Shown: positions 1-64,000, counted from the stretch's first letter. The stretch is 64,000 nt of DNA from an uncultured virus (IMG/VR IMGVR_UViG_3300030202_002218) (IMGVR_UViG_3300030202_002218); one strand, 5' to 3'. The notes: generated by a model from the sequence alone, not told the origin. Numbers and translations: made by a program.

Positions 1-3000
1 TCAAACAACATTATCGAAACGGCATACGAACCTCATGACCGCGCTTTATATTTTCACATTACCAAAATGGGCTACACCTACACGGAACGCGAACCATTGC
101 GCATCGTCAGCAACGCTATGACGCTTAATCGTCTTACAATTGACGAAGTAGGAACTAACACCATCACCGCAAAAGAAACTATTACCGCTGACATTTGGAA
201 ACAAGACCCTACACCCGACGGACGCTACTTCCTTTCAGTCAACGGGACGATTGCATCCTTCACCGATGTAAGCGGTAAGCAATTCACAGGTGTTGTTTTC
301 GCGCCCGACTTTACGGCCAAAGAAGACGACGCCATCAAACCATCATACTATATTCCCGCAGGTTCAACAAGACAGTTTGCCGCTCGTCGCTTACGCGACC
401 ATGCAGAAGTGAGTGGCAACAGCCCGGACAAACCTCATACTACATGGGCTACTCTCGCCGCTGGAACAAGCCCCGCTACTGTTGTTCGCGCGGCTAACAA
501 ACTTACCCCTATGCCACTACCGCGAATGGGTCATCATTATGTTGCACCAACTATGGCGATGATGCCCGGACACCTTGCTCATCCTCTTTACCAACGAGTC
601 TATCAAGCAAACCGCGCATGTTTTGGAGCGACTGATTATGACACAACGAAAGTAATTCATAATCCCTTGTTGTGGTTTTCAAGCCCTACCGCACCAAACC
701 CACCAAGTGATATTCACGGTGACGGATTCACTTTGTTGACTGAAACCAAGATACGATTTGATGGATACGGTATTGCTGATGATAGCGCGTCATGCAACAA
801 AGCAGGTGGTCATCGCATTCAACTTGAAGCAGGGACAAACTACAACACACAATTTCACTTCCCCGACCCAGCAGAAGTGGGCGCGTATCAAATTGTTATT
901 CAACCAAACTTGTTCAGCAAGCAGTTCATGGGTAATAATGAGAATACGACATTCGCATCATTAGAAGCACCCGAAGACCCAAGTGGTGCTAATACGACTG
1001 TCACAGTGTTAACCGACCAACTTGTCGCTACGGTTGTTGGTATGATGAACCGCGACCTTATTCTTTCCGAAGCAACTATGGCTGATGTGCGCGGTTGTGA
1101 AATATATCTTAACGAGATTATGCTTGACATTGACCCTTCAACAAGAGAGCAATTCACTAACATTCCTACACTTGGTTTAACCAATCCATTTGGTGTTAAT
1201 GCTACATCATCGGGAGCATTCACGCGTCGTTCATTGCCTTACCACCCCAACATGTTTCATCGAGCAACACCGGGGCTTACAACAACGATTCCGTGGTGGG
1301 CTGTTGCCTACGCATCTTCAACCATTTTTGGTGTTGGTGCGTGGAAAGGAACAGAACATTACCATCCCGATGACTACTACCATTTCTGCCGTTCAACGCT
1401 TGGTGGTGTTGGTGTTCAAACAACAATGCTCGGATACCCGTCACACTATCTTGATGTTTATTCCGATTATCTCACCGCGCTTACACCGATTGCTACAATT
1501 CAAGAGGCTACTGCTGGCAGTGCGCCAAATTACGGAACGGTAAAAGTCAACAACAACACCCTATTCCCTGTCGCCGGTTTTGATTATTTCAACCAACAAC
1601 TTGTTATTATCGACGCTGGTGGTGTTGAAAGAAGGGCAACTTGGGAAAAGAAGGGTGTCATCAGCGGTGTTGGCGCAACTGATGGTGCAGTTGTCTTCAC
1701 AAAAGTTCAAGAAATTGATGGTGGGTTCTTTGCCGCCGCTGTTGCTGGTGCAACATTAAGAATGACAACAAAGTATGGTAATTCATTATCCGAAAACATC
1801 TTTACCAAATCAAAAGAAAGTGTGGCTACGCGCAACTTACCACAGTTGCTATCGGGAACGAGAGATACCAACAGCCTACACCTACCCGACGCGTATCTTT
1901 GTATGTGGCACTACAACCTCGGTCGCCCGATGACTTGGTTCTCCGATAGCCGAACAAACAAAGGTGACGCGGCTGTTGATAAGAAAGCCTACAACCACGC
2001 GCCCGAACACTTTGAAATGGTTCACTATCATGAGTTTGCATACGCTATGAGTGATGGTCCTTTCAGTTTCCGCGCAAAATATTACGGTGATAGAAATGGA
2101 GCATTAGTGGACACTGGTGTTTTCATCAGCGGGTCGGCAGATAAACATACGGTCACAGATGGTAAATCGCGCAAATATTACTTTGGTTCATTTTGGCCGG
2201 GTGGTCATCGCTTTGGTGCGCAAATGAGTTCTCTCTCACTTTACGGAACTGCCGCACCGGGCTGGCGCGATAAATGGGACAACCCTAACATCAAGCAGGT
2301 ATCCGATGCAAAAGGTTTGACTGTTGCTAACGGCAATGTTGAAACATTGACTGAAACAATAAACAGTGTGGCAAGCACTATGAAACAAGCAGGTTGGGGA
2401 TACCGCGTATCAGTTCGTCAACCATACAACCGACCACGATGGGCTATTAAAGCAAATCAAGCATTACGCGACCCACATACATACTACCACTTCCATGCAG
2501 AAGGTCCATTCGTAGGTAATCAAACAGTGACCACGCGCACAAACACACAGGCAGGTGGCACAAACACTGTGACAACTGCTACAACTAACGCATCCTACAC
2601 TGGTATTATTGAGCGACAAACAAATGCTTCCGCTTTGATAGGAAGCGACCTCAAGTTTCAACAAGTTCGATACAGTGATGGTCGTCGCATGACCAAAGGT
2701 TTTGGTTGTGCTGTGCGCAACATACGAAATCCAACAACAGCACTTCGTAAGTTCCATGCAGATTCACCGGCTGGTCACAAAGGCGGAACAGATGTTGATG
2801 ACCAACGCGTTAATCTTGCGCTTGCTCAAGCACACTACATGGTTGATTGGTGGGGCAACACTACGGGTGAAGAGGTAAGACGATTCCCTGTGCGTGGATT
2901 CGGTATTCGCCCATCATGGGACCCCGAAGATGCATACCGCGCTACGGACAGAACCAAAGTTGCTGAAACTATGTTTGATGAAACAACAGGTATGAAGTCA

Positions 3001-4284
3001 GCAGAAGCCTCTATCAATTTCTTCGACCCTGCAACAGCCAAGAGAGTTGGTGACCGTGGTGATGGACGCGGTGTTCGCTATCCAACATACTTCAATGAAG
3101 ACATACTGCAAGATGTATCGGAAAGTATTGAACCGTTTGGATTAGTTCTTTCTCACCACACAAGTCAACCTCCATTCACAGGTGGATTTATCCGACCTTC
3201 TAACACAAAATTGCAGTCGCATGAAATAACAAGAGGGATAAGCGCGAGATTAGAAGTTGCAGGTGAAGATGGGCTTCTCAAGAAAGAAGCAAATGTTGGA
3301 ACTAATATTGAGAAAACAAACTTCGATTTCATGAGAGAACCAATTGCAAAATCAAAACCTCGTATTGGAATTGACGGCATGAGTGTTGTTGAAAACGATG
3401 GTGAAATATCACCACGGTATGTCATTTCAAGCACAGAAGCAACAAGTCTTCACACAGACAGACAAATTGGACAGCGTTTCATATTCTCCGGTGGTGTATC
3501 AACAGCAAACCGCGCATTGAGTGATTTGAACTTGAACACTCTCAACTTGAGTTCAGCCAAACAAGTGATGAAGTTTGGAACAACGCATGGTATCCCTCCT
3601 ATCGGTGGAACATATATCATGGAAGTATCATCCGAAGGAGAATCAATTAGTGATTTAGGATGGGGCGCGTCAAGCGGTGTGACAACAAATCCATACCAAA
3701 CAACTAATCACAACTCATTGAGCAACAAAACCAATCTTAAAGATGATACTATCAAGTTCCTTATTCGTCCTGTGCGCGTGCTTGACAACAAACACATCGA
3801 ACTATTCCGAGATGATACAACACATGTTCTATCTGCAACAGCCGCGGGTCGTTATGGTGTGTTCATGTATGATGCACCAAACGCACGCGCCGCTCTCGCC
3901 GCATCAAACTACATGCGCAATACAAACCCAGCACCAAGCAACCCACCTTACGCGCCTGTTTATTTATTCAAATTATCGGGAGTGGGGTCTTCAACAAGCG
4001 CACCTTCAAGCGTTGGTCCAAAAATACCCGGTAGTGAAGCCTCTTCATTTACTACAAAGTCAACTCAAGCAGTTGCGAGGATGGTAGTCACCAACAATAC
4101 ACTACAACACTTACGCGCGGACGCATCAAGAAGACAGTCTGTGACCGAAGAAAGAAACACATTCATAAGAAACGATTACACCGTTCAACCACGATACACT
4201 CAATCGCTATACGCGGGTGATAAACTTAATACATCGGACCACAGCAATGAGGGTGACAGAACTGATAATGGAGTTGGTGCGTGA
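1..4284 (+). CDS. Large virion structural protein (tail/baseplate region), 5'-truncated by the window
   Basis: Frame is open from base 1 through the ATG at 67 to the stop at 4284; >1400 aa, T/G/N/S-rich; directly upstream of hub-like and tail-fibre genes. No diagnostic motif. Confidence 0.6.
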   Translation, partial: SNNIIETAYEPHDRALYFHITKMGYTYTEREPLRIVSNAMTLNRLTIDEVGTNTITAKETITADIWKQDPTPDGRYFLSVNGTIASFTDVSGKQFTGVVFAPDFTAKEDDAIKPSYYIPAGSTRQFAARRLRDHAEVSGNSPDKPHTTWATLAAGTSPATVVRAANKLTPMPLPRMGHHYVAPTMAMMPGHLAHPLYQRVYQANRACFGATDYDTTKVIHNPLLWFSSPTAPNPPSDIHGDGFTLLTETKIRFDGYGIADDSASCNKAGGHRIQLEAGTNYNTQFHFPDPAEVGAYQIVIQPNLFSKQFMGNNENTTFASLEAPEDPSGANTTVTVLTDQLVATVVGMMNRDLILSEATMADVRGCEIYLNEIMLDIDPSTREQFTNIPTLGLTNPFGVNATSSGAFTRRSLPYHPNMFHRATPGLTTTIPWWAVAYASSTIFGVGAWKGTEHYHPDDYYHFCRSTLGGVGVQTTMLGYPSHYLDVYSDYLTALTPIATIQEATAGSAPNYGTVKVNNNTLFPVAGFDYFNQQLVIIDAGGVERRATWEKKGVISGVGATDGAVVFTKVQEIDGGFFAAAVAGATLRMTTKYGNSLSENIFTKSKESVATRNLPQLLSGTRDTNSLHLPDAYLCMWHYNLGRPMTWFSDSRTNKGDAAVDKKAYNHAPEHFEMVHYHEFAYAMSDGPFSFRAKYYGDRNGALVDTGVFISGSADKHTVTDGKSRKYYFGSFWPGGHRFGAQMSSLSLYGTAAPGWRDKWDNPNIKQVSDAKGLTVANGNVETLTETINSVASTMKQAGWGYRVSVRQPYNRPRWAIKANQALRDPHTYYHFHAEGPFVGNQTVTTRTNTQAGGTNTVTTATTNASYTGIIERQTNASALIGSDLKFQQVRYSDGRRMTKGFGCAVRNIRNPTTALRKFHADSPAGHKGGTDVDDQRVNLALAQAHYMVDWWGNTTGEEVRRFPVRGFGIRPSWDPEDAYRATDRTKVAETMFDETTGMKSAEASINFFDPATAKRVGDRGDGRGVRYPTYFNEDILQDVSESIEPFGLVLSHHTSQPPFTGGFIRPSNTKLQSHEITRGISARLEVAGEDGLLKKEANVGTNIEKTNFDFMREPIAKSKPRIGIDGMSVVENDGEISPRYVISSTEATSLHTDRQIGQRFIFSGGVSTANRALSDLNLNTLNLSSAKQVMKFGTTHGIPPIGGTYIMEVSSEGESISDLGWGASSGVTTNPYQTTNHNSLSNKTNLKDDTIKFLIRPVRVLDNKHIELFRDDTTHVLSATAAGRYGVFMYDAPNARAALAASNYMRNTNPAPSNPPYAPVYLFKLSGVGSSTSAPSSVGPKIPGSEASSFTTKSTQAVARMVVTNNTLQHLRADASRRQSVTEERNTFIRNDYTVQPRYTQSLYAGDKLNTSDHSNEGDRTDNGVGA

Positions 4285-5954
4285 TGCCTTACACTGTCCC
4301 AACACCAACAAACGCAACATACGCAGGGAGAAGATACGGGCGCGCTAAAGAAGTGCATAATGAAATAGGCGCAATTGCAGAAAAACCAACATTTGTTGAC
4401 AATGCAGTTCACCACGCAGTGTATGAATCAACACAATCAACCAGCAAAAAAACACAAGTGAGCAAACCAAATCAAAAACATTTTCAGCCAACACACCCTC
4501 GACGCTATCGAATAAGTGAAGAACAATCATCAATACGATTAGCGCATACTACACACGAAGATAGTCCATTTTTCAACGGAGAGCAACTAAGCGCAACATC
4601 AAGCAGACCTATGTTGCTGATAGCCGAAGAAGACGATGCGTTAAGATTGCGAACTCAATCAGTTAATACAACAGCAAAGGGAGTGCGAGTTGAGTTAACC
4701 AACATGAGAGGTAAAAGTATCACTAATTATGGCATGGGCGATACATCACATGTTCGCGCTGGACAAACAATTAGCGTTGGTATGAGGTCAACCGATTTAG
4801 TTGAGAAACTATTTGATAAAGCGTTGCATGGTTTAAACAGCGCGTCATCAAAGGGGGTAAGCACTTTGTTTATTGCGCAAAACTTCAATTCAACAGTAGT
4901 GCCAACAGCAGTTCGATTTGTAGGCAGACATGACCATTTCATTATGTATTACGATAAGTTTGGAAATTTCTTATACGCGCCTAAAATTTTCAACAACAAG
5001 GACCGTCAGTTAGGAACACAACGAGGTGTTGCTAAAACAAAGATTGACCCAATCGTTGATGTCGCAAACAGGATTGTCGTCAAAGGAAACGGTATCGCTC
5101 TCAATGATTCTCTTAGCATAACAGTTGATGACGCAGAAGAACAGAAAAAGCGTGGCTCAATTAAAGAAATGAAAGTAAAAGACCCCACTGTCAACAACGA
5201 ATCGAAAGGTCGAACAGCGGCGAGTCAACTGTTGCGTTTGAATAAGAAAGCGCAAGGAGCATTGCAATCAAACATGCACGCGCAATCTTGGGACTTTGAA
5301 CCGGGTGATATTGTTGATTATGATTCTGCAATTGGAAAAGTGCAACAAGCAATTATTGAATTAGAACACAGCGCAAGCGGAACATCAAATTTTCAATTGC
5401 TTTCTTATGAAGCAGGTCTTGAGGCTGTTATCAATTCATTTGGTGACAGCGCGGATTTAGACGATGAAGAGTTTGAGATGAATAGCAGTGAACAAATCGC
5501 TGTTCTTAACAAGAGTGGTATTGGTTCAAGTAAAATAAGAATGCGCGGAGTATTGACTGTCCGCCCTGTTATTGACAAACTGACAAGAACGAGAACAAGC
5601 GCGGTCAATACAGGCTCGGATATACACGCGGGTATCTTATTAGGACATCGCAACAACGGATACGGTGCAGGTCGGTCTGCTCTTGGGTTTGGTATTACAC
5701 CGCGCATAAACGGAACACATGCGGCGGGGGCTATCACGGTCACCAGCACAGCCGGATTTGCTGATAGTGGTCACTTGATACTTGATAACAAATCCTTTGT
5801 GTCATATAGCGGTAAGACAGCAACCACCTTCACAGGGGTAAGTTTGGTAAGCGGAGCCGCCATAGCCTCACCTATCGCGGAGATTCGTATGCTCCGCCCT
5901 CGCGGACATGAGATGAGAACAGTGAAGGGTAAGAAGATTAGGAGGAAGATTTGA
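4284..5954 (+). CDS. Putative tail/baseplate hub-like protein
   Basis: About 556 aa; segments such as YYDKFGNFLY, ANRIVVKG and WDFEPGDIV resemble hub/late-control-D-type tail proteins; coupled to the upstream gene by a GTGATG overlap. Confidence 0.5.
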   Translation: MPYTVPTPTNATYAGRRYGRAKEVHNEIGAIAEKPTFVDNAVHHAVYESTQSTSKKTQVSKPNQKHFQPTHPRRYRISEEQSSIRLAHTTHEDSPFFNGEQLSATSSRPMLLIAEEDDALRLRTQSVNTTAKGVRVELTNMRGKSITNYGMGDTSHVRAGQTISVGMRSTDLVEKLFDKALHGLNSASSKGVSTLFIAQNFNSTVVPTAVRFVGRHDHFIMYYDKFGNFLYAPKIFNNKDRQLGTQRGVAKTKIDPIVDVANRIVVKGNGIALNDSLSITVDDAEEQKKRGSIKEMKVKDPTVNNESKGRTAASQLLRLNKKAQGALQSNMHAQSWDFEPGDIVDYDSAIGKVQQAIIELEHSASGTSNFQLLSYEAGLEAVINSFGDSADLDDEEFEMNSSEQIAVLNKSGIGSSKIRMRGVLTVRPVIDKLTRTRTSAVNTGSDIHAGILLGHRNNGYGAGRSALGFGITPRINGTHAAGAITVTSTAGFADSGHLILDNKSFVSYSGKTATTFTGVSLVSGAAIASPIAEIRMLRPRGHEMRTVKGKKIRRKI

Positions 5955-6421
5955 TGAACGCGTTTGAAGAGGCATGGGGGTTGCTCAAAGAAGATAACAT
6001 GCCTTTTGACATAGAAGATTTTGACATGGGAGATGCACAACCTCAACCGGCGATAACGATGGATTGGATAGACCATAACACAATGCGACAACATCCCAAC
6101 AAAGTATTTCTCTTCGGAGATAACCACCAAAGAGCAGGGCGCGGCGGTCAAGCCAAAGTGATGCGAGGACACCCTCAAGCAGTCGGCATCCGAACAAAAC
6201 ATGCGCCTTCAATGCGCTCAAGCGCGATGTGGACTGATGACACCTACGACGAAAATGTGCGCATGATTGATGAAGACATCAACCAAGCACTTTCACACGG
6301 CAAACAAATCGTCATTCCGTCAGCGGGAATAGGAACAGGGCTTGCGCGCCTCCCACAGAACGCACCACGCACAAATCAATATCTGCAATCACGCCTCAAC
6401 GCGCTTCGGGGGATTGAATAA
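5954..6421 (+). CDS. Macrodomain-like protein with N-terminal AWGLLK leader
   Basis: VFLFGDN..GRGGQA and IVIPSAGIGTGLA parallel the macrodomain N..GGG and PxIGTG motifs; GGAGG Shine-Dalgarno upstream. Confidence 0.55.
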   Translation: MNAFEEAWGLLKEDNMPFDIEDFDMGDAQPQPAITMDWIDHNTMRQHPNKVFLFGDNHQRAGRGGQAKVMRGHPQAVGIRTKHAPSMRSSAMWTDDTYDENVRMIDEDINQALSHGKQIVIPSAGIGTGLARLPQNAPRTNQYLQSRLNALRGIE

Positions 6422-6768
6422 TGCCAATGCTAAATGCTGTTAAACGACGCTTGGTTGAACACCTCGCTACGCTTGTTAACGAGTTGCATGTTGGTAGCGA
6501 CGGAACAGTTGCAACTTCCGAAGATGGTGGTGCGCGCACACTCGCAAGAGTCGTCCCGCGTGTGCAAATTATTGACGACACAAGCATACTTGTCGAGGGT
6601 GTGTTGAACGCATCGTATGTATTTGCAAGCCCTATTCAAGAGATTTACCTTCAATACAAAGACGCAACCACAGGTGAGTTTGTTCCTGTGTATCGCGCGG
6701 ATATTCATTCTCTCACAAAGAGCGCAGACAATGAAGTGCGCTTCTCATTCATATTGGAGGTATCGTGA
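6421..6768 (+). CDS. Putative virion tail/baseplate protein
   Basis: 115 aa, beta-rich; lies between tail genes with overlapping start/stop codons. Confidence 0.5.
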   Translation: MPMLNAVKRRLVEHLATLVNELHVGSDGTVATSEDGGARTLARVVPRVQIIDDTSILVEGVLNASYVFASPIQEIYLQYKDATTGEFVPVYRADIHSLTKSADNEVRFSFILEVS

Positions 6769-9077
6769 TGGCAACAGATAACATAGCAGGGCATACAGCC
6801 GCGCAGAATACGCTTGGTGAAGACGGACTACGAGATGGAGATTCGTTATCACCCACGACTTTAACGAACGCGCTACAAGGTATTCACGGCAACGGTATCC
6901 TTCGATACCAAGACGGAGCCTTCGGCTCTACGCGCAATGATACCAATACTGGTAATCAACCCGGCTCTATGGTGCGTGCAACAGCAAGCACGCTTACTGT
7001 GAGTGGTGGTTTCGCTGTGCTTGACGGTGCGCTGTATGAGTTTGGAACAGGTGTTGGTGACACAATTACGCTTGACCTCAACGACGGCTCACACGGAACA
7101 GGCGCGCTTACGCTCGCCGCCAACCAAGAAGCAATTTACACTATCTTTGTTGCACCGAGTGGTGGAGTTAACAAAGTTCACTACGAGGCTGGTAGTCCAG
7201 TTGATACCACAACGGGTCTTTACCCCTCCGCGTCTAATCAATATCTTATCAATTACAAGACACTATCATCGGGTGACAATGCAAAAGCCATCGCGCTTGC
7301 TCAAGTAAGAGTTCAATACATTGCAAGCGGCGGTGGCTCAAACAATCTCAACATCATCGAGATAAACGACAAGCGTGTATTTCTTCATGGCGCGGCAGAT
7401 TATCGCATTCCTCTTTCGGTTGGAGTAATTGACCCTACTGGTGCGGGTGGCACTATTGGTGCTATAAGAGATAGCGGCGCAGATGGTATCAACACTATCG
7501 CTCACCTCAACGCTATTCATAACGACAACGGCGAACTCGCTATCACCGACACCGTGAATGTGCATTGGGTCAGTCATCCGCGCTATGGTGTATTTAGTCA
7601 ATCACCACCGGGAGCGAGCGACGCTGGGTATGGTCAAGGACCATCGCGCGGTGCAGACCGTGGTGGTGGTCATGTCGCTGATACATTTTATTTCGCAGGG
7701 CGCAACAACGAAAAGACGGGACACTACTCGGTAAGATTACAAGGGCGCGGCGTTGATGCAACCACAACCGCACTAACCACATCGGGTATTTGGAAAATTA
7801 CAGCAGACGGAGATTCATTCTTTATGCTTTCACCAAACGCGGGTGTTGACATTACACTACAACCGGAGCAAGATGCATCAAGTAATTACGAATTCCCCGA
7901 AGGACATACTATTGAAGTATGCAATAACGGATTAGGTAATATTATTTTTGATGATTTAAGCGGTTCTAACGAAACCGTTGGACCAGCACACCGCGCTACA
8001 TTCATTTACGAAGGTAGTGTGTGGGTGCGATGCGATTATCAATCGGCTATTATCGCGGCTGGACCTGCACCTGCAATTTATGATAACAGCGGAACACCTG
8101 CATTTACATCGGGTATTACCAAAGCAGAAGTGTTAACGCTTCTTAATGTTGAAGACGGAGCAGATGTCACAGACGCGACTAATGTTAATGCCGCAGGTGC
8201 AATTATGCATAGCGACTTAGGCACAAAGGGTGACTTGGCCGTAGGTGATGGTGCGGGTGATGTGACTATCTTAGGAGTGGGGACCAATAATCATGTTTTA
8301 ACAGCAGACAGTTCCGAACCATCGGGTGTCAAATGGGCGGCGGCAAGCGGTGGCGGCGCGGCTCCCGCTATTGAAGATAACAGTGGAACGCCAGCCTTCG
8401 CCACAGGTATCACCAAAGCAGAAGTGCTGACACTCATCAATGTTGAAGATGGCGCAGATGTGACCGATGCAACGAATGTGACAGCGGCGGGAGCATTGAT
8501 GGATAGCGAAGTCACAAATCTCGCGTTTGTAAAAGGTTTAGCAGGTGGTATATCCAACGGTAATGTGTTGGTTGCTAATGCTAATGTAGCAGATAATGAT
8601 TTCTTAAAAGTTGACGGAACATCAATTGAAGGGCGAACCGCGGCTGAAACTCTTAGCGACATCGGTGCGGTTAACGCGGCAGGTGCGGTCACTGCTGTCC
8701 AAGCCGCTACTACTTTGGTATTAGCCGGTGATGTTGAAATTGCGGTGGGTAAGGCGTTCCGAGCGCAAAAGAGTTTAATATTCCCGATAGGTGGTTTCGC
8801 GCCTGTCACTTTAGTTAATACCACACACGCGGGTAAAATACTCATGGGGCAAGGTGGTATGACTGTTATTCTTCCTGTAATGCCTGTTGGAAGTGAAGGT
8901 GAAACTTATGTCGTTATCAACACCAATGCTCCGGGTGCAGGTGCTATTACGATTGACGCAACTACAAATGGTCAATCCTTGAACGGTGCTGTTTCAAATG
9001 GTTCACTACCGGCACATGAGGCTGTCACTTTAATTTACACAGGCGCGTTGAATGGTTGGTATGGAATAGGGTTGTGA
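6768..9077 (+). CDS. Tail fibre / receptor-binding protein
   Basis: About 769 aa, G/A/T-rich; duplicated ~46-aa block containing ADVTDATNV(N/T)AAGA, typical of marine phage fibres; C-terminal beta-rich tip; GGAGG SD. Confidence 0.75.
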   Translation: MATDNIAGHTAAQNTLGEDGLRDGDSLSPTTLTNALQGIHGNGILRYQDGAFGSTRNDTNTGNQPGSMVRATASTLTVSGGFAVLDGALYEFGTGVGDTITLDLNDGSHGTGALTLAANQEAIYTIFVAPSGGVNKVHYEAGSPVDTTTGLYPSASNQYLINYKTLSSGDNAKAIALAQVRVQYIASGGGSNNLNIIEINDKRVFLHGAADYRIPLSVGVIDPTGAGGTIGAIRDSGADGINTIAHLNAIHNDNGELAITDTVNVHWVSHPRYGVFSQSPPGASDAGYGQGPSRGADRGGGHVADTFYFAGRNNEKTGHYSVRLQGRGVDATTTALTTSGIWKITADGDSFFMLSPNAGVDITLQPEQDASSNYEFPEGHTIEVCNNGLGNIIFDDLSGSNETVGPAHRATFIYEGSVWVRCDYQSAIIAAGPAPAIYDNSGTPAFTSGITKAEVLTLLNVEDGADVTDATNVNAAGAIMHSDLGTKGDLAVGDGAGDVTILGVGTNNHVLTADSSEPSGVKWAAASGGGAAPAIEDNSGTPAFATGITKAEVLTLINVEDGADVTDATNVTAAGALMDSEVTNLAFVKGLAGGISNGNVLVANANVADNDFLKVDGTSIEGRTAAETLSDIGAVNAAGAVTAVQAATTLVLAGDVEIAVGKAFRAQKSLIFPIGGFAPVTLVNTTHAGKILMGQGGMTVILPVMPVGSEGETYVVINTNAPGAGAITIDATTNGQSLNGAVSNGSLPAHEAVTLIYTGALNGWYGIGL
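8070..8501 (+). repeat. Internal duplication in the tail fibre (8070-8207 and 8364-8501)
   Basis: PAIYDNSGTPAFTSGITKAEVLTLLNVEDGADVTDATNVNAAGAIM versus PAIEDNSGTPAFATGITKAEVLTLINVEDGADVTDATNVTAAGALM. Confidence 0.9.
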
Positions 9078-9081
9078 TACT

Positions 9082-9810
9082 ATGTGGGGAATGACAGCCA
9101 TGACAAAAGGCACTTCTATGAAAGACAAGAAGAAGCGCGCGGGTGGCGGGGGTGCGCCATCAACAGGAACATACCCCTCCGTTGTAGGGCCGGGTATCGA
9201 CATAGGTTGTATGGCACTTGGTCTAAACCGCGCGGGGAACCATTTACATGCGAGTGTGTTGATGAGAGAATCATTTGACGCGGGAGGTTTTCTTACAATT
9301 ACAAACGCCGGAGGTGTGCCGTTAAACTCAATAGGCTCACCCGAAGTTGAAGTCGCTGATTATATCGCTACGGCGATTCAAGGTGAAACACCCATTAACG
9401 GGGGTATTGTAGGTGGTGGAGGCAACCCTATGCAAGCCGGTGTTTTTCACACACAAAACGCACCCGCTCACGCTGGAACCACACTCGTATTTCGGGCGGA
9501 AAATGATGAACCGAATGGTGCTTTTGGTGGGGGTGAGTTCCTTGATATTCAAATGGTTCACAATCCAAATAGCGTTAGCATAGCGGCAATAAATGGTTCC
9601 CCTCCCGCGCAGATTACTTTCAGTCATTCCGGTTATGCTAATGCGGAGATTGAGTTTGGCCCGTTAAGTGGTGGTGAAACAATCATCTTAGAGTTCAAAA
9701 TAACGGGTCATTCTAAAGCGGGGAACTTTTCATCGGCTGTAATATCTCCGCCGGTATCGGGTTCAACTTTGAAAGTAGGCTCTTGTTATGTTCAAATAGT
9801 ATTCAATTGA
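9082..9810 (+). CDS. Putative fibre-associated/adhesin protein
   Basis: 242 aa, Gly-rich and beta-rich, immediately after the fibre gene. Confidence 0.5.
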   Translation: MWGMTAMTKGTSMKDKKKRAGGGGAPSTGTYPSVVGPGIDIGCMALGLNRAGNHLHASVLMRESFDAGGFLTITNAGGVPLNSIGSPEVEVADYIATAIQGETPINGGIVGGGGNPMQAGVFHTQNAPAHAGTTLVFRAENDEPNGAFGGGEFLDIQMVHNPNSVSIAAINGSPPAQITFSHSGYANAEIEFGPLSGGETIILEFKITGHSKAGNFSSAVISPPVSGSTLKVGSCYVQIVFN

Positions 9811-9821
9811 TAGGTGATAAT

Positions 9822-9980
9822 ATGAGTTTATGGTTAATGTTTATTTTAGCGTTTATAGCAGGTTTCGTGACAATGTGGTTATCAACAATAGATGATAAAG
9901 ATACAGGGTTTGTTATTTTTGAATCCAACGAAGAGTTGCAAAAAGGATGCTGGGAAGGCTTACGAAAGGGGTTGGAATGA
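9822..9980 (+). CDS. Small single-pass membrane protein
   Basis: AGGTGA SD then ATG at 9822; hydrophobic N-terminus LWLMFILAFIAGFVTMWL. Confidence 0.65.
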   Translation: MSLWLMFILAFIAGFVTMWLSTIDDKDTGFVIFESNEELQKGCWEGLRKGLE

Positions 9981-10177
9981 TGGGTAAATTAAGAGAGCGT
10001 CTAAGCCAAAAGTGTCCAAGTTGCGGTAAAACAGTTATCGCGCGACGAATCGAGGGCCGATATGTTAATGATAGAGATTCGCGTGTGCTTGTTTGGGAGT
10101 GTCCTAATTGTCAAAGACTTTGGCGCGAAGCGCGATTAAACAAACCTAAATTCAAACAACACGGAGTTGAACAATAA
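9977..10177 (+). CDS. Small zinc-ribbon protein
   Basis: CPSC...CPNC; ATGA overlap with the upstream gene. Confidence 0.7.
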   Translation: MMGKLRERLSQKCPSCGKTVIARRIEGRYVNDRDSRVLVWECPNCQRLWREARLNKPKFKQHGVEQ

Positions 10178-11808
10178 TGGCAAAGAAAAAAGGTGGCATG
10201 GTTCTAATCATCGGAGTAGGTGCTAAACCTAAAAAAGAAAAGAAAGACTCTATGAAAAAATCAGTGCGCGCACCTCGTAGGCGTGGTGGTGGTGATGCTT
10301 CCAATCGTGCAAGAACACACTCATTCAAACAAAAAATGAGAGAGAACCCTAACCATCTTGATGAGTTGCTGGAACGACTCGATATAGATAAAAATTTACT
10401 TGAGCGCATAGTATCAAATAAGCATAACATGAATCTTGAATCAGCACTGCGAGGTAATGTGAACATACCCGAAATGCTTGATGAGGCAAGAAAAGTCAAC
10501 GCCGCGAACAAAGGCCAATTTACAGAAAGTGGTGACGCTAAACCGAAACTGAAAAAGGTTCTCAAAGAGCGCGGGATTCCACTAAGTGCTTTCAAGGCTT
10601 CATTGGAGAAGAACCCCTCTATGGATTTTCAAGAACGATTAGCAAGTCTTGGGGGGCAAACCGCTGGTCAAAAAAAGAGAGCGTTTGCTATCCGAAGGGA
10701 CATAGCGCGTGGAGGAACGGGTGATAAAGACAGTCGCAGGTCGGGTAGGACTGTGCCGGAACCGCCAACAGAAGCCGAAGCGACTGGATATAATGAACCA
10801 ATGCGTGATTTTTACATCGACAGAAAAGGGAATAGAGTTGATTCATCAATTGATAACCCACGCAGAACATACATGAGTGAAAAAACAGGACAACCAACTG
10901 TGCGTGACGCGTATCCACCTCATGATTCCGATGAAGAAGACGACATGCTTGAATTTTATACGCGCTTATTCAGTCACAAGCGTGACCCATTACAAGCGGC
11001 TTTGAACCAATTAGGGCGAACCGGTATGGGCGGTTCGACCGGCTACGGCGGTCTTACAGACGCGGATTTAGAAGAACAACAAATGCAAGCAGGGGAAGGA
11101 GGAGGTGGACCGGACACGACACCATCAAGCGTCTTCACACAACCCAATGCTCCACCGGGAATGCGCTTACCTAAACCCGAAGATGATGATGACCCAAGTA
11201 TAGGGTTTGATGCGGCAAGCATTGGTGCGACTACACCAAAGACAATGACTGCTAACCCAAGAGTTCTCAACGACCCTAAATCAACGCGCGCTGGTCAAGG
11301 TCAAGAGCGAACCGTTAGTCAATTCTTACAAACTTCTTTTGATGATACGAATGTCATGAACCCAGCGTGGGCTTTGTTGAAGGGCAACCCAAGTATGCGT
11401 GATGCAGAAGGGCGCGCTATCAATCACCCTGCCGCTATGGTGTATGATGACCTCGCCACGCAAATCCATTTGAACGAAATAGGCCCTAATGACTTTATTG
11501 ACGACCCCGATGATGAAACCGCGGCTGATAGAATGGAACAAATGCGAAACCCAACACACCAAAAAAAGTTGATGAGAAGATTAAAGCAAGGAAAACCCAC
11601 TTCTTTCTTTGATGCAAAAATGGCTACACGCAACGACCAAGCCGAGAAAAACCGATTGAGGCAAATGAGGGAGGAAGCGAGGGAACAGACTCGCAACACA
11701 ATGGAGTTCGGCAACGAAGATGATTCGCCGTCGCCCAACTACGGCATTCAGCAATCCACAGGCACAGATGTGCGCATGAAACCCGGCAACATTATGGAAC
11801 AAATGTGA
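10177..11808 (+). CDS. Charged, largely low-complexity protein, putative internal head protein
   Basis: 543 aa, hydrophilic; internal NPAWALLKG motif shared with other late genes. Confidence 0.55.
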   Translation: MAKKKGGMVLIIGVGAKPKKEKKDSMKKSVRAPRRRGGGDASNRARTHSFKQKMRENPNHLDELLERLDIDKNLLERIVSNKHNMNLESALRGNVNIPEMLDEARKVNAANKGQFTESGDAKPKLKKVLKERGIPLSAFKASLEKNPSMDFQERLASLGGQTAGQKKRAFAIRRDIARGGTGDKDSRRSGRTVPEPPTEAEATGYNEPMRDFYIDRKGNRVDSSIDNPRRTYMSEKTGQPTVRDAYPPHDSDEEDDMLEFYTRLFSHKRDPLQAALNQLGRTGMGGSTGYGGLTDADLEEQQMQAGEGGGGPDTTPSSVFTQPNAPPGMRLPKPEDDDDPSIGFDAASIGATTPKTMTANPRVLNDPKSTRAGQGQERTVSQFLQTSFDDTNVMNPAWALLKGNPSMRDAEGRAINHPAAMVYDDLATQIHLNEIGPNDFIDDPDDETAADRMEQMRNPTHQKKLMRRLKQGKPTSFFDAKMATRNDQAEKNRLRQMREEAREQTRNTMEFGNEDDSPSPNYGIQQSTGTDVRMKPGNIMEQM

Positions 11809-11817
11809 GGTGCGCGC

Positions 11818-13146
11818 ATGTCGGACCTATGGTGGCGTATCACGAAAATGAAGAAGGAGGCTACATCTCCCGCCGCCAAAGAACGCAAACGCAAATACGA
11901 AACTGAATATGAATCGTCGCCCGCGCGTAAGAAATACAGACGGGAGTTGGAGAGAGAGCGTCGCAAGCGCGGCGTAGCCGGTAAAGGTGGTAAAGACATG
12001 AGCCACACAAAGACAGGTAAGATTGTCCCCGAAGACCCACACACAAACAGGGCGCGCTCTCATCCATCAGTAGGCTCGACGCTCAAAGCACCTATGTGGG
12101 ACGCTCAAGGTAATCAAATGACAGGTGAACCTAAACCAATGCCTAACTTGAAACAGCGCGGATTTCCTTTCGCTGGTGCATTCAAGCAGGGCATGAAGGC
12201 TGGACCAAAAGATGAACAAAGACTCTTCTTTGAATCACCCGATGAGTCGTCACGCGCTCTTGTTGATTTACCAAAAGAAGGTGACGACGCAAACATGGCT
12301 CTCTTCGGAGTTCACATGGACCAACAAGGAAAAGGTAAGGGGAGAGAAGGTCTTGTCAATTTGAAGAATGAATTGGGAGAGATGGGCAAGAAGAACCTGC
12401 ATCAGTTTGAAAGATTCTCAAACATGACCCCGGAGTCTGTTGAGTTTTGGGACAAGATGAGAAGTGAGGGGGTGACCAAAGCACCACTCTACGACACGGC
12501 CACAGGAAAGCAAGTCGCGGGAGTTCCTACGCCTATTCCAAGTAAAGATGACCTTCGTTTTGAAAACAACATGAACTTTGATTTTGATTATTCAAACCAC
12601 GCACCTGTTCAACCAAATGAGCGTTTTCTCTATCAATCACCCGACCAAAAAGTGCGCGCAATAGTTGAATCGCGAGGCAAACATGCCAGCATACCAATTT
12701 TCGCTACGCATGGTAAAGAAAGAGGAAAGGGTCATGGAAGACAAGCGTTGCACGATATTAGAAGCGAACTACGCACTATTCATCCCGATGTTGAACACAT
12801 TGAGCCAACAGGAGTGATTGAACAATCCCATCCATTTTGGGAAAAAATGAACGATGAAGGGCTTGTGTCCTACGAAGGTGATTATGAACCCGATATAGCA
12901 ACGGGTGAGCCAATGGACATAGCCATGCGGTTGTTGAAGGAGCAGAAGAAACTCTTCGTTCAAGGACAGAAGACCCTTGATGGGCGACCTGCCTTCGCAC
13001 CAACTGATTTCGTAGCGGAGGAACAGCGAAGACAAGCCGCCCTTAAGCGGCAACAAGATAGAGAGAAACGCGAAGCACAAAGGCGTAAGAACGCAATAGG
13101 CCTCACTCCTCTCCCGTTTCAACAGAACCCGGAACAGCAAGGTTAG
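11818..13146 (+). CDS. Multi-module protein: basic HNH-like N-terminal module plus two tandem GNAT-like domains
   Basis: KDMSH...HTNRAR resembles a degenerate HNH; two homologous modules with GNAT motif A (QQGKGKGREGL; ERGKGHGRQAL) and FW(D/E)KM; GAGGTG SD. Confidence 0.6.
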   Translation: MSDLWWRITKMKKEATSPAAKERKRKYETEYESSPARKKYRRELERERRKRGVAGKGGKDMSHTKTGKIVPEDPHTNRARSHPSVGSTLKAPMWDAQGNQMTGEPKPMPNLKQRGFPFAGAFKQGMKAGPKDEQRLFFESPDESSRALVDLPKEGDDANMALFGVHMDQQGKGKGREGLVNLKNELGEMGKKNLHQFERFSNMTPESVEFWDKMRSEGVTKAPLYDTATGKQVAGVPTPIPSKDDLRFENNMNFDFDYSNHAPVQPNERFLYQSPDQKVRAIVESRGKHASIPIFATHGKERGKGHGRQALHDIRSELRTIHPDVEHIEPTGVIEQSHPFWEKMNDEGLVSYEGDYEPDIATGEPMDIAMRLLKEQKKLFVQGQKTLDGRPAFAPTDFVAEEQRRQAALKRQQDREKREAQRRKNAIGLTPLPFQQNPEQQG

Positions 13147-13249
13147 ACATCTTGCGCACGATTAAATCGGTCAAGTAAAAACCGAACTCAAGTAATATGA
13201 ATACTGCAATTACTGTGATAAGCGCGCCCAAGATTCCCAACACAATCAC
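13103..13249 (-). CDS. Small membrane protein (48 aa, not in the ORF track)
   Basis: GTG start overlaps the chaperonin stop; translates to MIVLGILGALITVIAVFILLEFGFYLTDLIVRKMSNLAVPGSVETGEE. Confidence 0.55.
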   Translation of the reverse strand: MIVLGILGALITVIAVFILLEFGFYLTDLIVRKMSNLAVPGSVETGEE

Positions 13250-14748
13250 TCCCCTCTTCGGGCAATGATGTCGTCAATTCGTAGAATTGAGCAAGATACT
13301 TCGGTTGCTGAATTGATAATCTGTTCAACAAGGGAGGCTGGTTCCCACACATTCATTTCTGCTGTGCTGGTGATTTGACCTTCACCTTTATCGTCAATGT
13401 AAAGACCGACATCAAGTTCACAAGAACGCAGTTCCATAACTACATCAAGAGGGTCCATTCCCGCGTTGCTTGCAATAGCGGCTGGTATGATTTCAAGTGA
13501 GTCTGCGAATGCTTCCATACACATACGCTCTCTTGCTGTCAAACCATTCTCGTTAAGCGCATAGTTGCGGACAACCATAGACAATTTCGATAGAACAGCA
13601 CCACCACCCGGATAGACGCGCTCGTCATTCATGTAAAGACATACTACACCAAGAGCATCTTCAAACGCGCGCTCGTATTCATCGAGTGTTTGTCGAGTTG
13701 CGCCACGGATAACAAGTGTTAGCGTATCACTTCCTTTGGATTCAACGGATACATAATCAAGGTCACCGATGCGTTTTGATTCGATGATACCTTCTATTCT
13801 GTCTGTATTTTCGGGTGCTTCTGTGATGCGGTGATAAATTTGAACACCAGTGATTCTTGATATTGCATCAATATCACTTTGATTGACACGACTTACAACT
13901 CCAACACCTTGACTGTCAAGATACTTAGCGACTGCTTCATGAACACCATCACGGATAATTACAACATCACACATTTCAGCGATAGCATGAGCAACCTCGG
14001 TCAATATCTGCATCTCTTGTTGTCGGATATTGTTCAGTTGTGCGGGGTCTTGAATCTGCAATTGAACATCTTCATAGTTAAACCCATCAAGCCCACCATC
14101 TAAAAGTAAAATGCGCGGATTCTTTTTGCCAACATAGTCGGGGTTAGTGAATGTCTTGTTTAAGACAAGTCCTCCGTGAATATATGAATCATTCATAGAA
14201 CCTCCCGATTGAGTCAAAATTCTCAATCGGTCCATGTCACCTTTGACTTGTTCAGCGGCATTAGCGCATAGTTCAGCGGCAAACTCAAGGTGTGTTTCTG
14301 CGGCTTTCCCTCTCAAGGCTGTTGATGCTATGTGTGAAATTTCAGCCCCAAGAAATTTTGATGAGTTTGGTAAGTTGTCAATTGCTAAATTAGAGGCTTT
14401 ATTGAATGCGCGCACAATAGTTTGCGGATGAATGCCACGCATGAGTAATCCTTCACTCAATGCTAACATCTGTCCAGCAAGAACAACTACACTCGTTGTT
14501 CCATCTTTGCACATTTCTTCTTGCGTTTGACTCGCTTGAACCATCATCTGCGCACCGGGATGCGCTGTGCTTAGTTCTCGCATAATCGTTATACCGTCGT
14601 TAGTGACGATTGTTTCTCCTCGTTCATCAACAAGCATTTTGTCCATTCCGGCGGGACCAAGCGTTGACCTTACGGTTTCTGCTACCTGCACTGCGGCTCG
14701 TATATTACTCATTTGGGCTTCTCTTCCAGTTTTTCTTTCTTCTGTCAT
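13246..14748 (-). CDS. ths: Group II chaperonin (thermosome-like)
   Basis: STLGPAGMDKM, TNDG, DGTTS, YPGGGA and ILRIDD motifs; 500 aa; helical-protrusion region present. Confidence 0.95.
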   Translation of the reverse strand: MTEERKTGREAQMSNIRAAVQVAETVRSTLGPAGMDKMLVDERGETIVTNDGITIMRELSTAHPGAQMMVQASQTQEEMCKDGTTSVVVLAGQMLALSEGLLMRGIHPQTIVRAFNKASNLAIDNLPNSSKFLGAEISHIASTALRGKAAETHLEFAAELCANAAEQVKGDMDRLRILTQSGGSMNDSYIHGGLVLNKTFTNPDYVGKKNPRILLLDGGLDGFNYEDVQLQIQDPAQLNNIRQQEMQILTEVAHAIAEMCDVVIIRDGVHEAVAKYLDSQGVGVVSRVNQSDIDAISRITGVQIYHRITEAPENTDRIEGIIESKRIGDLDYVSVESKGSDTLTLVIRGATRQTLDEYERAFEDALGVVCLYMNDERVYPGGGAVLSKLSMVVRNYALNENGLTARERMCMEAFADSLEIIPAAIASNAGMDPLDVVMELRSCELDVGLYIDDKGEGQITSTAEMNVWEPASLVEQIINSATEVSCSILRIDDIIARRGE

Positions 14749-14755
14749 GGGGGGT

Positions 14756-15358
14756 TCACCATCCTATGTGGTATTCTTCAATCAGTCCTGTTTCAGCATT
14801 ACGGCCTTTGACAAAGCCTTCGTTTCTTCCATGAAGAAACAAGTCATAATTGAGTTTGCAATCTGCTATGCAGTATTTGATGACATCAGCATAACGACCT
14901 TCTTGCCAAGCAACCGGCGCGTCTGCTGAATCCATAATTTCTTTTCCTACACCAAGTGTATGCTTACATAAAGAATCGAGGTGGTGGCTTTTACCACTTG
15001 CACTACGAACCTCCCAAGATGTATCAACGATGGATTCCTTCTTGTTGAGAAGAACTCCGGCGTAATGCATGTCAAGCGCATCACGGAGAACGGGTAGGTC
15101 AAAACCTCGTATGTTATGTCCAATGACGATACCACCATTGTCAACATGCTTCTTCAAATGCTCACCGAGGTCGCGTGGATGAAGAGGATGCATGTGCGCG
15201 TCTGCTACAATTACATTATCGGCTTTGCTGAATACATGGGCTTCTTCGCCATCCCATGTAGCGACAACAGTTGTGTCGAACATGTGGGTTTTATCCCAAC
15301 CACCTATCTCATGAGAATAATTTGATGTTTCAATATCCAATGCCATTACTTTACTCAT
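14756..15358 (-). CDS. DEDD / RNase H-like 3'-5' exonuclease
   Basis: LDIET, GHNIRGFDLP and YCIAD correspond to Exo I/II/III. Confidence 0.85.
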   Translation of the reverse strand: MSKVMALDIETSNYSHEIGGWDKTHMFDTTVVATWDGEEAHVFSKADNVIVADAHMHPLHPRDLGEHLKKHVDNGGIVIGHNIRGFDLPVLRDALDMHYAGVLLNKKESIVDTSWEVRSASGKSHHLDSLCKHTLGVGKEIMDSADAPVAWQEGRYADVIKYCIADCKLNYDLFLHGRNEGFVKGRNAETGLIEEYHIGW

Positions 15359-15360
15359 AC

Positions 15361-16785
15361 TTATTCCTCCTTGAACTTAACATATACTGCGCTTCCTACA
15401 CGATGTGTCTTGAATAACTTCTCAACATCTTTGAATCGCTTATACACAGTCGGCTTGCTCTTACCGAGTTGGTTAGCGTATCGGTCAAACATATCATTCT
15501 TGAGAACCCAACCGTCGCCTTTGGATTCAATCTCAACACTCTTGCAGGGTTTCATAGCATTCAACCATTCATCTTTGCGCGCAATCTTTTCAGCCGCTTT
15601 TGCTCCGACTTCGACTTCGGACTCAAGCCATAGGACAAGTTGCTCGTATATATCATAGAGGATTTCAGTCGCCATTTCAACATCGTCACCTGTCACCGTC
15701 CAATCACCATCCGCTGATATGTTATCACGCTCGACACGAATTAAAGCAAGATGTGTTGCAAATAATACGGTGTAGTTGAGAATATTTGGAATAAATGAAC
15801 AGACAACATCACTCAAATGTTTGTCCATACCACGCACAAGAGTGTAGTATTCATCGACTGATGCCATCAATTGAGGATGAACTGATTCATCAACATTGAA
15901 CATTTCATGCATACAACCACGCGCTACTTCTTCTTTACTTGCTGGGTTGAGTTCATCCCATTCTTGGTTTGTCATGTTAGCAATTGCTAACAAGCGCGCT
16001 TGTGTTTTCTCACGAATGCGAATGAAGTGGTCAGCAATGTCTTGTAGTGAAGCAACTTCTGTTAACTTATCTTGGAAGACACCCGACATTCTTTGTTCGG
16101 ATACCATCTGTCGCATGTCATCACTCCACGGTCGGTAAATCAACAACACTCGTTGAAACAGACCCTTAGTAAGAACATACTCTTTGACACCTGCTGGTGG
16201 GAAAGAAGTAATCCAAAGCGATACGCGGGATTCTGTTTCGACTTTACCGTTCTTCATGTGTTTAGTTAGTGTATTACTGTGACTCCCAACAGGGTTCATT
16301 GCTTGTTGAAGATACAGAATAACTTCGGAAAAGAATTGCTTAGGGTTTGATTGAAGAAGGATTGAACCTTCATCAAAATTCAAACACTTCTTACCACCGA
16401 GTAGTCCTTCATTCTGCACAAGTTCGTATCCACCATCACCGTCACTCACGGAGTCTATTGACCCGATAAGCGCACTGTCAGTTCCACTGGTGAACATATC
16501 AATGTCAAGCCCTGCAAGTTCAGCGACTTCTCCGGTGAACTCCCAAGCGATTGACTTACCGGACCTTGTTGCTTGTATCCAAAATGTGTGGATACGCGGG
16601 TCGAGTGCCGAAGCCCATACGGGTATTCGCACATAGTCAACAAGGGCTTGTCCTTGTAGGTAAAAGAAGGATATGAGGCCGGGTATTTCGTTGAAAAACG
16701 AAGTCGTCCGAAAACGCTCAAGGTAATCCTTCATTACGGGGTATTCTTTTACTGCTGTATATTGGTTCCATTGTCTTTGGGGCAT
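15361..16785 (-). CDS. MCM-like AAA+ replicative helicase (lacking the usual N-terminal domain)
   Basis: Walker A ATRSGKS, Walker B LNFDEG, LQQAM, Arg finger GLFQR, C-terminal wHTH-like region; replication-module context. Confidence 0.65.
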   Translation of the reverse strand: MPQRQWNQYTAVKEYPVMKDYLERFRTTSFFNEIPGLISFFYLQGQALVDYVRIPVWASALDPRIHTFWIQATRSGKSIAWEFTGEVAELAGLDIDMFTSGTDSALIGSIDSVSDGDGGYELVQNEGLLGGKKCLNFDEGSILLQSNPKQFFSEVILYLQQAMNPVGSHSNTLTKHMKNGKVETESRVSLWITSFPPAGVKEYVLTKGLFQRVLLIYRPWSDDMRQMVSEQRMSGVFQDKLTEVASLQDIADHFIRIREKTQARLLAIANMTNQEWDELNPASKEEVARGCMHEMFNVDESVHPQLMASVDEYYTLVRGMDKHLSDVVCSFIPNILNYTVLFATHLALIRVERDNISADGDWTVTGDDVEMATEILYDIYEQLVLWLESEVEVGAKAAEKIARKDEWLNAMKPCKSVEIESKGDGWVLKNDMFDRYANQLGKSKPTVYKRFKDVEKLFKTHRVGSAVYVKFKEE

Positions 16786-16859
16786 ATTTTTTCATCTCCT
16801 TTGGGGGGTGGCAGACGCTTCGGGGTAATCCCCAACGGTGCGAGTCAGCCTATAACCGT

Positions 16860-16933
16860 TTCTCATTTTCTTATTTCTCGCTATATTATAATAGAAAGAA
16901 ATATCGAGTATATTTAAATTATTCATATTAGAA
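16860..16933 (-). promoter_or_regulatory. AT-rich intergenic island upstream of the helicase operon
   Basis: Very AT-rich tract containing TATAATATAGCGAGAAA on the minus strand, similar to motifs in the other AT islands. Confidence 0.45.
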
Positions 16934-17623
16934 TCACCTCTCAAAGCGAACTTCTTCTTCGCTTGTTAGAACTTCTATTACGCGGTTGCGCAAAATCTTA
17001 CCCATACGGGGGACATCACGCAAACAATCACCACATGCGGCTTCTTCGATTGAACCACACGCATCAAGAATTGCTTCAACCATCTCCGGTCCAATACCGG
17101 GAATAGTATGTAGCATATCTTTGCGAACATCATTTGTGGATACGCGTCTAACTGCTTGCGCACCATGTCTGCTTGCTTTTTTGTAAGTCTTCTCATGAAG
17201 AGCAACCATAAATTGTGCCGCTTCACTTGCATTAGGGGCGCGGTAAATGAGGCAACCAAAGTCGGCTACGACTCTACCAAGAAAACCTGTCATTTGTTTG
17301 AGGGCTTGGCTGGTGGTAATGGTAGAACCACGCTCACGCGCTCGGTGAACATAACCACCTATTTCTCCCCATATCACTAAACCATAATTACCATCGTTAG
17401 CATCCATGTTGTCGAGTTGACGCATTAAGTGACCATTTCTCATTGAACTGAAAAGGTCGTCAATACTCTTGGCTTCAATCAACCAATCACCACACTTGTA
17501 ATCACCGTTGATTAAATTTTGTCGCAGGGTATTGATACGAGGTGACCTTGATTGCGCGCGTCGTTCAAGTGCAGAAACAAGTGTGCCTCTTTCATTGGTA
17601 TCAATAATCAATGGTGGTTTCAT
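16934..17623 (-). CDS. ERCC4/XPF-family (Hef/Mus81-like) nuclease with HhH
   Basis: IIDTNE, GDY, IEAKSIDDLFSS..GHL..QL and a C-terminal IPGIG HhH motif. Confidence 0.9.
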   Translation of the reverse strand: MKPPLIIDTNERGTLVSALERRAQSRSPRINTLRQNLINGDYKCGDWLIEAKSIDDLFSSMRNGHLMRQLDNMDANDGNYGLVIWGEIGGYVHRARERGSTITTSQALKQMTGFLGRVVADFGCLIYRAPNASEAAQFMVALHEKTYKKASRHGAQAVRRVSTNDVRKDMLHTIPGIGPEMVEAILDACGSIEEAACGDCLRDVPRMGKILRNRVIEVLTSEEEVRFER

Positions 17624-17967
17624 GCTATTCGCCCCTCATGTGCTGGGAACTTGTGAGTCCGTCTGTATTGGGTATGGTTTCTTCCTTCTTTTCTTGACTC
17701 AACAAGACCACGCTTTTCAAGACCTTTTAGCATCTGCGATATTTTAGACGAATCCATCAATCTCAACGGTGCTGAATACTTACAAAGCGCGCGGGGTGTT
17801 CTCCACTTTTCATCAATCATCAATAATAATTCAATGTAATCAGCGTTGAACCATTCACTATCACCAATTAAACCCGGTATATGTGAGGGTTTGATAATCT
17901 CAACTTGTGTCACTTTAATGGATTTCAAAAATCCTTGTCTTTCTGTATAATCATATTCTTTCGTCAT
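17620..17967 (-). CDS. Winged-helix DNA-binding protein
   Basis: ISQMLKGLEKRGLVESRKEGR..QY pattern. Confidence 0.6.
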   Translation of the reverse strand: MTKEYDYTERQGFLKSIKVTQVEIIKPSHIPGLIGDSEWFNADYIELLLMIDEKWRTPRALCKYSAPLRLMDSSKISQMLKGLEKRGLVESRKEGRNHTQYRRTHKFPAHEGRIA

Positions 17968-19565
17968 TGTATCACCTTCTGTTTTCTTAGCGTTGTATAT
18001 ATTGAATTGATAGATTTAACATCATTTTCATTCTTCAACCAAATGTTATCACAAATGGTTTTGATAGGTATTCCCTTACTATGAATCTCTTGAGCATGAT
18101 TCCAACCTTTGATGATAACTTTGTTATTGTTGTGGTCGTAATCATCACATGTAGCCCAAATAACAATTGACTTTGCGTTTGTGTATTTTGTTAATTGGTG
18201 TGGAGGTATCATTCTACCAAGACGCGTCCAGTCTTTTTCTAACACTGTCTTAACTTCGATTGTTCTGCCGTTAGTGAAGAGGTCACCCTTGAGCGTTGAA
18301 ACATCGAAATGTCTTGATAAGTAAAATTCAACTGCTTTTTCAGCCTTCAAGCCTATAAATGTTGAAGATGTTTTGTTATGTGAATAATCACCAACATTAC
18401 TCTTATGCTTCTCAACTTCTTGTTTAGCGCGTTCATAAATTTGCTTCGTTTCTTGATGAGTTAACTCAACAACTTCTTCGTCACTATCTTCATGATTACC
18501 TGTTCCATCCCATAATTGACAGCGACCGACGCAAAGACCCTTACCAATAAGGCTCTCGCATCTTTCCATGTATCCTGTTTCAACTATTGAGCGTAATTGA
18601 TATTCAGTGACACCGGGATTGTAGTCAGCCCATTGAAGCGTCTTAATGAAATCGTGGAGTGTGAGTATGTGCTTCTCTCTCATCTGCACAGTAGTTCGCT
18701 GAACGGGGAGAAAGTTTCGTAGTCGCGACGCAAGGTAAATAGCAAGACTCGCGCGACTGATATGTGGAGGGTTGCTCCCGACTTGACAAGCCGATTCCAT
18801 AAGGCATGGGAGAATCTTGATGCTCCCCATTTTGACAGTATCAAAGTTCACTGGTTCACCTGTGACTTTGAATTGGCTTTTGCGAACTTCACTGATAGGG
18901 AGATTGACTCCTTTATGACCATAGAAGTGCGCGGTGTTGAGTGGGTTTTCTGCTTTCTCGCAAATCTCATCCCAAGACATAGTAAGTAATTGCTCACTCG
19001 TTAGCGGGATGCTCCATCGCAAAACATGTTGCTTGGCATTGTAAGAGTTAGGAATTCGTATCATACGCGCAGTGTCAAATGGCACTGTTGGGTCCATACA
19101 ATATAATTCCATATCTTTCTTCCACTTGTTGATGACTTTCTTACCCGCCGCTTTGATATGTGACACCTGTGTTCCGCTTGATGGTAAGTGAGTTTTATCG
19201 AGTGATGTCCAAATGTGAAAACCATTACCACTAAACCACACACCATGATTGATTTGTTCATTCATCAAAAACTGATGAAGGCGGCGAACTTGTTGAACAA
19301 CCTCGTCACCTTCAACCTCAACCATGTTGCTACCTTTACGATACTTCTTATCGAAGTCAAGAACGAAATGCTTGATGATAGCCGTGTTGTATTCAGCGCG
19401 ACGACCATTAGGTTTCACGGCTCGGAAACCATAAACAGACATATACGCGCATTGTGAATTTTGTAATGCGGACCAATATCTTTCAAAACCGTTCTTGTCG
19501 TTAACAATTTTACGGAATAGTCCCACTTCTTTAGGAAAATCAAAGTTAAGAGGATTCATCGTCAA
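17964..19565 (-). CDS. Archaeo-eukaryotic primase (PriS-PriL fusion) with C-terminal PD-(D/E)XK-like extension
   Basis: LDFD, FSGNGFH and DTARMIRIPNS AEP motifs; LPC..NPPH..R and C..C..C PriL-CTD; tail GLKAE...GD...IEVKT. Confidence 0.85.
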   Translation of the reverse strand: MTMNPLNFDFPKEVGLFRKIVNDKNGFERYWSALQNSQCAYMSVYGFRAVKPNGRRAEYNTAIIKHFVLDFDKKYRKGSNMVEVEGDEVVQQVRRLHQFLMNEQINHGVWFSGNGFHIWTSLDKTHLPSSGTQVSHIKAAGKKVINKWKKDMELYCMDPTVPFDTARMIRIPNSYNAKQHVLRWSIPLTSEQLLTMSWDEICEKAENPLNTAHFYGHKGVNLPISEVRKSQFKVTGEPVNFDTVKMGSIKILPCLMESACQVGSNPPHISRASLAIYLASRLRNFLPVQRTTVQMREKHILTLHDFIKTLQWADYNPGVTEYQLRSIVETGYMERCESLIGKGLCVGRCQLWDGTGNHEDSDEEVVELTHQETKQIYERAKQEVEKHKSNVGDYSHNKTSSTFIGLKAEKAVEFYLSRHFDVSTLKGDLFTNGRTIEVKTVLEKDWTRLGRMIPPHQLTKYTNAKSIVIWATCDDYDHNNNKVIIKGWNHAQEIHSKGIPIKTICDNIWLKNENDVKSINSIYTTLRKQKVIQ

Positions 19566-19725
19566 ACCTCATTCCGGCAGTAATAGCAAAGTCAACCAAT
19601 TTACCCAAGCAATGACCGCAAACATAGTTTTCACCATTGGGGCATTGAAGGAACTTCTTACCAAACACTTTTGTGCTTGCATCGGGTTTCTTTCCACATA
19701 ATTCGCACATCTTGTATTCAGTCAT
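19546..19725 (-). CDS. Small zinc-finger protein
   Basis: CELC...CGHC; probable start at MTEYK (19725) overlapping the upstream stop. Confidence 0.6.
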   Translation of the reverse strand: MTEYKMCELCGKKPDASTKVFGKKFLQCPNGENYVCGHCLGKLVDFAITAGMRFDDESS

Positions 19726-20642
19726 TCGCTCACCTGTATTGCATATTTTGGACAAAGTTCAAGGTAATCACAATAACCACACTTGAAATCCTGTTGGGTC
19801 GGGGGGAACTGTTCGTCAAGATACATCTTTATCAAATCTTTGACACGCTTCATTATTGCCTTTTCACTAACTGATTTGACTTTCTCACTCATCCAGTTGT
19901 CCGCGGCTGAAAATCTCCATCCCCAATGTGTGACGGCGCGGTCGATATTGCGTTCTTTCAAATAATCACTATCGCAATTATCAATCAAGAATTTGTAATA
20001 CGCCATTTCTTTCCTCATCTCGGTTGCTTTAGCATCAGCCCATTTACCAGTCTTCAATTCAAACAACATCAATCCACCATCGGGTGCTTCAAAGATACGG
20101 TCAATGATACCAACAAACTGAACGGGTATAGTTCCATACCCCTCAACATTCATATCAATCTTTACATCAATACGAACTTCATTAGCGAGAGGCATAGGGT
20201 TATCCTTTGCAAGTTTCATTCGCGCGTTTTCAAACTCCATAAGCCAGTTCATGTTGTAGTAGTAATCGTCACTATAAAACGGAAAATCTTTATTTTCCGC
20301 GCGACGATTATTTACAATAACTTTCTCGGAAGGAATCAACTTCTTGAGATAATCTGTAAGTTCTGCACCTTGTTCAATCATTTTTTGGATGATTTTCATT
20401 TGATGCTTGTTGCTTTCAATTGATTGATAGAATAGGTCGAGTCCGTTGTGAACATCGTCACCAAGAACAAGGTGTTTTACCAACCCTTGAGGTTTAGGAA
20501 AGTTTTGTTGCAACCACATCTGTTGCGCGCACCATCCAAGTGAGCCAGCAGTTGACTTGCTCATCCGAATGATGATACCATCTTTACCCATTTCGGGTGT
20601 CCATGCATAACTTGAGCCGTCATCGTAAATCTTCACTGTCAC
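19722..20642 (-). CDS. Cas4-like / RecB-family PD-(D/E)XK exonuclease
   Basis: N-terminal Cys, G..VH, GIIDR, ELKTG and C-terminal CGYCDYLELC Fe-S motif; no CRISPR locus in the window. Confidence 0.85.
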   Translation of the reverse strand: MTVKIYDDGSSYAWTPEMGKDGIIIRMSKSTAGSLGWCAQQMWLQQNFPKPQGLVKHLVLGDDVHNGLDLFYQSIESNKHQMKIIQKMIEQGAELTDYLKKLIPSEKVIVNNRRAENKDFPFYSDDYYYNMNWLMEFENARMKLAKDNPMPLANEVRIDVKIDMNVEGYGTIPVQFVGIIDRIFEAPDGGLMLFELKTGKWADAKATEMRKEMAYYKFLIDNCDSDYLKERNIDRAVTHWGWRFSAADNWMSEKVKSVSEKAIMKRVKDLIKMYLDEQFPPTQQDFKCGYCDYLELCPKYAIQVSE

Positions 20643-20842
20643 GCCTTCACCTCCACGCCATAGTGCTTCAAGTCAAAGATAATCTCATCGAACGAAGCAT
20701 AGCCGTATTCTGCATCTTCGCCATCAATCGCACCTGCAAGAATCCCAATCAACACTTCAAGCGCATAATCTTCACGCCATCCGTAATGACATTCACATTC
20801 ATGCTTAATCCATTTCATCAGTTTTTCTTTTGTATCACTCAT
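20639..20842 (-). CDS. Hypothetical protein
   Basis: 67 aa with coupled start/stop overlaps on both sides. Confidence 0.6.
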   Translation of the reverse strand: MSDTKEKLMKWIKHECECHYGWREDYALEVLIGILAGAIDGEDAEYGYASFDEIIFDLKHYGVEVKA

Positions 20843-21228
20843 GTTCTCAACTCCTTTTCTTCTCTTTCGTATTTGTATTCCTCATAGCAATGGCCGCAAA
20901 GACGAACTACAAGTTCCCTATGTTGAGGAATAAAGCGTAGTGGTTTTGTATTCTCTTTGTCAACCCACATCAATTTTCCTGTAAGCAAATTACGGCGTTG
21001 GAGATTATCAACAACCCACTCTTCTTCATCGGTAGGCGCGCCGCACGATTGACATTGCAAGTATGTGCAGTTGTCACCTGTGCAATCACCTTTCATGTGT
21101 GAATTTTCACCGGAACCACCATCACACCAACAATCGCAACCATCGCCGGAGCGATGACCGCATTCAAGTTGAGGTGTGTGGTAATCATCGTATGCTCCCC
21201 AATCCATTCCGGGTGGGTAGTTATCCAT
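20839..21228 (-). CDS. Cys-rich hypothetical protein
   Basis: Probable start MDNYPPG after GGAGG; several CxC/CxxC motifs. Confidence 0.6.
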   Translation of the reverse strand: MDNYPPGMDWGAYDDYHTPQLECGHRSGDGCDCWCDGGSGENSHMKGDCTGDNCTYLQCQSCGAPTDEEEWVVDNLQRRNLLTGKLMWVDKENTKPLRFIPQHRELVVRLCGHCYEEYKYEREEKELRT

Positions 21229-21514
21229 GAAACGGCCTCCCCGAATCATCTTGTCTTAGTAGTTCATTGTCCATTCTTTTTAGCGCGGCTAATTTTGAAC
21301 GCTTCATGCTGTCTGTGTCAACCATGTAAAGTTCTTCATCTAATTCATAGGTTTGAATCGTGATGACTGTCGCTGATGGAATGAGAAGGTAGTCATCTCC
21401 TTCTCTCTTCAATCCGATGTAGTCTGTAAGTAGCGCATCGCCAAAGAATAATTGTCCTTCTGCGTATTTTATGCTCTTTGTTCCTGTTTCAAAGTATTCT
21501 ATTTTTGCTTTCAT
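21221..21514 (-). CDS. Hypothetical protein
   Basis: 97 aa, AGGTGA SD. Confidence 0.6.
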   Translation of the reverse strand: MKAKIEYFETGTKSIKYAEGQLFFGDALLTDYIGLKREGDDYLLIPSATVITIQTYELDEELYMVDTDSMKRSKLAALKRMDNELLRQDDSGRPFHG

Positions 21515-21634
21515 TTAATCACCTTGTAATGTTCTTGTTATTCGTCCTTTTCCTTTAATCACTTTACCGCATTTGCATGGAGGGTTTCGGTCTTTTCTTA
21601 TGATAGAACCACACCTTATGCATCGGTCATTCAT
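21515..21634 (-). CDS. Cys-containing microprotein (39 aa, not in the track)
   Basis: MNDRCIRCGSIIRKDRNPPCKCGKV...; fills the gap exactly with an ATGA overlap. Confidence 0.5.
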   Translation of the reverse strand: MNDRCIRCGSIIRKDRNPPCKCGKVIKGKGRITRTLQGD

Positions 21635-21852
21635 TGCATACCCACCATTGTTGGAGCGTTGATTTTGTTAATCAAGTAAAGGTCGGGGAACTTGCGTCGC
21701 AGTTCTTCTTGTAGTTCACAAATCGCGCGAGCCATTTTATTTGTCGTGCGGTTCTCATCCATCATGACATCAATTTCATCATTGAGTCCTTGCACAAGTT
21801 CTTCAAGTTCTATTATTCGGGCTTCTAATTCTTTTATTTTTTCGTTTGTCAT
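21631..21852 (-). CDS. Coiled-coil protein
   Basis: Probable start MTNEKIKELE after GGTGA; heptad pattern. Confidence 0.6.
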   Translation of the reverse strand: MTNEKIKELEARIIELEELVQGLNDEIDVMMDENRTTNKMARAICELQEELRRKFPDLYLINKINAPTMVGMQ

Positions 21853-21856
21853 GGTA

Positions 21857-24223
21857 TCACCAATAAGTTGCGGGTCGGGGGGTTCCAATTGCGGCTTCAA
21901 TGTCCCAACCCAAGACATCGAATATACCGGAGATTTTTTTCTCAATGTGTTTCTTAAGAATGGCTTTTGAGTTTAGTTCAAATCCATCAATTTCAGCAGG
22001 TTCGCGATACGCGACAATATCTGTCGGCGGCAAACCACTTGGAACTGCTGAAACTTGTATCCATTGAACGGAGTCACCCGAAACAAACGGGTCACCCTTA
22101 GCCATGTGTTTGTTATAATATAGCGCGGCTCTTGATGCACCACTCGGAGTTTCAAACTTCTCCGGGTCATTACCAATCCGTGTCTGTGTTGTGACATTCT
22201 TCAAATCCATATTACCTAAACGAATAGGCATTGCTATCTCAAGAACGCTTGCTCTCACTTCGGCTTCGGATGCACCATCACATACAAGGTCAAGGACTGT
22301 GCCTTCAATCTCCTTACTGATAGGTGCAAGACTGCTACCTTTCATGAAGTTAGCAGTCTTCATTTTACCAGCGTCTTCGGGAGGATAAGATACCTTACCA
22401 GCGTAGCGATTCTTACCAGCCAATAACCAGTAAGGCATGTATGCTTCAACCTCCGCGACAAGTTTGGTATTACCAGTTGTTTGTTGAACTACATTGGTAA
22501 TACGCGCGGCCAGTGATTCTGCTTTGTCAAGTGGCACTTGGATGAAAGCGGAGTCAGTGAAACCATAGAGAACATTATACCCAAGACGAGTGGCAACTGT
22601 ATCAAGTAGTGCAATGCATCGTCGTCCTTCGGATAGAATCGTTTCAGCAATGTCGAGGTCAGCCCAGCCAAACCCAACACTTGCTGTCGCACCATACAGA
22701 CTCGCCATTACGCGTTTTACTGCGGCTTGAGTTGTATTCCAAGCGGCACGAATCTCTTTAGACTTTGCTTCGCGCATTCGTTGTTTGCATAATGCTCGGT
22801 ATTCAAAGAGGTCGTCAACAACTTGAGGTAGTATGCCTTTCTGTGTTTGGTCCCAAAAAGTTCCGTTCTCCATCTCAAGAATACCTTCACCCGGTCCATC
22901 TCGCTTCGTTGTATAGCATAGATTGAACCCTGTCATTAGTGATGGATACAGACCTTTGTAGTCAATAACGCACACATCTTCATACAAACCGTTCTCTTTG
23001 AGAATGAACTCCGCGCCTTGAATATCGGGCTTCATCACATTCATGCGAGTAGGAGCAATCAACTCGGTTTTACGACCAAGAAGACCGCGCATAAAATTCG
23101 ATACATTCGTTGCTGATTGAATTGATACACCACATAGGCGAACCATCTCAACAAAGAAGTCAGTCACATTACGCGCTTCATCAATTCCACGAAGAAGAAC
23201 GGTGTCAAGCAAACAATATTCAACAAACTCGGTCCAATACTTATACCATCCATTATGAACATCCATACCGTCAATCTCTTCGGTTAGTTTAGAACCAAGC
23301 CCAAGTGTTTCAGCAATAGTATTCAACTTGCGGTTAGGTAGTTGACCACCACCGCTATCTTTCCAAACTCGCTCAAATCCTGTGCCGGATGAAGCAGGTG
23401 CGGCAGTATCAAACTGCCATCGACCTGCTATCGGTTGGTCATCAAATCGGTATCTATCACCTTTCTTCGGGTATCGGATAACTTGGAGAGGACTCAACTT
23501 AGATGCACCACCATGACCATGAATCTTGTCAAGGCGTTCAATCATGTGAGGGATGTCAAAGAATGTTCCCGCGTGAGCAATCATCATGTCGGGGTTGCGC
23601 TCGTTGAGGAACTCGATGAAGTGATGATAAAGGGCTTCTTCGGAGTTGAAGAGTTCAATATCAAATGTTGTGTCGCGAACCTTTCTATCCAAAATGCGAT
23701 ACGCGCCTGTTGGATTGTCAAGTTTGTCAAGCCACGGACAGTTCGTTCGTTCATCAGCCCATGCAAAAACAACGGGCTTCTTGAGGTCGGAGTCGATGAC
23801 AGCAATAACAGTGGTGAAGTTGTCGTCGCCAGTGTTGCACTCAATATCATACCACCACTTGCGCGGTTTCCACTTCGGCATCTTAGTGCATTCTTCAACT
23901 AAGTATTGGTCAATAAAACGCATATCGCCTTCGTATGTCTTGCTGAACATATTCTTCATCTGCACAATATCATAAGGATTATCCGTTTCAACTCTCCAAA
24001 GAGTAGCACCATCAAGCCCTTCGTATGTTTTTTCCTTGCGCACTTTAGAAGCAGGGAATGAACGCTTGAGTTGCTTGAGTCGGAACTCCGGTGTTGATGC
24101 TGGAATATACATGTGAGGTTTGTAGTCGTTAATGGTATATTCAATCAACGCACCCGTTTCATCACGGAATCGGTTGTAGATTGTTGGTGGTCGGTCATCG
24201 TGGTAAATAGCATCACTTATCAT
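21857..24223 (-). CDS. polB: Family B DNA polymerase
   Basis: Exo motifs YDIE, FFDIP and YCLLD; polymerase motifs DYKGLYPS, KRVMASLYG, YGFTDS and KNRYAG. Confidence 0.95.
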   Translation of the reverse strand: MISDAIYHDDRPPTIYNRFRDETGALIEYTINDYKPHMYIPASTPEFRLKQLKRSFPASKVRKEKTYEGLDGATLWRVETDNPYDIVQMKNMFSKTYEGDMRFIDQYLVEECTKMPKWKPRKWWYDIECNTGDDNFTTVIAVIDSDLKKPVVFAWADERTNCPWLDKLDNPTGAYRILDRKVRDTTFDIELFNSEEALYHHFIEFLNERNPDMMIAHAGTFFDIPHMIERLDKIHGHGGASKLSPLQVIRYPKKGDRYRFDDQPIAGRWQFDTAAPASSGTGFERVWKDSGGGQLPNRKLNTIAETLGLGSKLTEEIDGMDVHNGWYKYWTEFVEYCLLDTVLLRGIDEARNVTDFFVEMVRLCGVSIQSATNVSNFMRGLLGRKTELIAPTRMNVMKPDIQGAEFILKENGLYEDVCVIDYKGLYPSLMTGFNLCYTTKRDGPGEGILEMENGTFWDQTQKGILPQVVDDLFEYRALCKQRMREAKSKEIRAAWNTTQAAVKRVMASLYGATASVGFGWADLDIAETILSEGRRCIALLDTVATRLGYNVLYGFTDSAFIQVPLDKAESLAARITNVVQQTTGNTKLVAEVEAYMPYWLLAGKNRYAGKVSYPPEDAGKMKTANFMKGSSLAPISKEIEGTVLDLVCDGASEAEVRASVLEIAMPIRLGNMDLKNVTTQTRIGNDPEKFETPSGASRAALYYNKHMAKGDPFVSGDSVQWIQVSAVPSGLPPTDIVAYREPAEIDGFELNSKAILKKHIEKKISGIFDVLGWDIEAAIGTPRPATYW

Positions 24224-24414
24224 TGTTCCACCTCTTTTTCTATGATTTTGAATCCTTCTTTAGTTGCCTCTCCATACAAGACATCAATACCACATCTGTA
24301 TTTGCTATGAACCATGCTTGCTATTTGCATGACAGTTTCAAGCCAATCGTTAGGTGTGTCAATAGGCACACCTGCATCACTTGTTAGTTGAATAACTAAT
24401 GTTGGATACTTCAT
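24220..24414 (-). CDS. Hypothetical protein
   Basis: 64 aa with ATGA overlaps on both sides. Confidence 0.55.
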   Translation of the reverse strand: MKYPTLVIQLTSDAGVPIDTPNDWLETVMQIASMVHSKYRCGIDVLYGEATKEGFKIIEKEVEQ

Positions 24415-25166
24415 TGGTCAGCACCCTCTTGATGTTTAAGGACAAGAACTGCGGCTACTTCCGAATGTTTTAGGATTAGCGCGCTCTTCATTCCCATGTG
24501 GAAAATGATAGTTCCGCTCGGCATGATGTTAACCAACTTAGGAAAATGTGAACCGAATACAGTTTCGCACGATTCTTTGTATTGAGTATCAATCTCAATT
24601 TGTCGAGTCATCCTTGCGCCTCGTTTAGTGCCAGCAGTAATCGTCATTTCTTGGTCTTCGATAGACACACGAATCGGAGCATCCTTACCAACAACCTTAG
24701 TCATTGATGATATACCACGAAGTTCTTCCATAGTCATATTACCATGAGCCTGTATTTTAGCGCGACCAAGAGATTTCCAATCATCTTGCGAAGACATAGA
24801 TAGTGCTAATTTCGCGCGGTCCACAGTTGTATATGATATGATGTGGTCGTGTGTTGGTGTGCTGAACTCATCGTTGCCGTTTCTTAGTGTAAGCGTATTA
24901 CCTACATGTTGCATGACTGTATTATCTTCTTTGCATGTTTTAAGAAACGCGCCAACCTTGTGAACATCGGGGACATACACAGTTCCGGCTTTGTAATCTT
25001 CCATGTGAATACCAATACTCTTGGTGAAGTAATGCGTAGCAGTGTCAACGGAACCTGTCAATTTCATATCAGCAATGTCACAACGAAGGTCATTAACACC
25101 TTCACCAAACCCTGTCATGAAAGCCCAAAGAGAATCATTATTGAATGTCGCTTTTGCAAAACTCAT
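24411..25166 (-). CDS. PCNA-like sliding clamp
   Basis: 251 aa with two-domain alpha/beta periodicity, beside PolB and in the same module as RFC; sequence is divergent. Confidence 0.6.
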   Translation of the reverse strand: MSFAKATFNNDSLWAFMTGFGEGVNDLRCDIADMKLTGSVDTATHYFTKSIGIHMEDYKAGTVYVPDVHKVGAFLKTCKEDNTVMQHVGNTLTLRNGNDEFSTPTHDHIISYTTVDRAKLALSMSSQDDWKSLGRAKIQAHGNMTMEELRGISSMTKVVGKDAPIRVSIEDQEMTITAGTKRGARMTRQIEIDTQYKESCETVFGSHFPKLVNIMPSGTIIFHMGMKSALILKHSEVAAVLVLKHQEGADQ

Positions 25167-25312
25167 TCAATCACTTCTCCTGTTTCAACAAGATGGATAC
25201 ACGCGCATTTTTCACAGACGGGTATATCAGTATCAGTTCCAACGGGTTCAAATTCACCCTTTGCTCCGCATAGTCTTGGTTTTGTTTTTCCTTTAATGTG
25301 TTTCTTAGTCAT
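25163..25312 (-). CDS. Cys-containing microprotein (49 aa, not in the track)
   Basis: MTKKHIKGKTKPRLCGAKG...VCEKCACIH...; fills the gap with coupled overlaps. Confidence 0.5.
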   Translation of the reverse strand: MTKKHIKGKTKPRLCGAKGEFEPVGTDTDIPVCEKCACIHLVETGEVIE

Positions 25313-25667
25313 CAGTAATCATCTCCTTAACAAGCCGTAGGCAAACGCAATCGTGAAACTTGATGTATTCTTCCTTCGTATCGGGATGAATCAATCGTTC
25401 TTGAACCGCGCCTGTTCCTTTGCATTGAGGGCATGTAGAGTCTGCTTTCATCACCCATCGTTGAAAGATACAATGACAAGGTTCGTTGATGAATTCAACA
25501 TCAACGGCTTCGCCTTCATAGTTTCTTACTGGTGATTCTGTCCAAACAAATCCACTGCCTCCACAGTCTTGACAAGCGGGGTCGGCTTCCCATTCGGGTT
25601 CATCTTCCGCGCTACGCTGAACTGCTTTGTTGTGTGCAGGTGTGCCTGTTTTTTTCCATTCGTTCAT
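25305..25667 (-). CDS. DnaJ-type zinc-finger (CxxCxGxG) protein
   Basis: CQDCGGSG...CHC and CPQCKGTG...CVC; probable start MNEWKK at 25667. Confidence 0.65.
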   Translation of the reverse strand: MNEWKKTGTPAHNKAVQRSAEDEPEWEADPACQDCGGSGFVWTESPVRNYEGEAVDVEFINEPCHCIFQRWVMKADSTCPQCKGTGAVQERLIHPDTKEEYIKFHDCVCLRLVKEMITDD

Positions 25668-26689
25668 AACTGACCCTCTCGTAGTTCGGGCAAACCAAAC
25701 CACTCCGGGGACGCATTCTGCTTCGTGACCATGATTGTTCTTCGCTGGTCAAGTAGGTCAGCGTTCGTTTTACATTTAACGAACTCGACCTCGTAGCGTG
25801 TTTCTCCCGTAGGTTTGCTATCATCTCCGCGCACCTTTTTCTTGTGGAAATATAGTATTTGGTTAAGATAGTTTGCTGTATGTTTTTCCCATGCTGGTTT
25901 CTTACCAATGACATTACCACTCTTGTCCTGTAATTCTTTGAAGTGAGATTCAAAATAGACGCGGACTCCAAGTGACATCAAAGTTCGTGCAATTGTGGTG
26001 AGTTGGTGGAATCGTGTGGAACGAATCTGCCAATTGAAACGCATCCCGACTTGTAGGTGAGGTTCAACCTTAGCACCGATACCATCGGGTGCAGTCCCTA
26101 AGTCTTCAATGAACATACAGTTCTTCGCAACTTCATCCCATAGGTCAATTGCTGTGAACAAGACTGAATGTAGTCGTGGTTTGTCACCGGGGTTAGCGGC
26201 CCAATCAACAAGAGTCTGTCCAACTTTCATCACGCGTCTGTGTGTTGCTGGATAGTCGATTGCTTCACGGATTTCACCATCTTCATCGAATGTTTCAAAC
26301 ATGACATTAGGGTTAAGACAACGAATGTTGTTAGCAAACTCACGGTGATGAGTCACGCGGGTTGTCTGTCCACCACCATCGAAATCAAGGCAGAAGATTA
26401 CATCTCCGCGCTTCTTTTCTTCTTCGGTCATGCTGTCAAGAACGATACCTGTCTTACCGACTCCTTCCGGTCCAACAAGTCCAGCGAAAATCATGTTGTT
26501 AGGAACATGCTTACCAGCGTTGACAATTTCATCCCAAACGGATTGGGCTATTGGTCTGCTATCGCTTTTCTTTTCTTCAACCAAAGCAACCGGAACTGTT
26601 TCTCCGGTGTTTGGGTCAAATTGGTCTTTAGGTCCAACTTGTGGGTGTGTCAGTTTGGCTTGTTTTTTCAAATCGTTTAGGTTTGGCAT
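25664..26689 (-). CDS. RecA-superfamily ATPase (AAA_24/Sak4-like recombination protein)
   Basis: Walker A GPEGVGKT, LDFDGG; adjacent to an SSB-like gene. Confidence 0.7.
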   Translation of the reverse strand: MPNLNDLKKQAKLTHPQVGPKDQFDPNTGETVPVALVEEKKSDSRPIAQSVWDEIVNAGKHVPNNMIFAGLVGPEGVGKTGIVLDSMTEEEKKRGDVIFCLDFDGGGQTTRVTHHREFANNIRCLNPNVMFETFDEDGEIREAIDYPATHRRVMKVGQTLVDWAANPGDKPRLHSVLFTAIDLWDEVAKNCMFIEDLGTAPDGIGAKVEPHLQVGMRFNWQIRSTRFHQLTTIARTLMSLGVRVYFESHFKELQDKSGNVIGKKPAWEKHTANYLNQILYFHKKKVRGDDSKPTGETRYEVEFVKCKTNADLLDQRRTIMVTKQNASPEWFGLPELREGQL

Positions 26690-26694
26690 TCATT

Positions 26695-28020
26695 TCACTC
26701 TCCATATTGTGTTGTTGATGTGTCGCCGCCTTCACCAGCAGGGATGACGAGGCGTGGGACTGCGAAGACTCCAAAGGTTTTGATTGCCGGTTGAGGTCCG
26801 TCATCTGTGACGCGCACACTCAATCGACCAAAGACAATGACTGTGGATTTAACAGCGTAAGATTTCCAGCCTTCGTCAGTAGCATAATCAAATGGATGAC
26901 CGTCATCACCGAGTAGTCCGTGAACATAGCAAGGTATGTTTTGTCGTCGTGATTCACTAAAATTGCGAGCAAGGTCGAATGATGTGACACTCATAGAGTA
27001 GTCGTGACCCGATGGGTCCCATTCGGTTTCGCGTGCTTCTTTTCTCATATCACTCACTTTACCACGAATGAAGACAAGAGGGCCTACCGGATTATAACCG
27101 GGGACATTTTCTTGTCGTGTTTCAAACACTTCGTTGAGGGTTGATAAGTCCTTGATGTAGTTGTCAAGGTCGGGAATCAACTTGTCCGGTTTGATTGCAT
27201 TGCGGACATGTTCATCAACAAAATCATTACCGTAGGTCAAAGCACCGGGTAGGGCAAAAGTGTTGTATGTATCAGCCCATTCGGGTTTGACATTCGCTGA
27301 TTGAGCGCGCACTTTGATTGTGCATTCGCTGAACAATTGAGGGATGAACCACTCATCGGGGTCACTTGATGTCACAGTTAAGCGCAGGTTTCTTTGGTCA
27401 TCCAAGAAGTTATCTTTCTCATTACCGAGGAAGTAGTAAGTTCGTTGGTATCGGTATGGTGTAATTGGTTCACCATAGCGTGACCATTCGGGGTTGTTCT
27501 GTAAGATTGCAAGTTGAAGACCATTCTCTTCATACAAGAACCACGGCTTCGCGTCTGCTGATTCTTCAGTAGCGACTACACCGTCTTTCTTCTCAAGCAT
27601 CCAAACACCGTTCTCGGTGTAAGCGCGTGCTACAAGTCCTTGTTGGATTGCTCCGTCAAGGTCATTCAAAGCGGCGGCAACAGCAGGGTTGCGCTTGCGT
27701 TCTTGTCCATCTCTCATCTTAGGGTCAACACCGACAAAGTATCCAACAAGTTCAACTGCGTTCTGCGCAGTTCCAGTCATAACTCGTCGCTCAACCACGA
27801 AGGTTTCTGCGGCATCAATCATGAAGTCATCTTCTTCATCGTTCGGGTTGGAAACACCGAGTTCAGTCATAAGGTAAGTGAAAAATTCACCTGTTGCGTC
27901 ATCAAGTGTCTTGTTGTGCTTTTCAGCCCACCACTTTAATCGCTCCTCGACTTCGGGGTGTAGGCCCGCGTCCTTGTTTTGGTCATCATTTCTGTCTTCG
28001 TTTGGGTTTAGGTTTGGCAT
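26695..28020 (-). CDS. RPA-like OB-fold ssDNA-binding protein
   Basis: Probable start MPNLNP after GGAGG; OB-like strands (VFIRGKVSD, IVFGRL, FGVFAV); acidic; replisome context. Confidence 0.55.
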   Translation of the reverse strand: MPNLNPNEDRNDDQNKDAGLHPEVEERLKWWAEKHNKTLDDATGEFFTYLMTELGVSNPNDEEDDFMIDAAETFVVERRVMTGTAQNAVELVGYFVGVDPKMRDGQERKRNPAVAAALNDLDGAIQQGLVARAYTENGVWMLEKKDGVVATEESADAKPWFLYEENGLQLAILQNNPEWSRYGEPITPYRYQRTYYFLGNEKDNFLDDQRNLRLTVTSSDPDEWFIPQLFSECTIKVRAQSANVKPEWADTYNTFALPGALTYGNDFVDEHVRNAIKPDKLIPDLDNYIKDLSTLNEVFETRQENVPGYNPVGPLVFIRGKVSDMRKEARETEWDPSGHDYSMSVTSFDLARNFSESRRQNIPCYVHGLLGDDGHPFDYATDEGWKSYAVKSTVIVFGRLSVRVTDDGPQPAIKTFGVFAVPRLVIPAGEGGDTSTTQYGE

Positions 28021-28022
28021 AT

Positions 28023-28907
28023 TTATTCCTCCATTTTTTGTGTGTCTTCGGTGCATAGCGTCCCGATAAAATAGTCGATAAACGACTCATCATTAAGGGG
28101 CCATCGGTGCATTCGTAATACGAAATTACCCCATACAGCGAAGAAGGCATATAAACTTTGTGAAGTCATCCCTACGGATTTCACATGTTCGTGGATTTTG
28201 CGCATCACCATGTGTAGTGATACGCCCTCCCGAACCATCTCAAGCATAGTTCGGTGAGTTGACTCCCAATCACCAGCGGCGATGTCGAGAGCAAGTGAGT
28301 CAAAGTTGGTTTGTGAATCGGATAATTTGCGACCACTCATGATGTGATTACCGATAGCGCGAAGGTCACCACCGTAGTATGAATGCAGTGCGTCGGGGCT
28401 GTCCTCCGAGGACAGTCCTTGCGTCGAAAGTAAGAGTTCTGCATACGCGCGCACTTGGTTTTGATTGTAAGGCTTGAACCTAAACTGAACACAGCGTGAT
28501 TTGATGGCGGGGATTACACCACCATCATCGTTGCATGTGAGAATCCACCAGCATTGGCTCTTCTCCATCATGCGCTTCAAGGCTTCTTGTGCAGGTTTGG
28601 TCATTCCTTCAAACTCATCAAGAAGGATAAGTCGTCTTGACCAAAGCGAACTGCTCAATGCAATCTCTTTGATTTTGTTTCGCACTGCGTCGATACCTCG
28701 GTCATCGGATGCATTCATCTCGATGAGGTCAAGGTCCAATTCGTTCGCAATAAGATAAGCGGCTGTCGTTTTACCGAGGCCGGGGTTGCCACTGAAAAGC
28801 AGACATTGGGGGCTATCACTTTCCCACTCGTCAAGATAGAAGAGCGGGTTGTTAGGGTCATTGTGGCCGATGAACTCGGCAATGTTTCGGGGTTTGTGTT
28901 CGGGCAT
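28023..28907 (-). CDS. rfcS: Replication factor C small subunit (clamp loader)
   Basis: HKP, LLFSGNPGLGKTT, EMNASDDRGID, LDEFEGMT..AQ.AL, SRC and GDLR motifs. Confidence 0.92.
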   Translation of the reverse strand: MPEHKPRNIAEFIGHNDPNNPLFYLDEWESDSPQCLLFSGNPGLGKTTAAYLIANELDLDLIEMNASDDRGIDAVRNKIKEIALSSSLWSRRLILLDEFEGMTKPAQEALKRMMEKSQCWWILTCNDDGGVIPAIKSRCVQFRFKPYNQNQVRAYAELLLSTQGLSSEDSPDALHSYYGGDLRAIGNHIMSGRKLSDSQTNFDSLALDIAAGDWESTHRTMLEMVREGVSLHMVMRKIHEHVKSVGMTSQSLYAFFAVWGNFVLRMHRWPLNDESFIDYFIGTLCTEDTQKMEE

Positions 28908-28931
28908 GTTTTTTCCTCAATCCCTCGGTAG

Positions 28932-28958
28932 GGTTTGGTGCTTCCCTTATAAGGGGTC
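28932..28958 (-). promoter_or_regulatory. 27-bp repeated promoter element with palindromic TATA core, copy 1
   Basis: GGTTTGGTGCTTCCCTTATAAGGGGTC is identical to 49597-49623; core CCCTTATAAGGG is a perfect palindrome; upstream of the RFC operon. Confidence 0.75.
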
Positions 28959-28984
28959 CACGACGCACGCCGTTTCCCCCACAC

Positions 28985-29075
28985 TTTTTCTCGATATTAT
29001 TAGATTATTATTATAAGAATAATAGACTTTATCTTTACAATAATAAAACGATATTATTGATAATCCAAAATGAAT
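28985..29075. promoter_or_regulatory. AT-rich intergenic island
   Basis: Nearly pure A/T tract; TTTCTCGATATTAT (28987-29000) is the exact reverse complement of 57175-57188. Confidence 0.5.
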
Positions 29076-29080
29076 TAGCG

Positions 29081-29446
29081 TCAATCCGCACTTTCACTGT
29101 TGTCAATGAGGTTGATGATGTCCTCTATCTTTTCATGCGTGGGGTTGCGGTGCTTGTAATCCATCAATCGAATCATCTTGAGCATGTTGTCTATGTCTGC
29201 AACATGTTGTTTGACAGGTGTGAGTATGCGTATCAGTTGTTTGATTAGTGTTGGGTCTTTGAGGATGCGTGCATTGATACCTTGAGTGGATAGCCACATG
29301 TTGAGGGCGGGTTCATCCTTTCGTGATACCAGCACGCGTCTTGCTACACGGTATCCTATTCGTGTCTTGGGTGCGAAGTGAACGCTAAGTTGGAATCGGC
29401 ATTCTCTTGCCAGCCATCCGAGGAAGAAACTGTCGTCATCCATCAC
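29081..29446 (-). CDS. Single-motif LAGLIDADG-like DNA-binding protein
   Basis: N-terminal FFLGWLARECRF followed by beta strands and LI..L.P pattern; degenerate motif. Confidence 0.55.
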   Translation of the reverse strand: MMDDDSFFLGWLARECRFQLSVHFAPKTRIGYRVARRVLVSRKDEPALNMWLSTQGINARILKDPTLIKQLIRILTPVKQHVADIDNMLKMIRLMDYKHRNPTHEKIEDIINLIDNSESAD

Positions 29447-30747
29447 TATCTCTCCATCAAGTCACCAATCTGTATTGCGTCGGACTGACCTATCGTTGTG
29501 TCAATGCGTGTAAGATATGGTGCGCGCAGTGTTTTCGTGTCATGGTCGTATGATAGTGCGTGGAATATACCGATGAGTCCTTCGTCTATGTCCATCATAC
29601 CCTGCGCATCATAGAGTCGTGCCAGTCGTTCGGGTATGTCGTCTGCTTTAACAAACGCATATCCTATTGGGAACGGGTCGAACCCATCAAGGGCGGCAAT
29701 CTTAATTCGTATTCCTTCGCCATCTCGGTATCCTCCGAGAATAATAAGCGGTAAGTCAAATGTTCTTCTTGGCACTATAAATCCTCCAACTGCTCCACTA
29801 TGGAAGTAAGGTCGTTCAGCATCAGTCAAGCGCAACACTTCACCTTCTTCTAATGACTGCACAATCGCACGCAAATGTGCGCGGTCTTCGACCTTCTTAG
29901 GTTCGTGCGCGCGCAAATTCCTATTCTCCTTCCATAGATTCGGGTTGTCATCTGTGTATAACCACTCAACGATGTTGTCTGCTTCGTCAATTTCGCACAC
30001 ACAATCGTGCGTGCCTTCGATATTGGGTGAGCGTGCGACGCGTTCCGCGGTTGATGAAAAACAATAGACGGCATCTCCCCTTCGGTGCGCGTAGTATCTC
30101 TTACCTCGCACAATGTCGTAGTGTGTGTGTTTGAATGGGAGCGACCACCTATTCCAACGAGAATAGTGCGGGGACTTGAATGGGTATGTGGGTTGGATGG
30201 TGTATTCGTGAGGTAGGGTTTCGTTTAGCGCACGCTGAATTACTTCACCTGCTGGCATGATAGAGCGCATTCGTTGAAGATGATTCGTGTCATACTTAGT
30301 AGTGGATGCTATCGCTTGCATGATTCGTCTAAACGCTAATGAGTTTCGACCAAACGCAAAACCCCAAAACAACATCGCACTCAATTGTGACATGGAGTTG
30401 AATAGAATGTCAGCATTCATTTCGCCTTGAACAATCATCTCTTTTATTTCGATGACTTGTCTTAGCGTAAGTGAGTTGGTAATTATGTGCGGGGATTCGG
30501 AAGCGAGCAGTGTAGGCATTTCGTGTTCATCCATCAACGATTCGTATTCTTCGGGGAACAAACCATAAGATTGCGCTAACATCTTTACTACATGGTGAGG
30601 CTTGATGGATGAGCGCGGATTAGCACAGCAAATCGTGATGATGTCATGCGCGCTATCAACATTCGTGGTGAAAAGATTGGCGAGCGTGTTTCCTTTACTC
30701 TCGTTTTGAGATGCAAAGACCGCACTCGCCAACTCTTCAAACTTCAT
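29446..30747 (-). CDS. ATP-dependent DNA ligase homologue, apparently catalytically degenerate
   Basis: MKFEELA N-terminal domain, R..AH..GD.V..FS, TFDLPLIILGGY and LRAP..TR OB domain; motif I Lys and motif V KxK are absent. Confidence 0.7.
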   Translation of the reverse strand: MKFEELASAVFASQNESKGNTLANLFTTNVDSAHDIITICCANPRSSIKPHHVVKMLAQSYGLFPEEYESLMDEHEMPTLLASESPHIITNSLTLRQVIEIKEMIVQGEMNADILFNSMSQLSAMLFWGFAFGRNSLAFRRIMQAIASTTKYDTNHLQRMRSIMPAGEVIQRALNETLPHEYTIQPTYPFKSPHYSRWNRWSLPFKHTHYDIVRGKRYYAHRRGDAVYCFSSTAERVARSPNIEGTHDCVCEIDEADNIVEWLYTDDNPNLWKENRNLRAHEPKKVEDRAHLRAIVQSLEEGEVLRLTDAERPYFHSGAVGGFIVPRRTFDLPLIILGGYRDGEGIRIKIAALDGFDPFPIGYAFVKADDIPERLARLYDAQGMMDIDEGLIGIFHALSYDHDTKTLRAPYLTRIDTTIGQSDAIQIGDLMER

Positions 30748-31391
30748 TCCTCTTCCTCGATACTCTTAGTGTTGAATATCAATCCGCGCAAATGAGGGGG
30801 GACAGTCTTCTCTTTCCAAACAGTCGGCATGATGACAACAGTGTTGTCTTCAAGGGCGCGCATGATAGTTCCTTCATCAGCCATGTCTATGATTTCGTGT
30901 CGCTCAAGAACTTGCATACCATCCCATGAGAAGAAGAGTTCATCCCCCGCAAGAAGATGATAGTCCATTGGACTTATCGCTACTTCATCCGTGTCACCTT
31001 CATCGTAGTGTCTAATAATCACACGCCACGATTCTTCTTCTTCTTCAAGCAACATCCACTCCGCGCTTTCTAAATCGAAATTGACAAGAGGGATACCTGT
31101 GTTGGGTGAAGTCCATTCTTCTGCGGCGGCTTGCGCGGCGGCTTGTGGGTCTTGAATTAGTTCTGCGTTGTCAGCAACCAAATCAATACCGATTAAATCA
31201 CACACCTTCTTGATTCGTTCAAGAGGTAATAGAGATGCGGGGCTTGCTTTGAGAACGGTGAGTATGTTATCTTCGTCTTTGCGCAACACAGCATCAGCGA
31301 CACCCCATGTGTCACCCATACTCATTTTCTCGTAGTGTTCACGCGTCCAGTTAATGTCTTCTTCTTGTGGTATCCAATCGTCTGCTATCAT
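30744..31391 (-). CDS. Acidic hypothetical protein
   Basis: 215 aa, coupled overlaps. Confidence 0.65.
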   Translation of the reverse strand: MIADDWIPQEEDINWTREHYEKMSMGDTWGVADAVLRKDEDNILTVLKASPASLLPLERIKKVCDLIGIDLVADNAELIQDPQAAAQAAAEEWTSPNTGIPLVNFDLESAEWMLLEEEEESWRVIIRHYDEGDTDEVAISPMDYHLLAGDELFFSWDGMQVLERHEIIDMADEGTIMRALEDNTVVIMPTVWKEKTVPPHLRGLIFNTKSIEEEE

Positions 31392-31696
31392 ACTTCATCA
31401 CCTTTGAACCAACGGAACCTTTTACAGCATCGCGCGGGGACAAGAATAACTTCTCGCTTGTGGGTGTGCAAAGCGATTTGATGTGGGTCTATTTGGTCAC
31501 CACAAGAACAGACAACAACATCACCAAGTAGGTGTGACACATAATCGAAACCCTCAATCATGTGTGATTCGCCATCATCAGTATCTATGATGATGCCTTT
31601 GAGATTCGCGTCCTCACCATTCGGTTTGATTAACCTCCCACAGTCCGTAAAATCGGACACGGCTATCTTGTAAGAAACGGACACATTCACCCCCAA
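31388..31696 (-). CDS. Cys-containing hypothetical protein
   Basis: About 100 aa, CSC...CC; start uncertain. Confidence 0.55.
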   Translation of the reverse strand: MGVNVSVSYKIAVSDFTDCGRLIKPNGEDANLKGIIIDTDDGESHMIEGFDYVSHLLGDVVVCSCGDQIDPHQIALHTHKREVILVPARCCKRFRWFKGDEV

Positions 31697-31710
31697 GCGG
31701 GATAAGGCTT

Positions 31711-31908
31711 TTATTCTTGCGCTATGAAAGCGGGTAGCATTTCGTATGTCACACCTGTAATATCACAGATAATCTCAATCTTGTGAAAGATACCGTAAGG
31801 CACAGTTCGATAGATGAGCATGTCAACGAATGCGTCGGGATGACCACCACATGGACAGTCTTTGTATGGTAAGATGATAACATCAAGTGGTTCTTGTGCT
31901 GGTATCAT
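31711..31908 (-). CDS. Hypothetical protein
   Basis: 65 aa in the minus-strand gene run. Confidence 0.5.
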   Translation of the reverse strand: MIPAQEPLDVIILPYKDCPCGGHPDAFVDMLIYRTVPYGIFHKIEIICDITGVTYEMLPAFIAQE

Positions 31909-32144
31909 CTTTCATCTCTCCCTAATACTTCTGCGCGCGTCATGTTCTTATCACCAAGAACCCAACGAAGCGCATTGCACACTCCTTGCAATCCTTTGTA
32001 ATCTCGCATCGGTTGTTCCTTCATGCGTGTGGGTATGTTCTTGTTGAGTATGGTCATTTTATGCTTATTCTTTTCTGCTTCCGCTTGTTCAAGCATCTGC
32101 TCAATTCCTTCCCATGTTTGATTGTAAGCAAAATCACGCGTCAT
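31905..32144 (-). CDS. Hypothetical protein
   Basis: 79 aa; ALRWVLG motif seen in small phage proteins; ATGA overlaps. Confidence 0.6.
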   Translation of the reverse strand: MTRDFAYNQTWEGIEQMLEQAEAEKNKHKMTILNKNIPTRMKEQPMRDYKGLQGVCNALRWVLGDKNMTRAEVLGRDER

Positions 32145-32464
32145 TGTTCATCACTCCATGCGAGGTGGCATATTTCATGTAGTTCGGGGAACCAATCATC
32201 AGCAACCTTCTCAACATTTTCCGGCCATTTCATATACCCGCGTCTTGAAATACGCTTATGTTCTTTCGCCATTTCTAACGCAATTAAGTTCAAAGCGATG
32301 AGTTTGTGTTTCGTCACCTTGTTGAAATGATACACACCACTTCGTGATTCAGCCCATGTGAGGTTTGCGAGCAAACACTTCGCACAGTAATCTGCACCGC
32401 GCTGAAAATCATGGTCTAAATATACATCTACTTTGTCTTCACAAGTAAAACATCTACCAATCAT
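32141..32464 (-). CDS. Zinc-finger-containing hypothetical protein
   Basis: CFTC...CAKC. Confidence 0.6.
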   Translation of the reverse strand: MIGRCFTCEDKVDVYLDHDFQRGADYCAKCLLANLTWAESRSGVYHFNKVTKHKLIALNLIALEMAKEHKRISRRGYMKWPENVEKVADDWFPELHEICHLAWSDEQ

Positions 32465-32781
32465 TCTTCTTCGCCCCCGTTAACATGTTGGTTGTGTTGG
32501 TTTGTGCCGATGATAGTGGCGTGGGTCATCATTTGGAATATATTGTATTCACTGTATGAGGTCAAGTGAGATAGTGAGCCTCTATACTCGCGTCTTTCCA
32601 ACTCTTCTTTTATTCTATTGAGTCGCATGACTTCAAATTTCAACCTGCGCAGTTGCTTATGTGCGAAGTTCTTGAGAACCTTATCGGTCACATCAGTTAT
32701 CGCACATTGCCTCCCACTTCTTAATGTGAGGTTGTATGTTTCAGCCGTAGGCATTTGGTTATCGTGTTGTTCTTCTATCAT
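32461..32781 (-). CDS. Hypothetical protein
   Basis: Probable start MIEEQH at 32781 after AGGTGG. Confidence 0.55.
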   Translation of the reverse strand: MIEEQHDNQMPTAETYNLTLRSGRQCAITDVTDKVLKNFAHKQLRRLKFEVMRLNRIKEELERREYRGSLSHLTSYSEYNIFQMMTHATIIGTNQHNQHVNGGEEE

Positions 32782-32908
32782 CTTTGACCACCTGCATAGT
32801 TCCTTTGCATTTCTCTCCGTCGATTGGGAGTCTGCATGTTCCCGCACTTCTCATTCTTTCGCTCCCGCATTTGCGGCATCTTCTTAATTTTCTTTTTCCG
32901 TATGTCAT
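32759..32908 (-). CDS. Basic zinc-finger microprotein (49 aa, not in the track)
   Basis: MTYGKRKLRRCRKCG...C...CKGTM; ATGA overlap with the helicase stop. Confidence 0.55.
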   Translation of the reverse strand: MTYGKRKLRRCRKCGSERMRSAGTCRLPIDGEKCKGTMQVVKDDRRTTR

Positions 32909-34905
32909 AGCAATACACCTTTTCCTGTTTTCAATTTCATCAACAATGCTTTACCGATTGCTTCACGCGTCTTTCCTGTTTCACCGTCAAGTATGCGGTC
33001 AACAAGGTCTGCCTTTTCAGCAACCACTTGGTCAAACATTGAATCTATTGTATCATTAGCCGACAAGACAACCTTGTGGCAAGTGGAATCTTCTTGTGTC
33101 ATACGGCGAACACGCGCCGCCGCTTGTTGTTCCCATGCTGGAACCCACTCTCGTTCAACGAAGAGTGTGGTGTTAGCGCGGTCGAGGTTGACACCTTCAC
33201 GCATGGCGTTGGTGGAACAGATAAGGAACTTCATCTCTCCTTCTTGGAATAATTCAATTATCTCTTGTCGGTCATCCGCTGATGTTTCGCCTGTGATTCT
33301 ATCAACATTAGCGTGATAGAATGCTTGAGTCATTCTCCCCGTTGGCTCTATGTAGTTGGAGAGTTTCTTGAATAGGGATTCAACAACATCTCTATGATGC
33401 GCAAAAATAACGAGCGGCTTGCCGGTGTTTTCAAAGTAAGTATTCGCCCACTTAACTGCCGCGTCCACCTTGAGGCGACCCGCAATGTGTCGGAGTTCAG
33501 TCATCATGTTGAGAGAAAAGCCCGCGTCTGTTGAACCAAAGTCAGCCTGTTGTTTGACCCATTCTTGCATCCATGAGTTGTATTCAACCTTGTATGCTTT
33601 CTGCGCTTCTTGTGGTAAATCAAGATTGATAATAGTTTCAACTAAGTCCGGCATCTCACCTGCGATTCGTGGGTCATCCATAGAACGACGCAACATGAAA
33701 TCACGCAAGATGTGGTTAAGTGGTGTTGTGATACCATCACGGCTTGTGTCTATGTTAGACGCGCCACTGAAATCCCAACCGAATGCATTCTTCTTAGCGT
33801 TGCAGTATTTCTTAGCGAAAGTGAAGTAGTTAGAGAAAGTTGCTGGCATCATCATATTCAACGATGTGAAGAACTCACTTGGTCTATTGGTGATTGGTGT
33901 TCCCGATAGCGCAATGATACCTTGAACACCTTGTGCTAATTTTAGCGCGGCTTTGGTTGATGCGGCTTTCGGGTTCTTGATACGGTGAACTTCGTCAAAG
34001 ATAATGCAATCGTATTCGTTTGCTTTGAGGTGGTCAAGACGCTTCTCCAATATGTCATAGTTGATGATATTAAAGCGCGTCTGCTCAATATCACCCTCCC
34101 ATCCGTTGATGATGAAAGATGATGTTTGCAACCATTTGGTTATCTCGTTAGCCCAATTGTGTTTGACAATCGCAGGGCATACAATTAAGACGCGTTCATA
34201 TTCAGCCAACTCAACACAAGCGAGTGCTTGAAGCGACTTACCAAGACCCATCTCATCAGCAATCAATACTCGTTGTCGCCCACCCGTCATGAACATGACA
34301 GGGGCGACGCGTTGGTAAGGTCGCATTGATGTGAACGGTTCCTTGTCGGGTAGTTCAATGACAGTATCAACCGCGCTTGACAGTTCCACTCGTTGTAATG
34401 TTGCGGCGTGTGCAGACTGAACATGAGGGTTTTCTTCAATGGCATCAGCAAGAGGGGCATAGTGAGGTCGAACAGCGTTAGCGACAGCCATCGCAGTAGC
34501 AATTGGTATCATCCAGTTCTTGTTCTTGTTCATCCACTTTGCGTTCCCAGCCGCCGCGTCTTTCATAGAAGCGTTGATGTCTTTCCAGTTTGGTTGAAAG
34601 TCCCACTCGATGATAAGTTTGTCCGGTGCGGAGTATGTAGCCGTAGCACTACCGACAGGCACGACAATAGCATCCGCATCGTATTCTAAACCATCCACGG
34701 TAATGTCGTGGTCTGCAAGGAAAGCGAGAGCCTTCTCAATCACATCTGCGCGGTCTTGAATAGTCCATAGACCCTTTGCACCATTCCATGTCATTTGAGG
34801 GAATGGTAGCGCAGTCTTCATGTCATCTTTCAAATTGAAGGGGACTTTAATGAGAGCGATGCGCGGCCCGTAGTTGTCTGTATATCGTTCAAATGTTATG
34901 TTCAT
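32905..34905 (-). CDS. SNF2-family (HARP/SMARCAL1-like) helicase
   Basis: ADEMGLGKS, DEVH, LSGTP..N, EGVNL and QAAARVRR; N-terminal HARP-like repeats (W....W). Confidence 0.92.
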   Translation of the reverse strand: MNITFERYTDNYGPRIALIKVPFNLKDDMKTALPFPQMTWNGAKGLWTIQDRADVIEKALAFLADHDITVDGLEYDADAIVVPVGSATATYSAPDKLIIEWDFQPNWKDINASMKDAAAGNAKWMNKNKNWMIPIATAMAVANAVRPHYAPLADAIEENPHVQSAHAATLQRVELSSAVDTVIELPDKEPFTSMRPYQRVAPVMFMTGGRQRVLIADEMGLGKSLQALACVELAEYERVLIVCPAIVKHNWANEITKWLQTSSFIINGWEGDIEQTRFNIINYDILEKRLDHLKANEYDCIIFDEVHRIKNPKAASTKAALKLAQGVQGIIALSGTPITNRPSEFFTSLNMMMPATFSNYFTFAKKYCNAKKNAFGWDFSGASNIDTSRDGITTPLNHILRDFMLRRSMDDPRIAGEMPDLVETIINLDLPQEAQKAYKVEYNSWMQEWVKQQADFGSTDAGFSLNMMTELRHIAGRLKVDAAVKWANTYFENTGKPLVIFAHHRDVVESLFKKLSNYIEPTGRMTQAFYHANVDRITGETSADDRQEIIELFQEGEMKFLICSTNAMREGVNLDRANTTLFVEREWVPAWEQQAAARVRRMTQEDSTCHKVVLSANDTIDSMFDQVVAEKADLVDRILDGETGKTREAIGKALLMKLKTGKGVLL

Positions 34906-35048
34906 TGTTCATCACCTTCGTAGTCTTTGATAGCACCACACTTGATGCATTCATACCAAACATCTGTGAATTGTTGCGCGTCTATTCCATACCCACACCA
35001 TTCACCATGAGAAACTTGTATTTTCCAATCGCATTCGCATTCAGTCAT
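34902..35048 (-). CDS. Cys-containing microprotein (48 aa, not in the track)
   Basis: MTECECDW...ECIKCG; fills the gap with ATGA overlaps. Confidence 0.55.
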   Translation of the reverse strand: MTECECDWKIQVSHGEWCGYGIDAQQFTDVWYECIKCGAIKDYEGDEQ

Positions 35049-35398
35049 TCTTCTTCACTCTCCTTTTCTGCTTGGCGCGCTTGCCACCAAGCATCACCTT
35101 CGACAGCAATTTTGTGTAGTGCATCTTTGACCAACTTATGATTACCGAAGTCGAGTGGTGGTAGTTGTCCTCCAATGATACCTCCGTGTTTAGCAATCAA
35201 AGCCAATACTCTTTCTCCGCTTACCCAACCTTCGTTCTTTTCAACCTTGTTGTAGTGTTCGGGGTCGTTTGGTTTGTCAATCATTATCTCAACCATACCG
35301 TAGGCAAAAGCCGCGTCGCTTCTTGGTGAGCAATAGTGTGTGCTTGATGCTTGAACAGAAATGATTGTTCCGTCAGCGCATAGTATAGGAGTCCTCAT
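35045..35398 (-). CDS. Conserved phage hypothetical protein
   Basis: DG..ISVQAS..HYC.PR motif found in small phage proteins. Confidence 0.65.
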   Translation of the reverse strand: MRTPILCADGTIISVQASSTHYCSPRSDAAFAYGMVEIMIDKPNDPEHYNKVEKNEGWVSGERVLALIAKHGGIIGGQLPPLDFGNHKLVKDALHKIAVEGDAWWQARQAEKESEEE

Positions 35399-35745
35399 TC
35401 TTCTTCCCCTCCAATGAAATTCTTGACAGGTATTATAGTCGGCGCGCCGACCTTACCCAAAGCGAAATCTGTAATGTGGCCGTCAAAGCCATCACTTAGT
35501 ATCTCAAGGTCAACTTGCAGACTTGCGCGAACGAGAATGCCACTTTCGGCATCTCTTAGCACCATACTGCGAGCAATCAACCCATCTATGTCAAGCGCAT
35601 CAACAACCCATCGACGGTCTTTGAAGTTCGTTTGGAACTCCGCCACCTTCTTTAGTTTGTCAGCGCGCAAAGTCATTCTTTGTGCTTCTGCCATCATTCG
35701 TTCTTGTTTCAGTTTCAGTTTTTCTATTGCTTTTTCTGCATTCAT
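35395..35745 (-). CDS. Hypothetical protein
   Basis: 116 aa, N-terminal coiled coil. Confidence 0.6.
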   Translation of the reverse strand: MNAEKAIEKLKLKQERMMAEAQRMTLRADKLKKVAEFQTNFKDRRWVVDALDIDGLIARSMVLRDAESGILVRASLQVDLEILSDGFDGHITDFALGKVGAPTIIPVKNFIGGEEE

Positions 35746-36242
35746 TCTTGTTCCCCTCCATACAGGGCTGGTTCGTGGTCACCCCACGATAGGTGTTTTC
35801 TTGTGCGTTCATAGTAAGCGCGGTTCGATTCTATTGAATCTTGCGAGAGTATGACAGCAGACTTCTCATCAACATAAAAGTTTCCGAAGAGAGTTCTTTG
35901 TCCATGTGGAATAATACCATCAATGCGAGAAGCCACTTTGTTCATTTTCTCCATAATTTCTTTGTATCCTTTGATTTCAAAATTCTCACCTTCGCCCCAC
36001 TTGATTGTAGCGGCGCGTGTGTATCTCATCATCCACCGAGCGTTGTCTGCTGATATGATAGCGAATCTAACAAGCGGGTGATTGTCGAGTGGTTCAAAGT
36101 CAATGTCTTCGATTTGTCCTCCGTGATGTTTGAATGCTGAAACTATGATGCGCGCACCTTCAAAAGCGGCACTCTCACAGTCAAGCCAACAAAGACGGTT
36201 AGCGGATTGAACAGGGTTTGCGTCAAGCACAAAGAAACTCAT
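35742..36242 (-). CDS. Divergent paralog of the pyrimidine-dimer glycosylase-like protein
   Basis: FVLDANP, HP, N..W and R.YY shared with 36675-37187, but the DKH..KM block is missing. Confidence 0.6.
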   Translation of the reverse strand: MSFFVLDANPVQSANRLCWLDCESAAFEGARIIVSAFKHHGGQIEDIDFEPLDNHPLVRFAIISADNARWMMRYTRAATIKWGEGENFEIKGYKEIMEKMNKVASRIDGIIPHGQRTLFGNFYVDEKSAVILSQDSIESNRAYYERTRKHLSWGDHEPALYGGEQE

Positions 36243-36523
36243 TCAACTCGCCTCCATAGATTGTATGATTTGCTTTGCTTTTTTGGTATCATTTGCCATC
36301 GCTTATCTCTTCGCATCTTCAAGCCTAATGATACAGTGGTTGCAGGTATCCAACCATCGGGAACATGACCTAACTTCGTTGGTATCGGTGTGTGCCTCAT
36401 ACGATGAAGTAGCGTTTGGGTCGTCAATTCTTCACCAACTTCTGTCACCATAGCAAGATAGTTGAGAGTGCGCGCTGTTCTCTTTTGATTTCTCGATTGA
36501 TATTTCTTACCTTGCGCGTTCAT
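36239..36523 (-). CDS. Basic hypothetical protein (possible wHTH)
   Basis: 94 aa, coupled overlaps. Confidence 0.55.
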   Translation of the reverse strand: MNAQGKKYQSRNQKRTARTLNYLAMVTEVGEELTTQTLLHRMRHTPIPTKLGHVPDGWIPATTVSLGLKMRRDKRWQMIPKKQSKSYNLWRRVE

Positions 36524-36672
36524 TCAATCACACCCATCAGTCGCGCGACTTGGTTCAAATATCCAGCACCGCTTGTGTTAGCGCGGTCACTGAATGCTTC
36601 TTCAAGCAACTCCATCAGTTGTTCATGTTTCATTCTTAATTTTGCTTCGCTTATGTTTGTTTGTCGGGTCAT
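36520..36672 (-). CDS. Small hypothetical protein
   Basis: Probable start MTRQTN after GGAGG. Confidence 0.5.
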   Translation of the reverse strand: MTRQTNISEAKLRMKHEQLMELLEEAFSDRANTSGAGYLNQVARLMGVIE

Positions 36673-36674
36673 AT

Positions 36675-37187
36675 TTATTCCTCCATTGTTTCCCACCATT
36701 GAGGCGCGGGAGTTCCTTTGTTCCATGATGCAAACCTGCGTTTGTCATTGGAGTAGTAATTGCGGTAAGCGGAAACTGCATCTCCGCGCACCTTGAAATC
36801 ATCGGGCATTGCTTGAGCAAACTCGGTGAGGATACCAACAGGTATCATGTGAAAGTATTGTTCCATGTGCTGAATAGCAGAACTACACGCATGGATTTTA
36901 CCAAAGCGCATAGTGTATTCAGCGGAAAGTGTTCTGCCATGTTCCGCGAGCCACAAGTAATTCATCTGTGTGTCACCACACCATACAGTGCAAGGGTGAT
37001 GCTGATAGCCCCCTTTGTATGGGCGGCCTGTGGTCTTCGCTAAGGGCATAATGTCATCAGTAGCACCATGTCGTCGTAGCGCGCTTGCCATCATCTGCGC
37101 AGTTTCCACCACCATCTTCGGTATGTGTTTGTCGCACATCATTCGTGCGGCTTCAATAGGATTCGCGTCTAACACAAATATGTTCAT
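36675..37187 (-). CDS. Pyrimidine dimer DNA glycosylase / endonuclease V-like family protein
   Basis: MNIFVLD, DKH..KM..E.AQ, HPCT.W, NY.WL, EY..RFGK.H, QAMP and AYR.YY signature. Confidence 0.85.
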   Translation of the reverse strand: MNIFVLDANPIEAARMMCDKHIPKMVVETAQMMASALRRHGATDDIMPLAKTTGRPYKGGYQHHPCTVWCGDTQMNYLWLAEHGRTLSAEYTMRFGKIHACSSAIQHMEQYFHMIPVGILTEFAQAMPDDFKVRGDAVSAYRNYYSNDKRRFASWNKGTPAPQWWETMEE

Positions 37188-37492
37188 TCTTCATCGCCTC
37201 CACATACATATTCGGTGTAGTCCATCATCGTTGAGTCATTACCAAAGAATGCACCATTGACCCAATCGTATGCTCTTTTGAGTTGTTCACGCAACCGCTT
37301 GACTTCTGCAAGGAGAAGTGGAGCGTCTGCGATGAGTCGCGCGTCGGCGTATTCTTGCTGACTACCATCACCGCTTTGCTTCGTCGTGTAGTGAACAGTA
37401 GGGATTTCAAACCATTGTTGGCCTTCATCATCTTCCAAATGCTCAAGTGTCCACGGCCCGCTGTGTCCTTCGTATTCGTCTGTGTCATTCAT
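37184..37492 (-). CDS. Phage hypothetical protein
   Basis: HSGPW...DARLIADAPLLLAEVKRLR motif common in phage early genes. Confidence 0.65.
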   Translation of the reverse strand: MNDTDEYEGHSGPWTLEHLEDDEGQQWFEIPTVHYTTKQSGDGSQQEYADARLIADAPLLLAEVKRLREQLKRAYDWVNGAFFGNDSTMMDYTEYVCGGDEE

Positions 37493-37731
37493 TCAATCAT
37501 CTCCTTCAATTCTTCCCACACTTCATCGGGTATGCTGTCTACAATGAAGCGTAGCCGCTTGATTTCTGCAACCAATTCGTTCATGTCCTCAAAGGCATCA
37601 TAGATTCGTTGAGGGTCATAGGAAACACCATCTTCTTGACACGCTAATACTTCATACAAGTTTTGTTCACACTTGGTTAGCGGAACACCATCACCTGTGT
37701 CTATCAATTTCAATCTATCTTCATCAATCAT
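37489..37731 (-). CDS. Hypothetical protein
   Basis: 80 aa; LVAEIKRLR resembles the neighbouring gene. Confidence 0.6.
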   Translation of the reverse strand: MIDEDRLKLIDTGDGVPLTKCEQNLYEVLACQEDGVSYDPQRIYDAFEDMNELVAEIKRLRFIVDSIPDEVWEELKEMIE

Positions 37732-38174
37732 TCTTCTTCAACTCCTATTTCATTCTTCATTGCTTCTGCGCCTCTTCTCATTAGCGCGTCTTGATTTTGT
37801 TTCAACATCTTGAGCATCATTTGTTCCGCTTCGGCTGTGTAGTGTGGATTTTGATACACCATGACAGCACCCCACTCAATGTCTTCGGGTGGTATAGATT
37901 CGCTTGATGTAAAGGATGCACCTTCTTCATCAATACCAAGTATCTTTGTCATCATAGGTGAATGGTCTGTGCCTAAGCGCATTCGCTTGTCGCCTTGAGG
38001 TCTGTTGAATGGTAGCGTGATTATTTCTTTACAACCCATCCGTGTGAAACATATCCAGCGCGCGGCAGAATCTTCATTGGTTGAGCAATAGACTTCACCA
38101 AACCTTGCTTGGATTCCGTGTTGCATGATTGAAGTTAAGTTGTCTTTTGGTGTAGCGTGGTAGTATCTTGTCAT
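37728..38174 (-). CDS. ADP-ribosyltransferase-fold (Tpt1/DarT-like) protein
   Basis: YYHAT...L.SI...GI, VYCS and C-terminal IPPEDI. Confidence 0.6.
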   Translation of the reverse strand: MTRYYHATPKDNLTSIMQHGIQARFGEVYCSTNEDSAARWICFTRMGCKEIITLPFNRPQGDKRMRLGTDHSPMMTKILGIDEEGASFTSSESIPPEDIEWGAVMVYQNPHYTAEAEQMMLKMLKQNQDALMRRGAEAMKNEIGVEEE

Positions 38175-38521
38175 TGTTTCACTTCCTTCATTATACTGTT
38201 CATTAAGTCGCGCAAATCCATCTTCTCATCTGTGTCTTCACCATTATCAATAGGATGGTCACCCGCACCGCACCACATAGCAAGTGAGTTCCATGCAAGT
38301 GCTTCATCGCTGAACATTCTCAATCTATCAACTGATTCATCAACGCTGTATGGTTCGCGTGGATATACAATCTCACCATTCGGTTCTTCGTATGCACCAC
38401 TATCTCCCCACAATAACTCCGACACTTCTGCTACGAAGCCGTCAAAGGTTTCGTGTTCTTCAAACTCAATCATATCAATGATTCTTATACCATGTTTATC
38501 ATCTGTGATTTTGCGCGTCAC
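38171..38521 (-). CDS. Acidic hypothetical protein
   Basis: 116 aa, coupled overlaps. Confidence 0.6.
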   Translation of the reverse strand: MTRKITDDKHGIRIIDMIEFEEHETFDGFVAEVSELLWGDSGAYEEPNGEIVYPREPYSVDESVDRLRMFSDEALAWNSLAMWCGAGDHPIDNGEDTDEKMDLRDLMNSIMKEVKQ

Positions 38522-38838
38522 TCAAATTCCCCCGTTGCTGGATTGAAAGTTTTCTTCTCAACAAGTTGATTCAGTATAGTGATAGGGCAGTTCCACCCTT
38601 GTCCGTCGTCGGTGACTACACTTGCTTTTGTTCTGCGCAATTCTGTAATCGTTCCTTCGGTGTATCCATGCTTACCATCATACCAAACTCTCATGCCAAC
38701 TTTGAGTGTTCTCTTCTTGTCAGCAGTGTCTTGTTTTCTTTTCCATTTGACTTCGTGAACAACCGCGTTGTTCAATTCAATCAGTTCTTCTCTCGTCATC
38801 GTGCGCAAGTGCGCGTATATTTCTTCTGTTTTCATCAT
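38518..38838 (-). CDS. Hypothetical protein with SH3/KOW-like C-terminus
   Basis: LKVGMRV...G.I......A.V...W pattern. Confidence 0.6.
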   Translation of the reverse strand: MMKTEEIYAHLRTMTREELIELNNAVVHEVKWKRKQDTADKKRTLKVGMRVWYDGKHGYTEGTITELRRTKASVVTDDGQGWNCPITILNQLVEKKTFNPATGEFE

Positions 38839-39350
38839 TCTAAAACCTCCATCGGGAAAGGGTCAAGCCCTACCGGAGTGCCGTATGTTTGTTTGCTGTT
38901 TGGTGTTGGGTTAATTTGTTCAACTCTTGGTGCAATAAGAATCCACCAATGACCACCGCGAGGTGTGATGAGTCGAAGTGGTGAAGGTAGTGAGCCATTC
39001 AATAAAGAGAATACATCTTTAGCGCGGTTGTATTTCTTCGCAAAAGATTTCAACAACTTCTTGTCGTAGTCGCTACCACCAATGGTAAGCATACCTTGAC
39101 CTTTACAATGTTGATTGAGAATCTTCGCGTCAATAGAACCAACAGTATTCATCGTGTTGTTGTATTGCGTGTAGTTCTTTTCATCATCTAAAACAAAACC
39201 ATGATTCATCATTGCATCCATCTTAGCCTCATCGGAACGAGGGATAATAGCAACTGTGTGACCCGCATCAACGAGTCCACTTAGGGGCGTTTCATTTGAT
39301 GTTAATTCAAATCCAGCGTTAATCCAGTCTTGTGTTAAAACTCTCATCAT
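38835..39350 (-). CDS. Hypothetical protein
   Basis: 171 aa; PL......LIAPR C-terminal pattern. Confidence 0.6.
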   Translation of the reverse strand: MMRVLTQDWINAGFELTSNETPLSGLVDAGHTVAIIPRSDEAKMDAMMNHGFVLDDEKNYTQYNNTMNTVGSIDAKILNQHCKGQGMLTIGGSDYDKKLLKSFAKKYNRAKDVFSLLNGSLPSPLRLITPRGGHWWILIAPRVEQINPTPNSKQTYGTPVGLDPFPMEVLE

Positions 39351-40270
39351 TCATCATCTCCTTCTTCGACTTCTTCGTAGCATTCATAGCAAAGATAATT
39401 TCCATTCGCGTCTGTCTGCATGTCGTTGTCATCCCACCATTCATCACAGTCATCGCATTCGACTTTACCCATGTCATCATGAGCAGTATATCCGTCGAGA
39501 GTCAATGTGATATGCGGGAAATTGTATGTGTCTATGTCAAAGACAGGTCGTAGTCGCGAGCGAACCATGTGTCCACCTGCGACACCATCCCAACCCAAAT
39601 TCTTAGAAACAAGCGCGGCAGGTAATACAGAAACTAATCCAGCATCAACAGAAAACTTGCGACCATGAACATTGAATGAACCATCGCCACCAAGACCGCT
39701 GTTATACACATAGGCTTTGTGTCCATGAAACTCAAACTCAATACCATCTCCTTCAAGCCTGTCATCATTTGGTATATTTTCAATAAACTCATACCAAAAG
39801 TGGTCATTGATTGCATAGCATGGGTCGCCGATATACCATTCGGGTCGTCGGTCATGGATAGTATCAATGAACACTTCTTGGATTTGCGCGTCGTCTAATC
39901 CAAATGTATCAGCGTAGTGTTGTCGGCCATCAGCGAGTTCATTGTAGTCACCATCGCTTGACAACTTGACACCTTTAACCGCACGATACAATGCCATGTA
40001 GCAAGCAACAATGATGTAGTCGTATGGCTTACGCGCTGTCTTGGTAAAGGTGAAGAATGAATCGCGAGTGATTGCCCTGTCATCGCATTCGCGTGGTATG
40101 ACAAACCATTCATGGTTGCCCTTCACTTGAATGAGGTCAGCAGTAATGTTCACTTCTTTTTCTTCCCAATCATCGCTGATAGTCAAAGCCATGATTTGGT
40201 TTTGTAAGTATGACCATTGCGCGTCTTCAATTTTACCAAGAGGAATATATGCGTAGTGCGTGTATCCCAT
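39347..40270 (-). CDS. Multi-domain phage protein (MGYTHY domain + IGDPCY domain + Zn finger)
   Basis: Probable start MGYTHY at 40270 after GGAGG; FTKTARKPYD, SSDG, YIGDPCY and CDDC...CYEC. Confidence 0.65.
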   Translation of the reverse strand: MGYTHYAYIPLGKIEDAQWSYLQNQIMALTISDDWEEKEVNITADLIQVKGNHEWFVIPRECDDRAITRDSFFTFTKTARKPYDYIIVACYMALYRAVKGVKLSSDGDYNELADGRQHYADTFGLDDAQIQEVFIDTIHDRRPEWYIGDPCYAINDHFWYEFIENIPNDDRLEGDGIEFEFHGHKAYVYNSGLGGDGSFNVHGRKFSVDAGLVSVLPAALVSKNLGWDGVAGGHMVRSRLRPVFDIDTYNFPHITLTLDGYTAHDDMGKVECDDCDEWWDDNDMQTDANGNYLCYECYEEVEEGDDE

Positions 40271-40533
40271 CAAGCATTCCTCCTTCCAGCGTATGGTAGG
40301 TCTATGTCTTTGATAGGCCAAACTTTATCCGGCATACTGTCAAGTTCCATTTGGTGAAAGTATCCCCATTCGGGATAAGTGCCTTGAACATATCCAAAGT
40401 GTAGTCCATCGTCACCGAGTTCAATCGCGAACCAATACCAGCCCGACCATGACCCCCAACCTTTCAACACTTTCTTGTCTTCGCCAAAGGCGCGTAGGTA
40501 AAGTTGTCCATCAATTGTAATCAGTTCAGTCAT
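40270..40533 (-). CDS. DUF2958-like protein
   Basis: WYWFA.E....FGYV.G..PEWGYF...EL. Confidence 0.65.
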   Translation of the reverse strand: MTELITIDGQLYLRAFGEDKKVLKGWGSWSGWYWFAIELGDDGLHFGYVQGTYPEWGYFHQMELDSMPDKVWPIKDIDLPYAGRRNA

Positions 40534-41087
40534 TCATCCACCACCCAATCGCCAGCGTTGCGTCGGCCACCTTCTGCGGTTGCCACATTTGCATTCATGA
40601 AATTCTGCAAACCAATCTTATCAACATCGCCCCAATGAGGTCGTTGGAATCGGTAAAACTGTTCGGGGTCTTGTCCATAAGGCGCAGGGTATAGCATACC
40701 TACATTCGGGTCAAAGATTGTAGGGGTTGCATCTTCACACGGCACAGCCTTGAGGCTACCACGGTGTCCACTCATGTTGAGGTCGCGTGCTACCCACACC
40801 CAACCCCAATTGGCACGACACTTACTTCCACCACAGGCACAGTCACCAAGCATGACAGGTCTGCCGTCAAGCATAGCGATACCCATGACGCGTGTTGGTT
40901 CACCATACATCTCAATGACATAGTTCAATACTTCTGCACCAAACTTATCCATGAGGATGTCCATTCTGTTTTCATCATTCAAGTCTATGACTTGTTGAAC
41001 TGCGCGTGTCAATTCACCATCTTTGGTGTCTTGGTTCTGCGCGTTCAATTTCCATTGCATGTTATTATTTATTTTTTTCTCGGTCAT
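40530..41087 (-). CDS. Hypothetical protein
   Basis: Probable start MTEKK at 41087; CAC...C. Confidence 0.6.
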   Translation of the reverse strand: MTEKKINNNMQWKLNAQNQDTKDGELTRAVQQVIDLNDENRMDILMDKFGAEVLNYVIEMYGEPTRVMGIAMLDGRPVMLGDCACGGSKCRANWGWVWVARDLNMSGHRGSLKAVPCEDATPTIFDPNVGMLYPAPYGQDPEQFYRFQRPHWGDVDKIGLQNFMNANVATAEGGRRNAGDWVVDE

Positions 41088-41148
41088 GTAAAACACTCCG
41101 TTCTTGCAAACGCGCTCATCATTCCATGAGCAACATCAGTCAAGGGGG

Positions 41149-41270
41149 TGGGGAGGGGTGCATCTATTCAAAGGAAAGTGAAAAGATGAATAGCGAGGGA
41201 TGCATGATGCACCGACCTCCCCATGAGAAGGGTGATGATTTACGGTATCAACAAACGAGTGTGGTTCATA
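41149..41270 (-). ncRNA. Putative structured RNA element downstream of the DUF932 gene (copy A)
   Basis: Shares CAAACGAGTGTG and flanking sequence with 48376-48419; small hairpin with an ACCGTAA loop followed by a long GGTGCATC/GATGCACC hairpin. Confidence 0.5.
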
Positions 41271-41299
41271 CAGGGGTAGGGGAGTTAGTAAGTATCAAA

Positions 41300-43360
41300 T
41301 TACTTCTTGTTAGCAATCTTTACTTGCTCAATCTTGTATTCCCAAGTGTCCATGAAGGCAGGGATTTCTGTGATTGGAGTCATTACTTTCTTACCATTTG
41401 TCTTTGCGCTGTAAGGAATCTTGAATTGGTCGGGGTTATCACTCAACCATTGACCCATAGCATTGAAGTCATCAACAGGTTCACCGGTGTGCGCGGCGTA
41501 AGCATTGACAGCACCCATAGCAATGTCTTCAAGAAGGTTTGCGGCTTTGTCCGATTTCTTCATCAACAGTTCAATACCTTGCTTGCTTCCGTGAAGAACT
41601 CTCTTACCATCAGTGAAGATAGGGTTGTGAGTAATCGTGCCAGTCAAAACTTGCGCGGCGTGGAATGCACTACCGACTGCGGCTTTGTCTGCTTCGGTCT
41701 TATCCAAAGCGACATAGTTAACATCGGGGTTCATCCAACCTTGCATCATAGCATTGTAAGCGTGTCCGTGTCCAACCTTGACAGCATCTTTGGTCATCAT
41801 TGCGGCAGTCACAACTAAGTTTCCGTCTTTGTCCTTCGGGATTTGGTCAATGTCACCAGCCTTGATAGTCAACTTAGGTTGAGATACAAGTCCATGCTTG
41901 GCGAATGAGGTCATCACTTTGTCAAACACATTTGCTTCGATAGGAATGTGTCGTAAGATGTGCATAGCAATCAAGTTCTTACGAGATTCAAGAAGCGCAT
42001 TGCCAAGTTGGTCAGCAAACAGTTGAGGGTCGAACTCCGAAACAACACCTTTCATGTGTCGAATCTTGTTTCGGTCACCAGCCATCAGTAGTGCTTGAAC
42101 TCCACCGCGTGCGGCAAGGTTGCCACAGTAAGTGCGGAGAACAGTCATGAATGCTTGGAGAGCAGACTTACCATCGTGAGCGTTGATGATTGATACACCA
42201 ACACGATGTCCACCTTCTTCTTCGACAAGCGCGTCGCTGATTCTGTTAGCAGAAAGATTGACATAACCAAAGTTGCTAAGTGACTTAGCAGATTCGTTGC
42301 GTGTCTTGGTGCTGAATGCAGTGAGGTCAAGGTTGAGCATAGCACGCGCACCCTTGTTGAAAGCGAACGCGTCGTGACTGATGAGTTCAGTTCCCGACTC
42401 AAGTTCATACTTGAATTTGTTATCACCTATATCCACTTTCTTGTAGACGCAACCGTTAGCCATGTTGATGCCTCGGCAAGTATCAATGACAGGGTTGAAT
42501 ACATCGGGGTGTTCAACTACCTCAAAACCAGCACCAGCGGCGCGGTTGATACAATGTCCAAGTGGTTCATCTTCTGTCGCAAGAGTTGGGTTGAAGATAG
42601 CGTTGATTCGATTGTCACCTTTTGCTGTGGTAATGTCGTGGTAAGTAGTTGTTGATTGACCAGTAGTTGGGTCAACTGTCACATTACGCGCAACCAATTC
42701 GTATGTCTTGGTGCGGAAGTTCCATGCACCAACATTCTCATGTCGCTTTCCACTAACCATAGCCTTGCTGATGTCGCTTGACATCGTTGCTTTGATTGCT
42801 TCGGATTCAGCGTAGCGTTCTTGGCGTGCCTTTTCAGCATCCAAGATTGCTTTCGTCTTCTTCTTGGCAGTCTTTTCTGCGGCTTCTTCAACGGTTTCAT
42901 TCTCATCAAGAACAAAGTCTGCGAGGTCAACACCAAGCGCGTCACCAAAGTTCGGCACTTCATCGTCGTGTGTCGCATCTGTCATGTCAAACACAGGGGT
43001 GTCATCGTTGCTTGGTGTCGCATCTGTCATGTCAAACACAAGGTCGTCATCGTCGGATGCTTGGTAGACTTCACCAAACTCAATCCACATGTCAGCAATG
43101 ACTTTCAGCACAGCGTCGCCGTCAGTATCGTAAGTGTAGTTTGAGGCTACACTAATATCAACACTGTTGACTTTCGCGTCTTCCAACAAGAACACAGTCC
43201 AGTTTGAACCGTGTTGTATGGTGTGCTTGATGCACGCATTAGGAACGAACTTCTGTCCTTCCCATGCGTTAGATTCAATCACCTTCATGTCGTTCTTTTC
43301 ATCTTGCGCTACACCAATAACGATGGTGCGCGGGGCTTCATTTTTCTTAGGGTCTTTCAT
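41300..43360 (-). CDS. DUF932-domain protein with acidic N-terminal extension
   Basis: IINAHDGKSA...LRTYCGN...IRH matches DUF932 (N.HDG...R..C.N...H); GGAG-like SD. Confidence 0.75.
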   Translation of the reverse strand: MKDPKKNEAPRTIVIGVAQDEKNDMKVIESNAWEGQKFVPNACIKHTIQHGSNWTVFLLEDAKVNSVDISVASNYTYDTDGDAVLKVIADMWIEFGEVYQASDDDDLVFDMTDATPSNDDTPVFDMTDATHDDEVPNFGDALGVDLADFVLDENETVEEAAEKTAKKKTKAILDAEKARQERYAESEAIKATMSSDISKAMVSGKRHENVGAWNFRTKTYELVARNVTVDPTTGQSTTTYHDITTAKGDNRINAIFNPTLATEDEPLGHCINRAAGAGFEVVEHPDVFNPVIDTCRGINMANGCVYKKVDIGDNKFKYELESGTELISHDAFAFNKGARAMLNLDLTAFSTKTRNESAKSLSNFGYVNLSANRISDALVEEEGGHRVGVSIINAHDGKSALQAFMTVLRTYCGNLAARGGVQALLMAGDRNKIRHMKGVVSEFDPQLFADQLGNALLESRKNLIAMHILRHIPIEANVFDKVMTSFAKHGLVSQPKLTIKAGDIDQIPKDKDGNLVVTAAMMTKDAVKVGHGHAYNAMMQGWMNPDVNYVALDKTEADKAAVGSAFHAAQVLTGTITHNPIFTDGKRVLHGSKQGIELLMKKSDKAANLLEDIAMGAVNAYAAHTGEPVDDFNAMGQWLSDNPDQFKIPYSAKTNGKKVMTPITEIPAFMDTWEYKIEQVKIANKK
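42970..43040. repeat. 26-bp direct repeat (45-nt period) encoding VFDMTDAT twice
   Basis: GTGTCGCATCTGTCATGTCAAACACA at 42970-42995 and 43015-43040. Confidence 0.9.
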
Positions 43361-43362
43361 AT

Positions 43363-44004
43363 TTAATCCTCCTTATTTTTGTGTCCGTTGGACTGTGATG
43401 TGACATCGCTTTCGATGTCGGGGCTTTCGCTCATGTCAAAATCATCCATGTCGAATGTGATTTCTTCTTCTGCGGCGCGCGCCATAGAATCAGATTCGAG
43501 CGACGGTATAAGAACATTCTCATCCGCGTCTATTAGATTTGCAATCTCATCGTGCATGTCAAACTCAAACTCCGAGAAGATAATATCCTCTTCGGTCATG
43601 CGTTTGTCTTGAATATCTTGAGCGTCTTGTTCAGCGATGAGTTGTTCAATCGCTTCGGGTGTATGGTTGCGAGCAAACTTGTCAAAGGTAAGTGAGCAAA
43701 TGCTTACTCCACAATTAGAGTCATCGCAACAGTAGTGTGTGTTCTCCATCTTACCTTGTTGAATTTTGTAAGACAATGCTTTCCATTGTCCACCACAACG
43801 AGGGCATTCGCGAACATACTGTGGTGGTATGTGTGACATGTTCCTGTGCGGGTTGAGATACTTCTCCTTCAAAGGGCTTTGAGGTCGAACAAATCCATTC
43901 ATGACAATCATGTATTCACCATCACCAAGACTATTGGTAGCCATGCTGATGACTGTGTGCTTGTCGTCAAGTAGCGTGTGAAAATCTTGTGTGCTGAAAC
44001 TCAT
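43363..44004 (-). CDS. Zn-ribbon protein with acidic FDM-repeat tail
   Basis: CPRC...CC...C; C-terminal EFEFDM and ITFDMDDFDM. Confidence 0.65.
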   Translation of the reverse strand: MSFSTQDFHTLLDDKHTVISMATNSLGDGEYMIVMNGFVRPQSPLKEKYLNPHRNMSHIPPQYVRECPRCGGQWKALSYKIQQGKMENTHYCCDDSNCGVSICSLTFDKFARNHTPEAIEQLIAEQDAQDIQDKRMTEEDIIFSEFEFDMHDEIANLIDADENVLIPSLESDSMARAAEEEITFDMDDFDMSESPDIESDVTSQSNGHKNKED

Positions 44005-44375
44005 TGTGAATCCCCCGTTGGTTCAAAGCCAAGCAAGTCACATGCCAACTCATGCATCAGTTGATTGATTGCGGCTGTCACATCAGCATCTTCAACAACG
44101 GGTTGCATCTCTCTCCACTTTGCATTCATGTAGCAGTATGCGCTTGGTTTGTCACTGTAATAGTTTGGATTAGCGCGGTATTTCTCAAGCGTTCTTTCCA
44201 TCGCTTGGTCGTAGGTTTTGTAGCCGTAGTTAGCCATCAAATCCATAGCCTCACGCATGAGGCTGTTGCTGTCAGTATTTCCATTGTCAATTGCGTTGAG
44301 GTTGTCAACTGCCATCTGTCTTCTGTCTTCTTTCAATTCTTCTTCATTCATTTGTTCCACCTTCGGTGTTGTCAT
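44001..44375 (-). CDS. Hypothetical protein
   Basis: 124 aa in the gene run. Confidence 0.55.
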   Translation of the reverse strand: MTTPKVEQMNEEELKEDRRQMAVDNLNAIDNGNTDSNSLMREAMDLMANYGYKTYDQAMERTLEKYRANPNYYSDKPSAYCYMNAKWREMQPVVEDADVTAAINQLMHELACDLLGFEPTGDSQ

Positions 44376-44604
44376 CCATACTCATGATGTATTCATCATG
44401 CGCGTGGAGAATAGGAATGACATAACTCATTCGTGCGGCAAGCGCACCAAGTTCTGTCGCGGGACCGATGAGTTGTGACCCATCGGGAGAGTTGATGAAC
44501 ACGATTCGGTCATGAACAAGTGTGCCGTAAGGCATCTTGAGAATAACTTCGCGCCCAATGTCTTCATCTGTCCAACCATCTTGAGGGATAGGTGTTGGCT
44601 TCAT
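44344..44604 (-). CDS. Hypothetical protein
   Basis: 86 aa, GGAGG SD. Confidence 0.55.
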   Translation of the reverse strand: MKPTPIPQDGWTDEDIGREVILKMPYGTLVHDRIVFINSPDGSQLIGPATELGALAARMSYVIPILHAHDEYIMSMDDNTEGGTNE

Positions 44605-44891
44605 TAGTCTTCGCCTCCTGTTGTTAATGTAGCAATGTAGAAATCCGCATCGCTGACTTCATCAATCACAAGTGAGTAATCACCTTCGGCAATCAGCATT
44701 AGGTCGCGCCCCTTCAAGTTGGGTAGTAAGTTAGTGATGAAGTATAGACGCGCCGCTGTATCTTTTACTTCTTCTCTAAAAGAATTAGAAGTGTATCTAT
44801 CAACATGAGTAATGTAGTTAGGGTGTATAACAAAGTTAAGGAATCCATCTTCGTTCTTTTGTTTTGGAAACTTTATTTCATATCCAGTCAT
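44604..44891 (-). CDS. Hypothetical protein
   Basis: 95 aa, GGTGA SD. Confidence 0.55.
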   Translation of the reverse strand: MTGYEIKFPKQKNEDGFLNFVIHPNYITHVDRYTSNSFREEVKDTAARLYFITNLLPNLKGRDLMLIAEGDYSLVIDEVSDADFYIATLTTGGED

Positions 44892-45550
44892 TCTTTCACC
44901 ACCAAGTTTCCGTGTTCAAAGTGCCAGTCCATCAATGCAGTCTTGCGCGGTTCTGCTTTGGTTGACCAAGAGGGATAGTCATGGTGCATTGGTGAGTAGG
45001 TATCTTTACCAAGCGCGGCAAAGATAGCAACGATAACATTGTCATGCAAGTCTTGGTTCAATGCTTCAAGTGATTCAAGCAACTGTTCTGCTGTGAACTC
45101 ATGCTTGACTGTGGACACAAGAGCATCGCGTGGTTCTGCAAGAAACTTTCCGTCGCGGGTCATCTTCTTGACAAACAGTTCGGGGTCAAAGTCTTTCACC
45201 GCGTCTTTCTTGTGCTGTGGTGGTGTGTAGAAATCAACCAAGTTCTCGTCAAAGAATTTCGAGTCATCTAACAGTGCGTGTTGGTCGCTGTGTGATAGAG
45301 TATCGTTGTATGAATATTCAATAGGGAATGAATCTTTGTGTATAACAATCTTGCCAGTCTTCTTAGACGCGTAGTATAAACTTGACTGCACTTGCATCCA
45401 AGTCATGTTCCTACCTGCACCTCTTCTGTCAACGCGAGCGTGAACTTGCTTGGCATTCAGTCGTTCATTCAGTATTGTGCTACCTTTCATGATGCGTGTC
45501 ACAAATTCGTAGTTCTTTTCGTTTGGTCTTTTTGTAAATTTATTATTCAA
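44888..45550 (-). CDS. Hypothetical protein (possible N-terminal wHTH)
   Basis: Probable TTG start at 45550 just after GGAGG. Confidence 0.55.
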   Translation of the reverse strand: MNNKFTKRPNEKNYEFVTRIMKGSTILNERLNAKQVHARVDRRGAGRNMTWMQVQSSLYYASKKTGKIVIHKDSFPIEYSYNDTLSHSDQHALLDDSKFFDENLVDFYTPPQHKKDAVKDFDPELFVKKMTRDGKFLAEPRDALVSTVKHEFTAEQLLESLEALNQDLHDNVIVAIFAALGKDTYSPMHHDYPSWSTKAEPRKTALMDWHFEHGNLVVKE

Positions 45551-45696
45551 TTTAAATCCTCCTTGTTTGTTTGGACTTCTTCTTCTTGTTGAAGAGCGCG
45601 TGTCCAAAGACGCGTGTTTGATTGTGGTTTTCCATCAGTGTATTCCCAAAAGATATACTCTTCGGTTTCGATTTTGACAACGAGTTGTTCACTCAT
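45547..45696 (-). CDS. Microprotein (49 aa, not in the track)
   Basis: MSEQLVVKIETEEYIFWEYTDGKPQ...; fills the gap with overlaps at both ends. Confidence 0.5.
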   Translation of the reverse strand: MSEQLVVKIETEEYIFWEYTDGKPQSNTRLWTRALQQEEEVQTNKEDLN

Positions 45697-46079
45697 TCTT
45701 CTTCACCTACTAATGTCAACATGTGTGCGTCGATTCGTGCCACCAATTCTGCTTTAGTGCCACTGACTTTCAAGCCGTGAGATTTGCATACTTCTTTCAG
45801 CACTGCGTTCTTCATGTTAGAGTAAATGCTGATGCTATCTACTTGAGATACGCGTCGGCTTACTTTTCTCTTTAGCATGTAGTTTGCTGTTCCGTATTTT
45901 GTCTTGACGCGAATGTAGTTCTTACACTTGCTCAAGTATGCTTTGCCACCATCAAACTCAATGCTTGTTGGTTGGTCGCGGTATCCCCACGGTTTGTTAT
46001 TCTCTTTGATGTTCTCTCTCAATTGAGTGAGAGCATCTTCATGTGTTGGCTTTTCTTCTGCTAAGGTTTCGTTAATCAT
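45693..46079 (-). CDS. SAP-domain DNA-binding protein
   Basis: C-terminal MKNAVLKEVCKSHGLKVSGTKAELVARI is a canonical SAP motif. Confidence 0.8.
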   Translation of the reverse strand: MINETLAEEKPTHEDALTQLRENIKENNKPWGYRDQPTSIEFDGGKAYLSKCKNYIRVKTKYGTANYMLKRKVSRRVSQVDSISIYSNMKNAVLKEVCKSHGLKVSGTKAELVARIDAHMLTLVGEEE

Positions 46080-46101
46080 TTTTCATTTCTCCTTTGTGTC
46101 A

Positions 46102-47679
46102 TCAAGCATTTTGCTTGTGGACTATGTGTGCTGGGTTGATACCGTTAGTGTGGTATCGTATCTTCTCATGAGGTATTCCTGTATCATGAATGAGGTTAAA
46201 GAACGAGCGATAGTCACCGCTTTCTAAATCGTTATACACGAACATCCAAATGTCCTTGTGCTTCGCGCCTCGGAAGACACGACCAATCGTTTGAATACGA
46301 GAGCGCACATTGTTTGTGCCACTCATCATGATGACACCATCCATGTCGGGTGCGTTGAAACCCTCCTTCAATGATTTACATGTGAGTAAGATGTCGGAGG
46401 CTGACCTCTCCCATCGCTTGAGTTCTTTCGTTGCGTCTTCTCCATACTGTGCAAGTCGTCGCTTGAATGCTGGGTTGTTGAGTTCGGGGTATGTTTGATA
46501 GACATGTGGTGGTAGTGTAGTAAGACCGCTGTGATATACATGAGGGTTGATACCAATGTTCTTACACATACCATTGAGTCTTTCGATACCAAAGATTGTT
46601 TCATGGAACAGCGCATACTTCTTACCGATGTTGCTTGTCAATACTTGTTGCGCCGCGTCGAATCTGTTCTCCATCTCATTCATCAATCGCTTGCGTTCAT
46701 TACAACGCGCTTGATATATTCCTAATGCTTGACGAGCCTCACCACTCAATCCCCAATTGGTTCGGGCAAAGAGGTTGTTCGCGTTGCCACCTTCTTCACT
46801 CACTAACTTGTAGCACTTGTGATAGAGTTTGGATATGCGTTCTGTCAAATCTTCATACTCAATCAGTTCGGATTGAGTCATGTTGATGTGAACGACATGG
46901 AATGTAAAGTCGAGTGCATCATCACCGTTGCGTGACTGTTCGATACCTTCGATTAGTTTGAGGTGAAACTGAATACCAACATCGCAGTCTTCACCACTAC
47001 AAACAGAACCCACAGGAGATGTATTCATTTCACACATAACACAGACACCATCACTACGGTTTGGTGTTGCGCTAAGTAGAAGACAACCATCACCTTGAAA
47101 GGTTCGGAGTGTGCGAAGCGCAACCTCTCCACCTGCTCGGTGACATTCATCAAGAACCATTAGCAGTGGTCTGTTCTTCAAGTGATTGAGTGCTTTCACT
47201 TTCTTGAGCGAAAGGTAAGTGGTGATATAAACATCCTTGTGAGGAGCGCGTTCATTATATCCACCACCAATACGACCGCATGTGAGTTGCCACATACGAA
47301 CAGTGGTTCGCGTTTGATTGAGTAGTTGCTTGGATGGCACAACAAATACGATAGCGGGTCTGCCTGTCTTTCTTGTTGGTGAACGAAGGTGTCCGTCGTG
47401 TAGCCAATTGTGCATGACAGTAATAGCAAGGCGAGTCTTACCTGCACCTGTCGCGGCTGACACACACATTCGAGGCTTCTCAAGACCGAGCCACTTGTTG
47501 TATGCTTTTGCTTGCCATAGACGCGCACCCTCTTCCAACTGTTCACCTGTTCGGTTGCTTGGTAGCGATGCTTTCATCTTAGCATGGTCTTCGGCAGTCA
47601 AGACTGTGCTTGCTACGCTTTCATTCATATCAAACTCTATTTCTTCTTCGACATTCATGTCAAATATTATTTCATTCAT
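46102..47679 (-). CDS. Superfamily 2 helicase (XPB/Rad25/ResIII-like)
   Basis: AATGAGKT, DECH, LSATP.R.DG, EGFNAP and QTIGRVFR. Confidence 0.9.
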   Translation of the reverse strand: MNEIIFDMNVEEEIEFDMNESVASTVLTAEDHAKMKASLPSNRTGEQLEEGARLWQAKAYNKWLGLEKPRMCVSAATGAGKTRLAITVMHNWLHDGHLRSPTRKTGRPAIVFVVPSKQLLNQTRTTVRMWQLTCGRIGGGYNERAPHKDVYITTYLSLKKVKALNHLKNRPLLMVLDECHRAGGEVALRTLRTFQGDGCLLLSATPNRSDGVCVMCEMNTSPVGSVCSGEDCDVGIQFHLKLIEGIEQSRNGDDALDFTFHVVHINMTQSELIEYEDLTERISKLYHKCYKLVSEEGGNANNLFARTNWGLSGEARQALGIYQARCNERKRLMNEMENRFDAAQQVLTSNIGKKYALFHETIFGIERLNGMCKNIGINPHVYHSGLTTLPPHVYQTYPELNNPAFKRRLAQYGEDATKELKRWERSASDILLTCKSLKEGFNAPDMDGVIMMSGTNNVRSRIQTIGRVFRGAKHKDIWMFVYNDLESGDYRSFFNLIHDTGIPHEKIRYHTNGINPAHIVHKQNA

Positions 47680-47951
47680 TGTAATCCCTCATCAATTTGT
47701 TCAGCGCGAGTATCAATCCAATCAGCGTCGCTTGGTGTGAACCAATCGGTAAATCGCTGACCGATTATGTGGTAAGGGTCAAGACCAAGCCATTGATAGT
47801 TAATCAATTCAAGGTCTTCAATCCACTCATCGCAAGCCGTGACATAAGCCTCGGTGCTTGAGTTGTAGGTATAACCTGCTCGCTCTTTGTCTTCTTCACT
47901 AAGGGATGAATACCATTCAACCCAACTGTTCGATGTGTTTTCGTTTTTCAT
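47676..47951 (-). CDS. Hypothetical protein
   Basis: 91 aa, first gene below the AT island. Confidence 0.55.
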   Translation of the reverse strand: MKNENTSNSWVEWYSSLSEEDKERAGYTYNSSTEAYVTACDEWIEDLELINYQWLGLDPYHIIGQRFTDWFTPSDADWIDTRAEQIDEGLQ

Positions 47952-47959
47952 TTTTCCAC

Positions 47960-48050
47960 TTTCCTTTTATTGATATTATCTTTTTATTATAATAGAGATA
48001 TAACTATTATTCTTATTAGAAGAATATGATATTCGCGATAATCATTCGTG
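47960..48050. promoter_or_regulatory. AT-rich intergenic island / probable promoter of the long early operon
   Basis: Near-pure A/T tract containing GATATTAT. Confidence 0.5.
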
Positions 48051-48243
48051 TTAATGTGTAGATTAGCGCGTAGATAGATACTCAACATCACAACACAACC
48101 ATGCATGTGTCATAGTTGTTGCGATAGACGCGAGGTGAATGTGATGTATTGATTCAAGAGCAACGGGTGATATGTCAAGAGCGTTAGTAATCGCGCATAC
48201 TCGACAAAGGAATAGGATAATTTTGACTGATGAATCAATCACT

Positions 48244-48258
48244 CAACCGTATGGTTGG
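48244..48258. repeat. 15-bp quasi-palindromic direct repeat, copy 1
   Basis: CAACCGTATGGTTGG, identical to 49688-49702. Confidence 0.75.
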
Positions 48259-48328
48259 CGTTGCATCGAGTCTTTGGTTATACCAGCAAGAGAAACCGTG
48301 AATGACTTTCATTTAGGTTTCGAGGTAT

Positions 48329-48373
48329 AAAAAAAAGGCGCGATGCATAGCCAACCCGACTATGCACCACGCC
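48329..48373 (-). terminator. Hairpin plus U8 terminator for gene 48445-49554
   Basis: Minus-strand RNA GGCGUGGUGCAUAGUC-GGGUU-GGCUAUGCAUCGCGCC forms a 16-bp stem with three G-U pairs and is followed by eight U. Confidence 0.8.
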
Positions 48374-48375
48374 AA

Positions 48376-48419
48376 AGAATGGGTGAGGATTACGATTCCT
48401 CAAACGAGTGTGATTGATA
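48376..48419 (-). ncRNA. Putative structured RNA element (copy B)
   Basis: Homologous to 41226-41270; hairpin UGAGGA-AUCGUAA-UCCUCA preceded by CACACUCGUU. Confidence 0.5.
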
Positions 48420-48444
48420 ACTCAATGGTTAATCAAGTGAGTAT

Positions 48445-49554
48445 TCAAAGGGTGTCAAGTGAACCAATGTCAAGGTTGTTGTAGTCCTCATCAGTCATTC
48501 TACCGGATGATGTAGGAGTCCAGTCATTCTTAACCAAAGGCCAGTGCCAAGACTGTGCTTGACCACCAATCACCTTTGAGTCTGCCACTTCTTCGTTGAT
48601 ACCAATGAATGCTCGGAACGCTTCACGGAAGTCATCGGATACAGACCAAGCAAATCGCGCTGTCCAAAAGTTTCTCTCGGATTCAAGGACAACATAAGCG
48701 GCCATTTGAAGAGTGAATCTCTTAGCGGCTTGGTAGTTGCCAGCACCACATAGTTCGGGGAACCAAGAGCGAGTCTTGTATGTCTTACCGGTCTTTTCAT
48801 CAGTCCACTTCTTGTTTCGCTTTGGAGCGATACAAAGAATATCAGCGGCGGCCTTGAGAAGTTGAGTATCCCAGTCAATGGCATTCGACAATTGCTTCGG
48901 GTTCAATTCCTTTCGACCGGAGAGAGTCATTTCATAACCGTCACCGTTCTTGTTGGTCTTGTGAAGGACTGCCTTAGCCATGTTGATTTCTTTGTCGGTG
49001 ACACCTTTGATTGCCAGTTTGACACCTTTGTTCCAATCATCAAGGACAAAGGAAACCTCGGTAGCGTCTGCCAGTTCTTCTTCTTCTTCATCGTCAAAGT
49101 CTTCATCGTCATCAATGCCAGCAGATTCAGTCGAAGTCATGCTGAAATCAATTCCCGCATCTTCTTCTTCTTCTTCTTCTTCATCGAAGTGCGAAGCCAC
49201 AAAGTCGAATGCCAATTGGCACAAGTTGTTTAGGCTCTTTGCTTCTGTCAACATCAGTTTGAATACTTCAAGGACTTTCACTTTGTCAGTCTTGGCATTG
49301 ATACCGGTGGTATTGCCTTTCTTGTAGTAAGCGTCGATACGGCTATGTTTGATACCCATATTCTTTGCCAAACGGATGATGAAAGTGGCGTTGTTGGTTG
49401 CTTTCGCACTGCCGCTGTTCTTCACAGTCTTTACTTCGTTCATTTTCTCCCCCAATGTATTATAGAAAGCCTCGTTGTCTTTAGCGACAACTACCGCTTT
49501 GCACATTACACCAAGTGTATTGTTCAGTTCATTCCTCATGCTTGTTTTTTCCAT
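48445..49554 (-). CDS. First early gene; protein with a central hyper-acidic linker
   Basis: 369 aa; GAGGT SD; its own promoter repeat and terminator; FDEEEEEEEDAGIDFSM...DDDEDFDDEEEEE. Confidence 0.75.
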   Translation of the reverse strand: MEKTSMRNELNNTLGVMCKAVVVAKDNEAFYNTLGEKMNEVKTVKNSGSAKATNNATFIIRLAKNMGIKHSRIDAYYKKGNTTGINAKTDKVKVLEVFKLMLTEAKSLNNLCQLAFDFVASHFDEEEEEEEDAGIDFSMTSTESAGIDDDEDFDDEEEEELADATEVSFVLDDWNKGVKLAIKGVTDKEINMAKAVLHKTNKNGDGYEMTLSGRKELNPKQLSNAIDWDTQLLKAAADILCIAPKRNKKWTDEKTGKTYKTRSWFPELCGAGNYQAAKRFTLQMAAYVVLESERNFWTARFAWSVSDDFREAFRAFIGINEEVADSKVIGGQAQSWHWPLVKNDWTPTSSGRMTDEDYNNLDIGSLDTL

Positions 49555-49596
49555 GTCTATTACCTCATGACCCTTCTTGGGCTGACTTTCCAGTAA

Positions 49597-49623
49597 GGTT
49601 TGGTGCTTCCCTTATAAGGGGTC
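49597..49623 (-). promoter_or_regulatory. 27-bp repeated promoter element with palindromic TATA core, copy 2
   Basis: Identical to 28932-28958; lies 43 nt upstream of the ATG at 49554. Confidence 0.75.
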
Positions 49624-49687
49624 GAGCCAAAATCGGGTTGTCAGCCTTTCGCGCTCTTGCCGCGAAAAGGAGAGCAAGAACGCGTGA

Positions 49688-49702
49688 CAACCGTATGGTT
49701 GG
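49688..49702. repeat. 15-bp quasi-palindromic direct repeat, copy 2
   Basis: CAACCGTATGGTTGG, identical to 48244-48258. Confidence 0.75.
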
Positions 49703-49809
49703 AGGCGCGATGGAATCGCGCCGGAAACCCGCGATAAAAGCAACCGCGAAACGCGCTACTGCGCGACCGTTTCCAATGCGACATAGTGCATAAGCGCGTG
49801 GCGAATACC

Positions 49810-49893
49810 AGCGCGAATACTTCGCGCTTTACCGCGAGTCCCTCGCGGAGTATTTGCCCGTCGCGTTAGCCGGAGTCGCGCTCGCGGCGCGAC
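49810..49893. other. Three tandem perfect GC-rich inverted repeats at the early/late divergence point
   Basis: AGCGCGAA-TAC-TTCGCGCT (49810-49828), CCGCGAG-TCC-CTCGCGG (49832-49848) and GTCGCGC-TCGCG-GCGCGAC (49875-49893). Confidence 0.7.
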
Positions 49894-50015
49894 AATTTGC
49901 CCTCCTTAACCGCGTGCGAAATACAGATATTTTTTTCGTGGGGGTCAAAAAAAAATTCCAGCCATTTTTTTATCAACCGCTATGTTCAAGGGTGTGGTTG
50001 TCCTCCCATCCACTA

Positions 50016-53000
50016 ATGCGTCCGAGTGTCCGTGTTGTTAAGTCGGTTGACGAGGGACTAATCCTCAAGGAAACCAATCAACAGAAAAAAGACAAACGCA
50101 AAGCAGAACGCGATGCGGCAAGAAAAGCCAAAAAAGCGGCACGCAAAGCAAAAAAACGCGGTGAGAAACCACCAAAGCAAGTAAAAGTTGTTGACAAAAA
50201 ACCCGCCGCGGAGGAAAAATTTGACCCGTTTGAAGGAAAAAATATCGACCCCGCACAAGAAAAGGCAAGGGAGAAAATAAAAGAGGCGGGTGAAAAAAGA
50301 CGCGCTGAAAACGCTAAACGCGTAGATGCTTTGCGCGAAAAAGCAAGAAAAAGTCGCGAAAGAAGAAAGAAAGAACAAGAAGAGTCCGGGTTAAGCCCCG
50401 AAGAGTTCCGCGAAATGAAGGAACTTGAAAGACTCGTAGCCGAAGAAAAGAAGGCTAAAACTGTCAAAGTAGTTGACCCTCCCGCTAAAGAAGAACCTCC
50501 TAAAGAAGAACCTCCTAAAGAAGAACCTCCTAAAGAAGAAAAGCCAAAGACCGTCAAAGTAGTTGACTCCGCAAAAGATGACAAAGAAGGAAAAGGCGGT
50601 AAAACACAAAGAGGTTTCGCGTCTTTAGCACCTTACATGGCTGAATTAGTCAGTCGATACAAAGATGAAGAAATAGACGCGACTGAATTTTACGAAGACA
50701 TAGTTTTCGCTAACAATATGCTTTTGGGTCGTGCTTTAGGACAAGAGAAGGATGAAATGCTACAAGAGCGCGAAGATGGCTTTCCCGCTATGCTTCACGA
50801 ACCATTCTTAAACGCGCCTGTTATGATGCATTTGAAGAGGTTGTCGAATGAGTTCCCCGAACTCAAAGATGTGCAAAAAGCAGATGAAGAAATGAACGGT
50901 AGTTTAGAAAATGCTATGGGCGGAACGCGAGGAATACGCGCTGATATTTCATCCTTCATCGCAGACCCATTGAATGAGGGCAGACCTCATCAAGAAAAAG
51001 ACATCAATGGTATTTACAAACTTCTTAACAAATACGACCACCCTCTCGGTGTCACGCTGTCGGCGGAGATACCAAAGAGTGACCGTATCGTTCCCACTTA
51101 CAGACCAAGAGAAGCGCGAAAAATTCGTGTTGCTGGTCGAATGCAAGACCCTTCATTTGAACAAGAGATGAACCGATTACGCGATGAGCAGATGGAGAAC
51201 TTGAAGTTTAGAGAAGATAAACGATTTACTACGGACCGCGATAAAGGCGGAGCGAGTAGATTTTACGATAAGTTGTTCGGAGAAGGTGAAGTCAACCTAA
51301 GAAGAGAAAAAGGACAAGAAGGCCAGTCAAGTTTTCAACTTAAAAACCCTTCATCATCAACAACACAATCCATACTCAACCAAGTGCGAGATATTGCGCG
51401 TGAAGAATCTGTTGATGAAAAAACCGCTTACAAAAAAATGATGGAGAAGTTCAACGATTATATGATTTCATTGACAGGGAACAAAGCGTTCGGAACATCG
51501 GGGCGCGCAGGTAGAACTGGACAAGAAATAGAAGTTGGGCGTTCGCCGGACGCAATTACGCCTTCTATGGTTGATGCCGCGAAACAACTTGGGTTGTCTT
51601 CTGCTGTGGCAAACATGCCCGATTTGTTAGTGAGTCGATACATGAAAGACCCTAAAAGTGCATTCAGTCAAAAAACGCGTAATGAATTGGCCGATGAGTT
51701 AGCGGGTATGGGTCAAGAAGGTTTTCACCCAACGCTAATATCTGCTATGGGTGAAGAAGGACTCTTGAGTAGTCTATTTGGTGATGAAAGCGCGGTGACT
51801 GTCGAGGGTGCTGGGCCGGGTGGTTCACAAGAAGAAGTGGAACAAAGAGCCAGTGAAGCGCGAAGAGCAAGATTTGGTGGGGTTGCAACTGAATCTTCAA
51901 TGATGGAACCCGAAGATGAACTCGCGGTTGTTCAAGGTAAAAGAAAATTATCACCATCTCAACGAATGACACAACTTGAGCGACAATTCAATCAAGGTGA
52001 TATTGACGAGTATGAATACGAAATGCAACGCGCGGCAATCAATTTAGACCAACACAAATTAGACTCGGATGCTGAATTAGGTGGCTTAACTGGTAATGAT
52101 TTCGAGGTTGGTCACGCGTATCACGGTTTGAGTGAAGAAAAACTCATCGAACAATCAAATAATTTTGTTGACAACCTCATCGGTATGGCGCGCATAATGC
52201 GAGAAATACGACACAAAGCATACGATAACAATGGTGCGGAAACAGACCAAGAAAAACACGATGTTGATAAGAAGTTGGAGGCTATTGGTTTAACCGCAGA
52301 AAACTTTGTTGCTTTTGGTAATATTGAAAACGCAACATACGAAGACAAGCAACGCTACAACAAACTCGATGAAATCATAAGCCCGGAACAATTAGTTAAT
52401 ACAGCAAAAAAAGGTGATAAGCCAAAAATGAAGACTATTGCTGGCACAGGCACTTTAGCAGTAATGCTCCCTATTATGACTTCGCGGCTGAATCGACAAC
52501 ACGACATGATGAAAGATATTGGAATGTCAAATGTTGATTTAGTGAAAGCGGCGATGAAATACGCTAATGCTGATATGGGTGTGAATGGATACAAGGAGGC
52601 TTTTGCTTCGTTAGGGGCGCAAGCACAAAAAGGTAAATTGAACACATATCCAATATATCGTTTGTTGCAGTATTTGAGGAAAAAAGGATACCGTGAAGCA
52701 CTCGATGAAGCGCACCATCAAAAAGTCGAAGAACAACAACGAAAGTTTGCAAAGAACCACACTGCGCGTCAAGCAATGAAAGAAGAGGCTAAATTCACAC
52801 CTGCTTCGGAATACGATATTGAGGCAGGTGCGCCCGAACACATGGAACATATACTCCACGACAAAGAAAAGTGCCTTTCATGTCACGAAGACCGATTTGG
52901 CACAAGAGATGCACCAACAGCGCGAGCGCATTCACCAGTTAAGGGTGATAAATCACCCTTTGCTCACAAGTCTATCACACTCCCGCAATTTACAAATTAC

Positions 53001-56000
53001 AAAAAACGCGGACAAGATTTCCCATTAGATGTCACCGGCTCTACTGAAAATGAAACTTCACTCGCCGCTATATTGAGGCACATTTACCCCGAAGATGACA
53101 GATACAACCACAAAAAGTTGATGAGTCGAAAACAAAAATATCTTGATAATCCAAAATTAAACACTTACGAAGGGTTCATCAAACCTACAACTCGACAGTT
53201 CAAAAATAAAATCAAGCAAGCGGTTATCACAGGTCACCCACGCGCGGCTAACATTTTCAAGAAGTTTGGACTTTACCGAACAAAGGAGAACGGAATAGCA
53301 ACTGGCCCAGCAGGGATGAGCAACAAAGAGTTGGTTGCTTCTTCATTCTTCATGAACAACGACGATTCAATCGACAAGCACCAAGAATCAATGCGTAAGA
53401 GAACACTTCTATCGACGCGTTTCAATGCGATTACTGATGCTATGCATTTCATGGAAGAACTCGCAGACGGCGACTATGGTAGCAAAATCAAACCGGGTGC
53501 GCTAAAGAGTAGAGCCAACCGAATCGCGTTATTGGGTGAGATGATAAATGAACCCACTAAAGGTATTCAAAAAGAAAATAGAAAGATTGAGAAAAGAAAG
53601 CGGGAAATTGATACTTACAAAAACCTATATCGACAATATATAGATGATAAAATGGCTTATGATGCTAATTTAGCAAAAACGAAACCAACATATCAATTGT
53701 TTAATGAATTGACAGGAAAAATTCGCGGTGAATTTGAAACAAAAGAAGATGCAGAAAAAGCAATCAAGAATATGAAAGATAAAGACAACAAACCCGATAC
53801 TTACATGCAAAGTATCCACTCGGTTCAAGAACAACGCGGTGAATATGATTCACCGGGTCAAATAGCAATGATTGAAGCACAGGCTGATGAAATCGACAAG
53901 AAATATGGTAAAATGTTGATGCTCCGTAAGAAGAAATTGAGAGAGATAAAATCATACGAAAAGAAAGCCGCTAAGTTGAAAGACGCGAGCGAAGATAACA
54001 TCAATCGAACAAATGAATACATGCTTGGCGCGTTTATCAATTCGGGCGATAAGATGGCTAACATATTCACCAAGATGAAAAAATCACCGGAGGGTGTAAG
54101 TCAACACGCTTTGATGGGTATGCTCGCTGAATTGCATGATGATATGTATGGCGATGATGATTATGATTCGGTGCTTAGAGGCGACGCGAGTGGGAGAACG
54201 GACAAAGACTTCACTCATTCACTAAGCAACTATAAACTCGGTAGAATGGGCGAAATGGGTGGAACGGGTGTTATGAGTTTGACCAATAACAAAGCCCTCC
54301 CGCGAATCAATTCAATCAACCAACTGCTCGCTCATCGCATTCAAATGGGATTCCCTCTCACAGAAGAAGATATTGAGCGCGCTAAGGGTATGTTGCATGA
54401 TGCTGATATGGCGGATACTGTTGACAAAGAAGATTATAATGAGTGGTCGAAAGGTTTGACCATAGATGATGATGTTGATTTCAATATGTCCGAATTAGAA
54501 CATGAGCATCATGATGATTCCGAAGACGACTTGGGGTTGCTAACAGAAGAAGAGGCGGCGCGAAGAGAACAAAACTCACACTTTACAAAAGGTAGTGAAA
54601 AGGCGATAGAGAACGGTGACATTGAAGCCCATAATTTAGTATCCAATTGGAGAGGTAATGCACCAACTTTGTGCGGTGTATGTCACGGACATCGGTTCGT
54701 GACAAGAGATGAAGCGGTATCATACATTCGTCATCGCATACCCGGTATGGAAGGTGTAGGTCGCGAGAGTTCAAAGATGAACAACTATATCGCTAACAAA
54801 ATGAGGCCGCGTGGGTTTGCTTCTTACGATGAACACCCTATGGCTGATGAAATGGACCCGAATGAACACGAACAATTCGCGTGTCCAGCCTGTGAGCATT
54901 CAAGTGACTATGTTCAAGGTGGTAAATGTAGCAACGGTCTTTGTGGTGATTGTTTTGGCACAGGTGAGCGCGACCCAACGGATGATGAACATATCCAAGA
55001 AGGATACATAGACGCGGAGGGAAATAAAATTGATGGAAAAAACCACCACTATTCGCATAATGGAATGGTGGGTGAGAAGTTCGATTACCTCAACCAACTT
55101 CTGCTAAGACATGCAGAAATGGCACAATCGGGTGAAATACCGGATTATTTGAAAGATATAGTCAAACCTCAATCACCAGTGTGGGAGCAGTTTGATAAGC
55201 ATGTAGGTTCGGGTAAATTTCAAACATTTGAAGATGAGCGTGAAGCGCGCAGAAAGAAGAAATTAGAACCGTTGGTGATTGACCCTAACGCGCCGGAACT
55301 ACCCGCCCCACCACGCGCGAGAAGTCAATTCCGAATCGAACAACCCGACGAAGGTGGTATGCCGCAGATTGACTTCGATATGAGTGAAGAAAAACCTTTC
55401 CAACTAAATATTGTGAACAATTTAGCAATGCAAAAGCATCATGAGATATTTTTGAAGAAGCATCTTGACATTCTATACAAATCGGCTCTTCAAGGTCAAC
55501 CCCAAATGAAAGAAGAAATTAACGAATTATACGCCAGCATCGTTAATGACCCAGCACTACAAGACATTCACAATGACGAAGACCACCATTTGATTGAAAA
55601 AATACACGAACTACAAGAAATCGCGGATGCGAATTATGTTGATGATATTAGCGACATCGCGAGTTTGAGTGCTAAAGAGAGAAAGGCGATGCGCGCAAAA
55701 CGAAGACAGTTGCCTGTTGACGAAAACGGTGATTTGCAATTGACTATGGATGATGTGTTTGGTGGAAATGCGCCAATGTCTTTCAACGCCTTCGATAAAT
55801 ATACTCCTAAACACGGACACATGCAAACAGAAACCGAAATACGAGAAGGGTTATTTGAGCCGGGAGAAGACAATCAACCAAAACCAGTGACAATGAAGCA
55901 ATTGAGAAGTTTTTTCATGGGGCGACCGGATGTATTGAAAATGCTCAATAGAATTGAAGCCAGTGAAAAATACAAATCGGAGAGTGCTGAAAAAATTAAA

Positions 56001-57119
56001 AGCGCGCTTGATAGTGTTGAAAAACCATTAGTGGCGCGAAAAACAGGCAATATGTATAGCGAATCACTCAATGATATTTTGAAGCAGTTTGGTGAAAAAC
56101 CAATGACACAAGAGATGGGTTCTTATCAATTGACTTACAGTGATGAAGCGTTAAAAGCATTTAAAGAAGCGGGAGCAACAAATGTTAATTCATTGATGAC
56201 TGTCAAAAACAAAAATAATCTAAATCGTGCATTAGATGAAGGATACACCCGCGAAAGAAGTGCAACGATGAAACCGTTATGGCAAGAGTATGTCATGCGA
56301 AAAGCACTTCAACACTTCATGTCGAATGTGAATAACCCTCTTCAATACCCAACAATACCAGCAGGTATCAATCAAAATAACTTCGCTGAAATGGTGGGAG
56401 AAAACAGCGGGTTGTTTCAATTGATGAAAGATGAGGCCGCGAAAGTTGCTGGTTATGAAGACGAAGAAGATTTGGAAAAGAAACTCAACATGTCAACAAG
56501 CCCGACTGTCGGCGGTGTAAAGTTGAATGTTAACGAGTTTAAGGCAGATGTTTTGAAGAATGCGACACACGAAGACTCACATCAACTGCCGATGGGTTAT
56601 ATTCGATACGATAAGAAGGGTAAAGGCAAAATGGTTGCTAAAGACGCTGAAACTATACTGAATGAAAGTCAAGAACAATTGTTAAAACCTAATGATATGA
56701 AGAAATACGAAAACGCGATAAGAACTGTCAACTACAACATGAGGCCAAACTACATGAGAATGAAAGAGATTAGGAGTGTATTGCATGGCGAAGACGGCAA
56801 ACACGACGGCTACGATGGTTATGAAGAACTTGCAACAGCATTTACCAACAAAGCATTACCGGCGGAACAACAAGCGTTGTTAGAAACCAGTGGTCCGTTG
56901 TTGAAATTATCTCATCGACACCTTACTCCAATTTCTTTTGCTGACGCGCAATCGTATGCTTTAGCCGCGGAAGAAAATAAGAAATTCCAAGAAGGACTGA
57001 AAGCGCGACGAGAAGGAACATTGTTAGGTCCAGTGCCTATCACTCAACCAATTCAGCAACCAATTCAACAACCAATTCAACAACCCCAACAACAAATTGA
57101 TTTCAACATGGATTCTTGA
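50016..57119 (+). CDS. Giant (~2367 aa) charged protein, putative internal virion/ejection protein
   Basis: Probable start ATG 50016 (MRPSVRVVKS); K/E-rich helical protein; KEEPP and QPIQ repeats; several CxxC motifs; no enzymatic motif recognised. Confidence 0.7.
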   Translation: MRPSVRVVKSVDEGLILKETNQQKKDKRKAERDAARKAKKAARKAKKRGEKPPKQVKVVDKKPAAEEKFDPFEGKNIDPAQEKAREKIKEAGEKRRAENAKRVDALREKARKSRERRKKEQEESGLSPEEFREMKELERLVAEEKKAKTVKVVDPPAKEEPPKEEPPKEEPPKEEKPKTVKVVDSAKDDKEGKGGKTQRGFASLAPYMAELVSRYKDEEIDATEFYEDIVFANNMLLGRALGQEKDEMLQEREDGFPAMLHEPFLNAPVMMHLKRLSNEFPELKDVQKADEEMNGSLENAMGGTRGIRADISSFIADPLNEGRPHQEKDINGIYKLLNKYDHPLGVTLSAEIPKSDRIVPTYRPREARKIRVAGRMQDPSFEQEMNRLRDEQMENLKFREDKRFTTDRDKGGASRFYDKLFGEGEVNLRREKGQEGQSSFQLKNPSSSTTQSILNQVRDIAREESVDEKTAYKKMMEKFNDYMISLTGNKAFGTSGRAGRTGQEIEVGRSPDAITPSMVDAAKQLGLSSAVANMPDLLVSRYMKDPKSAFSQKTRNELADELAGMGQEGFHPTLISAMGEEGLLSSLFGDESAVTVEGAGPGGSQEEVEQRASEARRARFGGVATESSMMEPEDELAVVQGKRKLSPSQRMTQLERQFNQGDIDEYEYEMQRAAINLDQHKLDSDAELGGLTGNDFEVGHAYHGLSEEKLIEQSNNFVDNLIGMARIMREIRHKAYDNNGAETDQEKHDVDKKLEAIGLTAENFVAFGNIENATYEDKQRYNKLDEIISPEQLVNTAKKGDKPKMKTIAGTGTLAVMLPIMTSRLNRQHDMMKDIGMSNVDLVKAAMKYANADMGVNGYKEAFASLGAQAQKGKLNTYPIYRLLQYLRKKGYREALDEAHHQKVEEQQRKFAKNHTARQAMKEEAKFTPASEYDIEAGAPEHMEHILHDKEKCLSCHEDRFGTRDAPTARAHSPVKGDKSPFAHKSITLPQFTNYKKRGQDFPLDVTGSTENETSLAAILRHIYPEDDRYNHKKLMSRKQKYLDNPKLNTYEGFIKPTTRQFKNKIKQAVITGHPRAANIFKKFGLYRTKENGIATGPAGMSNKELVASSFFMNNDDSIDKHQESMRKRTLLSTRFNAITDAMHFMEELADGDYGSKIKPGALKSRANRIALLGEMINEPTKGIQKENRKIEKRKREIDTYKNLYRQYIDDKMAYDANLAKTKPTYQLFNELTGKIRGEFETKEDAEKAIKNMKDKDNKPDTYMQSIHSVQEQRGEYDSPGQIAMIEAQADEIDKKYGKMLMLRKKKLREIKSYEKKAAKLKDASEDNINRTNEYMLGAFINSGDKMANIFTKMKKSPEGVSQHALMGMLAELHDDMYGDDDYDSVLRGDASGRTDKDFTHSLSNYKLGRMGEMGGTGVMSLTNNKALPRINSINQLLAHRIQMGFPLTEEDIERAKGMLHDADMADTVDKEDYNEWSKGLTIDDDVDFNMSELEHEHHDDSEDDLGLLTEEEAARREQNSHFTKGSEKAIENGDIEAHNLVSNWRGNAPTLCGVCHGHRFVTRDEAVSYIRHRIPGMEGVGRESSKMNNYIANKMRPRGFASYDEHPMADEMDPNEHEQFACPACEHSSDYVQGGKCSNGLCGDCFGTGERDPTDDEHIQEGYIDAEGNKIDGKNHHYSHNGMVGEKFDYLNQLLLRHAEMAQSGEIPDYLKDIVKPQSPVWEQFDKHVGSGKFQTFEDEREARRKKKLEPLVIDPNAPELPAPPRARSQFRIEQPDEGGMPQIDFDMSEEKPFQLNIVNNLAMQKHHEIFLKKHLDILYKSALQGQPQMKEEINELYASIVNDPALQDIHNDEDHHLIEKIHELQEIADANYVDDISDIASLSAKERKAMRAKRRQLPVDENGDLQLTMDDVFGGNAPMSFNAFDKYTPKHGHMQTETEIREGLFEPGEDNQPKPVTMKQLRSFFMGRPDVLKMLNRIEASEKYKSESAEKIKSALDSVEKPLVARKTGNMYSESLNDILKQFGEKPMTQEMGSYQLTYSDEALKAFKEAGATNVNSLMTVKNKNNLNRALDEGYTRERSATMKPLWQEYVMRKALQHFMSNVNNPLQYPTIPAGINQNNFAEMVGENSGLFQLMKDEAAKVAGYEDEEDLEKKLNMSTSPTVGGVKLNVNEFKADVLKNATHEDSHQLPMGYIRYDKKGKGKMVAKDAETILNESQEQLLKPNDMKKYENAIRTVNYNMRPNYMRMKEIRSVLHGEDGKHDGYDGYEELATAFTNKALPAEQQALLETSGPLLKLSHRHLTPISFADAQSYALAAEENKKFQEGLKARREGTLLGPVPITQPIQQPIQQPIQQPQQQIDFNMDS
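50485..50540 (+). repeat. 15-bp tandem repeat (KEEPP)x3.7
   Basis: CTAAAGAAGAACCTC units. Confidence 0.9.
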
Positions 57120-57190
57120 TAATATTGTTTTATTCTTAGAATTATAATTACTATATTGTTATCATAATAATATGATAATATCGAGAAAGA
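57120..57190 (+). promoter_or_regulatory. AT-rich island upstream of the GTPase operon
   Basis: Near-pure A/T tract ending in ATAATATCGAGAAA (57175-57188). Confidence 0.5.
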
Positions 57191-57248
57191 GGTGAATCAA
57201 CATGCTTATGTATCGTTCGCGACACGCACTACTCAAGGAGATACGGTT

Positions 57249-57767
57249 ATGCAACAACAAACCCCCCAAAATAAAGATGAATTGAGAGTGTTAGGACTTA
57301 TTTCATTTGTAAGCATACTTGTCGGATGCGCGATTGCTGTTTTCGATGCTGGATTGTGGCTTACATCACCCGATACTTACACGAACGCTATAACATACAC
57401 GATGGGCGCGTTCACATTACAAGGAATGGCTTATTTTATTTACAAGATGTTAGCGCAAGATGGCATGGACCAACGCGCTATTGTTTCAAATATGCAACGC
57501 AACATGACGCGTCAAATGCAAAACCAACAAATGCGATTTGCACAAGCGCAAATGGAAATGGAGATTAAAAAACAAGAAGTTAATTTCGCAAAACAAATGG
57601 AGGCGTTGGAGCAAGACCCCGAAGTTCAACAATATCTTGGTTTGATGGGTATGAATGAAGAAACAGAAGCACCGAAGCACAAAGCAGACACTAAAAAACC
57701 CATGAAATTAGGCAATCAAACCAGCGGCAGAAATCCCGATGGCACTTACAAAAAGAAAGGGAAGTGA
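57249..57767 (+). CDS. Two-TM membrane protein with Q/M-rich coiled-coil tail
   Basis: AGGAG SD, ATG 57249; hydrophobic segments VLGLISFVSILVGCAIAVF and AITYTMGAFTLQGMAYFIY. Confidence 0.75.
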   Translation: MQQQTPQNKDELRVLGLISFVSILVGCAIAVFDAGLWLTSPDTYTNAITYTMGAFTLQGMAYFIYKMLAQDGMDQRAIVSNMQRNMTRQMQNQQMRFAQAQMEMEIKKQEVNFAKQMEALEQDPEVQQYLGLMGMNEETEAPKHKADTKKPMKLGNQTSGRNPDGTYKKKGK

Positions 57768-57772
57768 TTTGA

Positions 57773-58009
57773 ATGGGTTGGTTGTTTAAAACACCAAGCG
57801 ATGATGCAACAGAAGCGACTTTACGCGCGTTGCATACACAAAATACACTCGATACTTATTATGAAAAGGGCAAAGCGTTGATATTTTGTATAATTACAGG
57901 TGTAGTCACCGCGTTGAGTGTGTCTTGGTTTGAACAAGCAAGCGATGTGAGCGTTTGGGAAAGCACAGTTGAGTGGTTTTACGAAAAACTTCGCGGGTGG
58001 GTCAACTAA
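57773..58009 (+). CDS. Small single-pass membrane protein
   Basis: 78 aa; ALIFCIITGVVTALSVSWF. Confidence 0.7.
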   Translation: MGWLFKTPSDDATEATLRALHTQNTLDTYYEKGKALIFCIITGVVTALSVSWFEQASDVSVWESTVEWFYEKLRGWVN

Positions 58010-58731
58010 TGGTTGCAACATTCGCTGGAAGCGCGCTCATGGGAGCAGTAGTTTATGGAAAAGAACTCTATAATTTTCTTAAACCACGCAGAATAGGTGT
58101 TTATGGTCCAACAATGGTGGGTAAAACAACTCTTGACCATTTTATGCGCACTCCGGGCGAGATGGATGATATAGATGAACGCACTATGCACCCGAAACGG
58201 CTTATTGGTGGTGGTTATGTCTTACCAAAAGCGTCGCGTAAGCGTCTTCGTTGGCAAGGAGAGAAAAGAGTAGTTCATTCTGCTGATATTGGCGGTCAAC
58301 AACGGTTTTGGAATCTTTGGATTGATGATATGGTCGATAGACAAGTTGAAATTGTCGTTTTTTTAACCGATACGCGTGTTTTGACAGGTAATGGGGCGCA
58401 AATTATAGACGCGGTGGGTGGATTTGAATACCTCGTTGATTCTTTGATTGAAAAACGGTGGAAATATCGCTCACTAAAAACAAGACTTCGCGGAAAACGC
58501 TATTCCCCTAAACAAATATGGCTCGTTGCTAACAAAGCGGATGAGTGGTGGGACGATAATGCGAATATTTTGTGGCAATCTAATCGTTTGCGAGAACATA
58601 AAGTGTTTGATGCTCACCGCCCAGCCATGCGGAGGCTTCAAAAAGCCGGTATTCCTTGTCGCGTTAGCATGATGGCGACTAAAATAGGCTGGAATGTTGA
58701 AAAAACGATGATAGAAATGTTAACTTGGTGA
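58009..58731 (+). CDS. Arf/Rab-like small GTPase
   Basis: G1 GPTMVGKTT, G2 Thr (ERT), G3 DIGGQ..F..LW, G4 ANKAD, G5-like ATK.G.NV; hydrophobic N-terminal helix; 240 aa. Confidence 0.88.
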   Translation: MVATFAGSALMGAVVYGKELYNFLKPRRIGVYGPTMVGKTTLDHFMRTPGEMDDIDERTMHPKRLIGGGYVLPKASRKRLRWQGEKRVVHSADIGGQQRFWNLWIDDMVDRQVEIVVFLTDTRVLTGNGAQIIDAVGGFEYLVDSLIEKRWKYRSLKTRLRGKRYSPKQIWLVANKADEWWDDNANILWQSNRLREHKVFDAHRPAMRRLQKAGIPCRVSMMATKIGWNVEKTMIEMLTW

Positions 58732-58735
58732 TAAA

Positions 58736-59626
58736 ATGCTTGGAAATAAACCTCAAAACGATTTACTGACGCTTGCCGCACAAACACAGATGAGTCTTGC
58801 TCAAATGCAACAGCAAGCGACCGCTCAAGCCGCTATGACGAACGCAAAATCGCATATTGAAGTGCCTCAAGTCAATTTTTACCCCTCTCGTCATCCAAAT
58901 CCTAAAAAAGCGCGCCGTCAAGACATAAAACAGGCATATAAACTCCTAAAACCGATAAAAAGAAGCATTTTTTCGCCTCGTAGGTGGTGGGGAGGCAAAT
59001 ATCGCTATAATACTAACACAATGCGCTGTGTTGTGGACGGATGTGATGTTGAATACCTATTACGGACCGCTGGAAACATCTATGAGCAGGTTATTGACGA
59101 AGAAACTGGTCAATCTCTATGGGATTTGTATTGGAAAAACCCTGTGACTGGTGAAGTTGAAGCGTTTGTAGCCCGCGAAAATGTCACTTCGGGGCGTAAA
59201 TTGAAGGGGACATATTGCCCCGAACACCTCCATTTATACCATTTATTGACAAAATGGCTTAAAGAAGACGAAAAAGAAGAAGAAGAAACTAATGGAACAC
59301 TCAAAGCAAAACTGAAAAGAGGTGTTTCAACCGTAGTTGTGCCAATAAATAGCATCAAAAAGAAGGATAACACACCACCAATTCTCGCAAAATATGAGCC
59401 ATTTTTTGAAATGTTGAAAAAAGACAACATTCCTGTGACACATTTTGCTAACTCCGCGACAGGAACGAATGATTTGGTTATGGTTGTCTTCGATATGCGT
59501 CAATTTCAAGCGGGTAATAACTCAAGGTTGCTTTTTGACGCTCTTGCTATGCATCAATTACAACAAAACGCGGTGCAATCTCACCCATTGCCTTTACCGA
59601 CACAATCAAATGATGGGAGCATGTGA
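58736..59626 (+). CDS. Hypothetical protein with putative Zn site, GTPase operon
   Basis: GGTGA SD; CVVDGC...YCPEH; Q-rich N-terminus. Confidence 0.7.
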   Translation: MLGNKPQNDLLTLAAQTQMSLAQMQQQATAQAAMTNAKSHIEVPQVNFYPSRHPNPKKARRQDIKQAYKLLKPIKRSIFSPRRWWGGKYRYNTNTMRCVVDGCDVEYLLRTAGNIYEQVIDEETGQSLWDLYWKNPVTGEVEAFVARENVTSGRKLKGTYCPEHLHLYHLLTKWLKEDEKEEEETNGTLKAKLKRGVSTVVVPINSIKKKDNTPPILAKYEPFFEMLKKDNIPVTHFANSATGTNDLVMVVFDMRQFQAGNNSRLLFDALAMHQLQQNAVQSHPLPLPTQSNDGSM

Positions 59627-59635
59627 GGTGGTATT

Positions 59636-60214
59636 ATGGTGTGGCCGTTCAGCAATAACCAACAACAACCTCAACCGGGTGCTATGAACCTCGGATTAGC
59701 CGGTGGACAACAACAAGTTCCTATGCAGGGACAACAGCAACAATGGGGTCAACAACAGTATGGGTTGCAGTATCAAGCACCTCCGACTGAAATGGAGATA
59801 TTATCAGCCATGATAACATCTAACCCTATGATTGATAAGTGGCTTTCCGACAATAACGGAGAGAATATGAATATGCTCGTTTCACTTTTGAGTAGTCTTG
59901 TCGCGGTATCAGTGAATACAATGCTTACAAATACGCGCTTAGTTGAAGATGGAGATGGATACAAATTCGATTTTAGCGGTGTCACAGGTATGCCAACAGT
60001 CGATAGTGTCACAATGTCACAAACCCAAATACTCAACAAAGCATCAAACAATGTGCAACAGAAAACCATGCAGTTTCAACAGATGGTTCAACTTGCAAAT
60101 CAAGGTGTTATGCAAAGTATGTTGAATGACGCGATGGCTGACCCCGGCATGATGCAAAGTGTTGGTGGCGGTCTTGGTTCATTGGTTCGTGGATTAGCAA
60201 CAGGTGGTAGGTAA
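59636..60214 (+). CDS. Q/N/M-rich low-complexity protein, GTPase operon
   Basis: GAGGTG SD; poly-Q stretches; hydrophobic segment MLVSLLSSLVAVSV; C-terminal GGGLGSLVRGL. Confidence 0.7.
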   Translation: MVWPFSNNQQQPQPGAMNLGLAGGQQQVPMQGQQQQWGQQQYGLQYQAPPTEMEILSAMITSNPMIDKWLSDNNGENMNMLVSLLSSLVAVSVNTMLTNTRLVEDGDGYKFDFSGVTGMPTVDSVTMSQTQILNKASNNVQQKTMQFQQMVQLANQGVMQSMLNDAMADPGMMQSVGGGLGSLVRGLATGGR

Positions 60215-60447
60215 TGGACATAACTTCTCTTTACACAGCAGTTAGTGATATGACTAACTTGCGCAAATCAGTAATTGTTGATATGATTATGGTGCAACTT
60301 ATCGCGCTTACGCTTGGTTGTTTCCTCATTTTAGTGTTTTCCGGCCCAAAAATGAGTTCAACTGATTTGAGTTGGATTATTGGTGCGCTTTTCGTCTGTT
60401 TCAGCGCAACAGGTATCGTTTATCGCCGCCTCGGACAACAAGGTTGA
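60214..60447 (+). CDS. Small two-TM membrane protein (holin-like size and topology)
   Basis: 77 aa, two hydrophobic helices and a basic C-terminus YRR. Confidence 0.7.
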   Translation: MDITSLYTAVSDMTNLRKSVIVDMIMVQLIALTLGCFLILVFSGPKMSSTDLSWIIGALFVCFSATGIVYRRLGQQG

Positions 60448-60708
60448 CCATTTATTGATAGGGCATTTGCTGTTCTTGAAAATGGTTTTTGCTTTCAAAA
60501 AACAACCACATAGATTGCAACGGTCGTGGGTTCGTTCGGGACATCTCAAACAAATGTTGTATCTTCGTTCGCGTTCTGCCAAGTCAACTCTTTTGTTAGT
60601 GACAATATCAGCCGCGGCTCGCGTGAGGCTTTTTGCTGTCGATATGGAAATGGGGATACCTGCTACTTTACGCGCTCTCGGCAATCTCTCTCTCATAGAA
60701 ACACTCAT
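60358..60708 (-). CDS. Cys-rich protein (DUF6171-like)
   Basis: RYNICLRC...CNLCGCFL.AKT.....CP..KW motif of a widespread phage family. Confidence 0.7.
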   Translation of the reverse strand: MSVSMRERLPRARKVAGIPISISTAKSLTRAAADIVTNKRVDLAERERRYNICLRCPERTHDRCNLCGCFLKAKTIFKNSKCPINKWSTLLSEAAINDTCCAETDEKRTNNPTQIS

Positions 60709-60733
60709 TTGATACCGCTACTTGGTCTTTGCT

Positions 60734-61402
60734 ATGGCGGAGCGTATAACAAGGGCATCTTGTAATTTCTGCCAAGACCCCGACCGTGACGGTATAGAAG
60801 AAATGTTGAGGGCTGGGTTAATCACCGCTAAAGATTTAGACAAACAAAAAGGATGGCGAGAAGGCACTGCTGACCGTCATTTTAGAAACCACATGGGTGA
60901 ATACCACATGTCTTCAAACAGTGAGTGTAAATTATGCACATCACCAAAGCGCGAAAACTTAGAGTTGGCGTATTTTAACGCGTCAATGACCGTGGCTGAA
61001 ATAGCAGAAGATATGCAGATGCCCGATTCAAGTGTTTATCATCATCTTAAACATCATCTCAAACCTGTTGTTCAAAAAGGTGCGGCTGACCTCATTATAG
61101 TTGAAGCAGGTCAAGAGATGCAAAGCATACGAAACAATTTATCCCGACTCAATGGTGAACTTGGTCATTTTCTTGATGACGCAGACCGCAACGACCCTCA
61201 ATATGTTCGCAACATAGTATCTTTACACAAAGAAGTTCGCGAAACGGTCAAAGACATCATGAGGGTGCAAGAGCGCGCGGCTGGAACTACTAACGAAAAC
61301 ATGACTGCACAGACCATAAACATACTCAAAGTTGAATTAGCGAAGGAGTCACCCGAAGTTTGGGCGCGACTTCGCGGCAAGTTGATTGGTGGTGACGAAT
61401 AA
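60734..61402 (+). CDS. Duplicated CxxC-HTH-HxxxH protein, putative terminase small subunit
   Basis: CNFC...HFRNH and CKLC...HLKHH followed by a coiled coil; at the head of a late gene run. Confidence 0.5.
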   Translation: MAERITRASCNFCQDPDRDGIEEMLRAGLITAKDLDKQKGWREGTADRHFRNHMGEYHMSSNSECKLCTSPKRENLELAYFNASMTVAEIAEDMQMPDSSVYHHLKHHLKPVVQKGAADLIIVEAGQEMQSIRNNLSRLNGELGHFLDDADRNDPQYVRNIVSLHKEVRETVKDIMRVQERAAGTTNENMTAQTINILKVELAKESPEVWARLRGKLIGGDE

Positions 61403-62688
61403 TGGTTGGTGGACCCGAAGGGAGTAGCAAAGGGTTAAGATTCAACCCACGACACAGCGCAGAAGAATTACAAGATGATTCAACGGTTGGTCGCGAAGAT
61501 TCCGAAGAGCGTGCGCGGCATGATGCGAAAAAGCGTGAAACTCAAGATAAGCGCGCCAAACAATTACAAGGTCTTCAACACATGAAAATTAAAGTTCCTC
61601 AAAAGCACGATGAGGATGAAGAAGACAGCGACATGAAGCGACAAGCAGAAGCAGGTCAAATGTCGGGTCAAGTGGGTCAAAACGAAGCCAACGCTGGTGC
61701 TAACCCAAAGGGTGGCGGTGGTGGACTCAATATGTTGCTTTCAACTGCACCGTTCATTGACGATGCATTTGAGATGATTCGTAAAAAGAAAGACGAGCCT
61801 AAATACGATGATGAGAAACCTAAGAAAACTACCACTATTGATACTGCTTTGTCGCGAAGACGCGCTAAAAAGGGTAAGCGGTCAAGAAAACAAGGTAAAA
61901 AAACCACTGAATCAATGAAGGGTAGAAAGGGCAACAAGAAACAATTGAAAGGTGGGAATGTCCGTCAACCATCTATCGCTTCAACAATGAGTGCGGCTCG
62001 CGCTCCTTACACATCATTCGGTTTAATGGGGACACGAAGACCGACACCCACTGGTCCAATTCGATTGAATGTGTCAACAGGCCGTTCACAAGCAAGAGGG
62101 AGTTATGAAAACCCGCGAAAAAGATTGGCACAAGATGTTCGACAAGAACTGCGTCAAGATTCTCCTACTCAAGATATAACACCCCCAATGCCGACCATTA
62201 CAGCACAATCGAGAAAACCACGCGCTGTGCGAGGGTCAAGAGATTCAAGACCACATAGTAAAGCAATGCGTCAACCGCGAACAGCGAAAACACCGGGTGG
62301 TGCAGAAGCCGCTAAAGAAATTGCTCTTGGTGGTAGCGCGTCTGCTATGGCCGCTGGTGGGTTGGGTTCTTCGGACGACGCAATTCTCGCATCCGAAGAG
62401 TTCTTGATTAAGCGCGCACAGCGAGTTAAACTCACTAACCGCATTTCACCACGCGACCGTATTGAATATCGTCAACTCATCGACCAACTCAACCATTTAT
62501 TGCGACGCATGATGCGTAAAGCAGACGCGAGTGGCGATGATGCACCAAGCGGTGCTACACCGAATCAAGGCACGAAGCGTATGACATCCGCACCGACAGG
62601 GCCAACTGAAACCGACCCCGAAGATGACCCTACGATGTGGGGGACTCACCCGTATGATTTGTATGTAAGACGAGGTGGTATGACATGA
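61402..62688 (+). CDS. Basic low-complexity protein, putative head protein
   Basis: 428 aa; GGTGA SD; DAFEMIRK, FLIKRA and MMRKA motifs. Confidence 0.6.
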   Translation: MVGGPEGSSKGLRFNPRHSAEELQDDSTVGREDSEERARHDAKKRETQDKRAKQLQGLQHMKIKVPQKHDEDEEDSDMKRQAEAGQMSGQVGQNEANAGANPKGGGGGLNMLLSTAPFIDDAFEMIRKKKDEPKYDDEKPKKTTTIDTALSRRRAKKGKRSRKQGKKTTESMKGRKGNKKQLKGGNVRQPSIASTMSAARAPYTSFGLMGTRRPTPTGPIRLNVSTGRSQARGSYENPRKRLAQDVRQELRQDSPTQDITPPMPTITAQSRKPRAVRGSRDSRPHSKAMRQPRTAKTPGGAEAAKEIALGGSASAMAAGGLGSSDDAILASEEFLIKRAQRVKLTNRISPRDRIEYRQLIDQLNHLLRRMMRKADASGDDAPSGATPNQGTKRMTSAPTGPTETDPEDDPTMWGTHPYDLYVRRGGMT

Positions 62689-64000
62689 GCGATATTATCC
62701 TCAAGGGTAAGGGCGTGTGGTATCGCGATGGTGAAGGAGTGATGCACCCACAATCTTTCCCTCCAACAGATTCCGACCACGAAAATATATCTCATTTTCA
62801 CATTAACTCTAAGACAGGAAAACCATTCAAAGAATTGGGTGGTAAAGGCTTAGTAGGTAAGTTTCCTATCGAGATTGCCGCTGGTATTTTAGCCCGCGAA
62901 TTGATGTCGCAAGGATACAAAGATGAAACAGGAGCAAGAAGAAAACCAGTGAGTGAGGCTTCAGCGTTGCGTTTAGCAAAAACTGTCTTCAACAATGCAA
63001 CCAAGCGTTTCAATGACATTAAAAGAAAGGCTGGTGATGATTTCAATGTTCTCCCTATGAAGTTTGATGAAAACGGCATATTGAATGACGAATACAAGAA
63101 TAATCATTACGGAGGACATCAACCGCGCCGTGTTCGGACTGCGAAGAGAACAACGCGAACAAAAGATGGAAAAGTCATCAATAATCACCCGCGTAATCAA
63201 CTACACGATGACCTCGGACAACATCTTGAATCCGCGGCTTTGCATATTTTTGATGAGTTGCGACAAGAAGCAGAAAAAATGGGCGTTAGCACAGAACTCG
63301 CGGCACAGCAAAATGTTATCGAGCCACAACAAATAACAGATGGTGTCACTCATCGCTACACTTCAAATGATGCAGACCCCACATCTAAGTCAAACACAAA
63401 ATATCCAAATCACTACAAAGACCTACATGCGCAAACTGCGGCATACGGTGAAATATCACCTATGGATATTGTTTCCGTATTACCAAACGACTTCTTTGTC
63501 CCGTCAACAGGAGGCGGAATGTCAACAAGAATAATGAATCAACTTAGAGATATGGGATACGACCAACCTACGGCTCGTTCGATGGCTCGCGCTCCTGTGA
63601 ATCAATTACTTTACGGCAGTGGTAAAGAAGGTCGAGAAAGTGGACTCAACAAGGTAGTTCGCAACATGCGCGCTAAATTACAAGTCGATTCAAATAATGA
63701 TATTCATGCCATGTTCAAGAATCACCGCGACCATATTGCACCAAAAATAAGGGGTGGCGATAACGGGAGGAATAACAAAGCAGTTGAGATATTGGCTTTG
63801 TTGAAATTAGCAGAACAGATGGGAGTTGACCCCGCTCAATACTCGATGTATCAACAAGCACCTCAATCCGTAATGGGGGGTTGGCGTGATGTTGCTACGG
63901 CAGAAGGTGGTAAGCAAATAGATATGGAGGCTCTTGGGAGTGTCAATGAAGGACACAGCATGAGAGGTAAATTTGCGGGTGATATGGACCACATTTTTAG
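62685..64000 (+). CDS. Large hypothetical protein, 3'-truncated by the window
   Basis: GAGGTG SD, ATG 62685 (MSDIILKGKGVWY); the frame appears open to the window end. Confidence 0.7.
   Translation, partial: MSDIILKGKGVWYRDGEGVMHPQSFPPTDSDHENISHFHINSKTGKPFKELGGKGLVGKFPIEIAAGILARELMSQGYKDETGARRKPVSEASALRLAKTVFNNATKRFNDIKRKAGDDFNVLPMKFDENGILNDEYKNNHYGGHQPRRVRTAKRTTRTKDGKVINNHPRNQLHDDLGQHLESAALHIFDELRQEAEKMGVSTELAAQQNVIEPQQITDGVTHRYTSNDADPTSKSNTKYPNHYKDLHAQTAAYGEISPMDIVSVLPNDFFVPSTGGGMSTRIMNQLRDMGYDQPTARSMARAPVNQLLYGSGKEGRESGLNKVVRNMRAKLQVDSNNDIHAMFKNHRDHIAPKIRGGDNGRNNKAVEILALLKLAEQMGVDPAQYSMYQQAPQSVMGGWRDVATAEGGKQIDMEALGSVNEGHSMRGKFAGDMDHIF

Follow-up and report, generated by a model that had tools for sequence, protein, structure and literature searches.

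The PIP box of archaea and eukaryotes, with the consensus Qxx[ILM]xx[FY][FY], is a short docking peptide that many clients carry, often at their ends, and that one hub reads. Multi-copy SLiM arrays assemble on one platform in the AP2-appendage (DPF/FxDxF), calcineurin (PxIxIT) and HP1 (PxVxL) systems, which are eukaryotic. The phage T4 epitopes, as described in PMC2988020, are short, combine hydrophobic and acidic residues, sit on flexible linkers, are interchangeable and also occur on non-replisome proteins. Borg tandem repeats are described as fast-evolving and SLiM-like, and as making disordered regions (PMC9879509).

The peptide hydrophobic-x-F-[D/N/S]-M recurs in six proteins of the window, by which we mean the whole 64,000-nucleotide stretch analysed, from an uncultured marine archaeal virus (IMGVR_UViG_3300030202_002218). 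We consider, with moderate confidence, that it is the form which a genome-private docking tag, present in multiple copies, takes in this virus, and no published description of this tag system was found in the literature searched. The eukaryotic SLiM arrays are similar in that flexible acidic segments bear tandem, weak hydrophobic-x-hydrophobic cores, but their letters are conserved whereas those of the tag vary between viruses; no homologue of an AP2-appendage, calcineurin or HP1 reader was found by Pfam, PHROGs or NCBIfam. With the T4 clamp epitopes the tag has in common a short hydrophobic-acidic peptide, a flexible tether and an occurrence on several unrelated viral proteins (PMC2988020). 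The T4 epitopes are read by one viral hub, gp45 (PMC2988020), whereas we infer the single hub of the tag; they are C-terminal and present on the polymerase, whereas one of the 12 tags is C-terminal and PolB has none. Unlike them, tag copies stand in tandem and have their letters replaced wholesale between sister viruses. The Borg amino-acid repeats are also found in archaeal extrachromosomal or viral genomes as fast-evolving short repeats, in disordered SLiM-like segments, at comparable places in homologues and with unique nucleotide sequences (PMC9879509). They are, however, long perfect nucleotide arrays, mostly in extracellular or membrane proteins and within protein subfamilies (PMC9879509), whereas the tags come in one to four copies, are mostly not nucleotide repeats and span non-homologous proteins of one genome.

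All 12 tag sites listed by the first-pass annotation were found where it had placed them, in an SF2 helicase, a DUF932-like protein, a Zn-ribbon-like protein of 213 aa, proteins of 369 and 2421 aa, and a DUF7831 protein (Pfam DUF7831, E 1.2e-38). IEDFDM (6011-6028, + strand) lies at the N-terminus of the DUF7831 protein (ORF 5951-6421), with a net charge of -7 within ±10 aa and a second tag-like peptide, NMPFDI, ahead of it. The DUF932-like protein (ORF 41300-43360), whose Pfam DUF932 match is a weak one, at 22.5 bits just under the cut-off of 23 (E 1.1e-4), carries LVFDM (43028-43042, -) and, beside it, the tandem copy PVFDM (42983-42997, -) in an acidic linker that DMWIEFGE and PNFGDAL flank as conserved anchors. 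Three tags lie in the tail of the 213-aa protein (ORF 43363-44004): FEFDM (43555-43569, -), ITFDM (43447-43461, -) and, five residues from the latter, DDFDM (43432-43446, -). IIFDM (47656-47670, -) and IEFDM (47626-47640, -) occupy the extreme N-terminus of the SF2 helicase (ORF 46102-47679), which has ResIII, DEAD and Helicase_C domains, and IDFSM (49138-49152, -) lies in a poly-Glu linker of the 369-aa protein (ORF 48445-49554). The 2421-aa protein (ORF 49854-57119) contains VDFNM (54474-54488, +) and IDFDM (55368-55382, +; preceded by MPQ) in its interior and IDFNMDS (57096-57116, +) at its C-terminus. Nine of the 12 tags are classed as internal, two as N-terminal and one, at 57096-57116, as C-terminal, protein ends accounting for three.

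The regular expression [ILVFD].F[DNS]M captures ten of these sites and misses IEDFDM and PVFDM. Its one match beyond the earlier listing, VVFDM (59483-59497, +; ORF 58736-59626), has a net charge of 0 and lies on the folded side of the charge-hydropathy plot, and the surrounding VMIVFDMRQF is preserved in the related genome G002, whose tag is not FDM; it is probably a chance match and was not counted as a tag. The six carriers had been called unrelated, and no non-self BLASTP match among them falls below E 0.01 (best E 0.044). Several of the weak matches between carriers are the tags themselves. The core replisome is free of the tag, as claimed, with zero F[DNS]M in the ORFs between 13246 and 34905, which include PolB and an RFC-like ATPase. 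The description of the carriers as earliest genes or virion cargo is drawn from gene position.

The motif is enriched over shuffled proteins, a comparison that the first-pass annotation had proposed: across 69 ORFs and 20,383 aa of the window, the regular expression matches 11 times against 1.23 expected, a count reached in 0 of 2000 whole-protein shuffles. FDM occurs 10 times (1.66 expected) and F[DNS]M 13 times (4.35 expected), each with 0 of 2000 shuffles having as many, and the permuted tripeptides MDF, DFM, FMD, DMF and MFD occur one to four times each against about 1.65 expected. Local shuffling in blocks of 30 or 15 residues matched the FDM count in 0 of 1000 trials for both, and the F[DNS]M count in 0 and 1 of 1000. 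A scan of all tripeptides ranked EEE first and FDM second, the Poisson p of 9e-6 for FDM becoming about 0.07 once corrected for 8000 tripeptides, which is borderline by itself. The case rests mainly on flanking context and comparative data, not on tripeptide enrichment. A net charge of -5 or lower within ±10 residues was found at 11 of the 13 F[DNS]M sites versus 7.6% of 728 Phe. All 12 tags fall on the disordered side of the charge-hydropathy boundary, a weak proxy given that 46% of all 41-aa segments qualify.

The 26-bp DNA repeat reported in the DUF932-like gene is real, being the identical first 26 nt of a 39-nt direct repeat (42970-43008 and 43015-43053; 92% identical, 45-nt spacing). This near-perfect nucleotide repeat encodes the LVFDM/PVFDM pair; elsewhere codons and flanks differ between genes while the peptide is kept, so the tags are not copies of one DNA segment. 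The F, D, N and S codons vary from gene to gene, synonymous positions vary, and other codons again encode the N and S variants. TTYGAYATG occurs 12 times on the two strands, ten of these occurrences being in frame and in sense, in genes of both strands. Thus, with codons differing between genes and DNA matches falling in frame and in sense, selection acts on the peptide, and the LDIG tag in G002 behaves likewise. A DNA-level motif (protein-binding site or iteron) was rejected on these same two grounds.

Related viruses each have their own tag, common to all carriers of that virus (LDIGDI, IDWG, DDMxIDFG, EEFxF, NTMPDIG, SFTF, MFDLTL, NPFAG, PLT and others), and one set of letters can be found in as many as seven proteins that are not homologous. 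Conservation in orthologous linkers, which the first-pass annotation had put forward as a check, is found for the position and acidic tandem architecture, in every orthologue examined, and for the letters in the nearest relatives only. Tag letters in L094 are identical to the window's and L095 (88% DUF932 identity) has FDMTGA; L096, L097 and L098, whose DUF932 proteins share 75-86% identity with that of the window, nevertheless bear tags that are quite different. About 20 tag classes occur among the DUF932 orthologues listed, and an M-F/Y-D-L-T-L class was found in L010/L120. In the syntenic, 98%-complete G002, the tag sites of four window proteins align with LD[IV]G[DTN]I..., and D[IV]G[DTNSE][IV] occurs 11 times against 0.59 expected (0 of 300 shuffles as many). 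At the N-terminus of the SF2 helicase, a tandem pair with lineage-specific letters is present in many of 39 orthologues, among them most of those with an identity of about 50% or above, and is missing from several distant ones. Orthologues of the 369-aa protein show, where they align with IDFSM, the tag of the virus they come from (AVDFG twice, DMSIDFG, TTMPxL twice, DDEFxF). The place aligned with 55368-55382 reads LDVGDINIG three times in G002, TIDFG twice in L004, DMNIDFG twice in L016 and MPKIEMNTMPEIKLN in L002, and orthologues of the same 2421-aa protein end in ...AIDFEGDSQ (L016) and ...EVDFSQ (L004). The protein directly upstream of TerL is an extra carrier, with its own virus's tag in all three genomes examined (G002, G003 and G004). 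Single unrepeated copies also occur, at protein ends. A Pro lies five or fewer residues upstream in 45 of 113 tag units, in frames like MPQIDFDM, PDIDWG and PTIDFG. No burst of change was seen in the neighbouring genes compared at tag switches between close relatives. In some classes (DELEDDG, DEFPAE, PLT) an acidic repeat contains just one hydrophobic residue, and so far-reaching a remodelling of one lock-and-key pocket is difficult to envisage.

The tags covary within genomes. Between the DUF932 linker and the tail of the Zn-ribbon protein in 22 dereplicated viruses, hydrophobe-containing 3-mers in common averaged 3.64 within a genome versus 0.34 between genomes (462 pairs); the observed sum was reached in 0 of 10,000 permutations, and the virus's own tail was the best or joint-best match for its linker in 18 of the 22. 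Most viruses are represented by partial contigs and the labels of close relatives are common by descent, so the permutation test is strong for within-genome sharing and is not a count of independent switches.

The best-supported reading is a virus-wide docking tag on acidic disordered segments, and the coherent replacement across carriers strengthens that reading. From these sequence comparisons we infer both that the tags dock and what they dock to. The short hydrophobic core would lie as an extended strand in a groove of one common partner, with the acidic flanks giving electrostatic steering and two to four tandem copies giving avidity, and binding would gather the carriers at one place. 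As the letters are common within a virus and different between sister viruses, the partner would have to change with the tag, which makes a virus-encoded reader or tag-tag pairing more likely than a conserved host hub. The comparisons support a fast-changing, probably viral partner, or reading by the tags themselves. If there is a reader, the viral sliding clamp, a capsid, scaffold or portal surface (cargo loading) and another small viral protein are tentative candidates of about equal standing; a domain of the 2421-aa protein is slightly less plausible, as is the absence of any separate reader, and a host protein would be the least expected.

The docking reading would take a specific form if the tags served to bind the divergent sliding clamp that the virus itself encodes, which we regard as unlikely. 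A divergent sliding-clamp candidate of 251 aa (24411-25166, -), with a weak phrog_947 match and a family profile giving seven PDB matches, all to bacterial beta clamps (E 0.075-0.44), is a possible tag reader. It changes faster than the rest of the replisome and at the carriers' pace, with identities of 67%, 54% and 29% in G002, G007 and L015 versus 82%, 79% and 51% for PolB, and the arrangement would be like that of T4 gp43, gp33 and gp55, which share one hydrophobic-acidic epitope for gp45. However, PolB and the RFC-like ATPase have no tag, and the PolB tail ...KKISGIF[DE]VLGW...PRPATYW is the same in the window and G002, whose tags differ completely; docking by the polymerase therefore does not track the tag. 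The predominance of internal tags (9/12) also counts against it. Membership of the PIP-box class, to which the first-pass annotation had compared the motif, is not supported: with -8..+6 context, 0 of 13 F[DNS]M sites fit Q..[ILMV]..[FYW][FYWLI], which matches just twice in the 69 ORFs, internally and at places unrelated to tags. The hydrophobic residues of the PIP box fall at i, i+3 and i+4, whereas those of the tag fall at i, i+2 and i+4.

Tag-tag pairing, possibly bridged by cations or by the very basic low-complexity protein of 428 aa (61402-62688; pI 10.2, net charge +27), would dispense with a reader, the tags being beta-prone stickers with acidic gatekeeper flanks whose carriers co-assemble in one body or condensate. 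Short aggregation-prone segments do pair sequence-specifically, and if only identical letters were compatible, this would explain why all carriers of a genome have the same letters, why letters are free between viruses and why there are multiple copies. In many classes hydrophobic residues alternate with polar ones (IDFDM, EFVFIN, VSFTFV, LDIGDITIDV, GVIAI). Acidic flanks should nevertheless repel each other, and the DELEDDG, DEFPAE and PLT classes are not beta-prone; we hold this to be rather improbable. Similarly doubtful is a role for the tags as capsid-loading or ejection signals that bind the procapsid interior, scaffold or portal, their carriers being delivered with the DNA, as modelled on encapsulin cargo peptides and the T4 capsid-targeting sequence. 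Phages are known to package giant anti-defence proteins. The gene order fits, in that the DUF7831 carrier sits among tail genes, the 2421-aa protein heads a rightward operon leading to TerL and a carrier lies directly upstream of TerL in G002, G003 and G004. Four carriers, however, are at the start of a long leftward operon that includes replisome genes, the MCP and prohead protease of G002, like the 2015-aa protein beside them, have no tag in acidic context, and virion membership of the carriers is itself read from gene position.

The first-pass annotation left open whether the one hub is viral or host. A viral partner, or tag pairing, is likelier, and a conserved host hub such as PCNA, RPA or TBP is hard to reconcile with the tags. 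In eukaryotes, acidic-hydrophobic peptides recruit helicases to RPA, a precedent for tags that bind PCNA, RPA, the transcription apparatus or the proteasome, or that imitate one of their ligands. Host hubs change slowly, though, whereas L096, L097 and L098 differ so much in their tags at 75-86% DUF932 identity; no tag fits the PIP expression; and a degron, included here, would be costly if placed on seven proteins and held by selection. We find a host hub quite improbable. Least credible of all, and very improbable, is that the tags are functionless by-products of fast tandem-repeat turnover in acidic disordered linkers, on the pattern of the Borg repeats, shared between genes via recombination: the DUF932 copies are a recent 39-nt duplication and copy number differs among relatives, but the same peptide appears with different codons and flanks in different genes, with the same letters in up to seven non-homologous proteins and as single unrepeated tags at protein ends.

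The docking-tag reading may extend, as a tentative and rather speculative possibility, to a private address code of magroviruses: a sticker kept concerted in about seven unrelated proteins and swapped wholesale between sisters, perhaps read by like-with-like pairing free of any reader, would keep the machinery of co-infecting siblings unmixed. If true, this would be a molecular incompatibility system made of linear motifs, by which the takeover, replication and packaging machinery of sibling viruses would be kept from mixing.

Greedy ORF calling placed 69 ORFs on the window, covering 95% of its 64 kb. Pfam matches include a thermosome subunit, a family-B DNA polymerase (PolB), an RFC-like AAA ATPase, an SNF2 helicase, ERCC4 and PD-(D/E)XK nucleases, and a second SF2 helicase; PHROGs gave virion and tail-fibre matches at the left end and a weak processivity-factor match for the ORF at 24411-25166. 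The combination of SNF2 and thermosome is the pattern of the group A viruses of Marine Group II archaea, according to the first magrovirus paper (PMC5434244). As main comparator we used G002, a syntenic viral genome of 102,931 bp (98% complete) whose proteins are mostly 60-94% identical to those of the window; on its map, the MCP, S78 prohead protease, TerL and tail-tube protein lie outside the part covered by the window.

The first-pass annotation had listed 12 instances of a short tag, hydrophobic-x-F-[D/N/S]-M (window tag peptide EIIFDMNVEEEIEFDMN), in six proteins, here identified as a DUF7831 protein, a DUF932-like protein, a 213-aa Zn-ribbon-like protein, an SF2 helicase, a 369-aa protein and a 2421-aa giant protein. 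All 12 are where it had placed them, and its regular expression, [ILVFD].F[DNS]M, catches ten of these but misses IEDFDM and PVFDM. A further match, VVFDM at 59483-59497, has non-acidic, probably folded surroundings and is kept in G002, where the tag is not FDM; we therefore took it for chance. The tag is also enriched: FDM was expected 1.66 times and found 10 times, F[DNS]M was expected 4.35 times and found 13 times, and the regular expression matches 11 times against 1.23, counts reached by none of 2000 per-protein shuffles in each case. Five permuted versions of the FDM tripeptide occur at expectation, and the enrichment was unchanged when shuffling was confined to blocks of 30 or 15 residues, which preserves local composition. 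A composition artefact is ruled out, since neither whole-protein nor block shuffles reached the observed counts. When all tripeptides were scanned, FDM ranked second, behind EEE, with a nominal p of 9e-6; as correction for multiple tests leaves this borderline, the number of FDM tripeptides is not decisive by itself. Net charge within 10 residues on either side is -5 or lower at 11 of the 13 sites, as against 7.6% of all 728 Phe. The feature is real and statistically robust.

The six carriers, described as unrelated, indeed have no detectable homology to one another (best non-self match E 0.044), and several of the weak matches among them are the tags themselves. Residues 347-381 of the DUF932-like protein (42218-42322, minus strand) and 602-635 of the giant protein (51657-51758, plus strand) are 45.7% identical over 35 residues, a match that, at E 0.044 in the six-protein database, is too weak to call. 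The 26-bp repeat reported in the DUF932 linker is real and forms the identical head of a 39-nt direct repeat (92% identical). Codon usage indicates that selection targets the peptide, not the DNA: in the window tags the F, D, N, S and flanking codons vary between genes, the codons of the LDIG tag of G002 are equally varied, and the only recent duplication among tags is that of the two DUF932 copies. Counting both strands, there are 12 copies of the sequence TTYGAYATG; FDM codons read in frame and in sense account for 10 of them, and the genes concerned lie on either strand. A DNA-level element is ruled out by the codon variation together with this specificity of frame and sense.

In orthologous linkers the positions of the tags are kept, but their letters are replaced, FDM in the window corresponding to LDIG in G002. 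FDM is not enriched in G002, and the sites aligned to window tags read LD[IV]G[DTN]I[TND]I in four proteins, at the helicase N-terminus, in the DUF932 linker, in the Zn-ribbon-protein tail and at an internal site of the giant protein. The LD[IV]G-type pattern occurs in G002 11 times against 0.59 expected, and 0 of 300 shuffles reach this count. Many of 39 helicase orthologues from a large protein collection, mainly closer relatives, start with two short motifs in tandem, the letters depending on lineage; several more distant orthologues lack the pair. Loci from IMG/VR and metagenomes yielded about 20 tag classes: FDM, GFLDM, NTMP[DS][IL]G, DDMxIDFG, EEFxF, PLMTLDFG, PDIDWG, LDIG, PFNF, [VT]SFTF, MFDLTL and TFDLDIG, MTLSL, DNPFAG, PLT, DELEDDG, DEFPAE, DTPSFD and EDMP. 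The class of each virus is found again in its other carriers, and one tag is common to up to seven non-homologous proteins. Switching between viruses is fast: tags of the GFLDM or NTMP type are already found in viruses whose DUF932 proteins are 85.5%, 80.6% and 74.6% identical to that of the window. The protein directly upstream of TerL, whose gene falls past the end of the window, is a further carrier in three related genomes (G002, G003 and G004), each time with the tag of its own virus. The DUF932 linker also has two hydrophobic-acidic motifs in the distant magroviruses L013 and L017.

We measured this within-genome sharing in 22 dereplicated viruses that have both the DUF932 linker and the Zn-ribbon-protein tail, two non-homologous regions, leaving out near-identical loci and one seemingly frameshifted linker (L103). 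Linker and tail of the same genome have 3.64 hydrophobe-containing 3-mers in common, those of different genomes 0.34 (462 pairs), and 0 of 10,000 permutations reach the observed sharing sum, which speaks to sharing within genomes and not to the number of independent switches, because related viruses inherit labels by descent. In 18 of 22 cases, no tail matched the linker better than the one from the same virus; as for the four misses, L096 has no common 3-mer, and the window, L113 and L121 are outscored by the tail of a close relative.

Across viruses, the core of the tag is two or three hydrophobic residues, usually with i, i+2 spacing, in acidic surroundings (mean acidic fraction 0.32 within 8 residues on either side), and it is usually present in 2-4 copies. 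Pro lies at most five residues upstream in only 45 of 113 tag units, so a P-x-hydrophobic-x-hydrophobic frame describes a tendency and not a rule. At its internal site, the giant protein has MPQIDFDM in the window, aligned with MPKIEMNTMPEIKLN of the closest relative, L002; from this alignment, the tag classes resemble products of drift along a single extended, strand-like motif, of which different viruses would fix different sub-sites. About a dozen small ORFs at 31388-46079 (minus strand) end in GGEEE, VEEE, GGEQE, GDDE or similar, which likely reflects a Shine-Dalgarno-like GGAGG of the next overlapping gene inside the 3' end. The GG.E that follows tags in Zn-ribbon-protein tails is probably the same effect and not part of the tag.

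The motif is very probably a docking or assembly tag. One candidate for its reader, the partner protein that would bind it, is a putative viral sliding clamp encoded at 24411-25166 (minus strand, 251 aa), for which T4 is the closest precedent. This ORF is the fastest-evolving gene of the replication block, its pace being that of the carriers and not that of the replisome; a Pfam search with it found no match, and a profile of 30 relatives matched only bacterial beta clamps in the PDB, all seven at E 0.075-0.44. The clamp reading has to contend with the lack of tags in PolB and the RFC-like protein, which agrees with the earlier remark that the core replisome is free of them, and with a PolB tail that is identical in the window and G002 despite their different tags. 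The C-terminus of PolB (21857-24223, minus strand), KKISGIF[DE]VLGW...TPRPATYW, is kept in G002; separate from the tag, it may be a polymerase-to-clamp tail. Loading of the carriers as cargo into the capsid would fit their being encoded in or near structural modules, although the MCP, the prohead protease and a neighbouring 2015-aa protein of G002 lack the tag. If tags instead paired with each other, no reader would be needed and the free choice of letters would be explained, but self-pairing is unlikely for some classes, DELEDDG and PLT among them. Switching at this speed is hard to square with a host hub. A scan of genome contigs with the viral thermosome, aimed at host genomes and their PIP consensus, found no relative. 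The PIP box, to which the tag had been likened, is excluded as a family, as none of the 13 sites fits its canonical form.

A low-complexity protein encoded at 61402-62688 (plus strand, 428 aa) is extremely basic, with a pI of 10.2, a net charge of +27 and K/R-rich runs; its gene lies between that of an HTH protein and the genes leading to TerL, and it is possibly a counter-ion partner of the acidic tag regions or a DNA-condensing protein. Using evolutionary-rate contrasts, we also searched the genes near DUF932 for a reader that changes abruptly at a tag switch. The 148-aa protein at 37728-38174 is 90% identical in L095, which has the tag of the window, and 59% in L098, whose tag differs; it was rejected because it has no match in G007 despite the tags of that genome. 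The 171-aa family (38835-39350, minus strand), which has no Pfam matches, was found in each of the 15 larger loci that we examined; its identity between the window and G002 is only 27-28%, and it shows no burst at a tag switch (65% versus 60%); nor does the 106-aa helix-plus-barrel family (38518-38838, minus strand; 72% versus 73%), with matches in G002, G003 and G007. Two further families, of 188 and 324 aa, went undetected in some of the loci that bear tags. Another shared tail, F[ND]PxTGE[FW]E, stands at the extreme C-terminus of the 106-aa family in 10 of 11 aligned sequences (the 11th is incomplete) and also terminates the unrelated 171-aa family in five relatives (G002, L100, L009, L008 and L117).

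Nearby, the ORFs at 35742-36242 and 36675-37187 (minus strand) are paralogous and start with M.FFVLDANP or MNIFVLDANP, the latter ORF matching the T4 endonuclease-V-type pyrimidine-dimer glycosylase family (Pyr_excise, E 1.9e-8). Within 57192-60214 (plus strand), a 252-aa ORF at 57973-58731 has the small-GTPase motifs GPTMVGKTT, DIGGQ and NKAD; its neighbours are small membrane proteins and Q/G-rich proteins, and relatives have it at 89-93% identity. Nothing usable on function came from searches of the 2421-aa protein against the ESM Atlas, of 18 ORFs against NCBIfam, or of four replication-region ORFs and the DUF7831 protein against PDB sequences, and tblastn of the DUF932 protein against GenBank phages gave no match.

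Shared docking peptides are a known principle, as in the PIP box, T4 clamp epitopes and SSB tails, whose letters are conserved across long evolutionary distances. The tags differ in that their letters are swapped coherently in all carriers while core proteins are still 65-90% identical. In function they are most like the clamp epitopes that several T4-type phage proteins share, and like SLiM arrays with many copies; in evolutionary mode they are like the fast SLiM-like tandem repeats of Borg elements (PMC9879509). The tags differ from these in being common to proteins of one genome that are not homologous, and in being replaced in all of them together. Searches of the literature on magroviruses, Poseidoniales viruses and archaeal-virus short linear motifs turned up no published description of such tags. 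The words 'motif', 'repeat' and 'acidic' are absent from the main text of the 2017 magrovirus paper, and that of the 2025 Poseidoniales virus paper uses 'motif' twice, both times in unrelated senses. Listings and abstracts on short linear motifs and archaeal viruses contain nothing on such tags, and titles and abstract openings on DUF932 nothing that bears on them.

The private, concerted evolution of the tags is the interesting part. It supplies a naturally occurring series of orthogonal tag sets, about 20 in all. Short orthogonal tags of this kind could serve as parts for protein engineering. If the reader were found, it would allow functional grouping of proteins that have no assigned role (the DUF932-like, 2421-aa, 369-aa and Zn-ribbon proteins) and would make it practicable to study, in these uncultured, globally abundant archaeal viruses, how a hub and numerous short linear motifs rapidly co-evolve.
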